Notes under the pieces: generated by a model
What the model saw: only the letters and a program-made list of their open reading frames with translations
Databases searched by the model: none
What the model was told of the DNA's origin: nothing
Made by a program: the position numbers and the translations under genes
Part shown: positions 1 to 64,000 of the stretch, in pieces
How positions within the stretch are numbered: the stretch's first letter is position 1
How the letters are laid out: each line of letters starts with the position of its first letter
IMG/VR virus record: IMGVR_UViG_3300021962_000028
Location: 1-64,000 of that record
Reading direction: 5' to 3' (one strand)
DNA: 64,000 nucleotides
Source of the DNA: a virus

Positions 1-2114
1 GTTTGATTATATTCAGAATCAATACTAATTTGATTACCATTTTTTCCTACCTTATAACCAACTTTAGAATCTGAATTTGCGGTAGACCAAGTCAGTCCTC
101 CTGATAATCCACCATTTCCATAGAAAGAATCGCCAGCAAAACCAAATTTAATACCATCTAAACCTGGCTCGTATAAATCCGCTAATACATTAGGTCCGTA
201 AACAGATGTTTGAACTTCTTCTCCAAACATATTTAAAGGTAATTTTCCCGAAGGACCATCAACATAACTAGGGTCAACTTCTTTACTACCCACATAATAA
301 CCCCCTTTAGTTGGGTTATCTAAAACACTATTTAATAAGTTTTTAGCACCATCAATAAGGTTACCAATGATTCCTTTATCATAATCAGGACCATATCTAT
401 TAAAACCTAACGTGTAATAAAGTTGTGATTTTTGACCTCCACCTGTGTTATTAAGAAATAATTGAGATGCTGACTTTTGATGTGTCAATCTACCTATTAA
501 TCCTTTATTACTACTAATACCAAGGGCTTTACCTATTTGACCCGCAAGGTTTAAGTTCTTAGGGTCAGTTTCAAAATAGTCACCAGGAATTTCAGAACCT
601 GGAAAATAAAAACCTCCAAGTCTCGCCGCAAAATCTGCAGCTCTAAATAAAATATTACCAGGTCGAGTAATTACCCAATCCCTTTCTACTAAAGGTATCT
701 TACCCTGTAACATTTGAACGGCCATCAATGGGTCGTTCGCTGCGTTAGGTAAATTAATTCTACCTACAGTATTTTTAATTAATTGTCTATCAATTCTTTC
801 TTTTAACTCTTGTCTAAGAGTTTTTGCACCAAGTTGTACAATATATGAGTCCTGAGATAAACTACCGTCAGAACCTGTAGGGTCGTCTTGTAATAATATT
901 TGGTAAGGCGTATAGTATGAAGGAACAAACGTAAAATATGAAGAAAAACTTGGTGTTAACTGTTTAGTCTCCACAGAATATAATTCAATATTTGCATTGT
1001 CCCAAGAATACTTATTTGCGGTTGGTAATTCCTGTTGTGATAACGCGGGATTATACGAAGGCCAACCAGCACCTGTTAAACTCTGTTCAGGTAGTGTCGC
1101 ATTATTTATGTCATACTCTTCAAATTTAGGCGCTAAAATAACACTACCAATTGAAAATAAATTAACATAAGGGGTACTCCATTTATTAACAGAAGGAATA
1201 TCTTCTTCAGAAATTGCACTAGAGTTATATGACGGCCAAGTATTACCGTTTAAACTTTGTTGTGGTAAACTAGCTAAATTTAAATTATATTGTTCGTATG
1301 TTGGGGATAGTATTACATCATTAATTTGATATAATAATATTGACGGTAACCCGTATTTGTTAACTGAAGAAATAGTATTTTCATTTATTGCTCCCGCATT
1401 GTACGCTGGCCACCCTAAACCATTCAAACTTTGTTGTGGTAATGAAGCGTGAGTAATATCGTATCTAGAATAAATTGGTGTTAGTAACAAATTACCAATC
1501 AACGCTAATTGTACAAAATCAAATGAATATTTGTTTACTGATGGAATATCTTCTTCAGATATTGCATTAGAATTATATGACGGCCAAGTATTACCATTTA
1601 AACTTTGTTCAGGTAAACTAGCATTTAAAACATCATATTCTTCAAATTTAGGGGTTAATAATAAATTACCAATTTGAGCTAATTGAATAGTGGTAAACGC
1701 CCATCTATTAACAGATGTAATATCTTGTTCGGAAATAGCATTAGAATTGTATGAAGGCCAAGTACTACCGTCTAAACTTTGTTGTGGTAATGAAGTGTCA
1801 GTAATATCATACACACCATTATTGTTTGATAAAACAATCGGTTGGGATTGGGTTATAGTGTCACCAAACCCACTAATTGGTCCGTATTCATTTAAATTAT
1901 ATAAACCGTGGAATGTAGGTCCTAAATTTTTAGGCGGATTCTCAATTAAAGAGTCGTCCTGATTAAGAACCCCCTCGTCTCTAAGAACAGTATCTCTAAC
2001 TATTGTACCCGATGGTGGTACATAACTACCTGGCACCGTATATGGTGATAAGTTTCGAGCTAATAACTTATTTCTAAAACCTTCTGTTGATGGAAATGTT
2101 AATGTACTTGGCAT
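1..2114 (-). CDS. Large putative tail/baseplate protein with five 58-aa repeats (partial; runs off the left edge, missing from the ORF track)
   Basis: Manual translation from ATG at 2114: MPSTLTFPSTEGFRNKLLARNLSPY..., with no stop seen to the window edge; directly downstream of the tape measure gene; TATTTAT motif upstream. Confidence 0.8.
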   Translation of the reverse strand, partial: MPSTLTFPSTEGFRNKLLARNLSPYTVPGSYVPPSGTIVRDTVLRDEGVLNQDDSLIENPPKNLGPTFHGLYNLNEYGPISGFGDTITQSQPIVLSNNNGVYDITDTSLPQQSLDGSTWPSYNSNAISEQDITSVNRWAFTTIQLAQIGNLLLTPKFEEYDVLNASLPEQSLNGNTWPSYNSNAISEEDIPSVNKYSFDFVQLALIGNLLLTPIYSRYDITHASLPQQSLNGLGWPAYNAGAINENTISSVNKYGLPSILLYQINDVILSPTYEQYNLNLASLPQQSLNGNTWPSYNSSAISEEDIPSVNKWSTPYVNLFSIGSVILAPKFEEYDINNATLPEQSLTGAGWPSYNPALSQQELPTANKYSWDNANIELYSVETKQLTPSFSSYFTFVPSYYTPYQILLQDDPTGSDGSLSQDSYIVQLGAKTLRQELKERIDRQLIKNTVGRINLPNAANDPLMAVQMLQGKIPLVERDWVITRPGNILFRAADFAARLGGFYFPGSEIPGDYFETDPKNLNLAGQIGKALGISSNKGLIGRLTHQKSASQLFLNNTGGGQKSQLYYTLGFNRYGPDYDKGIIGNLIDGAKNLLNSVLDNPTKGGYYVGSKEVDPSYVDGPSGKLPLNMFGEEVQTSVYGPNVLADLYEPGLDGIKFGFAGDSFYGNGGLSGGLTWSTANSDSKVGYKVGKNGNQISIDSEYNQ
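1000..1815 (-). repeat. Five tandem degenerate 174-bp (58-aa) coding repeats
   Basis: Anchor AAACT(T/C)TGTT at 1078, 1252, 1426, 1600, 1774; unit approx. YD...SLP(Q/E)QSLNGxxWPSYNxxAISExDIxSVNK. Confidence 0.9.
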
Positions 2115-2172
2115 CCCTTAATTTTATCTATAAATAGATAATAGTTTTATTTTTTTTAAAGTATCTATGATA

Positions 2173-4236
2173 TTATGCAAACGCAGAAGTCGGAGTAAAT
2201 AAATTACCCGCCTTGGCTTTATTCTCACCACTACCTTTAAGGTCGTTCATCATTCTTTCAGTTCGACTATTTCCTTGGTAGATTGCACTTGCAACGTCAG
2301 ACTTAGATAACATATCCATAACAAAACTTTCCATTCCAATAGGGTTAACATTAACACTAATAGAACCATCGACCTTAACAGTACCTGTTTCAGGTATCGC
2401 AGGTGTTGTGTTGTTATTATTATTAATATTAGAGTTAGGTATTTGATTTGGCGTTATTGTTGAGTTTGGAGTTATGGTAGCATTTGGTATTGCAGTTTGT
2501 ACATTAGAACTATTAACTGTTTGACTTCCCGATAACCCATTTAACGCAGTATTGATTTGTTCTTTAACGGTCTCAGGAATTCCTGTTAACATACTACTAT
2601 TAAGTAGTGTTTTAAATGCCGTAAGGTCAACATTACCTCCCCACATCTCCTGAGATTCTGAATAGTTTTGTGGAACATTACCAACGGCACCTTTAATTTG
2701 TTCGTATGCTGCCTTACCACCTGAAACCATTTCTTGCCCCGCTCCCGCAACATCACCTTTACTAAGTTTATCAAATGATTTACTAAGAACGTCGGTTAAC
2801 TTTTGAATATTTTTAGATATTGTTTCTACGTGAATTTGATTTTTATCATTAGCATCTCGTTGTAACCCCATAGTCATATTTATGGTTTCTTGACCTGTGG
2901 CAACAATTTTACCAAGACTTTCAATATCTTTAACAAAACTAGGTTGTGTCGCAACTGCACGTCCTACAACTCCTTGTCTTGCGGCTATTAAGTTTTCAAT
3001 ATTTTTTAAAATACCATTAGCCTCCAACTGCATTTTTGCGGGACTTGCTAATTTTTCATTCATTGACTGAATTTCTTTTAAGTCTTCAGACTTAACTTCA
3101 GAAACTAATTTTTCTTCACCTGAAGCGGTTTTAATAATATATTGACCCTCAAATTTACCACCAGTCGCACCAAGTTGAGCCATACCCGCAATCATTTTTT
3201 TAGAATCTTCGTCGGCAAATTCAGGGTTAAATGTAATTTCCCTCATTTTTCTATCAAGGTCCCCCGCATTCATTGCCCACTTCGCAACTTGGTCGGCACT
3301 CATACCCATTTCTTTAGCGATTTCTCTTAATTGTCCTTGGGCACCAGGTAAAATTCTAATACTTTTAGTTTGTTCATCAAAATAAGTCATTGATTTTAAC
3401 GCCTTACCAACTTCTTCTTGTAGTTTAGCAGGGTCATTTCTTGACATATCCATTAATTTATACGGGTCAAGTAAACTAGACACTTGGACACCTAATCTTT
3501 GAAAGGCTGCTGACATTTGAACCGCGGCATCAGGTTCAAATAATTTATCCGCCAAACCTAAAGTTTGACTCATATCAATTCTTAATAAAGACGCTTGAGC
3601 GGCCATTTTAGCCATACCTTGTACACCTCCATCAAAGTTGTACAAAGCCATTTTACCCATCTGACCTTCTAATTGTTTATATACGGATTGTGACGTTACA
3701 CCTAATTCTTTTGCGGAATTAAGAATACCCGTCATTTCTTTACCAATATTATTAATTCCATAACCCGCATTTGCAAACATAGGTATCATTGCTGAGGCTT
3801 TAGCCCCCGCATTTTCACTCATACCAGCAACTAAGGAACCCGCGGCATATAATTCTTTATATTGGTCAGTATTTAAACTTGATTGAGTCTGTAAACCTTC
3901 AATTACACCTTTTTGAATTTTTGCAACATCAGTAATACTTCCACCTAATGCGGCAACTGACGGTGTTGCGTCTCTAAGAAGGTCTCTAGTATTCTGAGCC
4001 ATCTGTTGACTACCTGCAAATAGTCTTGAAACTGAGTTAACAGTAGATTCAACAGTTTCAATAGATTTTTTAATTTCATCCGCAAACCCACCTAACTGTG
4101 TGTTTGCTTTTGTCATCGCTTTAATAACAGAATCAAGACCTGGTAATACTTCTAACTTAACTCTAGACGCCTCTTCGTTTTGTTGTCTTAACGACTCTAA
4201 ATCTTTTTCATTGTCTCCTTTAGTACCTTGTAACAT
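2173..4236 (-). CDS. Putative tail tape measure protein
   Basis: 687 aa, Ala/Gln/Met-rich and helical; synteny tube - chaperone - this gene. Confidence 0.7.
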   Translation of the reverse strand: MLQGTKGDNEKDLESLRQQNEEASRVKLEVLPGLDSVIKAMTKANTQLGGFADEIKKSIETVESTVNSVSRLFAGSQQMAQNTRDLLRDATPSVAALGGSITDVAKIQKGVIEGLQTQSSLNTDQYKELYAAGSLVAGMSENAGAKASAMIPMFANAGYGINNIGKEMTGILNSAKELGVTSQSVYKQLEGQMGKMALYNFDGGVQGMAKMAAQASLLRIDMSQTLGLADKLFEPDAAVQMSAAFQRLGVQVSSLLDPYKLMDMSRNDPAKLQEEVGKALKSMTYFDEQTKSIRILPGAQGQLREIAKEMGMSADQVAKWAMNAGDLDRKMREITFNPEFADEDSKKMIAGMAQLGATGGKFEGQYIIKTASGEEKLVSEVKSEDLKEIQSMNEKLASPAKMQLEANGILKNIENLIAARQGVVGRAVATQPSFVKDIESLGKIVATGQETINMTMGLQRDANDKNQIHVETISKNIQKLTDVLSKSFDKLSKGDVAGAGQEMVSGGKAAYEQIKGAVGNVPQNYSESQEMWGGNVDLTAFKTLLNSSMLTGIPETVKEQINTALNGLSGSQTVNSSNVQTAIPNATITPNSTITPNQIPNSNINNNNNTTPAIPETGTVKVDGSISVNVNPIGMESFVMDMLSKSDVASAIYQGNSRTERMMNDLKGSGENKAKAGNLFTPTSAFA

Positions 4237-4263
4237 AGATTAATTTTAATATAAATAGATTGA

Positions 4264-4428
4264 CTAATTATTTTTTGGAGTTATTTCCTTAACAAATTGG
4301 TCAATTATATATCTCCGTAGATATACGGGCATAGAAAGAAAGTCTGTATATGACACATTTAAGTGTTTAGTACAGACATAGTATTCCCAAGATTGGGTTT
4401 CTCGATAATTAGAAGAAAGGCCGAAAAA
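4264..4428 (-). CDS. gp51-like C-terminal extension of the tail/baseplate chaperone, probably reached by frameshift
   Basis: Open +1 frame overlapping the end of 4409..5164: FFGLSSNYRETQSWEYYVCTKHLNVSYTDFLSMPVYLRRYIIDQFVKEITPKNN*; no ATG before codon 33. Confidence 0.65.
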   Translation of the reverse strand, partial: FFGLSSNYRETQSWEYYVCTKHLNVSYTDFLSMPVYLRRYIIDQFVKEITPKNN

Positions 4429-5164
4429 ACTCCACCCCAAAGGCTATATTCGCATATACCTCTTTTCCTGACGGGGCGTTAACTTTTCTGACTAAGTCAA
4501 GTCTTGGTTCATTTTCCTCAACAAAGTTTCTTATAAACTTAGCATCTGATATAGGTAAAGAGTCAATGGTTTGTGTTATAAAAGCAACATCTGAATTACC
4601 ATCAATTTCCACAACCATTTTATTTAATTTCCAAGTTTGTTTTGGGGCAATTCTACCAACAGGGTATTGGTCGGCCATTTTATCCAACTCACTAAGTTCC
4701 CCAAATGATAACGGTTTTAACTTTACTGTAGAATTAGACTTTGGTAATTTAACAACAAAATAACCTTCGTCATTAGGTTTTTGTGTAGTTTCTTTGATGT
4801 ATAACTCATCTAATAAAATAGTGGTTTCAAATTTTTTACCTGTGTCAGGGTCACTTAATGTAATATTATATTCAGGTCCAAACGCACTATTTCTTAAAAA
4901 GATAAGAATAGCTTCTAAGTCACCTTGTAATAATTCGTCAGGTCTTAAATCTGGTTCGTATAATTTATTACGTAATAACGTAATAACCAAACCATCTTTA
5001 CCTATACTGTCACCAGCCATTAAGATGTTTTCATCTGCCGCGGTAAGATAACCTACTTTAACCGCTTTCTTTTTATTTTTGTAAAATACTCCTCCTGTAG
5101 GTAGTTTTACTACATCGTGAGGTAGAGAGAAGTTTTGTTGTCCATATTGTTGTGTTGTATCCAT
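4409..5164 (-). CDS. T4 gp26-like baseplate hub / tail assembly chaperone
   Basis: VKLPTGG..YLTAADENIL..LLQGDLEAILIFLR pattern; lies between tube and tape measure. Confidence 0.7.
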   Translation of the reverse strand: MDTTQQYGQQNFSLPHDVVKLPTGGVFYKNKKKAVKVGYLTAADENILMAGDSIGKDGLVITLLRNKLYEPDLRPDELLQGDLEAILIFLRNSAFGPEYNITLSDPDTGKKFETTILLDELYIKETTQKPNDEGYFVVKLPKSNSTVKLKPLSFGELSELDKMADQYPVGRIAPKQTWKLNKMVVEIDGNSDVAFITQTIDSLPISDAKFIRNFVEENEPRLDLVRKVNAPSGKEVYANIAFGVEFFRPFF

Positions 5165-5166
5165 AT

Positions 5167-5208
5167 AAAAAAAATAACCATAGAGAGTTTATAGTGTCCC
5201 TATGGTTA
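5167..5208 (-). terminator. Rho-independent terminator after the tail tube gene
   Basis: TAACCATAG...CTATGGTTA inverted repeat followed by a T run on the minus strand. Confidence 0.6.
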
Positions 5209-5246
5209 AATATAGTAGTATGTATTTTTTTATCAATAGTATTGTA

Positions 5247-5735
5247 TTAGTAAACTAAGATACATCTGTCCATACGTAAAGATGCACTAATTTGTACTAA
5301 TCCGTCATTTGAGTAACCTAAATCACCAAATGATACGTCAGTTAAGAATGTACCTTCCAAAATCCATTTCTCAACAACAACACCTGTTGGGTCTAACATT
5401 TCAAGGTCGACATTTTTCTTGTAACCTGCAGCATAACCCATACGTCCTGTAACTGACTCAGCGTGTAAACGAACCCACTCCATAAGAGCTTGTGCTGCCG
5501 AAGGACCGATTGGGTCACGGAATTTAACAGAAATAGGGTCCCAGTTGAATCTACCTGCAACGAATGTTGATGTATTTAAAAACTGAATCTCAGTTGGATT
5601 AATTTTAATGTGTGGTCTAGAAGTTGATTCTACAAACCATTCGTTAATACCTAATGTAGAAGGAAAACGTAAGATAAATCGGTTCTGACGTTTCGGTTCG
5701 TACGGTATCGGCATTTTCATCAATAAATCAGCCAT
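5247..5735 (-). CDS. Tail tube protein (T4 gp19-like)
   Basis: YEPKRQNRF..AGRFNWDPI..LMEW..YKKNVDLEMLDPTG..W.LEGTF; downstream of sheath. Confidence 0.9.
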   Translation of the reverse strand: MADLLMKMPIPYEPKRQNRFILRFPSTLGINEWFVESTSRPHIKINPTEIQFLNTSTFVAGRFNWDPISVKFRDPIGPSAAQALMEWVRLHAESVTGRMGYAAGYKKNVDLEMLDPTGVVVEKWILEGTFLTDVSFGDLGYSNDGLVQISASLRMDRCILVY

Positions 5736-5886
5736 AGTATTTTATTTTTAATTATTTTGTTTTTTATTTATTACTATAAATACTTCCAACTTGAAAATTT
5801 TTGTATTTACTTTATTTTTTTATTCTGTAATCTTCTACTAGAAAATATCTAGTTATTGATTATTTCTAGTTTTTATTATTAATTTA

Positions 5887-6702
5887 TTAATATTTAACTT
5901 TTTCTCCTCCTGATGTATAATAAGTTTGTAAGATATTATCTGGTTTATCTTCAAAATGTTTCTTAACTGTTTCCACATTCTTAAGGTCATCATCGGAAAA
6001 TCCTATTGTAGGTACAAAATTATTACTCACTTTATTTTTAAGGAACGCTTTTTTATGTAACTGAGAAGATAATTCTCTAACATATCCCACAAATTCTTCC
6101 AAAGCTTTCACTTTTTCTTCCTCAGGATTTGCCTCCGCACCTGTACCAAAAGAAACAGGGTAAAATTTACATAAGTCAAGATAACTTTTAATTAACTGAG
6201 CGTCGGACAATTCACTTTCGTCTGAAAAATTTCTGTATTTTTTTAAGTTTTTTAATAATTCGTCTTTATTGATACCATTAAATCCTGACACAATATAGTT
6301 ATAAACTCCTTCTTTTAAAGTCTTAGGGTTATGTCCTCTCGCGGTTACTATCGAAAAAATTGAACCGTTGTTAATACATTCAACAAAATCATCCCAAGCT
6401 GGTCCTGGTTTTGCCAACATCGCGTCAACTAAAAACGCCTTATCACCTGGTGTTCTAAAATTTCTAAACGGGTCTTCCGCAAAACCTACAATGGTAGTTC
6501 CGTTATAATCAAACTCTTCTTTACCAATTTTAGACCTATAATGTGCAAAATCCTCGGTAGTCATACCGATATCTTCACCTTTATCAGATTTCACCATAAT
6601 TCTTGTTGGCATTGTTACGATATTGTCGTCCCAATCAAAAGCATAATACTTTAAATCTGGTGTCCCTTCTTCAGTAAATCCTTCTTTTATTCTTCTTTTC
6701 AT
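5887..6702 (-). CDS. HAD-superfamily hydrolase-like protein
   Basis: AFDWDDNI (DxD), IVTARGH, GFSDDDLKN motifs. Confidence 0.7.
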   Translation of the reverse strand: MKRRIKEGFTEEGTPDLKYYAFDWDDNIVTMPTRIMVKSDKGEDIGMTTEDFAHYRSKIGKEEFDYNGTTIVGFAEDPFRNFRTPGDKAFLVDAMLAKPGPAWDDFVECINNGSIFSIVTARGHNPKTLKEGVYNYIVSGFNGINKDELLKNLKKYRNFSDESELSDAQLIKSYLDLCKFYPVSFGTGAEANPEEEKVKALEEFVGYVRELSSQLHKKAFLKNKVSNNFVPTIGFSDDDLKNVETVKKHFEDKPDNILQTYYTSGGEKVKY

Positions 6703-6717
6703 ATTTTAATTTAAAGG

Positions 6718-6742
6718 CTAAAGGTGGGGATTACTCCCCACC
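6718..6742 (-). terminator. Stem-loop after the tail sheath gene
   Basis: GGTGGGGA-TTAC-TCCCCACC perfect 8-bp stem with a short T tail on the minus strand. Confidence 0.65.
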
Positions 6743-6751
6743 ATATAAGTA

Positions 6752-9700
6752 TTAGATATTGTCAAATGACGCACCTGTTGGTGTAATCAAGAACTCAATA
6801 TCGATGAATTCTAACGCTTTAGTTGGTTTGATGTAAATTTTACCTACTAATTGGTTTTTATCTAAGTCTTCAGGAGATGAAGAAACTGTTACACGGAAAT
6901 CGTATAAACCTCTGTCTCTTCTGATAGCATCTAAGATAGGATTAACCGCGTCCAAGAAATCTTGTCTAACTTTCGCATCGTTTTGTTCAAACAGTAATCT
7001 AACCGCCACCGCTGAAATCAATTTACGTGCTTGTAATAACAATCTTCTTACGTTGATTCTATCAAGAGCCGACTCTCTAATTTGTAGAGTTTTGTTACCC
7101 CAAATTACAGTACCAACATCAGAGAAGGTTGCGATTGGGTTAAGTCTACCTACATATAAAGTATCTCTATCTTCTTGTGTTAATTTACGTCTCGCTTTAA
7201 TTGCGTTTACAAGACCTCTTGTGTAACCCGCAGATGCGAACCAAGGGAACGCGATGTTGTCGGTTAACGCTAAGTTTCTTGTTACTTCCGCAGTAGCTGG
7301 AATGTAAATTTGTGTATTGTTAACTGTATCACGAGTTAATACCCAAGGGTAGTAAGTTGCCGTGTAGTTAGAGTCAATACCTGTCTGTTCTAAGTTATCT
7401 ACCGCTTCTTGTGGATAAATCATATCTAAAGTATCGGTTGTAGAAGGTACAAACATATTAAAGTCAGGAGTAGTACAGATATATAATGAATCCGCTCTAT
7501 CGTACTCAATCATTTCAATCGCTTGTTCAACTAAGTTACTATTATTTACATAATCAATACCTGGTGTTACGAACACGTTAATGTTCACCGCCTCAGGGTT
7601 TGAGAATGTTTTTTGTCCTAATAGGTATGCGTAGTAGTCAGTATTCGCCCAATCTTGAGTATTATCCCCAACTGTTATACGTTTAAACATACCTGTACCA
7701 GTAGCATTTGGATATCTATCTGAATAACAAGCTCCCGCCAAATAACCTGAAGAACCTACTTGGAATCTATCTGAGTTTGTACGGTATTCTCTATAAATGT
7801 CCCATCCGTCGAAACCTCCGTGAACCATTAATGAGAATTTTCTTGCGTATAATCTGTAATAAGGGTTATTAGCGTTTGTTGGGTCATTTCTAAACTCAGC
7901 ATCACCAACCGCGAATGCCGTTCTACCTGAAGTAGCATATAAGTCAGCGATTTTAACAACAGTTGCTCCTGAGTCCATATGGAATCCTTTAGTTAAGTAA
8001 GACCAATCTTGTAATACAGGGTCACAAGTAGTACCTAAATTTTGTTTACCAACATATTGGAAAAAGTCTAAATCATAACCTGCTCCCGCCGCGGTAGATA
8101 AACCTAAGTAAGTTCTTCTTACATTGTCACCCGCACTAATCGCTGGATTATCTTGACCATTACTATATCCAAATGGAGGGTTGAAAATAACTTCTCCTGG
8201 GAAATCATACTTTGTTTTATAAACAGGGAATGGAGATTTTACCGATTCGTAGTTTCTAAAAGTATAACCTTCAAAACCACAAGGTAATGAATCTGTAGGT
8301 GCATCTTCATTAATTTCAACCATTACAAATTTAGAGTTCAATGCGTATTCCCCATCTGCCGTACCAATTTTTTTAGCTACGAAATTATTTAGATTAGGGT
8401 CCATAGAACAATTAGTGAATTTTTCTAACACAACAGGTGCATCATCAGTATCGTACCAATCACGGATAACAACATCAAATGTTTGATTTCCGAATGACAT
8501 ATTCATAATTGAAATTTTCAATTGGTCATTTGCCGAATTACCGTCAGCGATTGAGATAAATTTAAATAATCTGTAAACTTTAGTACCTCTTAATTCAGAC
8601 ACTAACCAAGGTGATTCAGGTGTTTGATATCTTTCACCGTAGTATCCAATACTTGAAGAGTTGTTACTTCTTGATTCTGGAGTTGAAATTAATTCCGCTC
8701 TAAGTCCTCTAATATATCCTTTTTTGAACGCCCAATTTAACATACTTGAGAATGTCTCCTCAACAAATAATGGGACCTCAGTTCTTGGTTTAGCAAAATT
8801 ACTTCCACCAAATACTTTTGGTAAGTAAGTTGCGTCTGACTCTTGTAATGAAGTTTTAAATACAAATGTTTTACCTTCATCATTTGTTACATTAATTGCA
8901 AATGGTGCAAATGGGTTTTTCTTAACCGCAGAATAACTACCTGTAAAGTCTAAGGTAACCGCACTTAACGCACTAACTTCATAAGTTGGTCCGTCATTAG
9001 TTGTATCATAGGTAGTTAAACCTCTTGACCTTAAAGTTGATACAATTAAATTATTGTAGTTACTGTAAGAAGTACCTGTATAGTAATAAATTTTACCGTG
9101 AAGAGTACCCGTAAAGCAATCAGGTTGTGTTGTAGTTGTTGTAGTTATAGGTGATGTCGTTGTAGTAGTTGCACAAGGATTCAAAGTTGTTGTTGTAGTT
9201 GTTACAGGAACCGTTGTTGTAGTTGTAGTAGTACCTGTTTTAGGTAACATAACCAACTCTGAAACTACAGTCCAAAATGACATACCTGAATAACTATCAC
9301 CACTGAAATTTTCAAATAATGAATAATACCAAGAATCGTTGTATGATGAAGAGAAGTCTGTGTTCGCCTCATTAACACTTGGTACATTTAATACGTTATT
9401 AGCGTCTGTAAATACAGGTGATAAAATATCGTAGTCGATATTATCAATACTACCCCAATAGTTAATTGATGTACCACTCAAACTTGGTTGAGCAAATATT
9501 GATAATAATTGTTGGTTAATGTCAGTTTTTAAAGTTGACACTCCACCGTTAAATTTAGTATATTGGTTATTAATAATGTTTTGAATTTCATCAGGGAAAT
9601 TAGTTACATATGTAATTGAACCATCTTGGTTACTACATCCTGTGAATTCAACATCAAAACTAAGTGATACACCTGTACAAGTAATGTCACAAGTATTATC

Positions 9701-10102
9701 ATTATAGTTAGGAATACTAGCACAAACCTCATCCATTTTAATCGTTGTAGGGTCTACGTTAGCAATTGTTTGAATTGACCAAGAAGGACCCGCATCGTAT
9801 CCTGACAAACCTAATACTCTTGTCATAAACATTTGATTAGATTGTTGTAGATATGATTTTGCTATATACGCCGATTCGTACTTAGGGATTTGCGTGTTTA
9901 TAAATTTTTCAGGGTTCGTTCCCCCGAAGTAAGTTTGGAACTCATCGTAATTACTAATGAAGATAGGTTCAAAAGCGGGACCTTTTAAAGCCTCACCTAC
10001 AACCCCTAATGTAGTAACACCAACACTTTGAGTAACAAAGCTTAAGTCTCTTTCTGATGTGTACACTCCTGGTGACACGAATACTTTACTGTTTGTTGCC
10101 AT
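6752..10102 (-). CDS. Tail sheath protein (T4 gp18-like) with a Thr-rich insertion
   Basis: FVSPGVYTSERDLS N-terminus; PWFASAGYTRG, WGNKTL, RINVRRLL, IKPTKALEFIDIEF. Confidence 0.95.
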   Translation of the reverse strand: MATNSKVFVSPGVYTSERDLSFVTQSVGVTTLGVVGEALKGPAFEPIFISNYDEFQTYFGGTNPEKFINTQIPKYESAYIAKSYLQQSNQMFMTRVLGLSGYDAGPSWSIQTIANVDPTTIKMDEVCASIPNYNDNTCDITCTGVSLSFDVEFTGCSNQDGSITYVTNFPDEIQNIINNQYTKFNGGVSTLKTDINQQLLSIFAQPSLSGTSINYWGSIDNIDYDILSPVFTDANNVLNVPSVNEANTDFSSSYNDSWYYSLFENFSGDSYSGMSFWTVVSELVMLPKTGTTTTTTTVPVTTTTTTLNPCATTTTTSPITTTTTTQPDCFTGTLHGKIYYYTGTSYSNYNNLIVSTLRSRGLTTYDTTNDGPTYEVSALSAVTLDFTGSYSAVKKNPFAPFAINVTNDEGKTFVFKTSLQESDATYLPKVFGGSNFAKPRTEVPLFVEETFSSMLNWAFKKGYIRGLRAELISTPESRSNNSSSIGYYGERYQTPESPWLVSELRGTKVYRLFKFISIADGNSANDQLKISIMNMSFGNQTFDVVIRDWYDTDDAPVVLEKFTNCSMDPNLNNFVAKKIGTADGEYALNSKFVMVEINEDAPTDSLPCGFEGYTFRNYESVKSPFPVYKTKYDFPGEVIFNPPFGYSNGQDNPAISAGDNVRRTYLGLSTAAGAGYDLDFFQYVGKQNLGTTCDPVLQDWSYLTKGFHMDSGATVVKIADLYATSGRTAFAVGDAEFRNDPTNANNPYYRLYARKFSLMVHGGFDGWDIYREYRTNSDRFQVGSSGYLAGACYSDRYPNATGTGMFKRITVGDNTQDWANTDYYAYLLGQKTFSNPEAVNINVFVTPGIDYVNNSNLVEQAIEMIEYDRADSLYICTTPDFNMFVPSTTDTLDMIYPQEAVDNLEQTGIDSNYTATYYPWVLTRDTVNNTQIYIPATAEVTRNLALTDNIAFPWFASAGYTRGLVNAIKARRKLTQEDRDTLYVGRLNPIATFSDVGTVIWGNKTLQIRESALDRINVRRLLLQARKLISAVAVRLLFEQNDAKVRQDFLDAVNPILDAIRRDRGLYDFRVTVSSSPEDLDKNQLVGKIYIKPTKALEFIDIEFLITPTGASFDNI

Positions 10103-10221
10103 TATTTTTTAATTTCTATTCAGATTTATTTAATCATAAATATTTGTTTTTGCACCAAAAAACTTTACTTTTTAAAACATATTTATATTCTGGCAGACTT
10201 TTTTCTGCCTTTTTTCTACTT

Positions 10222-10392
10222 ATGGATATGGACAAGGAAACCAAAAAAATTAAAAACCTTAAGATTTCGGTCGAATCACACGAGATATTGAAGAAATATT
10301 GTGATAAAAGGGGTATTAAGATTTATAAGTTTATTGAAAATTTAATTTTAGAAACTTGTAAAGAAAAAAAGGATATATACGGGGAAAATTAA
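10222..10392 (+). CDS. Small ribbon-helix-helix-like DNA-binding protein
   Basis: KNLKISVESHEILKKYCDKRGIKIYKFIENLI; start moved to the ATG at 10222. Confidence 0.6.
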   Translation: MDMDKETKKIKNLKISVESHEILKKYCDKRGIKIYKFIENLILETCKEKKDIYGEN

Positions 10393-11429
10393 ACTAAGGT
10401 AGCTGTAAATTTCAAATTAGAAGTCTGATTTGAATATGTTTTTGTTATTTGAAACTTAACTTCATCCCCTCCATTTATCTTTATATTAGTTAAATCTGAC
10501 CCATAATATTCACCATCAATATAGACTTCGTATTTCGAAACGTTATCAGAAGATATCCAACTCAAATCTACTTTATCGTAAAATCGTTTAAGTACAAATG
10601 TGTTTTCGTCAGAAAATTCTACATTAACTTCATATGTTGATGGGTTGTCCGATTTTTTTACTCTTCTACCTCCTCCGTTACCGTTAGATGCTTCGTATAT
10701 TTGAAAAACTCTTTCAACACCAGGTTTAACTTCAAACTCGTCTTCATCTAAAAGAAACCCCATCATAGTAAATTCATAACTTTGTATATAATATTTTCTT
10801 TTTTCAATATCCATAACAGATTCGTCAGATACATTGTCCATAATAATTGGAATATAATGACCTTTAATATTTTGATACGCCTGTCTTGATGAAAATTTTT
10901 GTAATATTGTTTTGTTAAGAGCGTTCAACTCTCTCATTCGATTACAAATTATCTTAAGAGAATATTTGATATCAACAGGTACTGGTTGTGGTATCTTATA
11001 AACATCAACATTAATTCTATTACCATCAAAACTTGGTACAGATGCGTAATAAAATTGTCGTCTATTAGGTATTGTATATTGTAATGAAGGTAGGGAACCG
11101 TATTTAATTTCAGGGGCTCTTACTACAGTAATAAATGGAGGTGCCGCGTTTTTATCCAAATCTTGAAATTTCCAAGTTTGGGTAAACTGAGACCAATTTT
11201 GAGTTGTGACAATAATATCGACAGTCGGTATTACTTTACCCTCAACCGATACCTTTAACTCCTCTTTAACAAAATCTAAAAACCCTCTATCTAAATCAGC
11301 GTGTAATATTGATTTAGGTAAATAAGTTCCGTGTTCGTTAATCTTATCAAGTAACTCAACTCTTCTTGGGTATAAAGTTCTGTAAGGGGTTAACTCAATA
11401 TTTTTTTTTATTTGTTTCGGAAATCCCAT
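10389..11429 (-). CDS. Putative tail completion / sheath stabiliser (gp15-like)
   Basis: PPFITVVR, PQPVPVDIKYSL; lies between neck gene and sheath. Confidence 0.55.
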   Translation of the reverse strand: MGFPKQIKKNIELTPYRTLYPRRVELLDKINEHGTYLPKSILHADLDRGFLDFVKEELKVSVEGKVIPTVDIIVTTQNWSQFTQTWKFQDLDKNAAPPFITVVRAPEIKYGSLPSLQYTIPNRRQFYYASVPSFDGNRINVDVYKIPQPVPVDIKYSLKIICNRMRELNALNKTILQKFSSRQAYQNIKGHYIPIIMDNVSDESVMDIEKRKYYIQSYEFTMMGFLLDEDEFEVKPGVERVFQIYEASNGNGGGRRVKKSDNPSTYEVNVEFSDENTFVLKRFYDKVDLSWISSDNVSKYEVYIDGEYYGSDLTNIKINGGDEVKFQITKTYSNQTSNLKFTATLV

Positions 11430-11430
11430 A

Positions 11431-11979
11431 TTAGTATTTTAAAATTTCGTTAATAACGAATAATTTATTCTTTTGATTAATCATATCTACCTCTTTTGCT
11501 CGATATACAGGTTGTTCTGTTGATTTATAAACAAAACTATCGTATTTGTATGGGTTATATGTAACAACATTATCGTTTGATTCCTGAGGCATATTTTCAC
11601 AAGGGTATTTACAATAATCAACTAAGTCACCAATAACAAAGGCGTGTACATTCTTACTTTTTTCACTTCTAACTTTTTCTTTTCCACCCTTTCTAACTCT
11701 AAACTCAACATCACTTAATTTAACATAGTCCGCGTGAAGTATTACTTTAGATTTATATGTAACTGAAAAAGTGTGTTTATGTAAATTATAATAAACCATA
11801 ACTCGTTTACCTTTAAAATCTTCTTCAGAGTTATCGTGACCGCATTTATGACATACATATGGATTGTCACCGCCTTCTGTTGTATCCCAAGACCAACCAC
11901 AATCATCACATATGATTTTGTCATTAGTAATGGTTTCCATTATTAAATTTTTTTGTCTTTCACTAATTAATATTTTCAT
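11431..11979 (-). CDS. Hypothetical protein: ISE-Q leader, Zn ribbon and conserved phage domain
   Basis: MKILISERQKNLIME; CxxC..CxxC; VYYNLHKHTFSV..KNVHAFVIG..YNPYK. Confidence 0.75.
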   Translation of the reverse strand: MKILISERQKNLIMETITNDKIICDDCGWSWDTTEGGDNPYVCHKCGHDNSEEDFKGKRVMVYYNLHKHTFSVTYKSKVILHADYVKLSDVEFRVRKGGKEKVRSEKSKNVHAFVIGDLVDYCKYPCENMPQESNDNVVTYNPYKYDSFVYKSTEQPVYRAKEVDMINQKNKLFVINEILKY

Positions 11980-12494
11980 TATAATCCTCTAAATTCGTCG
12001 GCAGTTACAGGTGTTGCCGTTATAGTTCTGTAGAATGGTTTATACCCACCATAAGTATGTTTATTGTCAGACACAACTCTACCGTCATTTGCGACAACAT
12101 AATATCTAACTCTCGTTTCTGTTTCATAGTAACCAATATAATCACCATAAGATATATCAATACCTAACTCATCTAAATGAGATTGGTATACTGAAATTCT
12201 TGCGTTACCAGGTTCAAATTGTTCTACTTTACTATTACCCATAAATTTATTTTCAGGGGCAACTATCTGTAAAAACGCGTTAAATTGAACAGGTGGGAAG
12301 AATTTAATTCCGTCAGAAACAGTTTCACCGTAAACATCATCTGTTTTAGTTTTATATCTATCAACTCGATATAATACTAAAGTGAAGTTCATATCACCTT
12401 CTAACCATTCTCTACCCATATCAATATCTAAATGATAATCCTCCGCTCCGAAGAACTTACCTAATCTTGTAATTGGTACTTTATTTTGACTCAT
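11979..12494 (-). CDS. Putative neck / head-closure protein (gp14-like)
   Basis: LYRVD..DDVYGE..GDYI; ATG at 12494 preferred over the track start. Confidence 0.55.
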   Translation of the reverse strand: MSQNKVPITRLGKFFGAEDYHLDIDMGREWLEGDMNFTLVLYRVDRYKTKTDDVYGETVSDGIKFFPPVQFNAFLQIVAPENKFMGNSKVEQFEPGNARISVYQSHLDELGIDISYGDYIGYYETETRVRYYVVANDGRVVSDNKHTYGGYKPFYRTITATPVTADEFRGL

Positions 12495-12535
12495 ATTGAT
12501 AAATATCCAAAAATTTATTATCATTACATAAATAG

Positions 12536-14314
12536 ATGACTGAGTTGGAAATTAATAATTCAAACAATCCCCAATTAATAGAAAGAAAAGCACTTGAAAT
12601 ACTAGAGTCGTATTCAGGTGCAAATAACTATTTGTTAAGGTTAAAGAGACAACAGGACTTAAATAAGAAGTTTTACCCAACAAGAGCTCAAGCTGAATAT
12701 ATCATTAGTTTTCATAATATAGTTCCTAAAGTGGCCAAAAAATGGGTTGACTTAGACCCGTACTTTGCTCAAAAAATTGCCGACGAAAAATTATATACAA
12801 AAGTTCCTGAACAAATATGGATTGAAAAACTTTTAGTTGAGAAAGATAAATCATATCATATTTGGGGAAAAATTTTTGAAAATGAAGAATTACACGAAAT
12901 ATGGTTACCTAAAGGTGCTATTATAAAAACTCACAATGTTGAAAAGGTTGTAATTGACTATTCAAAATATTCCCATAGACCACCTCTTAATCATCAAAAG
13001 GAAGCGATTGAAAAGTTAGTCGGTTGTAAAAGATTTATACTTGCGGACGATATGGGGTTAGGTAAAACGACCTCAACTATTATCGCTGCTTTAGAAACAG
13101 GTGCTAAAAAAATATTAATAATATCACCAGCATCCCTTAAGATTAACTGGATGAGGGAAATTCAAAACTACACCGACAGAAGTGTTTATATTTGTGAAGG
13201 TAAAAATTTCTCAACTGAACACGACTTTGTAATCATTAACTATGACATTGTTAAAAATTTTTACGATATTAAAGACAAAGAAAACAGTCCAATATATCAA
13301 ATGAATTTTGATTTAATTGTTATTGATGAAGCTCATTATTTACAAAACGCTCAAGCTCAAAGAACTAAATTAGTTAATAGTTTTGCAAAAAGAGTCGATA
13401 GACTATGGTTACTAACGGGTACCCCATTAACCTCAAGACCAATTAATTATTTTAACTTACTAAATCTTATTGAATCTCCTGTGGCACAAAATTGGATGGC
13501 TTACGCAATTCGTTATTGTGAAGGATATCAATTTAAAGCTGGACCACGAAAGGTTTGGAACGTGAAGGGAGCATCTAATTTAGAAGAACTACGAGATAGA
13601 ACTTCAAGACAAGTCTTAAGAAGATTAAAAGAAGACGTATTAGATTTACCTGATAAAATTATTACCCCCGTTTATTTAAGACTAAAATCAAAATTATACG
13701 AGGGATTAATGGGAGAATACTTTGATTGGTACCGAGCCAATTCAGAAGAATCCTCATCATTAACATTACAATTTTCAAAACTAACAAAAGTTAGACAGAT
13801 TATTGCCGAAGAAAAAATATCTAGCACAATAGAGTTGTGTGAAAATATAATAGAACAAGGAAAAAAAGTTATTATTTTTACTAACTTTACTAACTCACTT
13901 CAAAAAATAGTAGAACATTTTGGAAAACAGTGTGTTTTCTTAGATGGAAGTTGTACTCAACCACAAAGACAATTTGCGGTTGACCAATTTCAAACCAATG
14001 ATAAAATAAACGTTTTTGTAGGTAACATAAAAGCGGCAGGTGTCGGTATTACATTAACATCCGCAGAGGCGGTTATAATGAATGATTTATCTTTCTTACC
14101 GTCAGACCATAGTCAGGCTGAAGATAGAGCCTATAGATATGGTCAGAAATCAAATGTTTCAGTATATTACCCAATATTTGAAAACACTATTGAAGGAGTT
14201 ATTTACGACATTTTATCAAAGAAAAAATCTATTATAGAAACAGTTATGGGTGACAACCTTGATAAGGCAGATTTTGTAGAAGAAGTTTTGAATTCTATAA
14301 ACAATAGTAGATAA
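12536..14314 (+). CDS. SNF2-family (SMARCAL1/HARP-like) helicase
   Basis: LADDMGLGKT, IDEAH, LLTGTP, GVGITLT, QAEDRAYRYGQ. Confidence 0.92.
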   Translation: MTELEINNSNNPQLIERKALEILESYSGANNYLLRLKRQQDLNKKFYPTRAQAEYIISFHNIVPKVAKKWVDLDPYFAQKIADEKLYTKVPEQIWIEKLLVEKDKSYHIWGKIFENEELHEIWLPKGAIIKTHNVEKVVIDYSKYSHRPPLNHQKEAIEKLVGCKRFILADDMGLGKTTSTIIAALETGAKKILIISPASLKINWMREIQNYTDRSVYICEGKNFSTEHDFVIINYDIVKNFYDIKDKENSPIYQMNFDLIVIDEAHYLQNAQAQRTKLVNSFAKRVDRLWLLTGTPLTSRPINYFNLLNLIESPVAQNWMAYAIRYCEGYQFKAGPRKVWNVKGASNLEELRDRTSRQVLRRLKEDVLDLPDKIITPVYLRLKSKLYEGLMGEYFDWYRANSEESSSLTLQFSKLTKVRQIIAEEKISSTIELCENIIEQGKKVIIFTNFTNSLQKIVEHFGKQCVFLDGSCTQPQRQFAVDQFQTNDKINVFVGNIKAAGVGITLTSAEAVIMNDLSFLPSDHSQAEDRAYRYGQKSNVSVYYPIFENTIEGVIYDILSKKKSIIETVMGDNLDKADFVEEVLNSINNSR

Positions 14315-14359
14315 ATCGGAATTACCGATTATTTATTAGAATAATAAAAGCCTTAACAT

Positions 14360-16027
14360 ATGAAAAATCTAGTAAATAAGATTGAAGCCTTAAAAGAGGA
14401 GGTCACACTAGTTGAAACTAAAAAAACTCAAAAATTCTTTTTATCTGAAATGAAAAGAATTGGTATTGAAAAATTACCTTACTCTTACACATCTCTTAAA
14501 CGTTTTATTGACCCCGAAACAATGGACATCCATTATAATAAACATTATAAAGGTTATGTCGAAAAATTAAATTTGGCGTTAGATAAGAAAAAGTTTGGTG
14601 ATTTAGACTTAGAACAAATTGTAAAAACAATTAGTCGTTTTAATAAAAATGTTAGAAATAATGCAGGTGGAGCATATAACCACGCACTTTTTTGGAAAAT
14701 GTTAACACCAACACCTCAAAAACCTAAAGGTTTAATTCTTAAGAAAATTGAAACTGAGTTTGGTACTGTAGGTTCATTTAAAAAGAAATTTGATGAAATT
14801 GCAAAAGAAAGATTTGGTTCGGGTTGGGTTTGGTTAGTTGTAACTAAAAACAACTCCTTAAAAATTATGTCAACTCCAAATCAAGACAACCCATTAATGA
14901 ATGATATTAAAGATGGTGGGTACCCTATTTTGGGATTAGATTTGTGGGAACACGCTTATTATTTAAAATATCGAAACAAACGAGACGAATATATTAAAAA
15001 CTTTTGGACTGCGGTTAATTGGGAGTTTGTAGAAAAGTTATATAAAATGAAAATTGAGACGAGAATCGATGAAGAGATTGTAATGACTCAACTAATGAAT
15101 TCGTCTAATAAAGATATTCTAACTGAAGATGAAATAAAATCTCAAAGTTGTTCAACAAGCGACGAACAGATGTTTAAAAAATTATTATTCCCTCCAACAG
15201 ATTTATTAGAGAAATCTGACTCATATGGTAAATTTAAAAAAGAATATATTACAGGATGGATGGATATACTTAAAAAATCTTATCCTGAAAATTGGAGAGA
15301 AAAAAATTCTTTATTTACAGGTCACGAAGCTGGATTATATAGTAAAGAAAATGTTAGGTCATTACTTATGAACTTAACCTCATCATACACCGCTTTTTGT
15401 ATTATTCATAAAGATGTTAACGAATATCTTAAGAAAAATAATCAAAACACTATCGAATATGGGGATAACCCAAATACAAACCTAATTGAACTACGAAAAT
15501 TTTTCTCAGTCCTTGATGGGTTGAGGTCTAATATCTTTAAACGAGGGGAACAATCTAACACCCTTAGACAAATTGGTGGTGTATTAAAAAAGACTGACTG
15601 TTTAGGTAAAAGAAATGAGGAAGCAACTATGAAAATTATCAACCAAAATTATGGTGAGGGGGCTTGTACTATCGTTTCAGGTGGGGGTATGACAAAAGAT
15701 ATGTTGTCAGGAATTGATGCTAATGTAGTTATTGACGGTAAAGAATATACTTCACAGATTAAACCTTTTAAAAATATCTTTGAAAAAGACGGGTATTTTG
15801 TAGTCCAAGGTTCATCAAGTACTCAATCTTATAACAAAGTTAATTTACTTATTTTTGTTAACGTTAAATCAAAACAAGTTAGAATTTATAAAACCCCAAA
15901 AACCAGAATCTACCAAGGGAGTTATTATATTCCAAAAGAAAACGAGGTTGCAACCATATTTGCTAAGGGAGAATTGGAATTAATCGACTGTAACAAATAT
16001 TTATCTGAAAACATTATATGGGAATAA
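14360..16027 (+). CDS. sodA: Mn-type superoxide dismutase fused to a C-terminal domain of unknown function
   Basis: HYNKHYKGY, GGAYNHALFW, FGSGWVWL, TPNQDNP, LDLWEHAYY; about 320 extra C-terminal residues. Confidence 0.88.
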   Translation: MKNLVNKIEALKEEVTLVETKKTQKFFLSEMKRIGIEKLPYSYTSLKRFIDPETMDIHYNKHYKGYVEKLNLALDKKKFGDLDLEQIVKTISRFNKNVRNNAGGAYNHALFWKMLTPTPQKPKGLILKKIETEFGTVGSFKKKFDEIAKERFGSGWVWLVVTKNNSLKIMSTPNQDNPLMNDIKDGGYPILGLDLWEHAYYLKYRNKRDEYIKNFWTAVNWEFVEKLYKMKIETRIDEEIVMTQLMNSSNKDILTEDEIKSQSCSTSDEQMFKKLLFPPTDLLEKSDSYGKFKKEYITGWMDILKKSYPENWREKNSLFTGHEAGLYSKENVRSLLMNLTSSYTAFCIIHKDVNEYLKKNNQNTIEYGDNPNTNLIELRKFFSVLDGLRSNIFKRGEQSNTLRQIGGVLKKTDCLGKRNEEATMKIINQNYGEGACTIVSGGGMTKDMLSGIDANVVIDGKEYTSQIKPFKNIFEKDGYFVVQGSSSTQSYNKVNLLIFVNVKSKQVRIYKTPKTRIYQGSYYIPKENEVATIFAKGELELIDCNKYLSENIIWE

Positions 16028-17130
16028 TTGCAGAACCAAATAGAACAAAATTATATACGAGAGTAAAACACCTATTAGGTGCTCCTCTTAGAAGTGTTGA
16101 ATTGGAGGATGAAATGATGGACTCATTATTAGAGTTATCAATTGGAGATTACTCTCAATACATCCAAGATTGGTTAATCGAATCACAATGGTCGGCACTA
16201 CAAAATCTTAATCTTGACGAACAATCGTTAACAAGAGCTTTCATAACGAGAAGTTTGGACTATGAGACAAGATATACTTACGCATATTCTAAAATCGTAG
16301 GTTTACAAGCTGGTGGAGATTGGGTATTGAAGAAAGACTATATTGTAACTCAAAAAAATCAACAACTTTACGAAATTCCTAAAGGTAGAGAGGTGAACGA
16401 ACTATTATGGTTTACTCCTGCAACAATGAATAACGTTATGTTTGACCCATTTGCCTTTGGGGCTATGGGAGGTCCAGGTCTTGGTGGGGTTGGAGGATTT
16501 TCTCAGTTGGGTTATTCAGGTTCGTATACTATGATGCCAGCTTTTGATATGTTATTAAGAATGCAAGAAACAAATATTCAAAGACGTATCATTGGTAGTG
16601 ATTTAACTTACAGAATAACCGCATTACCTGACGGTAAAAAAATGATTCACCTAATGAATACTCCTGGCGGTAAATGGGATTTTGGTAGTGCTAATTACCA
16701 TAACGGTAAAGTTTGGTATTGGTATTATGATGTTGATGGTGCGGATAGAGATAAATGTTTAAGTGACAATCCTGATATCGTAAAATTACCTTCAGACGTT
16801 CCTTTGGATGAAATTTCTTGGGAGGATTTGAATAATCCCGCACAACAATGGATTAGAAGATGGTTCATTGGTTTGTGTAAAGAAGCTTTAGGACGAGTTA
16901 GAGGAAAATATAGTGGTAACCTTAAAACACCTGACAGTGAACTTACTATGGATTATACAAGTTTACTAACTGAAGGTAAGGACGAAAGAGCAAAACTACA
17001 AGAAGAATTAATGGCTCGTTTAGAAAGATTAAGACCTGAAAAACAAATAGAAAAAGACGCGTTAATCGCCGAAAATCTAAATAAGGCTTTGAAATTTAGA
17101 GCGATGCCAAGACAAATATACGTAATTTAA
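16018..17130 (+). CDS. Neck protein / head-tail adaptor (gp13-like)
   Basis: LLGAPLRSVEL..; W.RRW...CKEALGRVRGKY. Confidence 0.7.
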   Translation: MGIIAEPNRTKLYTRVKHLLGAPLRSVELEDEMMDSLLELSIGDYSQYIQDWLIESQWSALQNLNLDEQSLTRAFITRSLDYETRYTYAYSKIVGLQAGGDWVLKKDYIVTQKNQQLYEIPKGREVNELLWFTPATMNNVMFDPFAFGAMGGPGLGGVGGFSQLGYSGSYTMMPAFDMLLRMQETNIQRRIIGSDLTYRITALPDGKKMIHLMNTPGGKWDFGSANYHNGKVWYWYYDVDGADRDKCLSDNPDIVKLPSDVPLDEISWEDLNNPAQQWIRRWFIGLCKEALGRVRGKYSGNLKTPDSELTMDYTSLLTEGKDERAKLQEELMARLERLRPEKQIEKDALIAENLNKALKFRAMPRQIYVI

Positions 17131-17134
17131 TTTT

Positions 17135-17470
17135 ATGGCAATAATAAGAAGTACTCCTTCGGAAAGAATAATAAACGGACAGGTTATCATATCGTCTGAA
17201 AACGCTTTAGTATCTGAAACCCAATTCAGAACAAAAGGTGAAAGTACTGTTGTAGTTAAAGATGTGGAATTTTCTAAAGTGACTTTAGACCACTCATCAA
17301 CAGACCACATAGTCATTAAGGCGTTGACTAAAGTACTAATTCTACCAAGTTCAGGAAGAATTGATGAAGAGTTTGACGAAATTCTAATAGATAAAGGAGC
17401 TTGTGTCGAATTTAAATTTATATCAGGTAATTGGTATATTTTAAGTTCAGACGGATTAAAACAATCCTAA
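17135..17470 (+). CDS. Hypothetical beta-rich protein
   Basis: 111-aa ORF directly after the neck gene, ending before a terminator. Confidence 0.7.
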   Translation: MAIIRSTPSERIINGQVIISSENALVSETQFRTKGESTVVVKDVEFSKVTLDHSSTDHIVIKALTKVLILPSSGRIDEEFDEILIDKGACVEFKFISGNWYILSSDGLKQS

Positions 17471-17473
17471 AAC

Positions 17474-17514
17474 AAAAAAGGAATATGTAATTTTAACATA
17501 TTCCTTTTTTTTTT
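17474..17514. terminator. Bidirectional terminator
   Basis: AAAAAAGGAATATGT..ACATATTCCTTTTTT between convergent genes. Confidence 0.85.
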
Positions 17515-20224
17515 AATTAATATATTCCTCCCAACCTTCATCCGCCAATTCATACATATAGTCAGGACTTAATCCTCGTTTATTCCAATAAATCATCTCA
17601 GGTTCTGAAATTGCTAACACATCCTCAAGTTTATCTTGACCTGACTCGTCAAATGGTTTTCCGTTAATCAACTCACATTGGTCTTTAGTAAACAATCCAC
17701 GTTTTTCGGGGTCTAAAACTAATAACCCATCTCTAACTTCATCTTTAAATACAACCAATAATGGTTCAATACGTTTGTTAAATGTGGTAATTGCTCTCGG
17801 TACATTATAATCACCAGTTAAGTCAGGATTGTCTTCCAACTCTTTAGGGTCTAACATATAACAATTTAAAACTGTGTCGTTACCTTTTTTCTGAACATCA
17901 CCGTGAGAAGCTCTAAGACCATTATTAACATAGAATATAACATCACCAAGATTAATATTTAATCCGTGTTTAATTGCCAATTCCATATGGGCCATCTTAC
18001 TCATAGAACCACCAGATTTAGTTTTTTGGGTACTTCTAATTCTGTAATCTTCTAACGATAATTTAACCTTAGCTCTTTGGGCGATTTGTTTTAAAGGAAT
18101 TCTTCGGTCAAATATTTTCTGTAAGTATTCATAGTACCATTCAACAAACTCTTGTCCCTTACCTTCCAATAATAATTTAACCCCTTTATCTAAGAACGCC
18201 TCAATATAAAGTGGTAATTTCTTAGATTTAATGGTATTACCTGTTAATTTTACTTTACCCTTAGCATCCATAACCGCATAATTCTTACGAGCTAAGTTAA
18301 TACAAGAAGGCCAAGTACCGTCAGTATCTAAGGCCATCTCACCTCTCATAAATAAGTCATTGAATTCTGCAACGTCGGCATCATCACCTGTATACTCCTT
18401 ACCCTCTTTAACTTTCCAATTTAAACCTTTACCAACATAACGTCTGTTTTCCCATCCCTCAGGTTTCGAGAAGTTGACACCGTCCGTATCCATTACAAGT
18501 GGAGTATATCCACGTTTCATAAAGAACTTAATCATCATACGAAGATATTGTCTACCCGTACAGGTAATCTGTTCTCCCATATACATATCACCCCACGCAA
18601 ACACTTGTGGAGCGGATAACGCACCGAACATCGAGTTAATAAAAATCTTAATCGGCAACTGTTTACGGTCATATGATAGAGATTTTTTAGGGTCTGTTTT
18701 CTCATACTGACCCGCCAAATTCTTATATAAGATACGAGTATCACGGAAATATTTTAACATTGCCTTCATACCTCCTGTAACGTCACATTCAGGAAACACA
18801 TCGTGTACTAACTGAATAGAAGGGTACAGGGAACTAAAGTCGAGTTTCAATACGTTTCTTGAATACCCTACTTTAAGTAATCTTGATAGTCCTCCTACGA
18901 AATCAGTTTTCTCTTGTTTTTTAGGGATTGCTAATTTGAACTTATATGACCAAGCCAACATCAACATTTTCCATAATGTTGCGGTACCCATAGTTGAAAC
19001 TCTTTCGTACGTTGTTGGAATCATAGACGCCAATAAGAACGAACCCTGATTGAATTCATCATCCACAATAAGAGTTTCTTCTAAGTCATCGTCAAGATAT
19101 CTCTCAACTATATTATCACCTGTGGTTTTAATATAAGTACCAGGGAATCTTTTGTCCAAATCGTTAAACGCAGGGTTATCCGCTCTTTTATATTTACCGT
19201 TTGTAACATTTAACCAATACTCTTCTTTCTTGGCATACATAGGTCCAATATCTAAGTGGTCAATATAGATACGGTCATCGGCTTCCGCATCAATATATTG
19301 AGTAATATATTTCAAACCCGCAGATTTAATACTCGAATTGATTGCTTGCGCTCTACGAACTGAGTGAATAATATCAATAATATTGTAACCCCATATAGAT
19401 ACCTGATTAAATCGTTCAACCTCATTTGCAAGTTTTAACATACTCTCTTTTTGAGATATTGTTCTTGCGGGATTTAAAGAACGACAGGTTTTTTTAATAT
19501 CTAAGTTAAGAGCCTGACATCTTTCAAAAATCCAAAACCAGTCGAAGTTTGCCGAATTGTAACCACCAATAATACTTGGTTTTAATTCATCAATAATATT
19601 AAAGAACTCAATAAGACCTTGTCTTTCTTGTTCTTCTGTGGCACATTCGATTACCTTTTGGTAACCTTTATTGGTTTTTATTCCAATCATAAAGATACGA
19701 CCATCCTTAGGTTCAAGTGCGGTCGTCTCTAAGTCGAATACAAGTCGAGTAACATCATTGTACTCCTCATATCCTTTAAATAAACGTTTTTCTCTTTGAA
19801 TTAAGTATTGTTCTACAGGAGGTAGAATCATTATCAAATCTTTTGCTCTCTCACTCCAAGGGTCTAATCCACCATCTCGGAAGAACTGTATTAAGGTACG
19901 GTAACCTTTTAAAGATTTTACCATATACTTAAGACCTTGTTCCATCCTATCATTACCTTTAGTCTCTAACTTTTCGATAACAATACCATACTTGGTCATA
20001 TACTCTTTCTGAGCGGCTTTTGAGTTTTGATAAAAATTCAAACCTCTTAAGTCTCCAACCCAAGCAAATGCAATAAAACTGTCTTTTTGAATTACTTTAC
20101 CCTGACCAGGGATTTCTTTGATTTTATATACTGAATCTGACACATAATCAAATTCGACCGCGACAATGAACTCTTCGGGGTCATTACCTTCTAAAAAGGT
20201 TTTAATTTCTTCTTGACTAATCAT
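17513..20224 (-). CDS. Family B DNA polymerase with 3'-5' exonuclease domain
   Basis: FDLET, YNSANFD, YLDDD (Exo I-III); DFSSLYPS, KIFINSMFG, DTDG. Confidence 0.95.
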   Translation of the reverse strand: MISQEEIKTFLEGNDPEEFIVAVEFDYVSDSVYKIKEIPGQGKVIQKDSFIAFAWVGDLRGLNFYQNSKAAQKEYMTKYGIVIEKLETKGNDRMEQGLKYMVKSLKGYRTLIQFFRDGGLDPWSERAKDLIMILPPVEQYLIQREKRLFKGYEEYNDVTRLVFDLETTALEPKDGRIFMIGIKTNKGYQKVIECATEEQERQGLIEFFNIIDELKPSIIGGYNSANFDWFWIFERCQALNLDIKKTCRSLNPARTISQKESMLKLANEVERFNQVSIWGYNIIDIIHSVRRAQAINSSIKSAGLKYITQYIDAEADDRIYIDHLDIGPMYAKKEEYWLNVTNGKYKRADNPAFNDLDKRFPGTYIKTTGDNIVERYLDDDLEETLIVDDEFNQGSFLLASMIPTTYERVSTMGTATLWKMLMLAWSYKFKLAIPKKQEKTDFVGGLSRLLKVGYSRNVLKLDFSSLYPSIQLVHDVFPECDVTGGMKAMLKYFRDTRILYKNLAGQYEKTDPKKSLSYDRKQLPIKIFINSMFGALSAPQVFAWGDMYMGEQITCTGRQYLRMMIKFFMKRGYTPLVMDTDGVNFSKPEGWENRRYVGKGLNWKVKEGKEYTGDDADVAEFNDLFMRGEMALDTDGTWPSCINLARKNYAVMDAKGKVKLTGNTIKSKKLPLYIEAFLDKGVKLLLEGKGQEFVEWYYEYLQKIFDRRIPLKQIAQRAKVKLSLEDYRIRSTQKTKSGGSMSKMAHMELAIKHGLNINLGDVIFYVNNGLRASHGDVQKKGNDTVLNCYMLDPKELEDNPDLTGDYNVPRAITTFNKRIEPLLVVFKDEVRDGLLVLDPEKRGLFTKDQCELINGKPFDESGQDKLEDVLAISEPEMIYWNKRGLSPDYMYELADEGWEEYIN

Positions 20225-20281
20225 TTTTTCTATCTTTTACGTGTGGTTCATTAGCTGCCGAAAAATTCGACATTTACCTTA

Positions 20282-20289
20282 CAAACATA
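20282..20289 (-). promoter_or_regulatory. Possible Bacteroidota-type -7 promoter element upstream of the polymerase
   Basis: TATGTTTG on the minus strand matches TAnnTTTG. Confidence 0.4.
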
Positions 20290-20318
20290 AATATAGAAAT
20301 TTAAAAATCCGAAGTCAA

Positions 20319-20699
20319 TTAACAACAAGCAGTATCAGAAATAAAACTATCTTGGACCGTGATGAATAATTGTTCTCTAATAGGGACTATTAGGTCGCCT
20401 TGTTCGTTCTTCAACATAAACTGACCTTCGTAACGTCCAACTTTATTAGTATCTTTTTTAGTAAAAGTGTAATAAATATAATATTCTGTTGGGGTATTAG
20501 GGTCAATAAAAGTTTTTGAAACAAACCCCGCTCGTTTAGAAACTATTTTAGGGATACCCGTTTCAACATCAACCATACTAAATAGGATTGTTGAAGATTC
20601 TATCAAATCCATAAAGTTTTGATAATCACTTCTACCGTCTTTTACGACTTGCATTTTAAGTACAGGTAATGTTGCGTTTTTTTTGATATAAAATTCCAT
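20319..20699 (-). CDS. BppU-like Ig-fold virion protein
   Basis: FYIKKNATLP.L..YTFTKKDT..G.YEGQF; ATG at 20699. Confidence 0.55.
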   Translation of the reverse strand: MEFYIKKNATLPVLKMQVVKDGRSDYQNFMDLIESSTILFSMVDVETGIPKIVSKRAGFVSKTFIDPNTPTEYYIYYTFTKKDTNKVGRYEGQFMLKNEQGDLIVPIREQLFITVQDSFISDTACC

Positions 20700-20746
20700 C
20701 AAGGTTTTTTATTATAAATACCAAATTGTTCTAAATAATTACAGGG

Positions 20747-21550
20747 TTATAACATTATATCAAAATATTCTCTCCAATCCGACTTTATTAAATAAAATAA
20801 ATCTTTTTGTCTGGTATAACAAATATCAAATATTTTTTCATCGCTACCAATGTAACCGTTATTAATAGATTCGTCAATTGTCTCAACAACTAATTCCAAT
20901 AAAGGACTAATTAAGTGGGATGGAAGTAAAAAACAAGTTCCTTGTATATTCCTAATTTGAGATAAACTATGATACTCTTTATTGGAAACATTAAAGTCTT
21001 GATTGTGACTGAAGAATGTAATCTTATTATGGTCTAAATTTTTAATTTTTGACATATTAGGCCATTGTTTGTTTTGATATAAACTAATATCGTTTCTCAA
21101 ACCGCCAGCGTCGGCCCATATAACCATATCATTATTAAAATATCTTTTTTCCACGGTATCTTTAAGGAAAAATACTTTGTTGAACATAATGATATTATAC
21201 AAAGGTTGACACATTTCTGGTACATCAGGAAACCCAACTTTAGATTTAAATGAATCTGAACTCATTAAAGAAGATAATGATTCATAATACTTTTCATACA
21301 TAGGTAATTCATTTAACGGTTGTTCAACAAATACAGTCTTTTCAAGGTTAGGGTCAAATTCTTTACGGTATTTAGTCAAATCATCAATAAATTTAGATTC
21401 GGTATATACTACAATATTACAATCTAAAGATAACGTATTTCTCATCCACCACCCGTAGGTGTGATAAGACATTCTAAAATTATTCCAATTTTCTCTACCT
21501 ATGTCGTATAGAGCCATTACGATAACAGGGTTATTTATATCCATTCCCAA
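20747..21550 (-). CDS. HtrL/YibB (WlaTC)-like glycosyltransferase
   Basis: VMALYDIGR, YNIIMFNKVFFL, IWADAG, GSDEKI. Confidence 0.7.
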   Translation of the reverse strand: MGMDINNPVIVMALYDIGRENWNNFRMSYHTYGWWMRNTLSLDCNIVVYTESKFIDDLTKYRKEFDPNLEKTVFVEQPLNELPMYEKYYESLSSLMSSDSFKSKVGFPDVPEMCQPLYNIIMFNKVFFLKDTVEKRYFNNDMVIWADAGGLRNDISLYQNKQWPNMSKIKNLDHNKITFFSHNQDFNVSNKEYHSLSQIRNIQGTCFLLPSHLISPLLELVVETIDESINNGYIGSDEKIFDICYTRQKDLFYLIKSDWREYFDIML

Positions 21551-22290
21551 TTTATTTTAATATTTTTATGTTGGATGTCTACATTATTGACATCAAAATA
21601 GTTTGAAGTATTATCTGGTTTAATTAATGAACTTAATTTATAACCGTATTTGTTTAACACTGTTGGGACAAATCCTTCGTGATAAGCATAATACCCATTA
21701 TTGTGTATTTCTAATAATTTCGAAAGAGCTTTATTAGAAAATCTTGTAGTGGGAAAAAATGACCCAAACATCTCGTTAGTATTTTCAGGTAATAAATCAC
21801 CGTCACCAGGAAATCTATCAAACCAATTATTTTTTGAAAAAGTTCTATTGTCAATTGTTGGGACGTTTTCTTGAGAAATTACTCCATTTTTTTTAAAACA
21901 AAAGTATGATAAGAAATCAGAATCATCACTATCAGTTTTAATAAAAAATTCATCCCAATTTTTCATTTTAATATCATCATCAAAAAACCAATAAAAGTCG
22001 TAATTTGGATTTTTAACATAAAAATATAACATTCTTAAATGAGCAAAAAACCAAACAATATTTCGATTACCATACGAATTCCAATAATGATGTTTACTAA
22101 CGTTAATATTAAAATTAAACTCATCTCGAATGTCTTGTTCTGTAAACTTAAACCCCACATCAAATGACGGGTCTTTTGTAATATCAGATAACCAAACCAT
22201 TTCTTTTTTATCTTTTGGGAAGTTTTCCCAGTTATTAACATAACTTTGAAAAACATCAGGTGTTGTACAAATACAATGTATATTATTCAT
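21535..22290 (-). CDS. Putative GT-A-fold glycosyltransferase
   Basis: YDFYWFFDDD, RFSNKAL, EGFVPT; within the GT operon. Confidence 0.55.
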   Translation of the reverse strand: MNNIHCICTTPDVFQSYVNNWENFPKDKKEMVWLSDITKDPSFDVGFKFTEQDIRDEFNFNINVSKHHYWNSYGNRNIVWFFAHLRMLYFYVKNPNYDFYWFFDDDIKMKNWDEFFIKTDSDDSDFLSYFCFKKNGVISQENVPTIDNRTFSKNNWFDRFPGDGDLLPENTNEMFGSFFPTTRFSNKALSKLLEIHNNGYYAYHEGFVPTVLNKYGYKLSSLIKPDNTSNYFDVNNVDIQHKNIKINWEWI

Positions 22291-23098
22291 ATTTTTTAGT
22301 TAAAAGTTCATTCCATTTAGGTATTCTATTAAATTGGTGTACTATATCATATGGGTTACCACTTTTTGTACATATTTTATCAGTAATTAATTGAGGTATT
22401 CCGTACCTGTTTTCAATGTTACCCTTAAACCCAAAACTTTCAAAAAATTGCGTTGGTCCCGCAATTGCACAGTGAACTACCCATCCATCCGTTAGATTAA
22501 AAATCTTTAATTTTTCAATCTCTTTATTTTTAACCATAACGATTAACGCTGCTTGGTCTTGAATGTTTGTAAGATTTGTACTATTTTCGCATAATTCAAA
22601 CATTCTTTTATATAATTTTATTAACGGTAATCTTTTACCTCCAATAACTCCAGAACATATTACTTCTTGGTTTCTACAATCATTATAGTCATTAGGAAAT
22701 AGTTTGTTAATCCAATCCGAATTCCAAGGTTCTTCACTTACTAATACACCTTCACCACCAACAAACACATCATAGTTTAAATCCATTTTATCAAATGGAT
22801 TTGATTGAAAAACAACATCAAAAACATCGGTTATTAAAAATAATTCGATATCAGAATTCTCTAAAAATTCAAAAGTTCTTTCAAGACGTTTATGATTTAT
22901 TCTCCAAGTATCCTGAATATTAACAGGTATTGGTATAATACCCATATCCTCACACTTTTTTAACTCATCTTCGGTTGAGTTAGTACATAATAAAATAACG
23001 TCCCCATCGACAAATTTTTTAAAACTATCTGACCATACTTTAATTTTTGAGATATGTTGACTTATGTTGTTTGAAACACCTAATAATGCTTTTTTCAT
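22283..23098 (-). CDS. Putative nucleotide-sugar glycosyltransferase
   Basis: ITDVFDVVFQSNPF, CSGVIGG, DQAAL, VHQFNR. Confidence 0.65.
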   Translation of the reverse strand: MKKALLGVSNNISQHISKIKVWSDSFKKFVDGDVILLCTNSTEDELKKCEDMGIIPIPVNIQDTWRINHKRLERTFEFLENSDIELFLITDVFDVVFQSNPFDKMDLNYDVFVGGEGVLVSEEPWNSDWINKLFPNDYNDCRNQEVICSGVIGGKRLPLIKLYKRMFELCENSTNLTNIQDQAALIVMVKNKEIEKLKIFNLTDGWVVHCAIAGPTQFFESFGFKGNIENRYGIPQLITDKICTKSGNPYDIVHQFNRIPKWNELLTKKYE

Positions 23099-23099
23099 A

Positions 23100-23672
23100 T
23101 TAACAATTATTGTTACTAATAATCAATTTATCGTTAAAATTAAGGATTGTTGGCCATAAATATTCCACGAGGTAATTGATATAATTTATTTTTTCGGTCT
23201 TAGGTAGAGTATCTCTAACTCTCTCATAAAACTCTATTGGATTTTTTAATATTAAATCTTTTGAAACTATTGATTGGGCTGAATTAATAAATTTAATTGG
23301 TTCACTATATGGTATTCCAGTATTTTTTGCATATTCAATTGTTTGTTTTAGAATGTCTTTATTATCTCTAATATAAGTCTTACCTAACGGTAAAAATTCC
23401 TTTTTAAAATCAAATCCATTAACCTTTTCAATAAATGAGTTACAATGATAAAATGGATTGTCTTGGGAAAAACAAACAAAATCAGGTAGATTATTATAAT
23501 TATCAATAATGTAGGTTAAATACACTATAGTATCAAATCCCACATTTGGTAAGTTATTCTCAAACTTATGATTGTTTTCGGGGTTTTTATTGTAAATCAC
23601 GTAATTGTGTTTTAACTCACTAACCCATTCTAAACTTTCTTTAAAATGACATATTACAACGATTAAATTCAT
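23100..23672 (-). CDS. DUF3431-like protein
   Basis: VVICHFKESLEW, LPNVG, YLTYIIDNYNNLPD..FSQDNPFYH. Confidence 0.7.
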   Translation of the reverse strand: MNLIVVICHFKESLEWVSELKHNYVIYNKNPENNHKFENNLPNVGFDTIVYLTYIIDNYNNLPDFVCFSQDNPFYHCNSFIEKVNGFDFKKEFLPLGKTYIRDNKDILKQTIEYAKNTGIPYSEPIKFINSAQSIVSKDLILKNPIEFYERVRDTLPKTEKINYINYLVEYLWPTILNFNDKLIISNNNC

Positions 23673-24919
23673 AATTTACCTTCTAGTTTATCACACCATC
23701 CTTTAGATGTTGAATACGGCCAAACAACCCATTTTGATGGTTTTTCTGCGGTTTGAAACTCTCTCCAAATCTTACAATAACCGTCTCTATCAGATTTAAG
23801 TCTTGCAATCTCGTTTTTATCGGCATCTTTTCTGAATAATTCTTGACCACCCTCTCTTTCAAAAATTACCGCCCAAAATTCATAATCGTTTTCAGGTACT
23901 TGGTTAAATGACACATCTATACAGTGTTTAAAAATTGACGAGAAACTACTCATCCATTCTTCGTCATTTTTGTAAGGGTTAGGGTTTGGTGGGTATTTTT
24001 TATCTAAGGTATATTGTTGTACCGACCTTTTACTAAAAAGAAGACCAGAATACTTTTCATAATCTCTAAGTGTTCTTTCAGTTCCGAAACCAAAAATACC
24101 AAATTCCTCAGGGTCAAATACCTCACCATCCATACTAAATAATCGTCTATTTTTTGCGTGGGCTCTTGAATTTTTTTCACCCCAAGTTTTGTCATCATCC
24201 CATTGTTTGGTTCTTCCCTTACGAGTATATTCGTGCCATACAACAACTTTGTGTGGATGAAATAAATCATATCCGTGAGTATACGCTCTAGCAGCAATTG
24301 AAATTTCTTCACCGTGAAAATAAAATTCAGGGTCGTGTTGGACTTCTTTAGAAAACTGTCCTAATGTAAAGGCGAAGTGTGCAGAATAAAACCTTGAAGT
24401 TATCGGTTCTGTTAAGTTTTGCCATCCTGGTATTGTTTCAGGTAAAAAGAATACCGCACCTTCAGGAATGAACCTATCGAACGCCATTCTCCACGGAACT
24501 GTGACTCGACCCTTAGGGTCATTCTCAGGGTCAAATGAAGAAACGTAACCTGTTAATAATGGTTTCTTATAACCTTTTTTTTGTAAACCTTTAATCATAT
24601 CTATCAAAGTCTTATCCCAATTCTTCTCGAATCTCATATGGGAATCGATTTGCATTGTATAGTCTTCTTCCTGATATAATTGTTGTGTTAAGTGTCTTGC
24701 CCAACAAACTCCTTTAGATTCTTCATATGGTATGTTTAAAATTCTAAATCTATCATCGTTCTCATATTCAGATAAATCGTCAAATTTATCTTCAGGATGA
24801 AATTGTCTTGCAATTGAAAAAACTAAATTTTTTGGGTTCTTAGCTTTATCGATAGCGTCTTTGATTGTTGGTATTAACTGAGGGTCTCGATAAGAGGCGA
24901 TTTGAATAAAAATTTTCAT
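23669..24919 (-). CDS. GT60-family (Skp1 Gnt1-like) polypeptide GlcNAc-transferase
   Basis: IFIQIASYRDPQL, SKGVCWARH, QIDSHMRFEKNWD, FHGEEISIAARAYTHGYD. Confidence 0.85.
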   Translation of the reverse strand: MKIFIQIASYRDPQLIPTIKDAIDKAKNPKNLVFSIARQFHPEDKFDDLSEYENDDRFRILNIPYEESKGVCWARHLTQQLYQEEDYTMQIDSHMRFEKNWDKTLIDMIKGLQKKGYKKPLLTGYVSSFDPENDPKGRVTVPWRMAFDRFIPEGAVFFLPETIPGWQNLTEPITSRFYSAHFAFTLGQFSKEVQHDPEFYFHGEEISIAARAYTHGYDLFHPHKVVVWHEYTRKGRTKQWDDDKTWGEKNSRAHAKNRRLFSMDGEVFDPEEFGIFGFGTERTLRDYEKYSGLLFSKRSVQQYTLDKKYPPNPNPYKNDEEWMSSFSSIFKHCIDVSFNQVPENDYEFWAVIFEREGGQELFRKDADKNEIARLKSDRDGYCKIWREFQTAEKPSKWVVWPYSTSKGWCDKLEGKL

Positions 24920-24965
24920 ATTAGTATTTTAGATACTAAAATATAGGAAATAAAGGAGTAATATA

Positions 24966-24998
24966 AATAAAAAATCCCTCAAGATATACTGAGGGATT
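24966..24998 (-). terminator. Terminator after the fibre operon
   Basis: AATCCCTCA..TGAGGGATT stem with a T tail on the minus strand. Confidence 0.75.
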
Positions 24999-25019
24999 GA
25001 TTTGAATTTGTTTAAAAAA

Positions 25020-26534
25020 TTAATAAATCTTATTTAATACAAATATATCCGAGTATATTGCGTTTGACGCACTGTTACTACTAAATTCAACGGTCGCATT
25101 TAAAGTGTTTGATACTGTAGTATCAAAAGTTGTATTATTAACAGTATTGAAGGCGAATCCTTCTGGTGCCCCATTAGATTGTTTTGTAGTATGAAATACC
25201 CCAAGAGAAACGATAGATGCAATCCCTGCAGAACCTGTTGCTCTTATAGTGAAATTAACTGAGAATTGCCACACGTCATTTGTTGCTGCATTCATAGTTT
25301 GAGGTCCACTATCAGCCAAAACAACCGAGCCAGATTTGACCCTTATTCGTATGGTGTCCGCATTTTTTGAAGATAATAAACCGCCAAAATCAGCTCTAAA
25401 ACTATCACCAATTTGAAATTGATTTGGACCTACAGTTAATGTCCCAACACCCCCATCAATCAATGTTGATTCTACGGTAGTCGCACTTACTACAATACTA
25501 TTACCTGTTTGTGAGAATAATCCATAAACTGTTGGGAAGGGAGCCGCGGGAGCTGATGTTCCTGATGTTCCATTAACCCCTGAACTACCACTAGTACCTG
25601 ATGTTCCTGATTCACCTGAACTACCACTAGTACCTGATGTTCCTGATTCTCCTGAACTACCACTAGTACCTGAAGACCCATTACTTGTTCCTGAAGAACC
25701 TGATGTTCCTGAAGAACCTGATGTTCCACCTAAATAATATAAGGTTGTTGTTACGAATGAATAATGACTAATCCCTTCAGTAACAAATGTTAAAGAATGA
25801 GTCTGATTAAATTGATTATTATTCTTACCTATTACTTTTACAACTATCCTATCTGTAATATCTAAAGTACTACCTGACTGATATATATCACTAACATACA
25901 TCGCAACATTAGGTGAATTTGTAGTAACAGGTACGGGGTCAGAACTAAATAAAAACGTTTCGGTCCCGCCACTATCTCTTTTATAAACTTTACAATATAT
26001 TTCAAAAACCGAATTTTGATTTTGTTTATACGCGTGTAAATTAAATGTCCAAACACCTGGTGGTAATACACTAATACCAGGATAGTCTACAGGTGTTTGA
26101 TATTCAGCAATAACACCTTCTGTTTGTGCGGAAACACTTACGGTTATTCCTGTTTCTGAAAAATTATCAGCAACTGGTGAAATTTCAAAATAAGGTGATT
26201 GGGTGTTTTGAGTATTAAAAAATAAAACCTGTCCGCTAGACACCCCATTAACTCCCGATGAACCATCAGTTCCTGAAGAACCACTAGTTCCATCAACACC
26301 TGAAGTACCACTTGAACCGTCAATACCAGACGTACCCGATTCTCCCGAACTACCTGATGTCCCACTTAAACCACTTGTTCCTGATGTCCCATTATCACCA
26401 TTTCTTGTTACCGCAGAAAAAGGTATTGATTCAGTCTGTCCTGAACTTACTGTATTGTAGTTTACGATAACCATTAAGGAGTCTGAGTATCCTGTGGTTG
26501 CTCTTGGTAATAACGATATTGGAGAATCTGACAT
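25020..26534 (-). CDS. Fibre-like virion protein with collagen-like G-T/S-S repeats
   Basis: Two blocks of GTSGSSG(E)SGTS triplets (approx. 26250-26400 and 25555-25730) between globular domains. Confidence 0.75.
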   Translation of the reverse strand: MSDSPISLLPRATTGYSDSLMVIVNYNTVSSGQTESIPFSAVTRNGDNGTSGTSGLSGTSGSSGESGTSGIDGSSGTSGVDGTSGSSGTDGSSGVNGVSSGQVLFFNTQNTQSPYFEISPVADNFSETGITVSVSAQTEGVIAEYQTPVDYPGISVLPPGVWTFNLHAYKQNQNSVFEIYCKVYKRDSGGTETFLFSSDPVPVTTNSPNVAMYVSDIYQSGSTLDITDRIVVKVIGKNNNQFNQTHSLTFVTEGISHYSFVTTTLYYLGGTSGSSGTSGSSGTSNGSSGTSGSSGESGTSGTSGSSGESGTSGTSGSSGVNGTSGTSAPAAPFPTVYGLFSQTGNSIVVSATTVESTLIDGGVGTLTVGPNQFQIGDSFRADFGGLLSSKNADTIRIRVKSGSVVLADSGPQTMNAATNDVWQFSVNFTIRATGSAGIASIVSLGVFHTTKQSNGAPEGFAFNTVNNTTFDTTVSNTLNATVEFSSNSASNAIYSDIFVLNKIY

Positions 26535-26542
26535 ATTTTAAA

Positions 26543-26788
26543 TTATTTAACTGTTATTATGTATTCTAAACCTGATTTATTTGGTGTTAAATCAGTGTCT
26601 TCAATTTTATTGTTTCCAAAGTAAAATTCTTCTGAGATTATTTCAAATGGTAAATTTAATTCTGTTTTAATTAAATTCTTAACATCTAATATTGTTAATC
26701 CTTCAGAAATGGTTATTCTATTTTCTTGTCTGAATAAAATCTTTTTTTCAGATTTCATTACTTTTACATCTATGTTTACACTTCTCAT
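26543..26788 (-). CDS. Small protein, probable ubiquitin-like beta-grasp fold
   Basis: TILDVKNLIKTELNLP..FYFGNNKIED resembles ubiquitin TIENVKAKIQDKEGIP..LIFAGKQLED; no C-terminal GG. Confidence 0.5.
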   Translation of the reverse strand: MRSVNIDVKVMKSEKKILFRQENRITISEGLTILDVKNLIKTELNLPFEIISEEFYFGNNKIEDTDLTPNKSGLEYIITVK

Positions 26789-26810
26789 ATTTTTGTTTTT
26801 TTAATTTTTA

Positions 26811-28859
26811 TTAATCCCACCAAACGATGTCATTTATAGAATCATAATTATCTAAATCGGTTATTTGTTCTATTAATACTGAATCCTCATTTATCATAAT
26901 CACAGTTCTAATTGGTGAATTTTGGAAAGTCACTATGTATCTATCTTTAAGAGCTTCAACATAAATCCAACTAGTAAATTCAGTATCATAACTATTTAGT
27001 AGATTTCCATTAAAATCATAAAGATTAATAATAATTAATGAAGTCTCAACTTGTTGATAAACGAATAATAATTTATCTTTACCAATCTCAATTCTATAAT
27101 CTTGATTTTCAGGTAGTAAAAATTCAGTACCTATAGAATCTGCCATTAAGAATCTACCATATCTCGTGTTAGGGTCGTATAAAAATAATTGGTTTGGGTC
27201 TAAAAAGGTATTTGAGAAATACCAATTAGGGTAATAAATGTTAGGGTATGAATTAATTGTTGTAAACTCAGTTGTCGTATTATTAATATAAAATGAATCT
27301 TGGTTTACTTTTAAATACAAGGTACCTCTTGTTGTATAATAATCTACACTAGGACTACCTGAATAAAATAAGTTATCAAGTAAAACACCTGACGAGTTAT
27401 AATACCCAAAATAAACATCTCCCGTAGTAGTGAAAATTGAACTATAAAAATTATTCTCAACCGAATCGTAATTCCAATAATTAACGTCAGTTATTAATAA
27501 ATTTGTATTTGTTAATGTAATTCCATTTGTGGAATTAAGTGATATCAAATTTAGATAACCTGATTCGTCAGTTCCAACAGTATACCAACCATCATCAGTT
27601 ATATACCCCCAAGGACTAATGGATTTACTGGTGTTTGCATAATTATATGTAGTAAATCCACTATCTCCGCTCAACATATAAACAATATCACAGTTTGAAG
27701 TTACTGTACCAATATTATTCCAACCATTGTATTGATAAAAAATCATAACAATATTATCAGAAATATTATCGTCAGGCCAAAATATACTGTTACTATTTAC
27801 TGAAAAATTATCAAAAAATTCTCTGTTATGATAATCAATAGTCATTGTATTAGTGTTACCATCAAAATGATAAATTTTATAATCAACGGTAGTATTATTA
27901 CCATCCCAAAAAATTAAAACTATTTTATTATTACCATAAAAATAATAATTCATATTGTTATAAGACGCTCCGTCTAAAACATAAGAATCTCCAATTATAC
28001 CACCATTTTCATCTCTGATATCAAATTCTTGGTAATATTGATTAACTTCATCGTATATAACCCCCACCATAAATGTTGTTTCCGCTTGTAATTTAAAATT
28101 AACGGTATATCCACTTTCGGCAAGAGCGTAAAACTCAGTTAAAGTACCATCTTGTTTACCTAAATAATAAGTTGTTTCATTATTATCTAGTGTATGTTTT
28201 CCAATTACTATAGATTTTTCTTTATTTGTTGCATCCCAATCCCATTCAATATCAACATAGTATAGACTAGGGTCCCACTCAAGTGTTAATACTACAGTTC
28301 CGTTAGAAACTTTTAAAACACCATTACTAATATCTTCATAAGACAACCATCTACCCTCAAGAGTGTCCATATCACGATTACTTGTAGTTGCACTATAGGT
28401 ACCAATTACCTGATTAGATGAGTCTGTAAAGATTACATACTTTTCTTGATAATCACCTCTACCCTCAAATTCATACATAAATCCTAACTCTGTTGATGGG
28501 TATATGTTATTTATAGCCCAATATGTTGCATCAATACCGAAATCAATTATTTCTGCAGTGAAATCAGTTGCGTTCATTGTAACAACACCATAATTATTAG
28601 AATCAATTATTTGAGATACTAATACAAATAATTCTTTTTCTGTTATTGGTTCTTCAATAAATAAAGTATATGTGTAATCATATTCAATCACATTTAAGTT
28701 ATAATAACCATATGGATGTGATGTAATGTTATTAAAAGGAATTGTTTTTTCCCCAAGATTTTGAGTGTCACCTGAAGTTGTACCAGTGACTGGCGTAAAT
28801 GTGACAGTTGCGGTTTTACCACTTAAATTATCACTTAATATTCTTGCTCCTATTGCCAT
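26811..28859 (-). CDS. Hypothetical beta-rich virion protein
   Basis: 682 aa, Tyr/Asn/Asp/Thr-rich; fibre operon; TATTTAT upstream. Confidence 0.7.
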   Translation of the reverse strand: MAIGARILSDNLSGKTATVTFTPVTGTTSGDTQNLGEKTIPFNNITSHPYGYYNLNVIEYDYTYTLFIEEPITEKELFVLVSQIIDSNNYGVVTMNATDFTAEIIDFGIDATYWAINNIYPSTELGFMYEFEGRGDYQEKYVIFTDSSNQVIGTYSATTSNRDMDTLEGRWLSYEDISNGVLKVSNGTVVLTLEWDPSLYYVDIEWDWDATNKEKSIVIGKHTLDNNETTYYLGKQDGTLTEFYALAESGYTVNFKLQAETTFMVGVIYDEVNQYYQEFDIRDENGGIIGDSYVLDGASYNNMNYYFYGNNKIVLIFWDGNNTTVDYKIYHFDGNTNTMTIDYHNREFFDNFSVNSNSIFWPDDNISDNIVMIFYQYNGWNNIGTVTSNCDIVYMLSGDSGFTTYNYANTSKSISPWGYITDDGWYTVGTDESGYLNLISLNSTNGITLTNTNLLITDVNYWNYDSVENNFYSSIFTTTGDVYFGYYNSSGVLLDNLFYSGSPSVDYYTTRGTLYLKVNQDSFYINNTTTEFTTINSYPNIYYPNWYFSNTFLDPNQLFLYDPNTRYGRFLMADSIGTEFLLPENQDYRIEIGKDKLLFVYQQVETSLIIINLYDFNGNLLNSYDTEFTSWIYVEALKDRYIVTFQNSPIRTVIMINEDSVLIEQITDLDNYDSINDIVWWD

Positions 28860-28900
28860 AATTTTTTTATTTTATAAATATCTTTTATTTTTTGTTTATT

Positions 28901-31900
28901 TTATACGAAAGTCAATTTCCAAGACACAATATTGTGATAATCTTGAGCCCCACCTGTGGCGGCACCAAAACCTATGTAATAAGGTGTCGAGTCAAACGCA
29001 AATCCATTGTATTGTTTATTTGGCGTACCAGGTTTAGTGTTCGTGGTATTAAAGTATAAATTAAGTGTTTGGGTTGAATGAGTATAATCCGCCCAAAAAT
29101 ATAATACTTGTCTAAAGTACCCTGAACTAACAGAATCTGTTGATTGTAAAACATTATTCTTAAACCATCTGAAATTATTAACTGTATACGTATAAAACCC
29201 TATCGCATTTATTGTACTAGACTCCGTAATTAAACCAATTCCTCCACCTCCAGAACCGTTAGTATTGTTGGTTGTTGTCCATTGGATACAATATCCGTCA
29301 GCACCTGTTCCTCCTCCTATATATGATTTCCACTCAAGTGAAAAATCTCTATCATATCTAACCGAGGTTGACCTATAAAGGTTACCTGTCGACGCAACTG
29401 TTGGTGATGTTAAATAAATTTCGTTTGATGTTTGTTCAACATAAGGACCAACTAATTCAAGTCCTGAAATTGATGAAAAATCAGTGTAATCAAAACCGTC
29501 TAAATTAGGTGTCGGTGTCGGTGTCGGTGTAGGTGTTGATGTTGGGGTTGATGTTGGGGTTGGTGTTGAAGTTGGTAATGGTACGTCAATATTATAATAA
29601 CTAATACAAACAGGTTCACTTAGATTAAAATTACCAATTGAAGGTATGATTAATGTTAATTGAGGTTGAGGTTCGGGTCCACTATTACCATTATTAAAAA
29701 ACATACCAAATTCATAACTAATAGAACCACTATAACCACTGTAAACCACGTATCTATTTCCTTGAGCGAATGTTAAAACGAAAGGGTTTTGTAAATTTTC
29801 AAAATATGGATAAGAATTATTACCATTTCTATCTATTTCATTCCAATAAACCCCACCTAAAGTAAATGTGTTAGGGTCTAATGTTGCAACTCCACCATCA
29901 ATAAAATTAGGGAAAATAATGTTTCCATTACTTGGCGGCTGATAAGGAAGTACCACTAAGTTAAATGTTTTACCAGTACAAGATAATATTTCATAACTTA
30001 AATCGTTATTAGGTATTATTTTACTAATAATATCATTTATAGGTATTAAGTTATATGTGATATCATTACTTGGGATAACTTTAAAATTAAAGTCTCCGTT
30101 TGGAATTAACGCGTAATTGATATCGTTATTAGGTATTATTGTATAATTGAAGTCACCATCTGGTATTGTAATGTAATTTAAATCATTATCAGGGATAATC
30201 AAATAATTAAAATCGTTAACAGGTATTGGTGTGTTACATTCAATTATTAATCTACCACCATTTTCTTGTAATATATAGAAACCATTTTCTTGTAATAGAA
30301 AACAATTTTGGACTTGAGTCGGTGTAGGCGTTACGGTTGGCGTTTGTGTTATCGTAGGGGTTGGTGTAGGCGTTACGGTTGGTGTTTGTGTAGGCGTTAC
30401 GGTTGGTGTTTGTGTTATTGTAGGGGTTGGTGTAGGCGTTACGGTTGGTGTTGGTGTGTGATAGAAAGTTGTTGTTGTAGTCGTAATGGGTATTATAGTT
30501 GTTGTAGTTGTAGTAATAGGGTTTATTGTTGTAGTTGTCGTAGTAATAGGGTTTATTGTTGTAGTTGTCGTAGTAATAGGGATTATTACCGCACAATTAG
30601 GACAATCAAAATCAAATAACTCAAATTTATCTTTTAATAATAAAAAGTTATGTTTAACCTCATCGGCGGATAACGGCTCTGTGTACATTCTAAATTGAGA
30701 TATACCTCCGTCAAATGACCCCGCAAAATTTTGTTCTAATAATATGTTAGTCGTTAGACCTGATAAAGAGGTTCCACTCAATATATTGTTTGGTAAACAT
30801 TCAGGGTCTTGCTGGTAAACTAATCCACTTAATGATTCAGGACATCCTGTGAAAGTTAAGTTGTTATGTAACCCTTGAGTTCCTCCACCCCAGGATACGT
30901 TATACGGTACCCCAACCTGTCTTTCTTTTTCAGTGTCTAACGCCCTTGGTATTATTTCTTCAATATCCTCAAATGTGTGAAAGATTCTTCCGTTAACGTA
31001 AACTTTAATTCTACCTTTTCTGTACTCCTTTTCAATTAACCATCTTTCATTTAGTCTAACAACTTCAATTCTCTTGTCAATGTCAGGACCAACATCGGAT
31101 TTTGGTTCAATTAACCTTACAGATTCATTTACCAATGAGAATAGATAAGGGTCTTCACTAATTAACCCTAAACCTCCTTTATACCATAAATCACAAGTGT
31201 CAAACCAAGTATATCTTTCCCACACTAAATCTAATTGCACCCAATGTTCCTGTTGTAAAAACGCAGGGTTTACCTCTTGACAAAAGTCATATATACCTTT
31301 AGGAGTACATAAATTATCCACAGTATACCCTGTTTGATATGTTACTCCTGTTGTTGAACAAGTTCCTGTGGTGACACAGTCGCCTGTAAACCTTAAAATC
31401 CTAACACCTATCTGAGGGTTATGTGGGTCTCCACAAAGTTTAAAGGCGATTGCGTTTGATAAATCATCTAACTTTGGGTCTTTATCAGGATTAATTATCT
31501 CAGGGGTTTCAAGACAACCACATTCACAATCTATATTATGTGATACCGACTCTTGAGTTGGTTGATAAACTTGAATACAGTTTGAGTTGGTTATTGCCGT
31601 ACTTGAACAAGCACAGGTCTTTAGACAAGTTAAACTTTCAGTGACCCTTGTGTACCCACTATCGGAAATAGGATTTCCGTCCGCTCTATGATAAAATTTA
31701 TTTTCCGCTCTGGTTCCCAAATAAAAGAAAATATCTTTGTTATTAGGGTAGAAATTATTTAGTGTTGTTTGGTATGCTGGTGGATTAAACTCATCTATAA
31801 ATCTTGGTTTTAATAAAACCTCAACCGACCAACCTTTATTAACTCTTTCAGGGTATAATGTATAATCATATCCGAATAACTTGTAGAACCCCTGATAGAA

Positions 31901-32467
31901 CCCACCATATAATTCGTGATATACACCAATCTTTGGTGAAATTTTAGACACAACATTATATGATATATCTTTTTGTAACCCTGAAAAACGAATGTTTGGA
32001 CTTGCGGTATAACCAGTAACTTGATGTAATTTTAACCTTCGGTCGAAAGATAATCTATCAAATTTTTGACTGTCAGACAATAAACCCTCAGTTGCGGTGA
32101 TTGTCACCCCTGTCATTTGTTCAACTAAACCATTATCAATACCCGTTAACCCTATATCACAAATTGTTTGTGAACTATAACAAGTTAAGTCATTATTGTT
32201 TGGATTATAATAATTTGACGATATTAGATTATTGAATGGGTTATAGGCATTATAGTTTAACACAAATAATTCACTATTACTTGGGTTATCTAAATCAAAA
32301 CTAAATGGTAACCTATTACCGTCATCTTCAGCAATAAGTTTTGGGGAGAAAACTACCTCCTCCTTATAGTCTCTTTCATCCGAAGATAAGGAAAAATCTT
32401 GTATCTCGGACTTATTAAGAAGATACCACTTCTTAAAATTATACTGGTTTATATTTTGATAGGCCAT
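28901..32467 (-). CDS. Large virion protein: ConA/LamG-like region, mucin-like Thr/Pro tracts, C-terminal L-type lectin domain
   Basis: FDGGISQFRMYTEPLS (LamG-like end); GADGYC..YIGFGAATGG..HNIVSW (legume lectin-like); TTTTTT and TPTPT tracts. Confidence 0.8.
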   Translation of the reverse strand: MAYQNINQYNFKKWYLLNKSEIQDFSLSSDERDYKEEVVFSPKLIAEDDGNRLPFSFDLDNPSNSELFVLNYNAYNPFNNLISSNYYNPNNNDLTCYSSQTICDIGLTGIDNGLVEQMTGVTITATEGLLSDSQKFDRLSFDRRLKLHQVTGYTASPNIRFSGLQKDISYNVVSKISPKIGVYHELYGGFYQGFYKLFGYDYTLYPERVNKGWSVEVLLKPRFIDEFNPPAYQTTLNNFYPNNKDIFFYLGTRAENKFYHRADGNPISDSGYTRVTESLTCLKTCACSSTAITNSNCIQVYQPTQESVSHNIDCECGCLETPEIINPDKDPKLDDLSNAIAFKLCGDPHNPQIGVRILRFTGDCVTTGTCSTTGVTYQTGYTVDNLCTPKGIYDFCQEVNPAFLQQEHWVQLDLVWERYTWFDTCDLWYKGGLGLISEDPYLFSLVNESVRLIEPKSDVGPDIDKRIEVVRLNERWLIEKEYRKGRIKVYVNGRIFHTFEDIEEIIPRALDTEKERQVGVPYNVSWGGGTQGLHNNLTFTGCPESLSGLVYQQDPECLPNNILSGTSLSGLTTNILLEQNFAGSFDGGISQFRMYTEPLSADEVKHNFLLLKDKFELFDFDCPNCAVIIPITTTTTTINPITTTTTTINPITTTTTTIIPITTTTTTFYHTPTPTVTPTPTPTITQTPTVTPTQTPTVTPTPTPTITQTPTVTPTPTQVQNCFLLQENGFYILQENGGRLIIECNTPIPVNDFNYLIIPDNDLNYITIPDGDFNYTIIPNNDINYALIPNGDFNFKVIPSNDITYNLIPINDIISKIIPNNDLSYEILSCTGKTFNLVVLPYQPPSNGNIIFPNFIDGGVATLDPNTFTLGGVYWNEIDRNGNNSYPYFENLQNPFVLTFAQGNRYVVYSGYSGSISYEFGMFFNNGNSGPEPQPQLTLIIPSIGNFNLSEPVCISYYNIDVPLPTSTPTPTSTPTSTPTPTPTPTPNLDGFDYTDFSSISGLELVGPYVEQTSNEIYLTSPTVASTGNLYRSTSVRYDRDFSLEWKSYIGGGTGADGYCIQWTTTNNTNGSGGGGIGLITESSTINAIGFYTYTVNNFRWFKNNVLQSTDSVSSGYFRQVLYFWADYTHSTQTLNLYFNTTNTKPGTPNKQYNGFAFDSTPYYIGFGAATGGAQDYHNIVSWKLTFV
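29985..30220 (-). repeat. About seven tandem 33-bp (11-aa) coding repeats
   Basis: NDFNYLIIPD / NDLNYITIPD / GDFNYTIIPN / NDINYALIPN ... Confidence 0.85.
30312..30590 (-). repeat. Mucin-like coding repeats (PITTTTTTIN x4, then TPTVTPTQ-type)
   Basis: 30-bp units such as GGGTTTATTGTTGTAGTTGTCGTAGTAATA and recurring GTAGGCGTTACGGTTGG. Confidence 0.9.
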
Positions 32468-32476
32468 AATTCTATG

Positions 32477-32503
32477 ATAAATACCTTGTATCGCAGTATT
32501 TAT
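32477..32503. promoter_or_regulatory. Divergent pair of putative late-promoter motifs (TATTTAT on each sense strand)
   Basis: ATAAATA at 32477-32483 for the minus gene and TATTTAT at 32497-32503 for the plus gene. Confidence 0.6.
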
Positions 32504-32517
32504 ATGTAAAAAGTAAA

Positions 32518-33375
32518 ATGATTCAAACGAATACAGAGTATTTTATTACTCCATATTATTTCTACATTACGGAAAAAAGCGATAAAATATCGTTATACTA
32601 TTCTATTGCGGATACTTTGGTAGAGTCCAGAAAGAAAGACGAAAAAATTGACTTCGATAAAAAAGATTTAGAAAAAGTTAAAAAAGGAATTTCATCAATA
32701 CTTAAAAACAAAAAAATAAAAACCAAAGGACAAATCAAAAAATATTTTGAACCAATTTCAAAAGAAAAATCTGAGATTGATGAGTTAGTCGATTATGACG
32801 GTACTATGAATAATTCAAAATACCCACCGATTAATTGGGGTCTAGCTCAGAAAAATATCACCGATAAAATTGTACCTGCAACAAGAATGCCAGGTAACCC
32901 TGTTACTCGAGGTTATAGAAGATACTATGGTGAATCAACAACTGAAGATAGTAATGTCGTTAATGAAGTTGATTATTCTGAAGCGTTTGGATATGAAGAA
33001 ACTAAAGATATGGACGGTAAAGAAACTTTCAATTATTTAGTTAAAAAAATGGGTATGGAACCTGATGATGCGAAAGAAAGAACTAAACAGTTCGGTAAAG
33101 ACCCTTCAGGTAATAGAACAAAAAACGCACCTACAAAGATTAGAAACAAAAAAGGATTTATTGATAGAATGACTTTGGCTGAAATACAAAGACAAAAGAT
33201 GATTAACGCGATTGATGAAATCTTATTGAATAAGAAAAATTCTGATGGAGAATTGGGGGAAAAAGAAGATAAAGCGTCTAAAATTATTAAAAAGAACGTT
33301 GACTCACTTAAGAAAATGGCAGAAAAAGAAGGTTTCACCATAAACCAATTAATTAAAATGTTAAAGAGTGAATAA
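32518..33375 (+). CDS. Hypothetical protein
   Basis: 285-aa Lys/Glu-rich ORF, first of a tightly packed operon. Confidence 0.75.
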   Translation: MIQTNTEYFITPYYFYITEKSDKISLYYSIADTLVESRKKDEKIDFDKKDLEKVKKGISSILKNKKIKTKGQIKKYFEPISKEKSEIDELVDYDGTMNNSKYPPINWGLAQKNITDKIVPATRMPGNPVTRGYRRYYGESTTEDSNVVNEVDYSEAFGYEETKDMDGKETFNYLVKKMGMEPDDAKERTKQFGKDPSGNRTKNAPTKIRNKKGFIDRMTLAEIQRQKMINAIDEILLNKKNSDGELGEKEDKASKIIKKNVDSLKKMAEKEGFTINQLIKMLKSE

Positions 33376-33790
33376 AGATTTATATGGGAAAGATTATAAA
33401 ATCCCAACACATATTATAGACCACTTACAAAATCATTCTGGAAATGAAACTATTGATAATTTATTATCCAAAGGTAATATATCATATTCTTTGTTGAAGA
33501 AAATTAAACATAGAATAGAGAATGGTGAGAAAGATTCTTTGGGTGGTGATAAGATGTTAGGATGGGTTAATCAAACTCTAAACTCTGATAGGGGTTCTTT
33601 AGAAAATTCTAAGAAAGCTAGAAAAGAAAGTGGGTTATCAAACTCATATAATCAAAGCCCTAAAGATAACGACCCTAAGGGTTTGTCTAATTTAAATAGA
33701 CCAAGTAAAAGTCATCACACACATAATGATGATATAAAAATAACCGAAAGTTTAAAACGAATAAACGAAATAATTTCAAAAATAATATAA
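33368..33790 (+). CDS. Hypothetical protein
   Basis: 140 aa; LLKKIK..LGGDKMLGWVNQTL; ends ITESLKRINEII. Confidence 0.75.
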   Translation: MNKDLYGKDYKIPTHIIDHLQNHSGNETIDNLLSKGNISYSLLKKIKHRIENGEKDSLGGDKMLGWVNQTLNSDRGSLENSKKARKESGLSNSYNQSPKDNDPKGLSNLNRPSKSHHTHNDDIKITESLKRINEIISKII

Positions 33791-33792
33791 TT

Positions 33793-34083
33793 ATGTCACA
33801 ACAAGAACCTATTGATTTGGCACAAACTGAAAAAAACTCATTAACTGAGATTGCCGAACAGGAAAGAAAAAAACTTTTTCCTAAGAATAACTACAATTCA
33901 ACGAATTCATATTCATCAACTAACCCTGACGCTTTAGCAACAGGTGATGAACAAGGTAAAGGTACGGGTGGAGATTTAGATGTTTACAGTACTTTCGCAG
34001 GTAGTAGTGTTGATAACGTTGAGAGAAAAAGTGAAATTAAAATTAACAAATTTAATTCATCAAAGACTTATCCTGATTTTTAA
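33793..34083 (+). CDS. Hypothetical protein
   Basis: 96 aa; YSSTNPDALATGDEQGKGTG. Confidence 0.75.
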   Translation: MSQQEPIDLAQTEKNSLTEIAEQERKKLFPKNNYNSTNSYSSTNPDALATGDEQGKGTGGDLDVYSTFAGSSVDNVERKSEIKINKFNSSKTYPDF

Positions 34084-34490
34084 TGAAACTATTAACTACA
34101 TTTACTAACCTAATTACGGAAACCGCGTCTTACGAGGATTTAATTGATGCGATTAAACAACGAAAGGTTATGATTATATACTATGATGGTGATGAACCAG
34201 GTGGTAGGGGTCTTCGTGAAATTGAACCTGTATGTATTGGTGTTAGTAAAGCAAATAATAAAGTAGTTAGAGCGTGGGATAAAGAAGGGTCTTCTCACAC
34301 GGGTTATAAGGGAGAACAACCTTTACCAGGGTGGAGACTTTTTAGACTCGATAAAATATTATCGTCAAAACCAACGGGAGAAGTTTACAATGAACCAAGA
34401 CCTGGTTATAATTTTAATGGAGATAAAACTATGGCACAAGTTATTCTTAACGCCAAGTTCGATAATCCACCACAAGAAAACGTAGCATAA
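34083..34490 (+). CDS. Stand-alone WYL-domain protein
   Basis: DAIKQRKVMIIYY..REIEPVCIG..VRAW..WRLFRLDKI. Confidence 0.75.
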   Translation: MKLLTTFTNLITETASYEDLIDAIKQRKVMIIYYDGDEPGGRGLREIEPVCIGVSKANNKVVRAWDKEGSSHTGYKGEQPLPGWRLFRLDKILSSKPTGEVYNEPRPGYNFNGDKTMAQVILNAKFDNPPQENVA

Positions 34491-34491
34491 T

Positions 34492-35064
34492 ATGAGTGAT
34501 TTAATGCAAAAATTGGCAATTTCAAAGGCCATTATGGACAAACATAATAATATTGGTAGAGGTGGAGTACCTCAAACAAATAATTATCAAACCCCTGTGG
34601 TTGAAAATTATGATGCTCCTGCAGCTAATTTTAACATACCTAGTGAATATATTTCAGAATCAAATATACCTACAACTCAATCTGCCGAAACCCCACCAAA
34701 AGACAGAATTTTAAATTCAAAATTACCTGACGAAATTAAACGACTTATGATTGAAAATCCTATTCAATCTGTAAATCCGTTATCTGCGAGTAATACTTCA
34801 GTGTTAAGTGATGAATTAGTTGAAAAAGCGTCTAAACTAATGGGTACTAACAAACCTAAACAACAAACTCAAATACAAGAAACTTCTTCTAAAACACCTA
34901 CTAATACTGATTTAAGAAGGATGATGAAGGAAGTGGTTCAAGAGGTATTAAAGGAGAACGGTTTAATAATTGAGAGTGCTGAGAAGTCAGATGAGATTAT
35001 GATGATTAAGGTGGGTAAACACCTTTTTGAAGGTAAAATATCTAAGGTTAAAAAATTAAAATAA
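34492..35064 (+). CDS. Hypothetical protein
   Basis: 190 aa; NSKLPDEIKRLMIENPI. Confidence 0.75.
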   Translation: MSDLMQKLAISKAIMDKHNNIGRGGVPQTNNYQTPVVENYDAPAANFNIPSEYISESNIPTTQSAETPPKDRILNSKLPDEIKRLMIENPIQSVNPLSASNTSVLSDELVEKASKLMGTNKPKQQTQIQETSSKTPTNTDLRRMMKEVVQEVLKENGLIIESAEKSDEIMMIKVGKHLFEGKISKVKKLK

Positions 35065-35112
35065 CTTTCTTTATTACCTTTTTTTTGTTATTCTTATGGA
35101 AAACATAATAGA

Positions 35113-36327
35113 ATGACAAAAATTAATGTATTAGTACTACCATCAGATAAAACAGGTGTAGGTAAGTTCAGGTCTGTCGACCCACACATCTTTTTACAAA
35201 AATTATATCCCGAAGATTTTCACGTAGATATTGACTATCAACCTAAAGTTGATGATTTGAATTATTGGAAAAAATATCAAATAGTTCACATCCATAGAAC
35301 CATAGCTCAAAACTATGATAATACCCCTACGATACTTAAAACGTTAAACGATTTAGGAATTGTAACTATTATTGACATTGACGACTATTGGATGCCAGGT
35401 CCTGAACACCCAATCTACGATTTAATTAAAAATCATAAAATTCACGAAAAAATTGTTGCCAACCTAAAAGCTGCAAGATACGTTACAACAACAACAACTT
35501 TATTTGCTAATGAGATTAGAAAAATAAATAAGAATGTTATTGTATTACCAAACGCAATAGACCCGAAAGAACCTCAATTTAATGAACCAACTTTAGAGTC
35601 AGACAAATTAAGATTTGGATGGTTAGGTGGTTCTTCTCACCTACACGATTTAAAATTAATCGAAGGGTCTCTATCCAAATTTAATTCTGAAGACCGAAAA
35701 GATTTACAAATTTATTTATGTGGTTTTGATACTAGAGGTACTATTACTGAAATTAATAGAGATACAGGTGAACAAAAACAAAGACCTATCAAACCTGAGG
35801 AAACTGTTTGGAATAAATATGAACAAATTATGACTTCAAACCGTACAGGTTTAAGTGAAGACTACATTAACTACCTTTTAAGATTTAAAGAAGATGTTTA
35901 TCCTAATGAACTTGAACAACCTTATGTTAGAGTTTGGACAAGACCTGTACAATCTTATGCTAAGAATTATTCAAAATTTGATGTATCTTTGGCACCTATT
36001 AAAAATACAATGTTTAATAGAATGAAATCTCAACTAAAGGTTATTGAAGCGGGATTTTATAAGAAAGCATTAATTGCGTCTGAAATAGGTCCTTATACCT
36101 TAGATTTGAAACACGCGTTAAAAAATGGTGAGTTCTCAGATGGTAATGCTTTGTTAGTTAATGAAAATAGAAACCATAGTGATTGGTATAAGTTCATTAA
36201 AAAACTTAAACAAAATAGAAATTTAGTTACAGACTTAGGAGAAAGATTATATGAGACTGTTAAAGACACTTATGATTTAAATAACGTAACTAAAACAAGA
36301 GCTGAATTTTATAAAAGTATAGTATAA
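35113..36327 (+). CDS. GT-B (GT4-like) glycosyltransferase
   Basis: IDIDDYW, VLPNAID, GWLGGSSH..DL, DVSLAPI..FNRMKSQLKVIEAG. Confidence 0.85.
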   Translation: MTKINVLVLPSDKTGVGKFRSVDPHIFLQKLYPEDFHVDIDYQPKVDDLNYWKKYQIVHIHRTIAQNYDNTPTILKTLNDLGIVTIIDIDDYWMPGPEHPIYDLIKNHKIHEKIVANLKAARYVTTTTTLFANEIRKINKNVIVLPNAIDPKEPQFNEPTLESDKLRFGWLGGSSHLHDLKLIEGSLSKFNSEDRKDLQIYLCGFDTRGTITEINRDTGEQKQRPIKPEETVWNKYEQIMTSNRTGLSEDYINYLLRFKEDVYPNELEQPYVRVWTRPVQSYAKNYSKFDVSLAPIKNTMFNRMKSQLKVIEAGFYKKALIASEIGPYTLDLKHALKNGEFSDGNALLVNENRNHSDWYKFIKKLKQNRNLVTDLGERLYETVKDTYDLNNVTKTRAEFYKSIV

Positions 36328-36328
36328 T

Positions 36329-36781
36329 ATGGACACTACAAAAGGAATTATTGGATTTACTGCGGGTAATTTTGATTTATTACATCCAGGTTACATTTAT
36401 ACGTTTGAGGAAGCAAAGAGACACTGTGATTATTTTATGGTATTTCTTCAAATTGACCCATCTGAAACACGATTTACCAAATATAAGCCAGTTGTACCCG
36501 TATATGAAAGATACAAGACATTAATGGCTATTAAATATATTGATGAGGTTGTAACCTACCAAACTGAAGATGAATTACTTAAATTAATGGAGTTTTTTAA
36601 ACCTGACGTTAGAATTTTAGGTGACGACTATATTGGTAAAAGATTCACGGGAGACCATTTACCAATTAAAGTTGTTTACACGACTAGGTCACATAATTGG
36701 TCTACAACTAAGATTAAAGATTTAATTACAATTCAAACAATCAAACAAAATCCTGATATTATTAACGAAATAAATAAATAA
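36329..36781 (+). CDS. TagD-like cytidylyltransferase
   Basis: GFTAGNFDLLHPGY, ER..L.AIKYIDEV, LGDDY, R..WSTT. Confidence 0.85.
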   Translation: MDTTKGIIGFTAGNFDLLHPGYIYTFEEAKRHCDYFMVFLQIDPSETRFTKYKPVVPVYERYKTLMAIKYIDEVVTYQTEDELLKLMEFFKPDVRILGDDYIGKRFTGDHLPIKVVYTTRSHNWSTTKIKDLITIQTIKQNPDIINEINK

Positions 36782-36784
36782 ACT

Positions 36785-37492
36785 ATGATTAAAATTCCAA
36801 TTACCAAAATATTGTTTCTTGACATTGAAACTGTTGGTGGATGTAAAGACTATGAGACCTGTAAGGTTAGTAATCCTAAAGTTGCCGAACAATTCATTAA
36901 ATATATTGATTGGTTCCATAAAAGATTTCCTGAAGATTCTCAGTTGTCCTTGGATGAGGTTTTTGCAAAACGAACCGCACTTGTTCCTGAATTTGCAAAG
37001 ATTATTTGTGTTAGTGTAGCCTTTGTATTGGATAATGGTGAAATTAAAAGACAAACATTTTCAGGTGATGATGAAAAAGAATTGTTGGAAGGGGTTCAAA
37101 AATTACTTAATAGATGTGGAAAGTTAGACTTCTTCCTATGTGGACATAACCTTAAAAACTTTGATATTCCTATGTTGGCAAAACGTATGATTATCAATGG
37201 GTTAATGCCATCATCGATTCTACCGTCCTATGACACTAAACCTTGGGAAATTAAGGCGATTGATACTAAAGAAATTTGGCAATATGGGGCATATACCGCA
37301 ATTGGTTCATTAGATTTAATGTGTGCTTGTATGGATATTCCATCCCCTAAAAATGGCGAAGTAACGGGAGATAAAGTCCACGATGCGTATTGGAATAAAA
37401 ATATGTTAAAAGAAATTTCAGAATACTGTGAACGAGATGTGGATGTATTAATTGACGCAATAAAAAAATTAAAAGAACTTAAAATAAATTAA
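36785..37492 (+). CDS. PolB-like 3'-5' exonuclease (DEDD)
   Basis: FLDIET, GHNLKNFDIP, YCERDV. Confidence 0.85.
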   Translation: MIKIPITKILFLDIETVGGCKDYETCKVSNPKVAEQFIKYIDWFHKRFPEDSQLSLDEVFAKRTALVPEFAKIICVSVAFVLDNGEIKRQTFSGDDEKELLEGVQKLLNRCGKLDFFLCGHNLKNFDIPMLAKRMIINGLMPSSILPSYDTKPWEIKAIDTKEIWQYGAYTAIGSLDLMCACMDIPSPKNGEVTGDKVHDAYWNKNMLKEISEYCERDVDVLIDAIKKLKELKIN

Positions 37493-37494
37493 AT

Positions 37495-38067
37495 ATGAAC
37501 ATAGACGAACTTGAAGACCTATTCACTGACGATGAATCGGAATTAAAAAAAATGTTATTAGATATGGGTGTGGATTTGGACGACCTTGAGAAGGAGTTTG
37601 CCAATTACCATCCAAGAAAACCTTTAAAATATGAGGTAATATCTGATGATGCGGTAGAACCGTCATATAATTACCCCTCAGATTCAGGGTTTGATTTATA
37701 CTCAACGGAAGAGGTTACGTTAGAACCTTTTGGAAGAGCCCTTATCCCAACGGGATTAAAATTTGATATTCCTGATGGGAGTGAAATTCAGGTTAGACCT
37801 AAAAGTGGTTTGGCTCTAAAACAAGGGTTAACTGTGTTAAATACACCAGGGACTGTAGATTCAGGTTATAATGGTGAGATACAGGTAATTGTATTCAATA
37901 CCAATCCAAAACCATTTACAGTTGATAAAGGTATGAAAATCGCTCAAGCGGTTCTTTGTCCTGTAGTTAACGGTAACTGGGTAGAATTAATTAAAGTAGA
38001 TTCTGTGGAAGAAAAGGATAGAGGTGATAATGGGTTTGGTTCAACAGGAATTAATTTTAAAAAATAA
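37495..38067 (+). CDS. dut: Trimeric dUTPase
   Basis: SGFDLY, RPKSGLA, GTVDSGYNGE, KIAQ, RGDNGFGSTG. Confidence 0.95.
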   Translation: MNIDELEDLFTDDESELKKMLLDMGVDLDDLEKEFANYHPRKPLKYEVISDDAVEPSYNYPSDSGFDLYSTEEVTLEPFGRALIPTGLKFDIPDGSEIQVRPKSGLALKQGLTVLNTPGTVDSGYNGEIQVIVFNTNPKPFTVDKGMKIAQAVLCPVVNGNWVELIKVDSVEEKDRGDNGFGSTGINFKK

Positions 38068-38074
38068 AAAATAT

Positions 38075-38635
38075 ATGGAAAATTTAAAATATGTTATGAG
38101 ACCTTCAGGGTCTAATTTAGAAATAGAACTAAGAAATTTTTGTAAGGAATTAAGGACAATAGTGGGTGAGTCCCCAACTATAGTTGAATTAGGCTCGTAT
38201 ATGGGAGAAAGTAGTTTAATATTCTCCGAAGAGTTTCCAAACGGGACAATATATTGTATTGATAGCTGGGAGGGGGGATTTGACCATTCAGACACTTGTA
38301 GTAGAGACGATTATAATATGGTTGAAGAACAATTTAATAAAAGATTAGCGTTAACTAAAAATATTACAAAAATTAAAGGTCTCTCAACTAGTGAAAAGAT
38401 TGAATGTGATGTGGTGTACATCGACGCTTGTCATCAATATGAATGTGTTAAGTCCGACATTTTACATTGGCAACCATTGGTTAGGAAAGTAATCTCAGGT
38501 CACGACTATTATACGAATGACGCTTTTATTCGAATTCATCCTCATATTGCAGGAGTTAAATTAGCCGTTGATGAACTATTAGGCACTCCCGACCGATTAT
38601 TTAACGATGGGTCTTGGATTAAAATAAAAAAATAA
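38075..38635 (+). CDS. Class I SAM-dependent methyltransferase (Methyltransf_24-like)
   Basis: VELGSYMGES, CIDSW, YIDACHQYECVKSD, SGHDY; ATG at 38075. Confidence 0.85.
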   Translation: MENLKYVMRPSGSNLEIELRNFCKELRTIVGESPTIVELGSYMGESSLIFSEEFPNGTIYCIDSWEGGFDHSDTCSRDDYNMVEEQFNKRLALTKNITKIKGLSTSEKIECDVVYIDACHQYECVKSDILHWQPLVRKVISGHDYYTNDAFIRIHPHIAGVKLAVDELLGTPDRLFNDGSWIKIKK

Positions 38636-38637
38636 AT

Positions 38638-39342
38638 ATGGTTACAGTACATTTGATTACATATAATGAAGAGCTAATGATTGAGTTTTTCGTTAAACAC
38701 TACCGTAAACTTTTTCCTAATTGTGTTATTAAGGTCTACGACAATTACTCAACTGATGAGACTGTAAAAATTGCAGAAAATTTAGGTTGTCAAATCAATT
38801 ACTACGATTCAAACAACAAATTATCCGACTCTAAATTCTTAGAAATTAAAAATAACTGTTGGAAAGATTCTGAAACTGATTGGGTTGTGGTTTGTGATTG
38901 TGATGAATTAATCTCAATAACTGAAGAAGAATTGATTAACGAATCAAATAATGGTGTTACGTTATTTAAATTCGACGGATACAATATGGTTAACACTGAA
39001 GGTCCACTTAATTTGCACGAATTAAGTTTTGGATTTAGAGACACGATTTACGATAAAACATTACTTTTCAATAAATCCAAAATTAACGATATTAATTATC
39101 AACCAGGATGTCACGTATGTGGTCCAAGTGGTGAGGTAAAATATAGTACCAATATTTACAAAATGTTACACTATAAATATTTGGGGGTTGAATACACCGT
39201 AAGTCGTTACAAAATGTTTGCGGATAGATTATCGGATGAAAATAAAAGAATGGGTTGGTCTTATCACTACGCCGAAAACGAAGCGAAACTTCGAAGATAC
39301 TATAGTGAAATGAACTCAAGAGGGTTAATAAAACTTATTTAA
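38638..39342 (+). CDS. GT2-like glycosyltransferase
   Basis: TYNEE..FFVKHY, VYDNYSTDET, WVVVCDCDE. Confidence 0.85.
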   Translation: MVTVHLITYNEELMIEFFVKHYRKLFPNCVIKVYDNYSTDETVKIAENLGCQINYYDSNNKLSDSKFLEIKNNCWKDSETDWVVVCDCDELISITEEELINESNNGVTLFKFDGYNMVNTEGPLNLHELSFGFRDTIYDKTLLFNKSKINDINYQPGCHVCGPSGEVKYSTNIYKMLHYKYLGVEYTVSRYKMFADRLSDENKRMGWSYHYAENEAKLRRYYSEMNSRGLIKLI

Positions 39343-39344
39343 TT

Positions 39345-40118
39345 ATGTATTGGTTTTCAGGAGTAAACAATCACGATAAAAACAAATATCAGAGTTACAT
39401 CAAAATGTATACTGTTGCGGTATTATCCGCAAAAAAAACTAACCCAAGTATTAAACCTTATTTAATACTTGATGGAGAGGTTGATGAATATTTGGAAAAT
39501 TTAGAAGATTTAGGGGTGACGATAGTGAACCATAAATCATTATTTTATGATTCTCTATTATCACATTACAAAACAAACACTACCGCATTTGGTGCATTCT
39601 TAAGAATTGACATACCAAAAATTTGTGAAAAATTAAACATAGAAGACGAATATATCTTATACACGGATAATGATGTTTTGTTTATGGATGATGTTTCAAA
39701 ATTAAACGAACTAACACCAAATTATTTTATGGCTTCGGGTGAATTTGATAAAAATTTTGTACCGTCATTAATTAATACGGGGGTAATGTGGATTAATTGG
39801 AAAAATATGAATGAAATTTATAACGAATTTGTTTTCTTCATTAAATTAAACTTAAGTAAATTTCAAACGTATGACCAAGACGCTATTAGAATGTTTTTTA
39901 AAGATAAGATTGAATCTTTAGATTTTAATTACAATTATAAACCATATTGGGGTTATAGTGATGAAGTTAAAATTTTACATTTTCACGGGCCTAAACCTAC
40001 GTTTACTGATAATGAATATAAGAACTTCCCTTACAAACAAATGGTTACACCATACTACCAAACAATGGTAGAAAAATTTAAAGAAATATATGATAACAGT
40101 AATTTATTCGACGCATAA
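39345..40118 (+). CDS. GT8-like glycosyltransferase
   Basis: FLRIDIP, LYTDNDVLF, NTGVM, DQD, ILHFHGPKP. Confidence 0.85.
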   Translation: MYWFSGVNNHDKNKYQSYIKMYTVAVLSAKKTNPSIKPYLILDGEVDEYLENLEDLGVTIVNHKSLFYDSLLSHYKTNTTAFGAFLRIDIPKICEKLNIEDEYILYTDNDVLFMDDVSKLNELTPNYFMASGEFDKNFVPSLINTGVMWINWKNMNEIYNEFVFFIKLNLSKFQTYDQDAIRMFFKDKIESLDFNYNYKPYWGYSDEVKILHFHGPKPTFTDNEYKNFPYKQMVTPYYQTMVEKFKEIYDNSNLFDA

Positions 40119-41607
40119 AGACCAAGAATTTAATAACAAATTTAAACAACATTTGTTACAAACTTCGGGTGTTAAAAATATTCAAATTATAGAATATATT
40201 AATAATAATGAGTTTAGTCTATCAAGTCTTTATAATAAAGGTATTCAGGAATCTGAATATAATATTGTAGTTTGTTGTCATAACGATATCAAATTAGAAA
40301 AAAATTGGGGTAAGAAATTATTACAAGACTTTGATAGTAATCCTGATTATGGAATTATTGGTAAAGCTGGTTCTTGTTACTTTCCTGAATCAGGAATTTA
40401 TTGGGAGAGAATGACTCAGACTATGGTTGGTCAAGTTTACCATCACCCTAAAGATAGTAAAAAATGGATTAATCGTTATTCACCTAAACTACCTTTCTTA
40501 ATTCCCGTGGTAACTATTGATGGTCTTTTTATCTCATTTGATAAGACTAAAATTAAACACGGGTTTGACGAGTCTATTGGTAAATTTCACTATTATGACC
40601 ACCCATTCTGTCTTGCAAATTATTTAGACGGAGTTAAGATTGGGGTTACATCTTCTTTTGAAATAACTCACGAATCGATAGGGAAACCAAACGAAGAATT
40701 CTTTACATCTAAAGATATCTTTTTAAAAAAATATGGTGATAAACTACCGTTAGATTTAAAACCTTCAACACCATTCTTTACTGAGATAAAAGAAAAACCA
40801 ATTAAGAATGTAGGTAAAGTTGCGGTAATAATTCCAACAAAAGGAAAAACTAATCTTTTATTACAATGTTTACAATCATTTATCGAATATTCCAACTCTC
40901 AATCTTATCGTATTTTCGTGGCAGACACTGGGTCAAACAACGAAGAAATTTTAGAAATTAAAAAGTTTATTGAAGATAATTCATCATTAATCAACATAAC
41001 ATTACTTCAATATGATTATTATAATTTTGCAAAAATTAATAATGACGTTGTTTTAAATCATATAACTGATGAATATGAATATCTTTTATTTTGTAATAAT
41101 GATATTAAAATATTGAATAATGTGATAAACGATATGTTAAGTGTGTTCAAACAAAATTCAAATGTAGGTACTGTAGGAGCTAGATTACATTACGAAGATG
41201 GTACAGTACAACACGACGGTATTTTAATGTATCTTAAACAAGATAAGTCTTTACACGTATCTCATTTAGGTCTTAGAAATTACTACAATTACACAACAAC
41301 AACTAAAGAGGTTATCGGTAATACTGGTGCGTTATTAATGATTAGAAAAAATGTCTTCATTAAAATGGGAATGTTTAATGAAAAATACACCGCTTGTTTT
41401 GAAGACGTTGAACTTAATCTAAAGTGTCTAGTATCTGGTTTAAAAAACTATTTTACGGGTAACTCGGTGGCTTATCATTATGAATCCCAAACTAGAAATG
41501 AAGACCCTAAGGATATGGAAAAATTAATAAACGATTATAAGGATAACTTATACCCATATATTGTTCAAAACTTTGACAAGATAAAAAGACTCGTGATGGT
41601 CTTATAA
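40090..41607 (+). CDS. Two-domain GT2-like glycosyltransferase
   Basis: Domain 1 YNKG..CCHNDI..IDGLF..FHYYD; domain 2 VIIPT..ADTGS..CNNDI..FEDVEL. Confidence 0.85.
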   Translation: MITVIYSTHKDQEFNNKFKQHLLQTSGVKNIQIIEYINNNEFSLSSLYNKGIQESEYNIVVCCHNDIKLEKNWGKKLLQDFDSNPDYGIIGKAGSCYFPESGIYWERMTQTMVGQVYHHPKDSKKWINRYSPKLPFLIPVVTIDGLFISFDKTKIKHGFDESIGKFHYYDHPFCLANYLDGVKIGVTSSFEITHESIGKPNEEFFTSKDIFLKKYGDKLPLDLKPSTPFFTEIKEKPIKNVGKVAVIIPTKGKTNLLLQCLQSFIEYSNSQSYRIFVADTGSNNEEILEIKKFIEDNSSLINITLLQYDYYNFAKINNDVVLNHITDEYEYLLFCNNDIKILNNVINDMLSVFKQNSNVGTVGARLHYEDGTVQHDGILMYLKQDKSLHVSHLGLRNYYNYTTTTKEVIGNTGALLMIRKNVFIKMGMFNEKYTACFEDVELNLKCLVSGLKNYFTGNSVAYHYESQTRNEDPKDMEKLINDYKDNLYPYIVQNFDKIKRLVMVL

Positions 41608-41668
41608 TAATTACTACACAAATAAAATAATTTGAATATCATTAGTGTATAAATATTAATAAATCAAT

Positions 41669-42412
41669 ATGACTGAAAGAAGAAAAAAAGGTACAACTCA
41701 AACCCCAAAAGAAAGTGAGTATAAACCAACAATGTCTAAAAAAGAACTAATATCACAAATTATTAAGAAAAAGACCAAAGAAAAATTCTTAACAACTAAT
41801 CAGAAAAAATATTACGATACGTTAACGTCAAGTGAAATCACAGTTTGTTCAGGACCCGCTGGAGTTGGTAAAAGTTATATTACGATGAAAGCCGCGATTG
41901 ATTTAATTGCGGACCCTACAACCCCTTACGAAAAAATTATTATTGTTAGACCCGCGGTTGAGGCGGAGGAGAAATTAGGGTCGTTACCAGGGAATGTTGA
42001 AGAGAAACTAGACCCATATATTTTTCCATCTTATTATTTGTTAAATAAAATTATCGGTAAAGAAGCAAGAGAAAAACTTAAAGAGATTGAAGTTATCGAA
42101 GTTTTTGCTTTGGCGTATATGAGAGGTATGAACATCGACAACTCTATATTAATATTTGAAGAAGGACAAAACGCGTCACCAAGTCAAATGAAACTTCTTT
42201 TAACAAGAATTGGATTTAATAGTAAATTTTTTATATCAGGGGATGTTGAACAATCTGACAAATACCGAAATAAAACCCAAAGTGGATTATGGGACGCAAT
42301 TGAGAAATTTAGAGACTCAGGAGGAATTTCAATATTTGAATTTAAAGATAAGAATGATATAGTAAGAAACCCTTTAATTACTAAAATTTTAGAAAAATAC
42401 GAAGAACAATGA
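41669..42412 (+). CDS. phoH: PhoH-family ATPase
   Basis: GPAGVGKS, RPAVEA.EKLGSLPG, AYMRG, LLTRIG, SGDVEQSD, DIVRNPL. Confidence 0.93.
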   Translation: MTERRKKGTTQTPKESEYKPTMSKKELISQIIKKKTKEKFLTTNQKKYYDTLTSSEITVCSGPAGVGKSYITMKAAIDLIADPTTPYEKIIIVRPAVEAEEKLGSLPGNVEEKLDPYIFPSYYLLNKIIGKEAREKLKEIEVIEVFALAYMRGMNIDNSILIFEEGQNASPSQMKLLLTRIGFNSKFFISGDVEQSDKYRNKTQSGLWDAIEKFRDSGGISIFEFKDKNDIVRNPLITKILEKYEEQ

Positions 42413-43020
42413 GAATAGGTATCGAGATTAATGGTGTTTTAAGAGATACGATTGGTAAACTAGAAATGGTTTATAAAAAATATTTAATGGATAAAACTGA
42501 TGGGATGGAAGAAGATGAAAACCCATTTGAGTATGGTATGAATCTTCCTGTTACAAGTTTAAACTTAAGAGACCATTTTACGTTTAGAGATGATGAAGAA
42601 TTCTTCTCATTTCTTTACGATGAATTTCCTATGGAAATCTTTGGTCACGCAGGTTCTACCGAAACAATGACATTCAATGACTTTAACGAATTTTATGTTG
42701 AGTTTAGGAGTAATCACGATATTGTAGTGGTTTCTGATGAAATTGGTAAATCAAAACCTGCATCATTATTTTTTCTATCTAAATTTGGTTGTTTAACTGA
42801 AAAAGTAAAATTTTATAGTAATACCACAATAAATTCAATGTGGGATGAAATAGACCTTTTACTTACATCAAATCCTGACTTATTATTAGACTATCCAAAA
42901 AATAAAATTATTGTTAAATTTAACACAGACTACAATAAAGATATTAAAATGGAACACGAAATATCGTCAATAAAAGAACTAAAAGAAAAAATAAATCAAA
43001 TATATGGGACCAATGCTTAA
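42409..43020 (+). CDS. 5'(3')-nucleotidase-like HAD-fold protein with a degenerate catalytic motif
   Basis: RIGIEINGVLRD corresponds to canonical xGxDxDGVLxD. Confidence 0.6.
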   Translation: MRIGIEINGVLRDTIGKLEMVYKKYLMDKTDGMEEDENPFEYGMNLPVTSLNLRDHFTFRDDEEFFSFLYDEFPMEIFGHAGSTETMTFNDFNEFYVEFRSNHDIVVVSDEIGKSKPASLFFLSKFGCLTEKVKFYSNTTINSMWDEIDLLLTSNPDLLLDYPKNKIIVKFNTDYNKDIKMEHEISSIKELKEKINQIYGTNA

Positions 43021-43288
43021 GATAATGAACGAACACTATTTCTTAGATATCGACGAAATAGACAAATATATTCAAATTGAACCTAAAGAACCATTATCAG
43101 GTTATACAGGTGAAAATCACATTAGTATCGTAAAATACGAAACAGTTAAATTAATGTTAGAGATATTGATGGATGAGCAGGAGGAAATTGATGAAACTTT
43201 AGGTCACAAAGCTTCTTCCAATTTATCAATACCGTTTAAACTCGCGTTTAACACATTAATCAGTAAAAAAATCTTAAAATCATTTTAA
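43004..43288 (+). CDS. Hypothetical protein
   Basis: 94 aa; KYE..K..; FKLAFNTL; overlaps neighbours in the operon. Confidence 0.7.
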   Translation: MGPMLKIMNEHYFLDIDEIDKYIQIEPKEPLSGYTGENHISIVKYETVKLMLEILMDEQEEIDETLGHKASSNLSIPFKLAFNTLISKKILKSF

Positions 43289-43291
43289 ATT

Positions 43292-44350
43292 ATGGAACAA
43301 AATAGAATATTAAAACTACAAAAATCAATCGAGAATTTACAAAGTAAATCATCGAGAATTTACCTATTTGTACAGGATACTAAAGGTAATCCTAGAGCTT
43401 CGGTAAGATACATATATCAAATGGGTATGGCGTTAAAAAATAACGGGTTTAACCCAATCATTTTACACGAAAAGCCTGAATATGTCGGAGTTGCTGAGTG
43501 GTTAGGACCTGAATATATGGAACTACCTCATAAACCAATTGAAGGTCAGAATTTAGAGATTTCTCCTGAAGATTTTTTAATTATTCCTGAAATCTTTGGA
43601 TTTATTATGGAACAAGTTAAAGATTTACCTTGTGCTAAAATCGTACTTTGTCAAGCGTATGACCATATGATGGAAACCCTCCAACCTGGATTTGGGTGGA
43701 CAAACTACGGGTTCTACAAATGTATTACAACATCTGAATTCCAAAAAGATTATATCTCTTCAATTATGAGAGGTGTTAGTACTGACGTTCTTCCATTATA
43801 TATTGATGAGAAGTTTAAACCTACAAGCACCACTCAAAAACCAATCGTTGCGGTACATTCAAGAGACCAAAGAAAAACATTAAACTTTATTAAATCATTC
43901 TATTTAAAATTCCCTCAATATAGATGGATTACATTTAGAGATATGAGAGGATTAACTGAGGATGAATTCGCGAATAGTCTACAAGAGTGTTTTTTGAGTG
44001 TTTGGATTGACGAAACTAGCGGATTCGGGACGTTCCCAATGGAATCTATGAAATGTGGTGTACCAGTAATTGGTAAAATACCAAGTTTATTCCCTCATTG
44101 GATTAACGAAGATAACGGTTTGTGGTTATCGGAAGAAACTAAATTAACCGACTTTACCGCTGACTTTATTCAAAATTGGTTAGAGGATAATATCAAACCT
44201 GAACTATATACTGAAATGGAGAAAACTGTTTCATCTCTATCAAGTAAGGAGACTTTCGAAACTAGTGTTACTAAATTTTTCACAGATTATTTAGAGACAA
44301 GATACGAATCATTTAACGAACAATTAACAAAATTAAAAACTGAAGAATAA
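43292..44350 (+). CDS. GT-B (GT4-like) glycosyltransferase
   Basis: DFLIIPE, SGFGTFPMESMKCGVPVIG. Confidence 0.75.
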   Translation: MEQNRILKLQKSIENLQSKSSRIYLFVQDTKGNPRASVRYIYQMGMALKNNGFNPIILHEKPEYVGVAEWLGPEYMELPHKPIEGQNLEISPEDFLIIPEIFGFIMEQVKDLPCAKIVLCQAYDHMMETLQPGFGWTNYGFYKCITTSEFQKDYISSIMRGVSTDVLPLYIDEKFKPTSTTQKPIVAVHSRDQRKTLNFIKSFYLKFPQYRWITFRDMRGLTEDEFANSLQECFLSVWIDETSGFGTFPMESMKCGVPVIGKIPSLFPHWINEDNGLWLSEETKLTDFTADFIQNWLEDNIKPELYTEMEKTVSSLSSKETFETSVTKFFTDYLETRYESFNEQLTKLKTEE

Positions 44351-44351
44351 T

Positions 44352-45155
44352 ATGGAAAATACTTTTAACTTATCTGTAATACTACCAATCAAAACGGCAA
44401 CTGCAAAAGATTTTGACGAGTTTTTTGAAAAAGCAATCAAATCTGTATCAGAACAACAAACAAGTGTAAATGAGTTAGTTATTGTTCATACTGATGAAGA
44501 ACTATTAACCAAAAAAATAACTGAATATGATTTTGGAAACTTAAACGTAAAAAAATTAGTTTGGTCTGACGAAGCTAATTTTGCAAACCAAGTTAATTTT
44601 GGTATTTCACAATCAGAATCTGAATGGGTTTCAATTTTAGAATTTGACGATGAATACTCAAGCATTTGGTTTAAAAATGTGAAAAAATATTCTGAAATTT
44701 ATAAAGACGTTTCAGCATTTTTACCCATCGTTATTGATGTAGACGAAAAAGGAACATTCGCTGGTTTCACTAATGAAGCAACTTTCGCTCAAAACTTTTC
44801 ACAAGAGATTGGATTTTTGACTAACGAAACACTACAAGAATATCAAAACTTCCAAACTTCAGGAATGGCGTTTAAGAAAAGTTTAGTTAATGATTTTGGT
44901 GGTATTAAATCTAATTTTAAATTAACCTTTGTTTACGAATTTTTATTAAGACTGACATTTAATTCTGTACGAGTAATGACTATCCCGAAAATCGGGTATA
45001 AACACATTAACCTTAGAGAAGGGTCAATCTTTTGGAATCATAAATATGGTGCTGATAAATTATCCGAAAATGAGGTTAAGTTTTGGATAGACTCGGCTAA
45101 AAAAGAATACTTTTTCGCTGATGAAAGGCCATTAAATTATGAACCACAAGTTTAA
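44352..45155 (+). CDS. GT2-like glycosyltransferase
   Basis: LSVILPI, NFGI..SEWVSILEFDDEY. Confidence 0.75.
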   Translation: MENTFNLSVILPIKTATAKDFDEFFEKAIKSVSEQQTSVNELVIVHTDEELLTKKITEYDFGNLNVKKLVWSDEANFANQVNFGISQSESEWVSILEFDDEYSSIWFKNVKKYSEIYKDVSAFLPIVIDVDEKGTFAGFTNEATFAQNFSQEIGFLTNETLQEYQNFQTSGMAFKKSLVNDFGGIKSNFKLTFVYEFLLRLTFNSVRVMTIPKIGYKHINLREGSIFWNHKYGADKLSENEVKFWIDSAKKEYFFADERPLNYEPQV

Positions 45156-45910
45156 TGCAACTCACAACAAATGAATTAAGTGGGAACACAGAAAGTATTG
45201 AATCTAAAAAACGAGGAAGGAAGACAACACAAACGAACTATTTTGACGTACGAGAAGAAAATGCGGTTAGATTGTTTTTGGTTGAGCCTTCTTGGGAAGT
45301 AAGAAATAAGATTTATAATGAATACTTAAGAGACCCTTTAGACAAAATGATATCGTCGATTATTAGACGGTATAAACTCTATCGAAAAGATATGGACTTC
45401 ACAGAAATCCATACAGATACACATTCTTTTTTGATGACTAAAATTGAGAAATTTAAACCGTCAAAAGAAAAGAAAGCGTATTCCTATTTCGGTACTATCT
45501 GTAAAAACTATTTAATGGGTCAAATCATAAAAGACCAAAAAGAATTAAATAGAAAGATTTCATATGAGGACATTTCTTCGTCGTTAGAAGAAAATGTAAA
45601 ATTTTCATACTCTATAGATAATGAAGATGTTGACGCTACAATGGTAATTGAGAAGTTTAAACAGGAATTAAAAACATTTATAGATACCGAAAGTTTAAAT
45701 GATAACGAAACAAAATTAGGATATGCGTTAATTGATTTGTTCGACAACTATGAAGAGATTTTTATGGGGGCCGATAACAATAAGTTCAATAAAAACGTAA
45801 TCCTACTTTCATTACGAGAGATGACTAATTTATCAACGAAAGAAATTAGGAACTCGATGAAAAAATATAAGAAATTATACGGTAGTATTATAGGTATCAT
45901 TCTAAAATAA
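45155..45910 (+). CDS. Putative phage RNA polymerase sigma factor (gp55-like)
   Basis: NYF..EE.AV, KFKPSKEKKAYSYFGTICKNYL (region-2-like); C-terminal HTH-like segment. Confidence 0.65.
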   Translation: MQLTTNELSGNTESIESKKRGRKTTQTNYFDVREENAVRLFLVEPSWEVRNKIYNEYLRDPLDKMISSIIRRYKLYRKDMDFTEIHTDTHSFLMTKIEKFKPSKEKKAYSYFGTICKNYLMGQIIKDQKELNRKISYEDISSSLEENVKFSYSIDNEDVDATMVIEKFKQELKTFIDTESLNDNETKLGYALIDLFDNYEEIFMGADNNKFNKNVILLSLREMTNLSTKEIRNSMKKYKKLYGSIIGIILK

Positions 45911-45932
45911 ACGTTATAAGGTATTTATAGAT

Positions 45933-46304
45933 ATGAGTAGACCTAAGAAAAAAGAAATAAAATTTACAAAAGACTCTGTTCTAACAATTTTACAAGAAGT
46001 GTATAATGAAATTGTGGAACAGAGAAATACTGCATTAAGAATTCAAAATAAAATGTTGGCATTAATGAAAGATGCTGAGGATATGCAGACAATTGGACCA
46101 ATCATTAAAGAACAACAAAAAATTATTAATGACTGCGTTGAGAAAAAATTATCATTATCTAAATTACAATCTTCAATTTGGGAAAAATCATCAAAAGAGA
46201 CAAGTGATTTCACTATCGATGATTTGGATGATGATTTAATGGAATCTCTAATTAGTAGAGATGTTGAAAAAGTAGACGACTCTTATAAATTAAATAAAAA
46301 ATAA
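45933..46304 (+). CDS. Hypothetical coiled-coil protein
   Basis: 123 aa; TATTTAT just upstream. Confidence 0.75.
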   Translation: MSRPKKKEIKFTKDSVLTILQEVYNEIVEQRNTALRIQNKMLALMKDAEDMQTIGPIIKEQQKIINDCVEKKLSLSKLQSSIWEKSSKETSDFTIDDLDDDLMESLISRDVEKVDDSYKLNKK

Positions 46305-46309
46305 TAGTT

Positions 46310-48205
46310 ATGGGATTTGATTTAGAAAGTGGTTACGCCAGTATTGAAAATAAAATGAAGGCATCGAGAACTTATCTTGATACTAAAATGGCGTCTATTG
46401 ATTTAGAAAAAAACTCTGGTGATAATTTAGAACAGGCAAAACAAAAAGTACTTTCAAGTATTGATAAAGTCAAAGACCAAAAGAAGAGATTTCAAAGACA
46501 GATGAAAACTCAAATGGACCAAATGTTAAGTATGGTTCAATTTAATGGAGGGTCTGGTTCATCAACAATGAATTATATTAAAACTAAGTTTATTCAAGCC
46601 GCTTTAAGAGTAGAACCTAAAATATTTGACATACTTAATAAAGAGACTATAAATGCTTTAGGGTGTTCCCAACAACAGGCATATTCCGCACAAACAATTT
46701 ATATCAAAGTTAAAAGTGTTGATTTACAAAGATTATTAACTCGTGACCCTGATGAAGAAGTTGCGGCAGTTGCTTATGAGAAAGTAGCCCCAACACCCAA
46801 TCAAATTCCATATTCAATGAACAGACAAATGTGGGAAAGGTTACAAGATTTAAATGTACCTCAACCATTTTATGGGCGTTCAGGACAGAAACTATTTGAT
46901 ATTAGTTATGTTCAACAAGATGGTAATGGTATTAGTGGTGATTTCTACAAAATAGATTTAGTTAATAAAACTGTGGGAATGAATAAAGTAGCCAATTTTA
47001 TTGTCGATTATTATCGAGCAGTAAAAATAATTGATACGGGTAATTTATTTCAACAACTGATGGACCAAATCTCAGGGGCGGTTTCTTTTGACGCTAAAGT
47101 AGGTTTTGGTCAGTTAGAGGAAGAAAATAAATTTATGTTAATTCTACAAAGAATCTTAGGTTTATGTTTTGACAGTGCTAGAGAGATTGATATTAGTGGT
47201 AATTCTAAAGTTGCCGAGTTAGATGGTATTGATGAATCTTTCTTTGAATTTACTGATATGGATTTGAGGTACATTAACGACACAATTTCTAATATACAAA
47301 ATGGGGTTGTTGAGTTTGAGGATTGTGAGAATGTAAAACTACCTGTAGACAGTCAGTCAATAATGAATTCGTTATTAAAGTTTAATAAATTAACCAAAAT
47401 TGAAGACGAACAAACTTTGGCAGAACAATTAACAGAAACTTTGACAGGTAATGAAAAATGGAAATTTTTAGTCCCTAATTCTGTAGACATTAATTTAAGT
47501 GTTGATTTAAGTTTCTTAACTAATTTACCTAAGGCTATTATGATGGCATTATTATCTCCTAAGGTATTATTACCATTATACATAATGGCAAAAGCTATTG
47601 GTCAGTTAAGTGGATATGCTATCGAAAGTCTAATGGACTTTATGAAGGCATTTAAAAAATATTGTATAAATATTATGTCTAAAATAGGTTCTTTATTTGT
47701 TCAAGAACTTTTTGAAATCATTAAAAAAGATATTATGAATCTTATTTCCCAAATTATTAAAGATTTGGCAAAAGAAAAGGTTCTTAAAAAATACGTTATG
47801 ATTTTAAAACTAATACAACTCATAATGATTATTGCGAAATTTGTCGACGACTGGAGAAAATGTAAGAGTGTTGTCGACGAAATACTTGCGTTACTTACAT
47901 TAGTCACACCTGATTTTGGTGGAGGTATTCCAGCCCCTTTATTAGCCGCCGCTCAATTGTTACAAGGGTCATCACCAACAAGAGCATTTATTAACGGTGT
48001 ATCCGAATGGCAAAAAGTAGGTTTACCTACGGGAGCAATGCCTGACGGAAGTCCTAATTTGGCGTTACAGGCGATGATGGGACAAATTAAAGGTCAAGCT
48101 CAAGAACAAGATGAGAACGGTAAAGTACAAATCTTTATGAAACCATTAACAGTTACTCCAGCTGGTACATTACCATCTGCAGATATATACGGAAAAGCAT
48201 TCTAA
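46310..48205 (+). CDS. Hypothetical protein, likely virion/baseplate associated
   Basis: 631 aa with hydrophobic helices; upstream of the spike gene. Confidence 0.7.
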   Translation: MGFDLESGYASIENKMKASRTYLDTKMASIDLEKNSGDNLEQAKQKVLSSIDKVKDQKKRFQRQMKTQMDQMLSMVQFNGGSGSSTMNYIKTKFIQAALRVEPKIFDILNKETINALGCSQQQAYSAQTIYIKVKSVDLQRLLTRDPDEEVAAVAYEKVAPTPNQIPYSMNRQMWERLQDLNVPQPFYGRSGQKLFDISYVQQDGNGISGDFYKIDLVNKTVGMNKVANFIVDYYRAVKIIDTGNLFQQLMDQISGAVSFDAKVGFGQLEEENKFMLILQRILGLCFDSAREIDISGNSKVAELDGIDESFFEFTDMDLRYINDTISNIQNGVVEFEDCENVKLPVDSQSIMNSLLKFNKLTKIEDEQTLAEQLTETLTGNEKWKFLVPNSVDINLSVDLSFLTNLPKAIMMALLSPKVLLPLYIMAKAIGQLSGYAIESLMDFMKAFKKYCINIMSKIGSLFVQELFEIIKKDIMNLISQIIKDLAKEKVLKKYVMILKLIQLIMIIAKFVDDWRKCKSVVDEILALLTLVTPDFGGGIPAPLLAAAQLLQGSSPTRAFINGVSEWQKVGLPTGAMPDGSPNLALQAMMGQIKGQAQEQDENGKVQIFMKPLTVTPAGTLPSADIYGKAF

Positions 48206-48206
48206 T

Positions 48207-48416
48207 ATGGACGGTAGAGATAGAGTTAACAATATTGTTAAAGAGATTAAGGATAGTACAAATAATGAATTGTTATTTGCATTAAATTTCCTTAACGAAG
48301 ATTACGAAAAAACAAAAGAAATGATTATAAACTTAACCAAACATTTAGATAGTATTGAAATTGTTTATAATAAAGTATTAAAAGAACACGAAAAGAGACA
48401 CAATGGATTTAAATAA
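48207..48416 (+). CDS. Hypothetical coiled-coil protein
   Basis: 69 aa filling the gap between flanking genes. Confidence 0.65.
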   Translation: MDGRDRVNNIVKEIKDSTNNELLFALNFLNEDYEKTKEMIINLTKHLDSIEIVYNKVLKEHEKRHNGFK

Positions 48417-49950
48417 AAATAGAATTTTATGGTTTGCGAAAGTTAAAGACGTAAATGACCCGTTAATGCTTAATAGAGTTAGGGTTGATTTTGGTACTAA
48501 AAATAACGAATCAATTTTAAATGCAATACCAAATACTAAAAATGGTAAAGAGACTAAAGAAGGTGGTGATTTAAAACCTGAATTCAAATGGACTGAGATT
48601 GATTCATTCTGTTGTCTACCATTATTACCGTTATATCTAAACGTAACCCCTAAAAAAAATGAATCGGTTAACGTTATCTTCCCTGATAATGAATACCAAT
48701 ATGATGAACAATATTATATTCAAGGGTCTGTTACATCACCATTAACAGTTTATAACGAAAATTTCAACGCTCAAAGAATGTTCGCATCTAAGAACAGACT
48801 TGAGTCTCCAAAATTATTAAAAAATCCATTAAATAACGAATATTATATTACAAAAACTAAGGGTGTATTCATCGAACCTGAAGATATTGGTTTAATGGGT
48901 AGAGGAACTACAGATATTGTAATTAAAGACCGACACGTATTACTTAGAGCGGGTAAAAGTACAACAATGCCCGATAACCCAAATAAAGAAATTAACGCAA
49001 AGACAACTAGAAGTTTTATACAATTATCAGATTTTAATCAAAGAGAAGTTGCGTTACCTAATTCAGAATCAACTAGATTCCAAGAAAGTGTTTCATTTAC
49101 TAAGACACTTATTGAATGGAATGTTACAAACCCTGAAAATGCCGAGAATAAATTTAATTATATTGTTAGTCTTTATCGACTACCTGAAAAAGGTAAGAAA
49201 GAATATAATACTCAAAATATGACAATAGACACTGATGTGTTGAATGATGATAAATCTTTAATTTTTAGAATGCAGTTTTCCGCCGAAGGAGTTTTTGATT
49301 TAACTCAAAAAATTATTAAGTTTATTGGACAATGTAATGACGGTGAAATTAATATAACTCCTTATCCAATAACTAAATTGGAAAATCAATTTCCATTATT
49401 TGTAAGACCTTCTCCTGAAACTTTAAAATATATGGAATCCCCGTCATCAGGTGTTGAATTCTCAAATGTAACTGCAATTGCGTTAGCCATTGACTATAAG
49501 GCGTTAAAAAACGGTACTGGTCTTATCTATTCTAAAGATAAAATAGGACAACAATTTGAACTCGTAAAAGATGTTCAAAAACAAAAAGAGATTAAGAATG
49601 ACGCACCTATCACTTATAATATTACGGGAGCGGATAAATTATTATTTCTATCTCACGAAAGTAGGATTACAGGTAAAGAACAAATTGTTTTAGATGAAAC
49701 AACTATATACGGTATTGAACAAAATTATCTTATCTCTAACGTACTACCAAATACAGATGCTATGGTTAGGGGGGACGAATTAATGAAGTTTATGAACTTA
49801 GTAGTTAGGTTTTTATCCTCTCACGTACACGCATTTCACGGTATGCCACCAGTACCTGTTTCACAGGATGGTACTAACATTTCTGATATCTTTCAAAAAT
49901 TGGCAACCGCCCCTGAGATAATTCTTAATCAAAATATCAGAATTAATTAA
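48403..49950 (+). CDS. Baseplate hub / central spike protein (gp5/gpV-like)
   Basis: N-terminal OB-fold pattern VKDVNDPLMLNRVRV..W..PKKNESV.V; C-terminal VRGDEL..HVH. Confidence 0.65.
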   Translation: MDLNKNRILWFAKVKDVNDPLMLNRVRVDFGTKNNESILNAIPNTKNGKETKEGGDLKPEFKWTEIDSFCCLPLLPLYLNVTPKKNESVNVIFPDNEYQYDEQYYIQGSVTSPLTVYNENFNAQRMFASKNRLESPKLLKNPLNNEYYITKTKGVFIEPEDIGLMGRGTTDIVIKDRHVLLRAGKSTTMPDNPNKEINAKTTRSFIQLSDFNQREVALPNSESTRFQESVSFTKTLIEWNVTNPENAENKFNYIVSLYRLPEKGKKEYNTQNMTIDTDVLNDDKSLIFRMQFSAEGVFDLTQKIIKFIGQCNDGEINITPYPITKLENQFPLFVRPSPETLKYMESPSSGVEFSNVTAIALAIDYKALKNGTGLIYSKDKIGQQFELVKDVQKQKEIKNDAPITYNITGADKLLFLSHESRITGKEQIVLDETTIYGIEQNYLISNVLPNTDAMVRGDELMKFMNLVVRFLSSHVHAFHGMPPVPVSQDGTNISDIFQKLATAPEIILNQNIRIN

Positions 49951-49979
49951 TTCTTTGATATTTATAGGTAAAAGAATTA

Positions 49980-51539
49980 ATGTCAACACATAGGTCATAT
50001 TTTAATAAAAACAATACTATCATTAGTGATTCGTACGCTAATACAGGTAGAAACCCCGTAACTGATTTATATTTTGGGTCTGCTAAGGATACATCCGCGC
50101 CTTTTGGGTATACACGATTTATCTTTAACTTAAATTTAGAACCACTTTTAAATAAAATCTTAGATGGGACAATAACGTTGGATTGTGTGGATAATATGTC
50201 ACATAATTTAACTATGACAAATACGATAAGGTTTGATGAGGATTTATTAAACACTTATAACTCTGATGAAAGAAGACGAGCAAGTTCGTTTGATTTAATT
50301 TTATTTAGAATTCCTCAAACTTGTTATAATCACACCCCTACAGGGAATAGTACGTCAACAACTACAACAACTACCACACAACAATGTACACCATATCCCC
50401 AATATTGGGATGAGGGGGTTGGGTATGACTTCAACAATTCAAAATCACCTATTAATACACCAACTGGTGTTGCAATCTATAGTCAACCATTAATCGATAA
50501 CGCCTTTTCAAAAAGACCTTCAAATTGGTTTGAAACAAGTAATTTAGATTATTGGTCAGAACCTGGTATGTATTCCAATACTAATACTTCAACGTATGTT
50601 AATTATAATGATTTAGTAATTGTAGACATACAACATTTTGAAAAAGGTAATGAAGACATTAATTTTGATATGACTAACGAGATTAACGGTATTATTAATG
50701 GTACCATTACTAACGTCACGGGATGGGGAATTGCCTACAGACCTGAATTTGAATTAATCACGGGTTTAACTTCGAATTATTCGGTGTCTTTTTTCACAAG
50801 ACATACTCAAACTTTTTATGAACCATACTTATTAACAACATATAATGATTTAATTCAGGACGATAGAAATTTGTTTGTAGAAAAAATTACAAATAAACTT
50901 TATATGTTCGCTTATGTTGATGGTGACTTAGTAACATTAGATTCAAATCCTACCGTAACAATTTTAGACCCTAATGGGGATGTAATACCTTCATTAATTA
51001 ACTTACCAACTTGTTCAAGAACTAAAGGGGTATATGAAGTAACAATACCACCAATCAGTGGTTATCCAACACCTTGTCAATTTAGTGACGTATGGGGGAA
51101 TATTATATATAATGGTGATTCATTACCTGATATTGAAAATGATTTTGTTTTACAACCTTATAAAAATAGAGTATCAATCGGTGTTCAATCTAAAGAACCT
51201 GATTTATATGGGTTTGATTTTTATGGTATAAAACAGGATGAAAAAATATTGAATACCGATATTAGAAAAGTTGGTGTTGTAATTAAAAAGGCCTACACAA
51301 CCAAACAATTATTACAAAATGTAGACGCAAGTTATCGAGTTTACGTAAGAGAAGGTATGACTGAAGTCCAAGTACAAGATTGGACAAAAATAAATAGAAC
51401 CTCAAATGAATATTATTTCATTTTTGATACAAGAGACAAAATACCTAATGAGTATTATATCGACATTAAAGTTAAAAGTAGTGGAGAGGTAGATACTTAT
51501 AAAAGAACAATAAAATTTTTAATAGTTAATAAAAAATAA
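49980..51539 (+). CDS. Hypothetical virion protein with a Thr tract
   Basis: KNNTI..NTGRNP, WDEGVGYDF, FFTRHTQTFYEPYL; STSTTTTTTT insertion. Confidence 0.75.
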   Translation: MSTHRSYFNKNNTIISDSYANTGRNPVTDLYFGSAKDTSAPFGYTRFIFNLNLEPLLNKILDGTITLDCVDNMSHNLTMTNTIRFDEDLLNTYNSDERRRASSFDLILFRIPQTCYNHTPTGNSTSTTTTTTTQQCTPYPQYWDEGVGYDFNNSKSPINTPTGVAIYSQPLIDNAFSKRPSNWFETSNLDYWSEPGMYSNTNTSTYVNYNDLVIVDIQHFEKGNEDINFDMTNEINGIINGTITNVTGWGIAYRPEFELITGLTSNYSVSFFTRHTQTFYEPYLLTTYNDLIQDDRNLFVEKITNKLYMFAYVDGDLVTLDSNPTVTILDPNGDVIPSLINLPTCSRTKGVYEVTIPPISGYPTPCQFSDVWGNIIYNGDSLPDIENDFVLQPYKNRVSIGVQSKEPDLYGFDFYGIKQDEKILNTDIRKVGVVIKKAYTTKQLLQNVDASYRVYVREGMTEVQVQDWTKINRTSNEYYFIFDTRDKIPNEYYIDIKVKSSGEVDTYKRTIKFLIVNKK

Positions 51540-51540
51540 T

Positions 51541-52041
51541 ATGAGTAAAGTAGTAAAACTAACCGAAAAAGATTTACATAGACTAATCCAAAAAGTTATT
51601 AAAGAGGATGAAGAACAACATTCTCAAAGATATATGTTTTTCAGTAATATTGAACAAATCCAAAGACAAATGGGTTTATTATTAGACCTTAATCACGACC
51701 AAGTTGAGGAAATCCTTGAAAATGGTCACGATTGGGCTCAAGACCATATAGCAACCGCCAAGGAATCAATTGACCAAGTTTTTGATTTCTTAATGAACGA
51801 AACTAAGAGTTTTCATAAGATGGGGGATGAATTAGGTACCGCACCAAAAAACGATATATTAGTTATGGGTGAAGGTAAAAAGAAATCAGGTACTAAATTA
51901 TGTGCACGTGGTAAAGCCGCCGCTAAAGCTAAGTTTGATGTTTATCCATCAGCATATGCTAACGGATATGCGGTTCAAGTTTGTAAAGGTAAACAACCTG
52001 ATGCTTCAGGGAATAAAAGATGTTCCTCACCATATTGTTAA
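51541..52041 (+). CDS. Hypothetical protein with LTE-DL leader
   Basis: MSKVVKLTEKDLHRLIQKVIKE; C-terminal Cys-containing module with FDVYPSAYANG. Confidence 0.75.
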   Translation: MSKVVKLTEKDLHRLIQKVIKEDEEQHSQRYMFFSNIEQIQRQMGLLLDLNHDQVEEILENGHDWAQDHIATAKESIDQVFDFLMNETKSFHKMGDELGTAPKNDILVMGEGKKKSGTKLCARGKAAAKAKFDVYPSAYANGYAVQVCKGKQPDASGNKRCSSPYC

Positions 52042-52045
52042 AAAT

Positions 52046-52074
52046 AAAAAAACCCTCAGTGATGAGGGTTTTTT
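52046..52074. terminator. Bidirectional terminator
   Basis: AAAAAACCCTCA-GTGA-TGAGGGTTTTTT between convergent genes. Confidence 0.85.
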
Positions 52075-52076
52075 GT

Positions 52077-52526
52077 TTAGTTAGATTCGGTTTCTGTTGA
52101 AGGTTCAATACCTACAACTTCTAAATCAAAGATTAATTTTTTTCCTGCCAATGGATGATTTCCATCAATTACAACAGTATCTTCTTTAATCTCAACGACT
52201 TTTACATTGACAGGACCCATAGGACCGCTACCTTGTAACATATGACCAACCTCAATGTTTTCAGGAACTTGGTTTTTGGCAACTTCGATAATCATTTCTT
52301 TAATAACTTCTCCGTATGCTTCAGTATGTTCAATTTCAACAGTCTTAGTTTCACCTACCGACATATCAATTAATCCTTTTTCAAAACCAGGGATTAACTG
52401 ACCTTGACCTAATTTGGCATTTAATGGTTGTCTCCCTTCAGCTAATGAAGTATCGAATACGGTACCATCTTCTAATTTCCCTGTATAGTTTACACTAACA
52501 GTGTCTCCGTTTTTAATTTTTTGCAT
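52077..52526 (-). CDS. FKBP-type peptidyl-prolyl isomerase (SlyD/FkpB-like, no His tail)
   Basis: VNYTGKLEDGTVFDTS, GQLIPGFE, EAYG, DGNHPLAGKKL.F. Confidence 0.93.
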   Translation of the reverse strand: MQKIKNGDTVSVNYTGKLEDGTVFDTSLAEGRQPLNAKLGQGQLIPGFEKGLIDMSVGETKTVEIEHTEAYGEVIKEMIIEVAKNQVPENIEVGHMLQGSGPMGPVNVKVVEIKEDTVVIDGNHPLAGKKLIFDLEVVGIEPSTETESN

Positions 52527-52663
52527 AGTATGTTTTTTATTTAGTTAAGTATACGAACATATTTTAGGTTAATCAACGTTTTCAAAATATATTTTTTAAA
52601 ATATTGTTTTATCGGAAAAAAAGTCATATACTTCAATTATCAAATACAAATACACATAATGAA

Positions 52664-53101
52664 ATGTTACTGCTGACAAAAAGAGAAAGAAGAAGATTTA
52701 GAGTATTTCTTAGAAAAATTTTTAAAAAAATTTCAGGAAATTTAGAGGACGCTAACTATAAAGGTCTTGACGAGATTCAAATACGAACAATATTTAATGT
52801 TCGTCAAATGATAACAAAAAAAGACGCGACATTATTAATTGCACCCATTTCAAGTATATGTTATATTGAATGGAGGCATTATTTTATTAGGTTTGGGGAC
52901 TCGGCGGTTACAATCACAAACGGTAAATACTCCTATTATGTATGGTTACCTAGTAGTCATATTGACAAACTTAAGGATATCTTTTACCGTAATGTTGAGG
53001 TTCGTAGAAAACAAATGGAAGAAAAATACGATAAAAGGACATTAGATAATTTAAATTTGATTAGTGAAGATTTAAAAAATGACAAAAGCGGAGATATATA
53101 A
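52664..53101 (+). CDS. Hypothetical protein
   Basis: First in-frame ATG at 52664; LLIAPIS..Y, ITNGKYSY. Confidence 0.7.
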   Translation: MLLLTKRERRRFRVFLRKIFKKISGNLEDANYKGLDEIQIRTIFNVRQMITKKDATLLIAPISSICYIEWRHYFIRFGDSAVTITNGKYSYYVWLPSSHIDKLKDIFYRNVEVRRKQMEEKYDKRTLDNLNLISEDLKNDKSGDI

Positions 53102-53528
53102 AGAAGTTTTAAATAGGTTACCAGATGATAAAGATTGGTATTCTCCATCTGAAGGTATATTATGTAATGATTTTTGGTGTTATAAATGTACTGACGAAGT
53201 CATATCAATATCAAACATAGAACCTAAGAAACGTAAATTATTTTGGACCGATAAACAAAATCGTATGAGAGAGGAAATTAAGTCCTCAGGGTATGATTAT
53301 AATAAAGGTCATATTGTATTAACCAATGACGGTGATATCGTCGATGGTTATCATAGATTCATATCATTATCTGAAAATTACCATCCAGAAAGTAAAATAA
53401 TGGTTAAAAGATTAACTAACTTATACAGTGATGAGATGTTAGTTAGTCTATATTTTTATTTACTATATATAGTACCTCTTAAATTTATAAACTTATTGTT
53501 TAAATCATTAATTAATGTCTTTAAGTAA
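53079..53528 (+). CDS. ParB/Srx-like domain protein, paralog 1
   Basis: EEIKSSGYD..IVL..IVDGYHRF; hydrophobic C-terminus. Confidence 0.65.
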   Translation: MTKAEIYKEVLNRLPDDKDWYSPSEGILCNDFWCYKCTDEVISISNIEPKKRKLFWTDKQNRMREEIKSSGYDYNKGHIVLTNDGDIVDGYHRFISLSENYHPESKIMVKRLTNLYSDEMLVSLYFYLLYIVPLKFINLLFKSLINVFK

Positions 53529-53988
53529 TATTGACATACTTAAAATTGTTTTAAAAAATAAAAGAGACTTATCAACCCCTATGGTTATTGATGAGGATTA
53601 TTATAACTATTATGAAACAATCTCTGGAATGTCTTGTTTTAATTTATGGTGTTATAAAGTTAGTGAGGAAACTATTAAATTATCCGATTTAAAACTACAA
53701 CGAAATACTACTACAATGACTAAAAGACATAAAAGAATAGAGGTGGATATTTTAGAAAATGGTTTTGATTATACTAAAGGAATGATAACAGTAACATCAG
53801 ATAACCTTATCGGTGATGGTCATCATAGATACTTAATATTAAAAAAACACTTTGGTGGTGATTATGAAATTAAAGTTAGAAAAATATTAAACGTTAAACA
53901 CCCATTCACTCATCTTTTATTTATAACGTTAATGGTAAGACCATTAAAATTAATATCTAGGTTAAATCCCTTTCAATTTTTTAGATAA
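53515..53988 (+). CDS. ParB/Srx-like domain protein, paralog 2
   Basis: DILENGFD..ITV..LIGDGHHRY; hydrophobic C-terminus. Confidence 0.65.
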   Translation: MSLSNIDILKIVLKNKRDLSTPMVIDEDYYNYYETISGMSCFNLWCYKVSEETIKLSDLKLQRNTTTMTKRHKRIEVDILENGFDYTKGMITVTSDNLIGDGHHRYLILKKHFGGDYEIKVRKILNVKHPFTHLLFITLMVRPLKLISRLNPFQFFR

Positions 53989-54681
53989 TCTAATATATAA
54001 ATCTTCATATAATTGTTGGTTCTTATTGGAATACCCTAAATCCTTCATAGTTGTCGATTCGGTAATTTCAACCCATTCATTAACAGTATGAACATCATAT
54101 CCATCCATCTCATAACCGTCCTTAGGATTTTTCTCCCAAACGCCAACAGTACGTTTAATGTTATTTTTTAAAGTTTTTTGTTTTTTCTTGTGATTAAATT
54201 CGGTGTCAACAAATTCTTCAAACGGTCCTAAGTGTTCCTTTTTCCATTTTTTTAAACCAAGTTCTATAGGTCCATTATATATACCCGCAGTAACTGAAGT
54301 ATCCCCTTCTTTAATCGGAACAGTTTTTAATTTTAGACCAGGTGTTGGATTAATGTTATTACCGTCTTCATCACTTGTAGTTAGATTGGGGTGTTTTTTC
54401 AGATAATTTGAAATTCTGTTTGAAAGAGATTCAATTTTCTTAATTTTGTTTTTTGGTTCGTCCATAGACCCATCATAACTATCGTACTCTAACATTGCAT
54501 TGTTATATTTTGAAACAGGTGTTGTAAAAGGTTCTAAGGAAGTCTTATCGAATTTTCTAACACCAGGTACTAAAGGACCAATATACGACCCTCTACTCCC
54601 ACTAGAATCACCCGTGGCTTCACTAATTGGTTTCTTATAATACCAATCTCTAACATTTTCCTCTAATCTGTCTCTATACAT
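53962..54681 (-). CDS. Hypothetical protein with an internal duplication
   Basis: PISEATG..GSYIGPL..LEPF versus PIKEGDT..GIYNGPI..LGPF. Confidence 0.7.
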   Translation of the reverse strand: MYRDRLEENVRDWYYKKPISEATGDSSGSRGSYIGPLVPGVRKFDKTSLEPFTTPVSKYNNAMLEYDSYDGSMDEPKNKIKKIESLSNRISNYLKKHPNLTTSDEDGNNINPTPGLKLKTVPIKEGDTSVTAGIYNGPIELGLKKWKKEHLGPFEEFVDTEFNHKKKQKTLKNNIKRTVGVWEKNPKDGYEMDGYDVHTVNEWVEITESTTMKDLGYSNKNQQLYEDLYIRLSKKLKGI

Positions 54682-54723
54682 TTACAATTTTTTTTATTAC
54701 TATTATCAATAAATATCAATCAA

Positions 54724-54984
54724 ATGGAAAACGTTGAGTTAAATCAAAATCAACCTATAGGTTCTTTATTCAATACTATTAATTATTACAGTATTGAGGA
54801 TTTAGAGAAGTTCATATCGGGTATTAATCACGAACAAGCTTTATATTGTATTGTTCAGGGGGTGCAAGCCGCGTACCAAAGAAACGCCTTTACAATCGCA
54901 GAAGCCGAGGTTATTTCAAGGTCTATTAGAAAAATTTCAAAATTAAATAAAACTGAAAATGCAACTACTGAAGAAAACAATTAA
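54724..54984 (+). CDS. Hypothetical protein
   Basis: 86 aa; LFNTINY..A.QRNAFTIAEAEVIS.SIR. Confidence 0.7.
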   Translation: MENVELNQNQPIGSLFNTINYYSIEDLEKFISGINHEQALYCIVQGVQAAYQRNAFTIAEAEVISRSIRKISKLNKTENATTEENN

Positions 54985-55369
54985 AATCGCGATGATTGCC
55001 CACGATGGTAAGAAGGCGGATATGGTTTCTTTTGCAATGAAACGTCTTGAGTTCTTCAAGTCAAATAATGTCGATGTCATTGCTACGGGAACTACAGGTA
55101 AACATTTAATCCACGCAGGATTAACTAATGTACATACAATGTTAAGTGGACCTATGGGTGGTGACGCTCAAATAGCCTCAATGATTACTAAAAATCAAAT
55201 AGATGCCGTCATATTCTTTATTGACCCATTAGAAGCACACCCACATCAAGTAGATGTTAATATGTTACTAAGAATCTGTAACGTTCACGACGTACCATTA
55301 GCAACAAATTACAAAACAGGTAAAATGGTTATTGACTCATTGGATAACCAAATTAAGGGACTAGTTTAA
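54959..55369 (+). CDS. mgsA: Methylglyoxal synthase
   Basis: IAHDGKK, ATGTTG, SGPMGGDAQI, FFIDPL.AHPH.VDV.MLLR, PLATN. Confidence 0.93.
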   Translation: MQLLKKTIKIAMIAHDGKKADMVSFAMKRLEFFKSNNVDVIATGTTGKHLIHAGLTNVHTMLSGPMGGDAQIASMITKNQIDAVIFFIDPLEAHPHQVDVNMLLRICNVHDVPLATNYKTGKMVIDSLDNQIKGLV

Positions 55370-56957
55370 TAAACTGACCAACATTATACGATTTAGTATT
55401 AGTAATTAACTGTTTTATTATTTTATACACGTCAGGGGTTGTAGTTAATACCGCATTTTTATTATCGACGATTCTTTTACCATACGCAGCTACAGTATCA
55501 CCTTTATCAACTTTAACTGTGATTGGTGTTGTACCTGTTGGTACCACAACTTTAGTTGTAGTAGTTGTAGATTTCGCAACTTTTTGGTTAAATGTAATGT
55601 TACTACCTTTTTTAATTTGTTGAGTACCGTCCTTACCTGATTTAAAATCTAATAATACCGCGTATGACTTTTTATCTGCGTTTAATTGTATTGTTTTACT
55701 CTTAATCAAAGCATTTGCATAATCCTGTGATGAACCTGTATATACTGTTGGTACGTCAACTGCCGTAATAGTTGTTTTATCTCCTGTTCCTGACGAGGAA
55801 CCTCCTCCACCTCTAAGTAATTTACCACACTTATCTAAAACACATATTTCACCTTCAGAAACGTTTGGGAAAAAAGGTTCTACAACCACTTGTCCATCAC
55901 TATTTAAAACACTAACGTGAGGTACTGAGGTATGACATTTACCTGGACCCCAATCTCTATCTTCACCAGGAGGTGTTAAACATCTTAACCTTATTGAAAT
56001 CTCTTTTTTTGGACTTGCGGCAATTATCTTATCGATAGTTGGTTTGTCTTTTAAAATTAATGTATTGTATCTAAAACCACCAATTTTTTTGTCATCTGCA
56101 TACCCTATAGGGTCTAACGTTTTATTTCCCCCTTTATTATTCATATTACAATCCCCACCAGCTTGTGTTGTTATTCGAGTACCATTCGCGGTAACTTCAA
56201 ATAACGCAGCATTACAAGTGTGTTTGGCATCCATATCATAATTAATTTTAATTTTTAAATTAAATAAACATTGATTTTCACCTAAATCAGGTTCAATAAT
56301 AAAACGTACCTTAGTGAATTGGTCTGCATCGTAACCCGCTTTTAGTTTCGCATATTCAGGATTTACCGCTGGGTCTGCACCCGCTTTAACCCATTTTTGA
56401 TAATCCGCCCATCCACCTGAAGGTTCTGTTTTTTGAGTTTTACCAATAATTGTTGTAACCTTAACTTCATCAGGTTTTCTTGATATAAATTTACCATCAA
56501 TTAAGTCCTGTATTTGTTTTGTGAAATAAGCTTGTATATTTTTTGCTCTTGCGTTAGATAACTCTTCCTCTTTTAATGAACTTCCTGTTAACTTACCTTC
56601 ATTATCAAAGTTAGGTATTATGGATTCACCTGCATCTATATAAATTCTAGGTATCAAACCTTTATTAGTTTTTAAATATTCTTTTGCGGCTATTATATAA
56701 GGGTCTAATTTAGGTTTATTTGAATATGTTTTACCTCTCCATTCGTGGTCATTAAGGGTATACCACCCTGGTGCATATAAGTTAGTGATAAATGGACTAA
56801 CAAATCTACCATTAGAGTCCTCAGTAAATCCTTTTGGGACTGTTACTTGTTCAAATAAATTATTTTTTTCCTGTTCCTGAATTAAACTATATTGACGTAA
56901 TATGTTTAATCTTTCTTCTTCAGTTATTATTGTATTTTTTTTACACGAGTTACACAT
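55353..56957 (-). CDS. Hypothetical protein with ITEEE leader and possible OmpA-C-like segment
   Basis: IITEEERLNILRQYSLIQEQ; AGES..N..LSNARAKNIQAYF. Confidence 0.7.
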   Translation of the reverse strand: MCNSCKKNTIITEEERLNILRQYSLIQEQEKNNLFEQVTVPKGFTEDSNGRFVSPFITNLYAPGWYTLNDHEWRGKTYSNKPKLDPYIIAAKEYLKTNKGLIPRIYIDAGESIIPNFDNEGKLTGSSLKEEELSNARAKNIQAYFTKQIQDLIDGKFISRKPDEVKVTTIIGKTQKTEPSGGWADYQKWVKAGADPAVNPEYAKLKAGYDADQFTKVRFIIEPDLGENQCLFNLKIKINYDMDAKHTCNAALFEVTANGTRITTQAGGDCNMNNKGGNKTLDPIGYADDKKIGGFRYNTLILKDKPTIDKIIAASPKKEISIRLRCLTPPGEDRDWGPGKCHTSVPHVSVLNSDGQVVVEPFFPNVSEGEICVLDKCGKLLRGGGGSSSGTGDKTTITAVDVPTVYTGSSQDYANALIKSKTIQLNADKKSYAVLLDFKSGKDGTQQIKKGSNITFNQKVAKSTTTTTKVVVPTGTTPITVKVDKGDTVAAYGKRIVDNKNAVLTTTPDVYKIIKQLITNTKSYNVGQFIKLVP

Positions 56958-56990
56958 ATGTTTTTTTTATTAATAAATAGTTTAAAAATA

Positions 56991-57019
56991 AAAAAAGGGA
57001 ACCATTATGGTTCCCTTTT
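56991..57019 (-). terminator. Terminator after the major capsid gene
   Basis: AAAAGGGAACCAT-T-ATGGTTCCCTTTT inverted repeat. Confidence 0.88.
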
Positions 57020-57040
57020 CAGTATTAATCAAGATAATGA

Positions 57041-58852
57041 TTATCTTAACTCTTGTAAGTCAAATGTTCTAACTCCATCGACAGTGATTTTACCATAGAA
57101 ACGGTTGTTAACCATTTTCTTAGCGTATCTTGTCATAATACCTTTGATAGGTGTGAAGTTAAATGGATTGTACATTGTAGGAGTTAATTGTAGAGGTACG
57201 TACGGTGCGTAGATGTAACCTGTGTCTAACAATGATGTTCCTTTGTGTCCCATTAACACTGTGTTAGCTGGGAAGTAAGGGTCACGGTAAACTTGGTAAC
57301 GACCTGCTAAAGTACCAACTCTTTCAATACCCATATTGTATTGGTCTTGGTCTGGAGCCGCGTTAGATACGTGGAAGTATTCTAAGTCGTCGAAGATAGC
57401 TGAAATCTCAGAAGAAACAACAATCCAGTTAGCCCCACCTCTTAATGTTGATTTGTGGATTTGAGCCGAAACTTGGTTGATTGCAGTAATCAAAGTTTGG
57501 TTCCAATCTTTTTGTGTGTAAGATGTAGTTTGAGATAATCTCTTCCATCCGTTGTAGTCCCAACGTAAAGACCAAGCAGCACCTTTACGTAAGTCACGTA
57601 AAATTTCACGGTCAATCTCAGCCGCAACTTGTTCAGATAATAAAGCCGTTAATTCAGCTTCAGCATCGATGTTGTGGAAAGCCGCAACGTCTTGAGCTAA
57701 CTCAGGAGACCATTGTGCTCTTAATTTTCTTTCAGTGACAGAAACTGTAACAGATTCTAAGTCGAAAGAAACCTCACCGATTTTATCTTCAAATTCTAAT
57801 TCTTCATAACGTCTGAAAACAGCGATGAATGAAGTACCAGCAACTGCTTCAGTAATTGTAGTACCTGTATAACCATCTAAAGAGTCAGCTCCACAAGTAG
57901 CACATACTGGACATTGTAAGTCAACTTCTAAATAGATACATCCGTCTTGAGAACAGATACTATCGTAAGTTCCACCGTTTCCGTTAGGGAATACTGTTGG
58001 AGTTGCAGTTGATGTTGGTGCAACGATACCTTTACCATATTGTTGAGTAACAACTCTGAAAGGTAAAGCCGATGCCGTTGTATCAGTACATCCTGATACC
58101 GCAGTTAAACCTGTACCTGCAATGATATGTAAGTCAGATAAGAAAGTTTCAGTATCAACTTCAGACCCGTCAGGACCCATTAATTTACCTACACCATTAT
58201 CGTAGAAACCACACATTTTAACAATCATTTTTCTAACGTTTTTACCGTCAAATTGAGTTGTAGCGTCAACTAATGCTCCGTCAGACCATACTTGTACAGT
58301 TGTTGTAGCAGTGATTGCTGACCATTGACCTTTTGAATAATCAAAAAGACCTGCAGGATTTAAAGTTGGTTCTGCACCTTCGTAGAATAAATCGTAAAGG
58401 TTTTTAGCATAAGCCCCTGAACCTGTGTAACCAGCGTTTTGATTACCTGGGTAGTTTCCTGGAGAACCAATTGGAGCGTAGTGCTCACCTGATTGATTCG
58501 CAGTTCCACCTGTGTAACCTTGAATTTTAGGTACGAAGTAGAATAATTTACCGATTGGTAAGTTCATCGCTTGTACAGAAACGATATCATTCGCTAATAA
58601 TTTAGAGAATACACGTCTAACGATTGGGAATACAACAGTTTCGAAAGAACCTGATGAATCCGTTGAAGACGCTTCGTTGATTAAGAAAGAAGCTTGGTTT
58701 TCATATAACTGAGCTACGTTCTCTTTTAGGTGACCTTTAAGGCCTTCTAGGAATCCTAATTTATCCCATTTGTTGATTGTATCTTCTTTGATAACTTTTA
58801 GGTGTTTTAACCCAATGTTACCAACAAGACCTGATTCTAATAATGCTCCCAT
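57041..58852 (-). CDS. Major capsid protein (T4 gp23-like)
   Basis: FPIVRRVF..ANDIVSVQAM..P.G.LF, RKLRAQWSPELAQD..AFH.IDAEAEL, YAPYVPL, GIMTRY. Confidence 0.97.
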   Translation of the reverse strand: MGALLESGLVGNIGLKHLKVIKEDTINKWDKLGFLEGLKGHLKENVAQLYENQASFLINEASSTDSSGSFETVVFPIVRRVFSKLLANDIVSVQAMNLPIGKLFYFVPKIQGYTGGTANQSGEHYAPIGSPGNYPGNQNAGYTGSGAYAKNLYDLFYEGAEPTLNPAGLFDYSKGQWSAITATTTVQVWSDGALVDATTQFDGKNVRKMIVKMCGFYDNGVGKLMGPDGSEVDTETFLSDLHIIAGTGLTAVSGCTDTTASALPFRVVTQQYGKGIVAPTSTATPTVFPNGNGGTYDSICSQDGCIYLEVDLQCPVCATCGADSLDGYTGTTITEAVAGTSFIAVFRRYEELEFEDKIGEVSFDLESVTVSVTERKLRAQWSPELAQDVAAFHNIDAEAELTALLSEQVAAEIDREILRDLRKGAAWSLRWDYNGWKRLSQTTSYTQKDWNQTLITAINQVSAQIHKSTLRGGANWIVVSSEISAIFDDLEYFHVSNAAPDQDQYNMGIERVGTLAGRYQVYRDPYFPANTVLMGHKGTSLLDTGYIYAPYVPLQLTPTMYNPFNFTPIKGIMTRYAKKMVNNRFYGKITVDGVRTFDLQELR

Positions 58853-58883
58853 TTTAGTATTTGTTTTTTAATTTTTATTTTAT

Positions 58884-60404
58884 TTATTTAACGACGTTCA
58901 TTTTCGTCATCAAATCCTTCATTCTTAAGAATTGAGGATTTTCGTATGTTTTAGATTCCATTAAGTTAACTGCTGAACCTGAAGCTGGACTTCTTTCGAT
59001 TTTCTCTTGTAAAGACTCTTTTACTACAGTTGCAGAACCTTGGTTACCTAATTCATCTTTTATTGTTTTATAAAGAGATTTTGACTCTTTTAAAGATTCA
59101 ACAGAATCAAATCTTCTTAAGATGTTGATTTTTTCCTGTTTAGTCGTTGAATGTTCTGTGAACAATCTAGTAGCGTATGCTAAGTTTGAGTTGAATACCG
59201 CAACCTCATTTAATTTAGTTCTGAAAACATTTAAAGCTTTTCTGTACTCTTCGTTTCTTTCTCTAAGTACTTGTAATTCTTTATTGTTTACAGATTCTAC
59301 TCTTAAGTGTTGTGGTGCTGCTTTTGGTTTTGGTAGACCTTTCTTACCGAAATATTTACCTGTACCTAAAGTTCTTGAAGCCTCTCCTGTTTCACCACCC
59401 ATTTTGGTTGGTTCCATTCCGTCTTCTTCTTTAAATTCAAACTTAGGTTTACCTGTTCCTTTTGTAGGATTACCGTGTTTCATATTATCTTTGAAACCAC
59501 CAGTAGTCTTTTTGTATCCGAACTTAGGTTTACCCATTCCTACTCCTTTAGCTTTGAATCCTTCTTTTGTTTCCATTTTTTCAATGTCAGCTTCTTCTGA
59601 CCATTCTTCATCAACCGAAACGATTTCTTCTTTATCGTCCATTTCGATTTCATAAACAATTTCTTCTTCTTCACCATCACCTTCTTCTTCGAAGTCGTTA
59701 AATGATGATAAGAAATCGTCATCAGAATCATCGTCAAGATTAAAATCGAATTCATCCGAATTCATATCGTCTTCGTCTTCGTCTTCATCTGAAAAATTCA
59801 TATCAATTTCTGACCAATCATCCATATCATCTTCTTCATCTAATGATATCTCATACATCATACCTTCTTCATCAACAGGAACTCCTGACTTATCGTCAAA
59901 TGGGTTCATTTCTTCTCCTAATGAAATTTTATAATGTACGTCGTCGTTTGAATCTTCTAAATCGATTGTGTCACCGTCTTTCTTTACAATGATACCGTCT
60001 TCATCACCCATAGCTTTAAAAACTTTAAGGATTTCCTCGTCGCTAGCATTTGTTAAGTCAACTAATGAATCATCATCAGAACCAAACTCGAACTCATCAT
60101 CTGAATCAAATTCATCTGTGTCGTCCATTGACATATTATCATCCATATCCTCGTCATCTTCAATGTCATCCATATCGTCAAACTCTAAGTCGTCATCATC
60201 TGCTTCCTCAAGGTCTTGACCATAAGACATATCTAAATCTAGGTTGGAATCTTCTTCAGTCTCAGTTAAAGACTCTTTTACTAATTCGCTGATTTCTTCC
60301 TTCATTGTTGAAGCAAGTATTCCTTTTGCATTTTCAGCAACTACATTCTCCAAACTTTTCATTTGGATAAGTGCCTCTTCTACAAGATTTTGTTTTTCTG
60401 CCAT
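58884..60404 (-). CDS. Prohead core scaffolding protein (gp22-like)
   Basis: Very acidic middle, coiled-coil C-terminus, many L/I/V-x-E sites; immediately upstream of the capsid gene. Confidence 0.8.
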   Translation of the reverse strand: MAEKQNLVEEALIQMKSLENVVAENAKGILASTMKEEISELVKESLTETEEDSNLDLDMSYGQDLEEADDDDLEFDDMDDIEDDEDMDDNMSMDDTDEFDSDDEFEFGSDDDSLVDLTNASDEEILKVFKAMGDEDGIIVKKDGDTIDLEDSNDDVHYKISLGEEMNPFDDKSGVPVDEEGMMYEISLDEEDDMDDWSEIDMNFSDEDEDEDDMNSDEFDFNLDDDSDDDFLSSFNDFEEEGDGEEEEIVYEIEMDDKEEIVSVDEEWSEEADIEKMETKEGFKAKGVGMGKPKFGYKKTTGGFKDNMKHGNPTKGTGKPKFEFKEEDGMEPTKMGGETGEASRTLGTGKYFGKKGLPKPKAAPQHLRVESVNNKELQVLRERNEEYRKALNVFRTKLNEVAVFNSNLAYATRLFTEHSTTKQEKINILRRFDSVESLKESKSLYKTIKDELGNQGSATVVKESLQEKIERSPASGSAVNLMESKTYENPQFLRMKDLMTKMNVVK

Positions 60405-60547
60405 TATTCTTTTTTATTTGTATATAAATATTTCCAAATCATTAAAAAACTTAACTTTAATGATTGTTAAATTAAATTTTTTTTGATTCGGGGTTTATTT
60501 GTTGAAAAAAGTATATTTTAATACAACTAATAAATATTACCAAAAAC

Positions 60548-60576
60548 AAAAAAAGGAGGACTATTGTCCTCCTTTT
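60548..60576 (-). terminator. Rho-independent terminator
   Basis: AAAAGGAGGAC-TATT-GTCCTCCTTTT. Confidence 0.85.
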
Positions 60577-60595
60577 AAATAATTTTTTCTAATGA

Positions 60596-60814
60596 TTAAT
60601 CTTCAATTACCTCGTCGATTTTACTTTCAGAAACCGATGTGATTCTCCATTCTTGAGAGAATGACTCATATCGTTTAGTAACTTTGGCTTCTACGTCTGT
60701 CACGGAAAAACCTTTTACTAATTTTTCTTCTCTGATTTTTTTAATCTTACCAGTGTTCTCATCAGGTAAATCATACTGAATTTTTGCTACAAAATACTTT
60801 TCGTCCATTTCCAT
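60596..60814 (-). CDS. DUF4494-like protein
   Basis: YFVAKIQY..ENTGKIKKIREEKLV..SVTDVEAKV..I.SVSESKIDEV, recalled as a Bacteroidota-associated family. Confidence 0.6.
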   Translation of the reverse strand: MEMDEKYFVAKIQYDLPDENTGKIKKIREEKLVKGFSVTDVEAKVTKRYESFSQEWRITSVSESKIDEVIED

Positions 60815-60820
60815 AAATTT

Positions 60821-61549
60821 TTATTTACCCAAATAATCGGATAATTTTTTCATTAAGTCAAGCGATTTGTTTCCTGAATCTGTACTCATACCTGTCGCTC
60901 TTGACATTTGCATTTGTTTTTCTTCGTCAAGATTCTCATCATACTTACTTCTATCATCTGCATTTAAGAAAAGATACGCCCCTGGTGTTGAGGGTGAAGA
61001 CACTAAGTCAAAACAGATTAATTCAAAATCGTCTTGTACTTCGTTTTGTTCCCCCTTCTTAGCCAATGACCCTACACCTCTCGATGAGATACCTAAAGTA
61101 ACTCCTTGTCTTAAGTAGTTAGCCGCCATATCACCTTTAGTTGATACAATACCTCTTTCGTGAAAACCAGGTGAAGTTAATAGTTTTAATTTACCCATTA
61201 GTACATTTCCCTCCCACCACACTTCTGTGATAATGTGTGAAACTCTATCTAAGTCAATTAAAGAAGATTCAGGGTGATTTAATTCTGATAACGAAGTTCC
61301 TTTAGCAATTGCTTTTTTATAGTTCTCCGCCTCTCTTTTTAATATTCGTTCAGGATATACTCTACCATTTCTATTAGGGGTATTATATTTTTGTAATACT
61401 GCGTAGAACTCAAATGGTTTTGAGTGGTCTAATGTATTCTTAGATTCCTTAATAATCTCAGCGTTATGAGTATCCGATGGTGACACATACCCTGCGTCGT
61501 ATTCAATCAGAATTCCCTTACCTGATTCATTTGGTGCTAATACTTTCAT
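60821..61549 (-). CDS. Prohead core protease (T4 gp21-like)
   Basis: NRNGRVYP, ELNHP, RVSHII, GISSRGVGS, FDLVSSPSTPGA. Confidence 0.93.
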   Translation of the reverse strand: MKVLAPNESGKGILIEYDAGYVSPSDTHNAEIIKESKNTLDHSKPFEFYAVLQKYNTPNRNGRVYPERILKREAENYKKAIAKGTSLSELNHPESSLIDLDRVSHIITEVWWEGNVLMGKLKLLTSPGFHERGIVSTKGDMAANYLRQGVTLGISSRGVGSLAKKGEQNEVQDDFELICFDLVSSPSTPGAYLFLNADDRSKYDENLDEEKQMQMSRATGMSTDSGNKSLDLMKKLSDYLGK

Positions 61550-61599
61550 CTTTTTTGTTTACAAATAAATATACCGATAATATAGTATTGGTTCGTATT

Positions 61600-62043
61600 T
61601 TATAAAACCGATTGTTTTTTTGTTAATGAGAACTTGAATGTATCATTATCTCTGAAGTTATTTTTGATGATTGAATCTGTTACTTTTTTAATTGAATTTT
61701 TAATTTCCTTACTTTTAAAGTCTATTCCTACCTCATTTAGGTAAAAGTAACATTCTAAATTTAAAAATGATTTTTTGTTTTTTTGAATCCCACTACACCT
61801 TAAGTCTAAGTCAACAATAAATTTATCGTCATAAATTTCTTTGTCAATATATTCTAATACTGTGTGTTTAATTGACCTTGATAGATTATTCACTTCTCTA
61901 TTTGGGGATTCGATTTCGTCTTTTGGTTCTGCCCAAGTTTGGATGTTTAGATAAATTGATTTTAGGTTTTTCGCATCGACAGTACCGTAATTAACTTTGT
62001 AGGAACGATAACCTGATAGCTTCGCACTTTTCCCTTTTTTCAT
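61600..62043 (-). CDS. Hypothetical protein
   Basis: 147 aa; YGTVD.KNLKSIYL..W.EP; FIVDLDLR.SGI. Confidence 0.75.
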   Translation of the reverse strand: MKKGKSAKLSGYRSYKVNYGTVDAKNLKSIYLNIQTWAEPKDEIESPNREVNNLSRSIKHTVLEYIDKEIYDDKFIVDLDLRCSGIQKNKKSFLNLECYFYLNEVGIDFKSKEIKNSIKKVTDSIIKNNFRDNDTFKFSLTKKQSVL

Positions 62044-62115
62044 TCTGTTTCATATTGTTCAAGTTTATTTTTTATAAAAATAAGTAATAAATCTTGTCTT
62101 GTCAAAAACTTTCTG

Positions 62116-62123
62116 TAACTTTG
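62116..62123 (+). promoter_or_regulatory. Possible Bacteroidota-type -7 promoter element for bS21
   Basis: TAACTTTG matches TAnnTTTG, with CTTG 19 nt upstream. Confidence 0.45.
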
Positions 62124-62138
62124 GAATATTTGTATTAT

Positions 62139-62327
62139 ATGTTAATTGTAGAGATAAATAACCGACAACCATTAGAGAAAGCCCTTAAAATTCTAAAGGG
62201 AAAAGTAATTCGTACTAAACAAACTGAAAACCTAAAAAATAGGAAGGAGTTTACTAAAAAATCAGTTGAGCTTAGAGAACAAAGAATAAAAGCGATTTAT
62301 AAAGAAAAATTTAGAGAATCTCGTTAA
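62139..62327 (+). CDS. rpsU: Ribosomal protein bS21, Bacteroidota-like
   Basis: MLIVEINNRQPLEKALKILKGKV..LKNRKEFTKKSVELREQRIKAIY; ATG at 62139. Confidence 0.88.
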   Translation: MLIVEINNRQPLEKALKILKGKVIRTKQTENLKNRKEFTKKSVELREQRIKAIYKEKFRESR

Positions 62328-63015
62328 GAGACTTTAATTTAAATAATGAAACAGAATCAACTTTTTCATTTTTAATTTTCTCAATAGTTTCTGTTATTTT
62401 AGTCTTAGTTACTGAATCAGATTTTGTAGACAAATTTTCTAATTTTTCAATAACCATTTCACTAACAACATCATATCTTTTATCTAATTCAGACTGAGAT
62501 AGTGTAGAATATTTTTTAATTTCTTTTAACTCAGATTCGCTAATATTATTTAAATAATTTTTTAAAGTACTATTAGCAACCTCAACCATAGTATCGTAAG
62601 ATACATTGATTACGTTAGTTTGGTTCTTTTTAGTGATAAGATGATTAATAATAGTATTTTTACTATTAATAATATTTTCAACAACTACAGTATTTTTATT
62701 AACTACAGTGTCAATGTCTTTATAGTGGTTTTCAGTTTTAACGTCTTTAACCCAAGACTCTAATAATGACATAGTTTTCTTATTAATTGAAATCTTTTCA
62801 ATTAAACCAATACACTCATTTAGATAGTCGTCCGCAAAACTTTTTTCAAATCCTTTCTCTTTACTTAATTCATCGTAAAGATAAAACATTTTACTAACCT
62901 CTTTATTCTCTAATACTAATTTCTTGAATACTTTAATATCAGTATTAAACGAATCTTTTTTGTAAGACTCGACAAGTTTTGTTTCTATTTTTGATTTTAA
63001 TAATCCGAATTCCAT
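62311..63015 (-). CDS. Hypothetical head-module protein
   Basis: 234 aa, helical; directly after the portal gene. Confidence 0.75.
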   Translation of the reverse strand: MEFGLLKSKIETKLVESYKKDSFNTDIKVFKKLVLENKEVSKMFYLYDELSKEKGFEKSFADDYLNECIGLIEKISINKKTMSLLESWVKDVKTENHYKDIDTVVNKNTVVVENIINSKNTIINHLITKKNQTNVINVSYDTMVEVANSTLKNYLNNISESELKEIKKYSTLSQSELDKRYDVVSEMVIEKLENLSTKSDSVTKTKITETIEKIKNEKVDSVSLFKLKSLNEIL

Positions 63016-63028
63016 ATCTTATTTTATC

Positions 63029-64000
63029 TTATAAATATCTCTTATTTAAGAGTTTGTCTAATTCTTCAGAAATATCTCCTAAAGAATCTTGTCCTTTAGA
63101 TAAATCAATATAACTATCTTCAGTTAACATATCCTGAGATTCTAATAAAATATTAAGATTTTCTCTTTTAACTGATTCAGGAGTTATCTCAGATTCCCCT
63201 CCTGCTGGTGGGGCTTCTCCTCCTGTATCACCGCCAATTGGAGACTCTCCTCCACCTCCTAAACCTGCTGGTGGGGTAAATCCACTTTCTTCACCACCCG
63301 CAGTTTCACCTCCCGCACTTGCGGTGGTACCTGATGGACTTCCATATAATTTATCTATATTGTCGAAAATACCTGTTTTAGTTATAACTGTAGGAGTATT
63401 TTCAAGTTCTTTAGCAACCGCCTTTTCAAGTCTTTGTTGTTGTAAATCTAATCTAATATCTTCATCTGAAAAACCTAATACGTGTTTCTTAGCCCAAGAT
63501 ACTGACACAGGGGCGATACCTTCAATAGCAGTAACCGCATCTTTGTAAAGTAATATTTTTTCTTTCCACACGTCAATTTTTAACAAATCAGCTTGTGTCG
63601 ATGGATTTGATAATGTTAGAGTAAAGTTAGATAACTCGTCCTCAAATCCCAATAAGAATAAATGTATAATAGCAACTTTATTAAGTTCCGCTAACATACT
63701 TTTTTGTATTCTATTAATAGTTCGTGCAAAACGGATATCTTGTAATGATAAGTTTTTACCATCACCAACAACTTCCTCAAAACCTAAAAATGCTTTAGGT
63801 ACACGAAGTGCCGTTAATAATTTCTTTTGGATATATTCGATATCTGCAATCTCAGAAAGGTTTTGCGCTCCTGGTAATGTATCAATAGGGTTTGGTGCCG
63901 CAGGGTCACGAACAGGTACGAAGTAATCTTGGTCTACCGCCATTTGATTAAACCTCATATCAACATTACCCGTTTTATGGTCAACAACTTGGTCTCTTTT
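63029..64000 (-). CDS. Portal protein (T4 gp20-like), C-terminal part
   Basis: QDYFVPVR..IDTLPGAQNL.EI.DIEYIQKKL..ALRVPKAFL..DIRFAR.I.RIQ; open to the window edge. Confidence 0.93.
   Translation of the reverse strand, partial: KRDQVVDHKTGNVDMRFNQMAVDQDYFVPVRDPAAPNPIDTLPGAQNLSEIADIEYIQKKLLTALRVPKAFLGFEEVVGDGKNLSLQDIRFARTINRIQKSMLAELNKVAIIHLFLLGFEDELSNFTLTLSNPSTQADLLKIDVWKEKILLYKDAVTAIEGIAPVSVSWAKKHVLGFSDEDIRLDLQQQRLEKAVAKELENTPTVITKTGIFDNIDKLYGSPSGTTASAGGETAGGEESGFTPPAGLGGGGESPIGGDTGGEAPPAGGESEITPESVKRENLNILLESQDMLTEDSYIDLSKGQDSLGDISEELDKLLNKRYL

Follow-up and report, generated by a model that had tools for sequence, protein, structure and literature searches.

Threonine-rich tracts framed by cysteines in the tail sheath and two putative glycan-binding proteins of an environmental phage with a GT60-type glycosyltransferase gene

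The window, the whole stretch of DNA that was analysed, comprised 64,000 nucleotides (positions 1 to 64,000) of the 158-kb IMG/VR virus record IMGVR_UViG_3300021962_000028. All Thr runs of at least six residues in the record were found within three unrelated proteins: a tail sheath, a lectin-bearing modular protein of 1188 aa, and a CBM/Ig-like protein of 519 aa. Eight such runs were observed vs. ~0.003 expected by chance (record proteome of ~48,790 aa, 6.4% Thr), and a scan of the remaining ORFs of the record yielded no further Thr/Pro-rich tract. The tracts were mucin-like in that they were long, dominated by Thr and Pro, often tandem-repeated and predicted to be disordered. The probability of a Cys within six residues on both flanks of a tract was ~0.003 from composition. 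Among other protein families in the related contigs, 35% of 37 distinct tracts had a Cys within six residues on both sides, compared with 1.6% for random placements in the relatives' tract-bearing proteins, many of which were Cys-rich along their whole length. A fourth, unbracketed run of five Thr (aa 464-468; ~55554-55568, minus strand) was located in a 534-aa protein whose gene adjoins that of the major head protein, and it may be an ordinary linker, because Cys was absent nearby. The major head protein (57041-58852) and the tail tube protein (5247-5735) contained no Thr/Pro tract. All four tracts had been listed in an earlier note on this DNA and were recovered in place, and their occurrence in several unrelated proteins, also remarked there, proved real and far above chance.

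The tail sheath gene (6752..10102, minus strand) encoded 1116 aa, with ~650 residues in addition to the T4 gp18-type sheath. It matched phrog_23 over residues 5-1114 (E 3.4e-52), Phage_sheath_1C (PF17482) above the Pfam cut-off (E 3.5e-8) and PF04984 under the cut-off (E 4.7e-4). Its AlphaFold2 model (pLDDT 87.9, pTM 0.80) was superimposed on the sheaths of Klebsiella phage KP1 (VIA; Z 35.8, rmsd 3.5, 454 residues aligned) and a Streptomyces CIS (VIA; Z 36.2, rmsd 1.8, 322 aligned). The best Foldseek match was 9mkb_dS, a chain of the T4 portal-neck-tail complex that we take to be the T4 sheath (647 residues, E 1.4e-23). Genes for the tail tube (phrog_4542) and the baseplate hub (phrog_150, 4409-5164) were found nearby. 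Profiles, fold and neighbors agreed that the product is a contractile tail sheath of the T4 gp18 type. More than 4,900 sheath homologs were found in public data.

The sheath insert (aa 290-329; 9116..9235, minus strand) was composed of two Thr-rich half-loops, in which aa 291-325 contained four Thr runs (7, 6, 5, and 6 residues long). Cys310, in an NPC motif in the middle of the insert, separated the second and third runs, and Cys329 directly followed the last run and opened the next strand. In the AlphaFold2 model, aa 290-325 had a pLDDT <50 and were flanked by long strands (270-285 and 329-345). Solved sheaths (Z 33-36) matched the sheath core only via its two ends, and therefore the insert lies within the extra domains. 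The insert was present in 180 of the 190 close homologs, and both Cys were kept in 170 of the 190, with 16-20 residues in between (18 in 97 homologs and 19 in 64); the flanking proposed in the earlier note was largely conserved among close relatives. The remaining homologs comprised ten with the first Cys only, four tract-less ones with the second Cys only, and six with neither; the two Cys were thus mostly, not strictly, kept or lost together (both in 170 homologs, neither in 6, a single one in 14). Since ~5% of the close homologs retain the first Cys alone, a disulfide at this position is, judging from the homologs, not obligatory. In the sheath tree, the tract and the first Cys disappeared together in one nested loss. 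The insert and its fixed inter-Cys length were retained across a radiation down to ~60% identity, and a short turn replaced the insert in relatives at ≤50% identity.

The 519-aa protein (49980..51539, plus strand; AlphaFold2 pLDDT 76.5) comprised an N-terminal CBM-like beta-sandwich, which bears the loop, and two C-terminal Ig-like domains. Residues 1-289 resembled the chondroitin-sulfate-binding CBM 8wab_B (Z 12.7, rmsd 3.3, 169 aligned) and the alginate-binding CBM 7vbo_A (Z 10.8), and the look-alikes of the protein were viral and uncharacterized only. More than 3,000 homologs were present in public data. A run of seven Thr was located in the Cys115...Cys136 loop (50322..50387, plus strand); DSSP assigned strand or bridge to residues 114-116 and 137-139, adjoining both Cys, and the loop itself (aa 120-133) had a pLDDT <50. 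At least two Cys were found at the base of all 35 long loops of this family (15-286 aa), and none of the 83 short loops had a Cys at that site. The family tree required eight state changes, and well-supported branches forced at least five gains or losses.

The order Thr or Pro-Thr run, NPC, second run and Cys was common to the sheath and some inserts of the 519-aa family. The earlier note had interpreted the tracts as a portable mucin loop, possibly pinned by a disulfide, and this interpretation was borne out in part. The tract and its Cys behaved as one unit (35/35 vs. 0/83 in the 519-aa family, 170/190 in the sheath), and the matching inner layout fitted a portable element. Alignment with tract-less homologs, which the note had suggested, revealed that the sheath and 519-aa tracts were clade-specific insertions. 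Relatives joined the same two strands by a turn of 3-10 residues; the two tracts are therefore insertions into loops within a domain, and their reading as interdomain linkers was rejected.

The pinned loop did not hold for the 1188-aa protein (28901..32467, minus strand). It consisted of a conserved N-terminal part of 625 aa, a Thr/Pro-Thr linker, repeats, a second Pro-Thr linker, and a C-terminal legume-lectin-like domain with weak Pfam lectin matches at 1011-1079, under the cut-off. The first linker (30302..30604, minus strand) started with CPNC, followed by four units of 10 residues with six Thr at the end of each, ~50 aa of Pro-Thr and then a Cys, ~100 residues past CPNC, which opened a small Cys...Cys module. 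The upstream DCPxC motif was retained in the family whatever sequence came after it, which indicated that these Cys belong to the neighboring domains and that the tract is an interdomain linker of ~100 residues. Only this protein had the layout of a CAZyme-type Pro-Thr linker: its relatives matched residues 1-625 alone, with homology ending at about residue 625 and differing C-terminal payloads after the linker. The second Pro-Thr linker (aa 963-987; 29507..29581, minus strand), before the lectin-like domain, had no Cys bracket. TRF detected tandem repeats at 30468-30587 (period 30 bp × 4, 89% matches) and 30321-30457 (period 66 bp × 2.1, 94% matches), which implied that this tract expanded by whole repeat units and not by triplet slippage. 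The earlier claim that the tracts were not simple microsatellite slippage was accordingly right about triplets, since the Thr codons within runs were mixed (ACA 54%, ACT 37%, ACG 8%, ACC 1.5%) and near genome usage; however, it missed the DNA-level tandem repeat of the 1188-aa tract.

A gene at 23669..24919 (minus strand) encoded a 416-aa "GlcNAc" glycosyltransferase of Pfam family PF11397 (E 7.8e-69, 233 bits vs. a cut-off of 21) and of phrog_24687 (E 4e-165). PF11397 comprises GT60-type polypeptide GlcNAc-transferases, whose defining activity is to move GlcNAc from UDP-GlcNAc onto a Thr or hydroxyproline residue, and is assumed here to be equivalent to CAZy family GT60. The match covered profile positions 95-349 of 352, and the N-terminal part matched as a second stretch. 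The sequence opened straight into the GT-A core, inspection by eye revealed nothing hydrophobic or signal-like at its N terminus, and the sequence search gave no solved relative. It contained an IDSH motif, a candidate for the metal-binding DxH/DxD motif of the GT27/GT60 lineage. Its Atlas neighbors all belonged to PF11397 and were mostly viral. The characterized members of this family all modify polypeptides, and in T. cruzi and Dictyostelium the mucin-type O-glycosylation of Thr is initiated by GT60 enzymes (PMC8724618; PMC9472816).

The PF11397 gene adjoined a DUF3431 gene (23100-23672, minus strand) and, beyond two ORFs of unknown function within 20747..23672 (minus strand), an HtrL/YibB-like gene (20747-21550, minus strand). 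A block rich in glycosyltransferases was located at 35113..45155 on the plus strand. It comprised a GT (35113-36327), a cytidylyltransferase (36329-36781), a methyltransferase (38024-38635), a GT2 (38638-39342), a GT8 (39345-40118), a double GT2 (40090-41607), a GT1-like gene with a weak match under the Pfam cut-off (43292-44350), and a further GT2 (44352-45155), together with unrelated exonuclease, dUTPase, and PhoH genes. The sole solved relative of the GT8 was 5GVV (E 1.6e-4), which is GlyE of S. pneumoniae (PMC7826918).

PF11397 was detected in all five large relatives, whereas 50,697 records of cultured phages yielded only 4 carriers. A Pro-Thr-coding pattern occurred in 6-35 copies in each of the five PF11397 carriers tested (two relatives and three cultured carriers) and in 0-1 copies in ten large myophages without PF11397. 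The carriers differed from the non-carriers (Fisher p = 3.3e-4), but they fall in two or three lineages only, so this co-occurrence does not represent many independent events. Few pure Thr runs were found in the cultured carriers (XacN1, 0; Xoo-sp13, 0; RAS14, 1), and the link therefore concerns Pro-Thr and Thr tracts in general, not poly-Thr. ORF334 of XacN1 shared 47% identity with the window enzyme over 99% of the latter. The XacN1 genome contained 31 Pro-Thr-coding stretches, several of them flanked by Cys, and its giant ORF325, behind the baseplate wedge genes, carried Cys-flanked Pro-Thr tracts. At least two Schiff-stained glycoproteins were reported in XacN1 virions, which that paper neither identified nor linked to tracts (PMC5852040).

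Here, we propose, with about even confidence, that the Thr-rich tracts are mucin-like glycan-display loops and linkers, clamped by Cys, on parts of the virion judged from homology to be exposed, and that they are glycosylated via the PF11397/GT60-type transferase. The phage probably sugar-coats its own particle, because it has Thr-rich loops in its sheath and sugar-binding proteins and encodes an enzyme of a family that initiates mucin-type glycans. The transferase gene in the window, its co-occurrence with tracts across lineages, and the stained glycoproteins of XacN1 virions (PMC5852040) point to glycosylation. On the other side, sugar, disulfide, and virion protein are all inferred for an uncultured phage that is known here from its sequence.

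The proposed course of events is as follows. A disordered Thr or Pro-Thr segment would have entered both the sheath and the CBM-like domain of the 519-aa protein at a site where relatives have a tight turn between strands. The Cys would have arrived with the insert, one at each end or, in the sheath, one in the middle and one at the end. After lysis, in oxidising water, the pair would most likely be joined by a disulfide, which would clamp the outward-facing loop at its base and keep a long floppy insert from loosening its host domain; the bond would not help the first folding, because the cytoplasm, where proteins fold, is reducing. In the 1188-aa protein, a similar sequence would serve as an extensible linker from a conserved anchor domain to swappable lectin or peptidase heads. 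In the cytoplasm of the infected cell, the soluble transferase would probably put the first sugar on Thr side chains, alpha-GlcNAc by analogy with the family, and further phage glycosyltransferases may lengthen it. The tail would then bear a dense glycan brush, with ~24 run Thr per sheath subunit and well over 100 subunits per sheath (138 in T4). Such a brush might shield the virion against proteases or recognition, or keep it from sticking to particles.

A second explanation, which we consider possible but less likely, is that the tracts are plain unglycosylated linkers or "entropic bristles," acting as stiff, hydrophilic, protease-resistant spacers or steric hairs. The Cys would nonetheless hold the bases of loops together or cap the ends of domains, and the glycosyltransferases would act on host surface polysaccharide, as in a block of superinfection, or on phage DNA. 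The tract length varied hugely while the host protein was kept (the Pro-Thr stretch ranged from 22 to 128 aa in the 519-aa family and exceeded 150 aa in the 1188-aa family, where composition was also highly variable), and the content between the sheath Cys drifted among homologs from Thr runs to Pro-Thr runs, a Gly run, and a GNTGS-type stretch. The GT2, GT8, HtrL-like, and cytidylyltransferase genes are compatible with polysaccharide work, and published opinion assigns the glycosyltransferase clusters of jumbo phages to capsule or LPS modification of the host surface, which counts against the virion reading (PMC7824862). The PF11397 gene was located a few kb from a DNA polymerase gene both in the window and in XacN1, which makes a role in DNA modification possible; however, no thymidylate-synthase-like or TET-like gene for such a route was found in the record, which is 53% complete. 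Unglycosylated bristles also leave unexplained why the tract-rich phages are exactly the carriers of a family whose characterized members modify polypeptides (PMC8724618; PMC9472816), and why XacN1 virions contain glycoproteins (PMC5852040).

It is rather improbable that the tracts are near-neutral low-complexity expansions, in which repeat-prone ACW and CCN-ACN DNA duplicates at tolerant loops and domain joints and the Cys are part of surrounding disulfide-rich domains of extracellular type. The tandem repeats and the constant DCPxC of the 1188-aa family would fit, as would the relatives' Cys-rich proteins. The Pro share of the sheath tract rose weakly with the G+C content of the locus, as from mutational bias (rho 0.28, p 0.018, uncorrected for relatedness). 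However, TRF detected no repeat in the sheath tract, the insert and its inter-Cys spacing survived to ~60% identity, and the Cys of the 519-aa family came and went only with the insert, inside one otherwise conserved domain. Thioether chemistry, by which dehydrated Thr would be joined to Cys (lanthionine-like) or Cys itself glycosylated, is an idea borrowed from known peptide chemistry that has only the Cys beside Thr runs in its favor and is highly implausible, as we noticed no annotated ORF in the window for a dehydratase, a cyclase, or a radical-SAM maturase and the inter-Cys stretch is nearly Thr-free in the Gly-rich and GNTGS variants.

Returning to the glycan-display loops, a broader proposal is put forward more tentatively: a cytoplasmic, phage-encoded mucin-type O-glycosylation, in which a GT60-type transferase would decorate Cys-clamped Thr/Pro-Thr loops repeatedly inserted in virion surface proteins, including the contractile sheath. 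The enzyme would be shared between Xanthomonas/Stenotrophomonas jumbo phages and the abundant jumbo phages that infect Bacteroidota-type hosts in fresh water. If this is true, such tails would bear thousands of O-glycans, and bacterial viruses would share with protists a "mucin grammar" of Cys-framed Thr-rich tracts plus the enzyme family that initiates the glycans. Clear demonstrations of glycosylated phage particles come from a few mycobacteriophages only, and XacN1 provides a hint. Should the tracts accept glycans, sugar-coated tails would be regular in a very large group of environmental phages and in cultured jumbo phages of plant-associated bacteria, and a Thr or Pro-Thr tract together with a PF11397 gene would be a simple signature for finding them. 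Such a coat would matter for adsorption and immune recognition as well as for the stability of the particle. The Cys-clamped loop of the 519-aa family accommodates inserts of 15-286 residues at one site and is therefore a natural display scaffold. The cultured phages XacN1, Xoo-sp13, and RAS14 make the glycan idea testable now. The assignment of the gene to PF11397/GT60 and the co-occurrence of this family with the tracts are new here, and the clamped loops would be a new form of phage virion glycosylation.

Among cultured phages, the Xanthomonas jumbo phage XacN1 is similar to the window phage in its PF11397 enzyme, its partly Cys-flanked Pro-Thr stretches and, if the proposal holds, its virion glycoproteins (PMC5852040). 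It differs in its host phylum, its higher G+C content, and its Pro-Thr stretches instead of pure Thr runs. Virion glycosylation was described for the mycobacteriophages Che8, Corndog, and Myrna (Freeman et al., 2023, as summarised in PMC12363180). According to that summary, glycosyltransferases encoded by these phages act in the cytoplasm, ahead of assembly, on structural proteins that the phages themselves make in high copy, as the genes would suggest here, but there the glycans are carried by capsid and tail tube proteins and are added by enzymes of different families (PMC12363180). The window phage appears not to follow this pattern, as its major head and tube proteins were tract-free; its glycans would instead sit on the sheath and on two glycan-binding proteins, with an internal Cys-clamped Thr/Pro-Thr loop as the acceptor and a PF11397/GT60-type enzyme as the candidate initiator.

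The mucin repeats of T. cruzi contain runs of ~8 Thr, and the Skp1-modifying member of the PF11397 family acts in the eukaryotic cytoplasm. The alpha-GlcNAc-transferases of T. cruzi and Dictyostelium belong to the same Pfam family as the phage enzyme, and their acceptors are Thr arrays beside Pro (PMC8724618; PMC9472816). However, the mucin-making eukaryotic enzymes work in the Golgi on secreted proteins, whereas the phage enzyme would act in the bacterial cytoplasm, because it appears to lack an N-terminal hydrophobic segment. In bacterial glycoside hydrolases of the Cellulomonas fimi Cex/CenA type, an extended Pro-Thr box between folded modules is O-glycosylated in the native host, and the adjoining binding module has its ends tied by a disulfide. 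This layout corresponds to that of the 1188-aa protein, but those are secreted enzymes, and the sheath and 519-aa tracts are loops within a domain, not links between domains. The outer domains of T4 gp18-type sheaths and T4 Hoc are likewise variable extra modules outside a conserved contractile or capsid lattice, with Ig-like or sugar-binding decoration; they are folded, whereas the window phage has added a low-complexity loop that is disordered and whose Cys pair is conserved.

The record was a single viral record of 158,622 bp with a G+C content of 32.5%, and the window represented its first 64 kb. Its completeness was estimated at 53% (CheckV); given this size and completeness, the phage was therefore probably a jumbo phage. 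A T4-type structural and replication set was found in the window (tail tube, baseplate hub, sheath, helicase, DNA polymerase, prohead protease, major head protein, and portal). No cultured phage was close: among named phages, the best matches to the sheath came from Microcystis phage Mel-JY01 and the Flavobacterium 'immuto' phages at ~30% identity, and 25 kb of the window gave zero megablast matches to cultured phages. This phage is known from metagenomes only. The ORF at 11431-11979 matched the Pfam family of gp82 from mycobacteriophage L5 (E 2e-31), and a possible zinc ribbon preceded this match. Directly downstream of a PF11397 gene (23669-24919) on the minus strand, 25020-26534 encoded a collagen-like tail fibre protein with many PHROG tail-fibre matches, and its gene contained tandem DNA repeats of 36 bp, 27 bp, and 18 bp at 25579-25727 and 26260-26336. 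In the plus-strand block 34083-48205, glycosyltransferases, a cytidylyltransferase, and a methyltransferase were intermixed with an exonuclease, a dUTPase, and PhoH. The ORFs 46310-48205, 48403-49950, and 26811-28859 matched no family.

The earlier note had reported poly-Thr tracts between cysteines in several structural proteins and had read them as mucin loops, possibly disulfide-pinned, that display glycans. All of these tracts were found where they had been placed, and the observation was confirmed and generalised. Thr and Cys represented 6.4 and 1.0% of the ~48,790 residues in the ORFs of the record, which contained eight runs of at least six Thr vs. ~0.003 expected. The sheath held three of these runs, the 1188-aa protein four, and the 519-aa protein one. 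Thr/Pro-rich stretches of any kind were confined to these three proteins in a scan of the whole record. A five-Thr run, listed earlier as unbracketed, was located in the 534-aa protein (55353-56957) adjoining the major head protein gene; this protein matched no family and had Gly/Ser-rich and Thr-rich joints with several cysteines. A literature search found no paper on poly-Thr in phage structural proteins.

The 1116-aa protein (6752-10102, minus strand) is a true sheath according to its sequence profiles, its model (pLDDT 87.9), and its similarity to solved sheaths (Z 33-36). Its alignment to minimal sheaths covered the two ends only and left ~650 extra residues, in the middle of which the tract was located (aa 290-325). 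The tract was disordered in the model (pLDDT <50) and was flanked by long, well-predicted strands (270-285 and 329-345). Thousands of sheath homologs were present in IMG/VR and the protein collection. Among 190 distinct close homologs (60-98% identity), the insert was present in 180, and both flanking cysteines (Cys310 and Cys329 here) were kept in 170, the first within an N/D/S-P-C motif and the second within a C-[YF]-x-G motif. The inter-Cys stretch in these 170 was 16-20 residues long (18 in 97 cases and 19 in 64). The second Cys was replaced by Ser in ten of the 190; the tract-less homologs included four with the second Cys only and six with neither Cys. The content of the insert drifted while its length held, comprising Thr runs, Pro-Thr runs, or in some cases GNTGS-type sequence or a run of Gly. 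In a few homologs (P0029-P0036; L048, L056, and L060), the first Thr half-loop was replaced by an Ig-like domain (75-100 aa) that contained two Cys of its own, and these sheaths retained the NPC...C ring, filled by a GNTGS-type stretch.

The alignment with homologs lacking the tract, which the earlier note had proposed, showed that in relatives at ≤50% identity the same strands were mostly joined by a short turn, and homology to the query resumed exactly at the second Cys. On a tree built without the insert columns, absence was explained by two changes, namely ancestral absence and one nested loss. The sheath tract is thus a loop insertion of old date that has been maintained, with a Cys-to-Cys ring of constrained length, and not a domain linker. 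In the sheaths of T4 (gp18) and pyocins, the conserved core lies towards the tube and extra domains lie outward; by this general rule, the insert would face outward.

The 519-aa protein (49980-51539, plus strand) had no match in Pfam or PHROGs, and all Foldseek matches were to Ig-like folds or to viral proteins without characterization. Its model (pLDDT 76.5) comprised an N-terminal beta-sandwich and two C-terminal Ig-like domains. The beta-sandwich was most similar to carbohydrate-binding modules (8wab_B, Z 12.7, rmsd 3.3, 169 aligned; 7vbo_A, Z 10.8), to which the wide structural search alone pointed. The tract occupied a single loop between two family-wide conserved motifs; like the sheath tract, this loop was disordered in the model. 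It could be delimited in 118 homologs. It was short in 83 of them (3-10 residues, zero Cys) and long in 35 (15-286 residues), each long loop having a Cys 2-4 residues inside both ends. The long loops held one Thr run, Pro-Thr of up to 128 residues, or a small domain with Cys that was surrounded by Thr runs; the shortest (15 residues) had the two Cys but lacked a run. The sheath layout of a run, NPC, a run of ~16, and Cys recurred in some inserts. This Cys-framed site takes inserts of 15 to 286 residues, and in homolog P0386 it held a 286-aa folded domain (precomputed Pfam PF18599) and no Thr tract. A tree without the loop columns needed eight changes of state, at least five of them forced by well-supported branches, and thus the Cys pair and the insert were gained or lost together several times. 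This co-variation suggested a disulfide at the tract cysteines. In the model, DSSP assigned residues 114-116 and 137-139, adjoining Cys115 and Cys136, to strand or bridge, which is compatible with a clamp but weak as evidence.

The bracket proposed for the 1188-aa protein (28901-32467, minus strand) did not hold. Only residues 1-625 were common to its relatives, and this part ended in a conserved D-C-P-x-C motif, followed by linkers of widely varying length and make-up and then by differing C-terminal payloads (including loci L161-L191). The payload was a lectin-like domain here and, in several relatives, a domain in which a papain-like active-site motif was recognised by eye. The downstream Cys opened a small module with its own second Cys. 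The bracket therefore represented two domain ends ~100 residues apart, and the tract is an interdomain linker. The family can be described as an anchor-linker-payload protein with a hypervariable Thr/Pro-Thr linker.

Other protein families on the relatives' contigs provided 37 distinct Thr/Pro tracts. Cys was found within six residues on both sides in 35% of them vs. 1.6% by random placement in the same proteins, and on at least one side in 78% vs. 19%. This enrichment indicated that Cys framing of Thr/Pro tracts is a habit of this phage group. Such tracts were also present in Xanthomonas phage XacN1. Six consecutive XacN1 genes (ORF232-237, AP018399.1 124048-133104, 401-746 aa) each had a Pro-Thr-rich stretch near residues 215-290 and resemble an array of paralogs whose products bear linkers. 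Two Cys-flanked Pro-Thr tracts were present in ORF325 (3313 aa), which is encoded behind the baseplate wedge genes. In relative G001 (the record of L089), three Thr-run-coding stretches occurred at an exact 240-bp spacing (183103-183599), as would be expected for a repeated 80-residue domain with Thr runs as joints. High-G+C carriers (the XacN1 group) had Pro-Thr and low-G+C carriers pure Thr; the proportion of Pro in the sheath tract increased weakly with locus G+C across L001-L080 (Spearman 0.28, p 0.018, relatedness ignored). Poly-Thr may represent a Pro-Thr tract in A+T-rich spelling.

The window was rich in genes for sugar enzymes, with GT2, GT8, a weak GT1-like match (under the Pfam cut-off), an HtrL-like enzyme, and a cytidylyltransferase. 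Four glycosyltransferases were compared by sequence with solved structures and had no match, except for a weak one of GT8 to GlyE, which carries little weight. GT2 co-occurred with the tracts in 5/5 relatives, which was uninformative because GT2 is ubiquitous. More telling was the product of 23669-24919 (minus strand, 416 aa), which matched PF11397 'GlcNAc' (E 7.8e-69), a family which we take to be CAZy GT60. It contained an IDSH motif, and no N-terminal hydrophobic or signal-like segment was seen by eye. The enzymes that start mucin-type O-glycans in Trypanosoma cruzi and Dictyostelium, by adding alpha-GlcNAc onto Thr, belong to this GT60-type family (PMC8724618, PMC9472816). No paper on PF11397/GT60 in phages was found in the literature search.

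All five large relatives searched had one PF11397 copy and several Thr-run-coding stretches. Only 4 of 50,697 cultured phage records had homologs (44-47% identity), namely the jumbo phages XacN1, Xoo-sp13, CM1, and RAS14. Pure Thr runs were nearly absent in XacN1, Xoo-sp13, and RAS14, in which 31, 23, and 11 Pro-Thr-coding stretches were found; two relatives had 6 and 35. Ten large myophages without PF11397 (Mel-JY01, immuto, S-PM2, MX01, S-RIM50, Atu_ph07, SCTP-2, RaK2, phiKZ, and LR756508) had one such stretch altogether in ~3 Mb. The comparison of 5/5 carriers with 0/10 non-carriers gave p = 3.3e-4, but the carriers represented only two or three lineages.

A possible but doubtful alternative is that the tracts are bare linkers and the glycosyltransferases serve host polysaccharide or DNA. 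Host polysaccharide is the published reading of the target of jumbo-phage glycosyltransferase clusters (PMC7824862). In both the window and XacN1, the gene for DNA polymerase was within a few kb of the PF11397 gene. No thymidylate-synthase-like or TET/JBP family of a DNA-modification route was found in the record, which was 53% complete, and the TET search was positive in no control genome. Near-neutral repeat growth was considered improbable. The Thr codons in the runs were mixed, as claimed before (ACA and ACT with some ACG, near genome usage), and the exclusion of simple microsatellite slippage stood for triplets, but unit duplication acts in the 1188-aa gene, whose tract consisted of 30-bp and 66-bp DNA repeats (Tandem Repeats Finder). 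The same program found no repeat scoring >40 in the sheath and 519-aa tracts. Lanthionine-like chemistry was given low odds.

The proposed mucin-like reading was thus supported in part: its glycan component was strengthened by evidence from outside the tracts themselves, and the 1188-aa bracket was lost. Glycosylation of the tracts was suggested by the enzyme family, by its co-occurrence with them, and by a single staining experiment on a distant carrier. In that experiment, XacN1 virions were reported to contain at least two Schiff-stained glycoproteins, the proteins behind the stain not being named, and the phage's two glycosyltransferases were proposed as the cause (PMC5852040, supplementary figure S4). 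One of the two, ORF334, was a homolog of the PF11397 enzyme in the window. A firm precedent for phage self-glycosylation is that of mycobacteriophages (PMC12363180, citing Freeman et al. 2023).

Follow-up and report, generated by a model that had tools for sequence, protein, structure and literature searches.

The window analysed here is a 64 000-nt stretch of the viral record IMGVR_UViG_3300021962_000028, and its sequence places it in an uncultured T4-like jumbo phage of ∼300 kb with Flavobacterium-type bacteria as predicted hosts. This phage has no close relatives in culture. Its own record is ∼53% complete, and two relatives (G001 and G002) are 97–99% complete; at least 539 viral contigs and thousands of metagenome proteins belong to the clade, i.e. 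these are abundant, uncultured jumbo phages. The locus is on the minus strand and directly adjoins a DNA polymerase gene. All genes named in the original prediction are found at their positions in the list of open reading frames, and the proposed layout (fibre-like genes, terminator, TATTTAT and five packed genes) is borne out. The five genes form an operon in which neighbours overlap or abut, with junctions of 4, 1, 8 and 16 nt calculated from the coordinates. The features, in the order of transcription and followed by two features elsewhere in the window, are:

28901..32467, minus strand: 1188-aa fibre-like protein, proposed main acceptor (translation)
30314..30586, minus strand: poly-Thr (ITTTTTTINP, four times) and TPTVTPTQ-type tract, residues about 628–718 of the 1188-aa protein (DNA pattern at 30357–30439 and 30468–30574)
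29498..29584, minus strand: second Thr-Pro linker, residues 962–990 of the 1188-aa protein, before the lectin-like domain (DNA pattern at 29508–29536)
26811..28859, minus strand: 682-aa fibre-module protein (open reading frame)
26543..26788, minus strand: 81-aa fibre-module protein (open reading frame; a single homologue, in related locus L009)
25020..26534, minus strand: collagen-like fibre protein of 504 aa, perhaps a second acceptor; has two triple-helix tracts of the G-T/S-S type (PF01391, E 2e-13)
24973..24998, minus strand: intrinsic-terminator-like hairpin after the fibre gene, 10-bp stem then TTTTATTTAT
24963..24969, minus strand: promoter-like TATTTAT, 50 nt before the GT60 start (positional enrichment before genes)
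23669..24919, minus strand: GT60-family glycosyltransferase, 416 aa, predicted soluble, conserved anchor of the locus (PF11397, E 7.8e-69)
23100..23672, minus strand: DUF3431 protein, 190 aa (PF11913, E 2.5e-17)
22283..23098, minus strand: retaining-type GT-A glycosyltransferase, GT6/GT8/GT77-like, candidate elongating enzyme (predicted fold, invariant D91 and D94)
21535..22290, minus strand: GT31-like GT-A glycosyltransferase with a DDD motif, candidate elongating enzyme (predicted fold, FFDDD)
20747..21550, minus strand: HtrL_YibB-family protein, 267 aa (PF09612, E 3.8e-26)
20319..20702, minus strand: conserved 127-aa gene with its own TATTTAT, right border of the variable region (homologues in 74 loci)
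9119..9247, minus strand: poly-Thr tracts in the tail sheath gene (6752–10102), residues 286–328, possible acceptor (translation, pattern)
35113..45155, plus strand: second sugar cluster, apparently conserved, outside the five-gene operon

The lead enzyme had been described as GT60-like, and a profile search agrees: the protein matches PF11397 ('GlcNAc') with 233 bits (cut-off 21) over two stretches, profile positions about 2–44 and 95–349, and matches phrog_24687 (glycosyltransferase) with an E-value of 3.9e-165. No solved structure related to it is detectable by sequence. Among 38 homologues (36–50% identity), the motif D92-S93-H94 keeps its D92 and H94 without exception and its S93 in at least 90%; E204/E205 (xED-type Glu pair) and H229 (C-terminal His) are invariant or nearly so. 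DxH substitutes for the DxD metal-binding motif specifically in GT27 and GT60 (PMC7185993), and by its sequence the phage protein has both the DxH and the C-terminal His of GT60 (shared with GT27). The GT60 enzymes characterised so far are polypeptide alpha-GlcNAc transferases that initiate mucin-type O-glycans in Dictyostelium and Trypanosoma cruzi; one of the family, a soluble enzyme of the cytosol, has Skp1 as its substrate (PMC8724618). We found no characterised bacterial or viral member in the literature. We propose the phage protein as a candidate initiating polypeptide HexNAc transferase.

The family assignments made earlier for the four downstream genes also hold. The DUF3431 gene is seen in three related loci only. 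Both putative GT-A genes have a predicted GT-A fold: for 22283–23098 (model pLDDT 95) the best Foldseek hits are GT6 alpha-1,3-GalT/ABO transferases and GT8 glycogenin (E about 1e-9), and for 21535–22290 (pLDDT 96) they are GT31 B3GNT2/B3GalT5 (E about 3e-5), with an invariant FFDDD motif in the latter gene product. Judging from these models, the operon would contain the elongating transferases of a mucin-type system, one GT6/8/77-like and the other GT31-like.

The TATTTAT word does overlap the T tail of the terminator (hairpin 24998–24973 on the minus strand), as had been noted. Over the whole window its count does not exceed the chance expectation (46 versus 53.8), but its positions are strongly non-random: it is 10-fold denser within 80 nt before genes, with a maximum at −30 to −11. 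In 39 out of 81 related loci it is found at −50 to −41 before GT60, and it also precedes sheath, fibre and head genes.

The 1188-aa protein starts with 625 residues that are 46–99% identical across eight related loci, and its variable part begins exactly at the Thr tract, where these residues stop. Behind the poly-Thr/Thr-Pro linker come 11-residue repeats and then the second Thr-Pro linker, and the protein ends in a region with weak resemblance to legume lectins (Lectin_L-type, E 9.7e-06, below the cut-off). No membrane or signal segment is predicted in this protein. The 682-aa protein has no Pfam, PHROG or PDB match; its homologues in 18 related loci have only about the first 70–125 residues in common. 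The 504-aa protein matches many PHROG tail-fibre families and PDB collagen chains in addition to PF01391. Three features make the 1188-aa and 682-aa proteins probable components of the virion: they are modular, they lack export signals, and the protein encoded next to them has collagen-like tail-fibre matches. The peptides quoted in the original prediction are all present in the translations (TTTTTTINPI and TPTVTPTQ in the 1188-aa protein, GTSGSS in the 504-aa protein). The poly-Thr and Thr-Pro linkers are candidate acceptor tracts, as it proposed; the GTSGSS tract is a collagen triple-helix repeat and not mucin. The sheath tracts are distant from the operon and are found at the same position in the sheath of G001.

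GT60 is present in all 83 related loci that we compared (74 complete loci; 26 complete upstream modules). The 0–9 genes that follow it encode transferases and sugar methyltransferases, which fall into at least 59 clusters, and an HtrL-domain protein (69 out of 83 loci) is usually last; the 267-aa protein of the window is a shortened version of the one that closes the cassette in most relatives. The relatives' cassettes encode GT34-, GT25-, GT2-, GT7-, GT10-, GT32- and PLOD-type transferases and sugar O-methyltransferases. The five-gene operon exists, but it is a rare variant, seen in three out of 74 complete loci; the cassette as a whole is hypervariable and has the conserved GT60 as its frame. 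On the other side of GT60 are large variable proteins in which S/T/P tracts account for 12.5% of the residues, versus 0.02% for the cassette and 1.7% for other flanking ORFs (83 loci), and 20 out of 26 complete upstream modules contain an S/T/P tract or a collagen-like repeat. Loci L017, L025/26 and L063–65 have GT60 and no long tract in the module immediately before it; in G001 the tracts are elsewhere.

Co-occurrence of GT60 with Thr tracts across related phages was the comparative test named in the original prediction, and it holds in both directions. TPTPTP-coding sites number five in G000, 28 in G001, 29 in XacN1, 26 in Xoo-sp13 and 19 in CM1, all GT60-positive (the reversed pattern, our control, has 0–1 sites in such phages), and zero in nine GT60-negative large phages (3.47 Mb in all). 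In the other direction, PF11397 is encoded by nine out of 42 viral contigs chosen solely by a (TP)5 tract, versus none out of 42 chosen by a random 14-mer. The GT60-positive phages fall into few lineages, so that the statistics for both comparisons overstate independence (Fisher p = 5e-4 for five positive versus nine negative large phages, relatedness ignored; p = 0.0024 for the contigs). Four of the nine positive contigs are from the window's own broad clade. Six of the nine have genes with S/T/P tracts only a few genes away from GT60, and the identity of the nine GT60 proteins to that of the window extends from 74% to as low as 28%.

The closest cultured homologue (47% identity) is ORF334 of phage XacN1. 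XacN1 virions contain at least two Schiff-stained glycoproteins, and the authors suggested that two glycosyltransferases encoded by the phage are responsible (PMC5852040, Suppl. Fig. S4); ORF334 is one of these two. ORF334 has baseplate genes nearby, as well as the gene for a 3313-aa protein that contains Thr-Pro tracts; unlike the GT60 gene of the window, it is followed by a carbamoyltransferase gene and unrelated genes. The XacN1 study did not class the enzyme as GT60 or name acceptors, and made no link to Thr-Pro tracts or cassette variability (PMC5852040).

The explanation that we favour, and consider somewhat more probable than all others taken together, is that the locus encodes a cytoplasmic mucin-type O-glycosylation system for the phage's own virion proteins, with glycans that vary among strains. 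GT60 membership, the Thr-Pro co-occurrence and the XacN1 glycoproteins lend partial support to self-glycosylation as first proposed, with the G-T/S-S tract now read as a collagen-like repeat. Late in infection, the soluble GT60 enzyme would add the first HexNAc, most likely GlcNAc from the host UDP-GlcNAc pool, to freshly synthesised fibre proteins, at Thr (and Ser) residues of their poly-Thr and Thr-Pro linkers; sugar may also be placed on the tail sheath and on the collagen-like fibre. The DUF3431 protein, the two GT-A enzymes and the HtrL protein (all predicted soluble) would then extend and decorate the chains. Late timing is suggested by TATTTAT, which precedes sheath, fibre and head genes and is also at a conserved distance before GT60. 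Direct transfer in the cytoplasm is suggested by the lack of membrane segments in the cassette and of lipid-carrier and flippase families. Thr rather than hydroxyproline is the likely site, since no phage-encoded prolyl hydroxylase (PF13640-type) was found. We infer the acceptor, sugar, timing and purpose of the coat, as well as the order in which the elongating enzymes act; adjacency and co-occurrence guide the choice of acceptors, and for the purpose the original prediction named shielding, adhesion and evasion of defences. GT60 is fixed and the extension genes are swapped like cassettes, and therefore different glycans are expected on the same kind of stalk among relatives. More tentatively, the clade may display mucin-like stalks; the hypervariable cassette that follows the fixed GT60 would then determine their glycans, giving 'glycan serotypes'.

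The proposed system resembles the protist GT60 pathway of Dictyostelium and T. cruzi in enzyme family, DxH signature and Thr-/Thr-Pro-rich tracts (PMC7185993, PMC8724618), and T. cruzi gp72 has a very similar PTVTPTP... domain (PMC3630849). As in the Skp1 pathway (Gnt1 of GT60, then GT2/GT74 and GT77), the phage enzymes are predicted to be soluble and would work in the cytoplasm, and a GT77-like (PF03407-related) enzyme comes after GT60 in the operon. Unlike the protist systems, that of the phage is viral, would operate in the bacterial cytoplasm without a Golgi or an evident prolyl hydroxylase, and has extension enzymes that are swapped among relatives as cassettes.

Virion O-glycosylation has reportedly been shown experimentally in mycobacteriophages (Freeman et al., 2023, Cell Host Microbe; cited in PMC12619734), with C-terminal tails, on capsid and tail-tube subunits, as acceptors. 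There too, phage glycosyltransferase genes are beside structural genes and the phage's own particle is the target (here a putative one); the differences are that the enzyme here is GT60, and that the putative acceptors, recognised from sequence, are Thr-rich linkers of fibres and sheath. We know of no GT60-initiated mucin-type tract described for giant viruses. These viruses do glycosylate themselves (chlorovirus capsid glycans; clade-specific fibril clusters of Megavirinae) (PMC9614988, PMC7019647). They share with the system proposed for our phages soluble eukaryote-like transferases and sugar methyltransferases, independence from host pathways and gene sets that vary by clade; unlike our phages they have eukaryotic hosts, and chlorovirus glycans are N-linked to the capsid protein. 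In serine-rich-repeat adhesins, GtfA/GtfB prime and variable transferases then extend. Clostridioides difficile SgtA (GT-A, GT2-like) adds GlcNAc to Thr of the collagen-like BclA3 repeats (PMC7157674). In both of these bacterial systems, as in the putative one here, the gene for a priming GlcNAc transferase adjoins one for a Thr/Ser-repeat or collagen-like fibre, and a variable number of further transferases serves for extension; the families, however, are different (GT2-like SgtA, GT-B GtfA), and the products are exported from the cell and not assembled into a virus. No GT-B priming pair of the GtfA/GtfB type was seen in the operon, and none of the accessory Sec genes of the adhesin loci was seen here; the adhesins are likened as functional analogues only.

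A second explanation, which we regard as unlikely, is that the cassette remodels a host polymer (lipooligosaccharide, capsule or the lipid-linked glycan of Bacteroidota general O-glycosylation), perhaps to block superinfection or to keep progeny off debris, and that the fibre genes merely share a recombination hot spot with it. HtrL_YibB, GT25, GT8 and GT2 are typical of lipooligosaccharide/O-antigen loci (PMC4172580), variable transferase clusters of cyanophages were read as modifying outer polysaccharides in a jumbo-phage survey (PMC7824862), and the cassette variability is reminiscent of O-antigen loci. However, the gene that is conserved as the anchor of the locus belongs to GT60, and the GT60 enzymes characterised so far use polypeptides as acceptors (PMC8724618). 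Membrane-like segments were found in none of 298 cassette proteins and in none of the transferases or fibres of the window. Lipid-carrier transferase and flippase families (PF02397, PF00953 and PF01943) are absent from G000, G001, G002, XacN1 and Xoo-sp13 (positive controls were detected), and no ORF of G001 has more than four membrane-like segments. Remodelling of a host polymer would also give no reason to expect glycoproteins in XacN1 virions (PMC5852040) or an association of GT60 with Thr-Pro tracts across whole genomes. By these searches, the phages do not encode the initiating lipid-carrier transferase, the flippase or the multi-membrane proteins of a Wzx/Wzy- or ABC-type polysaccharide locus, although they might use host machinery.

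Glycosylation of non-virion proteins, either host factors modified for takeover or proteins that the phage sends to the cell envelope, seems improbable. GT60 is a protein transferase family with a cytosolic member that acts on the regulatory Skp1 (PMC8724618), and the 1188-aa and 682-aa proteins are themselves putative virion components; but the tail sheath is among the tract-bearing proteins, the collagen-like neighbour matches tail-fibre families, the tract-bearing proteins have no export signal, and the XacN1 glycoproteins came from purified virions (PMC5852040). We give the same low weight to the tracts being plain flexible linkers, with the GT60 link due to shared ancestry or habitat and the cassette glycan free or otherwise attached. 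Thr-Pro spacers are indeed widespread, flexible and functional without sugar, and the restriction of GT60 to few lineages would fit; yet the association spans the whole 74–28% range of GT60 identity and hosts from Xanthomonadaceae to predicted Bacteroidota, and both GT60 and Thr-Pro tracts are absent from nine large phages, among them Flavobacterium phage 'immuto'.

Hypermodification of the phage DNA against restriction, like that by T4 glucosyltransferases or with diverse DNA glycans, is very improbable: the DNA polymerase gene is adjacent and the second cluster has a dUTPase/dCTP-deaminase-like gene, but Thr-Pro co-occurrence would be left unexplained, and the single thymidylate-synthase-family gene of the two 97–99% complete relatives keeps its uracil-specifying Asn (PFNIASY). 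Viral transferases that place diverse glycans on DNA have reportedly been found (Pyle et al., 2024; cited in PMC12619734). To our knowledge, however, GT60, GT31-like enzymes and sugar O-methyltransferases are not DNA transferase families, and phage DNA bases carry one to three sugars, fewer than up to nine cassette genes would suggest. T4-type DNA glucosylation is not supported, as dCMP hydroxymethylase, which would make the 5-hmC acceptor, is not evident in the two near-complete relatives (the window's record being 53% complete).

If virion self-glycosylation with such 'glycan serotypes' is correct, GT60-type mucin glycosylation, characterised only in protists so far, also works in bacterial viruses, and the phage sugar coat is under diversifying selection, possibly driven by escape from glycan- or protein-recognising defences, grazers and proteases, or by tuning of adhesion to host capsules and particles. 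Phage self-glycosylation as such has an experimental precedent in mycobacteriophages, and there are hints of it for XacN1; here another enzyme family, GT60, is tied comparatively to a recognisable acceptor type, the poly-Thr/Thr-Pro linkers found in fibres and in the sheath. The putative system occurs in an environmental clade that is very common and in cultured jumbo phages of Xanthomonas and Stenotrophomonas. Cassette variability would make the virion sugar coat fast-evolving, with consequences for host range, particle stability and stickiness in water. This reading also bears on the search strategy for phage proteomes, and it is directly testable because XacN1 is cultured and its virion proteomics data are public.

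Two further observations concern the surroundings of the cassette. The second sugar cluster encodes GT2, GT8 and GT1-like glycosyltransferases, a cytidylyltransferase and a methyltransferase, with dUTPase, exonuclease and PhoH genes interspersed among the sugar genes. The 127-aa border gene is enlarged to 405–410 aa, with Thr-Pro tracts, in loci L352 and L353.

The best-supported reading of this locus, and in our judgement a fairly probable one, is cytoplasmic, phage-encoded mucin-type O-glycosylation of the virion's Thr-rich linkers: GT60 would start the glycan on linkers of the phage's own particle, and the enzymes of a swappable cassette (the variable sugar-enzyme genes downstream of GT60) would write the remainder. 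Self-glycosylation of viruses is already known from mycobacteriophages and giant viruses; the system proposed here is a variant of it, and new as a variant. Its build is most like that of bacterial repeat-protein systems, e.g. SgtA/BclA3 (PMC7157674).

Features of the locus, in order of transcription (1188-aa gene first)
28901-32467, minus strand: fibre-like protein, 1188 aa (from its translation)
26811-28859, minus strand: 682 aa, without known family (Pfam and PHROG)
26543-26788, minus strand: 81 aa, without known family, an ORF inside the fibre module
25020-26534, minus strand: collagen-like fibre, 504 aa (PF01391, 2e-13; many tail-fibre families)
24998-24973, minus strand: hairpin terminator
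23669-24919, minus strand: GT60, 416 aa (PF11397, E 7.8e-69; phrog_24687, 3.9e-165)
23100-23672, minus strand: DUF3431, 190 aa (E 2.5e-17)
22283-23098, minus strand: GT-A fold, 271 aa (predicted structure)
21535-22290, minus strand: GT-A fold, 251 aa (predicted structure)
20747-21550, minus strand: HtrL_YibB, 267 aa (E 3.8e-26)
20319-20702, minus strand: conserved small gene, 127 aa
17513-20224, minus strand: DNA polymerase, 903 aa

The five enzyme genes abut or overlap. The operon, its gene assignments and the repeats of the original prediction were confirmed, including the lead enzyme as a GT60 (by its PF11397 match); the 1188-aa and 682-aa proteins, which it had counted as virion proteins, are putative virion proteins only. 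The two GT-A structures were predicted from alignments of metagenome homologues (pLDDT 95 and 96): the model of 22283-23098 resembles retaining GT6/GT8 enzymes (PF03407 is present in some homologues), and that of 21535-22290 resembles GT31 beta-1,3 transferases, with an invariant DDD. Sequence searches of the PDB with GT60, both GT-A genes and the 682-aa protein gave nothing real, and the sole match of the 1188-aa protein was a short pectate-lyase chain. No functional literature was found for DUF3431. Among the fetched loci, the 81-aa gene has a homologue only in one (L009).

ITTTTTTINP occurs four times in the 1188-aa protein and is followed by TPTVTPTQ-type repeats, a second TPTPT linker and a lectin-like end (a weak match). 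Residues 1-625 of this protein are conserved (up to 99% identity) and the variable part starts exactly at the poly-Thr tract, which makes the tract the linker that joins an anchoring part to distal modules that can be exchanged. The predicted G-T/S-S repeats are present as two tracts in the 504-aa protein, but they are collagen triple-helix repeats (PF01391, 2e-13). Candidate acceptor peptides are TTTTTTINPI, TPTVTPTQTPTV and GTSGSSGTS. Across loci, 12.5% of residues in proteins encoded before GT60 lie in S/T/P tracts, versus 0.02% in the cassette and 1.7% in other flanking ORFs, and some pre-GT60 proteins of related loci have more than 50 TPTxTxTPT units. Further poly-Thr tracts are found in the genome in a 519-aa protein and in the tail sheath (1116 aa; 6752-10102, minus strand), the latter with poly-Thr TTTTTTTVPVTTTTTT and TTTTTSPITTTTTT at residues 286-328 (nt 9119-9247). 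In a 97% complete relative (GT60 73% identical), 14 out of 325 ORFs carry tracts, including the sheath, where the position is the same as in the window. A PHROG scan of the other tract-bearing proteins gave no functional names.

The peptides that serve best as acceptors in T. cruzi are runs of Thr, and in Dictyostelium the PTVT repeats of PsA bear O-GlcNAc. The PTVTPTP... domain of T. cruzi gp72 closely resembles the phage tract (PMC3630849). GT60 enzymes transfer alpha-GlcNAc to polypeptides; in Dictyostelium and T. cruzi they initiate mucin-type O-glycans, and a soluble member acts on Skp1 in the cytoplasm (PMC8724618). DxH replacing DxD is common to GT60 and GT27 (PMC7185993); the phage GT60 has D-S-H, a Glu pair and, further on, a His, all of them retained by 37 homologues (36-50% identity). 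The PF13640 prolyl hydroxylase was not found in five GT60 phages, so hydroxyproline is rejected as the primary route and Thr is the likely acceptor site. Membrane-like segments were found in none of 298 cassette proteins, the window's transferases and the fibre proteins. A lipid-carrier route is not supported, as carrier transferases and Wzx flippases were not found in five GT60 phage genomes (controls were positive); a 368-aa protein with four membrane segments in a near-complete relative (G001) was considered as a WecA-like enzyme and ruled out on checking.

The only cultured phages with GT60 are the Xanthomonas jumbo phages XacN1 and Xoo-sp13 (47% identity) and the Stenotrophomonas phages CM1 and RAS14 (44%). 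In XacN1, the GT60 gene (ORF334) lies near baseplate wedge genes and a gene for a 3313-aa protein with Thr-Pro tracts. Purified XacN1 virions contain at least two Schiff-stained glycoproteins, which its authors suggested to be made by the phage's two transferases; the enzyme was not classed as GT60 there and the acceptors were not identified (PMC5852040). That the enzymes remodel a glycan of the host surface, rather than of the particle, we consider rather unlikely. A literature search for GT60 together with phage found nothing relevant. Most Thr-Pro-coding sites of XacN1 fall within ORF232-237 (124048-133104), six hypothetical genes that lie side by side.

The predicted co-occurrence of GT60 and Thr tracts was observed in both directions (5/5 versus 0/9 genomes; 9/42 versus 0/42 contigs). 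TPTPTP-coding sites were counted per genome with the reversed pattern as control: GT60-positive genomes have 5 (G000), 28 (G001), 29 (XacN1), 26 (Xoo-sp13) and 19 (CM1) sites (control 0-1), and nine large PF11397-negative phages, including a Flavobacterium phage, a Xanthomonas jumbo phage and XacN1's nearest polymerase relative, have none in 3.47 Mb. For the reverse test, 42 IMG/VR contigs of at least 20 kb (mostly fragments) were chosen only for a (TP)5-coding stretch; PF11397 is found in nine of them, versus none in a set of 42 picked with a random 14-mer. Fisher p values, which ignore relatedness, are 5e-4 (genome counts) and 0.0024 (contigs). GT60 in the nine positive contigs is 74, 70, 69, 60, 42, 39, 34, 28 and 28% identical to the window's, and in six of the nine the genes with tracts are only a few genes away from it, so the link extends beyond one clade. 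We regard it as quite improbable that the tracts are coincidental linkers while the cassette makes another glycan product, and equally so that proteins outside the virion are glycosylated. Glycosylation of phage DNA is very improbable: the single thymidylate-synthase-family gene of two near-complete relatives keeps the uracil-type Asn, which argues against a 5-hmC sugar acceptor, and this route is not supported. That gene (L088:1486-2604, plus strand) encodes 372 aa, roughly 100 more than is usual; it carries an insertion behind its first third, and its uracil-type motifs are canonical.

GT60 relatives are numerous in metagenomes, with 6,879 at E < 1e-10. More than 120 clusters show 73-89% identity, and the contigs reach 320 kb; 539 IMG/VR contigs carry GT60. 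Over the 83 loci compared the layout is constant. A conserved 285-aa gene, encoded on the other strand, comes first; then come one to nine large proteins that vary, GT60 (in every locus) and zero to nine variable genes, drawn from at least 59 sequence clusters. An HtrL-domain protein (553-799 aa) follows in 67 out of 74 complete cassettes, and after it a 126-aa gene (127 aa in the window) and the polymerase. The variable genes include transferases (GT34/DUF273-, GT25-, GT2-, GT7-, GT10-, GT32- and PLOD-type) and sugar methyltransferases (CmcI- and FkbM-type). Only three loci share the window's cassette type, and close relatives (L008, L009 and L013) have fibre genes nearly the same as the window's with different cassettes, so each of the two modules is exchanged on its own. 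In these comparisons of gene content, the turnover of cassettes suggests that the glycan is under diversifying selection.

We also observed that the cassette-closing protein (L064:12252-13931 and 66 other loci) is an HtrL domain plus about 300 residues without known family, and the window's closing gene is the HtrL part only (267 aa). One cassette cluster (L069:2724-3458, plus strand) matches the PLOD GT domain of collagen lysyl hydroxylases (6.3e-08), which is of note beside collagen-like fibres. The 127-aa border gene (20319-20702) may be a stub of another fibre-like protein, as it has homologues of 405-410 aa with long Thr-Pro tracts (L352:1584-2816, minus; L353:13574-14791, plus). At E <= 0.001 the PF11397-like family comprises 4,684 representative clusters, and giant metagenome proteins (P0246-P0260; up to 2461 aa) have up to four PF11397-like stretches.

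The total count of TATTTAT in the window is at chance level, but its position is non-random, so the view that it is merely a frequent word was rejected. In the whole record, 56 out of 195 ORFs have it in sense within 80 nt upstream (10x the genomic density), and 41 out of 59 upstream occurrences are 11-30 nt before the start codon. The genes concerned are mostly structural, and include the gene before the tail tube (2173-4236), the sheath, both large fibre genes and genes of the 58-63 kb block. Examples in the window are:
4251-4257, minus strand: TATTTAT
10136-10142, minus strand: TATTTAT
28874-28880, minus strand: TATTTAT
32477-32483, minus strand: TATTTAT
32497-32503, plus strand: TATTTAT
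For GT60 the element is at -50, and in 39 out of 81 related loci it sits between -50 and -41, though their spacers otherwise diverge. We take TATTTAT to be a promoter element of the phage, probably a late-class one (as inferred); GT60 would then be made together with the virion proteins.

The window covers the first 64 kb of an IMG/VR record of 158,622 bases whose completeness is estimated at 53%, which implies a genome of about 300 kb. GC is about 31%, and a contractile tail of T4-like type and a family B DNA polymerase are encoded. No close cultured relative was found (DNA polymerase at most 26%, sheath at most 33% identical); 20000-33000 had no megablast match among 50,697 phage records, and likewise both GT-A genes by tblastn. 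The 'Moraphages', with four core glycosyltransferase groups whose role was left undecided (PMC12619734), were tried as the same clade; their identity with the window's T4-like clade was not established. A second sugar cluster at 35113-45155 (plus strand) encodes GT2, GT8, a double GT2, a GT1-like gene, a cytidylyltransferase and a methyltransferase. Interspersed among them are a dUTPase-like gene, a PolB-type exonuclease and PhoH. Since the left part of this cluster is found again in relatives, it looks conserved rather than cassette-like.
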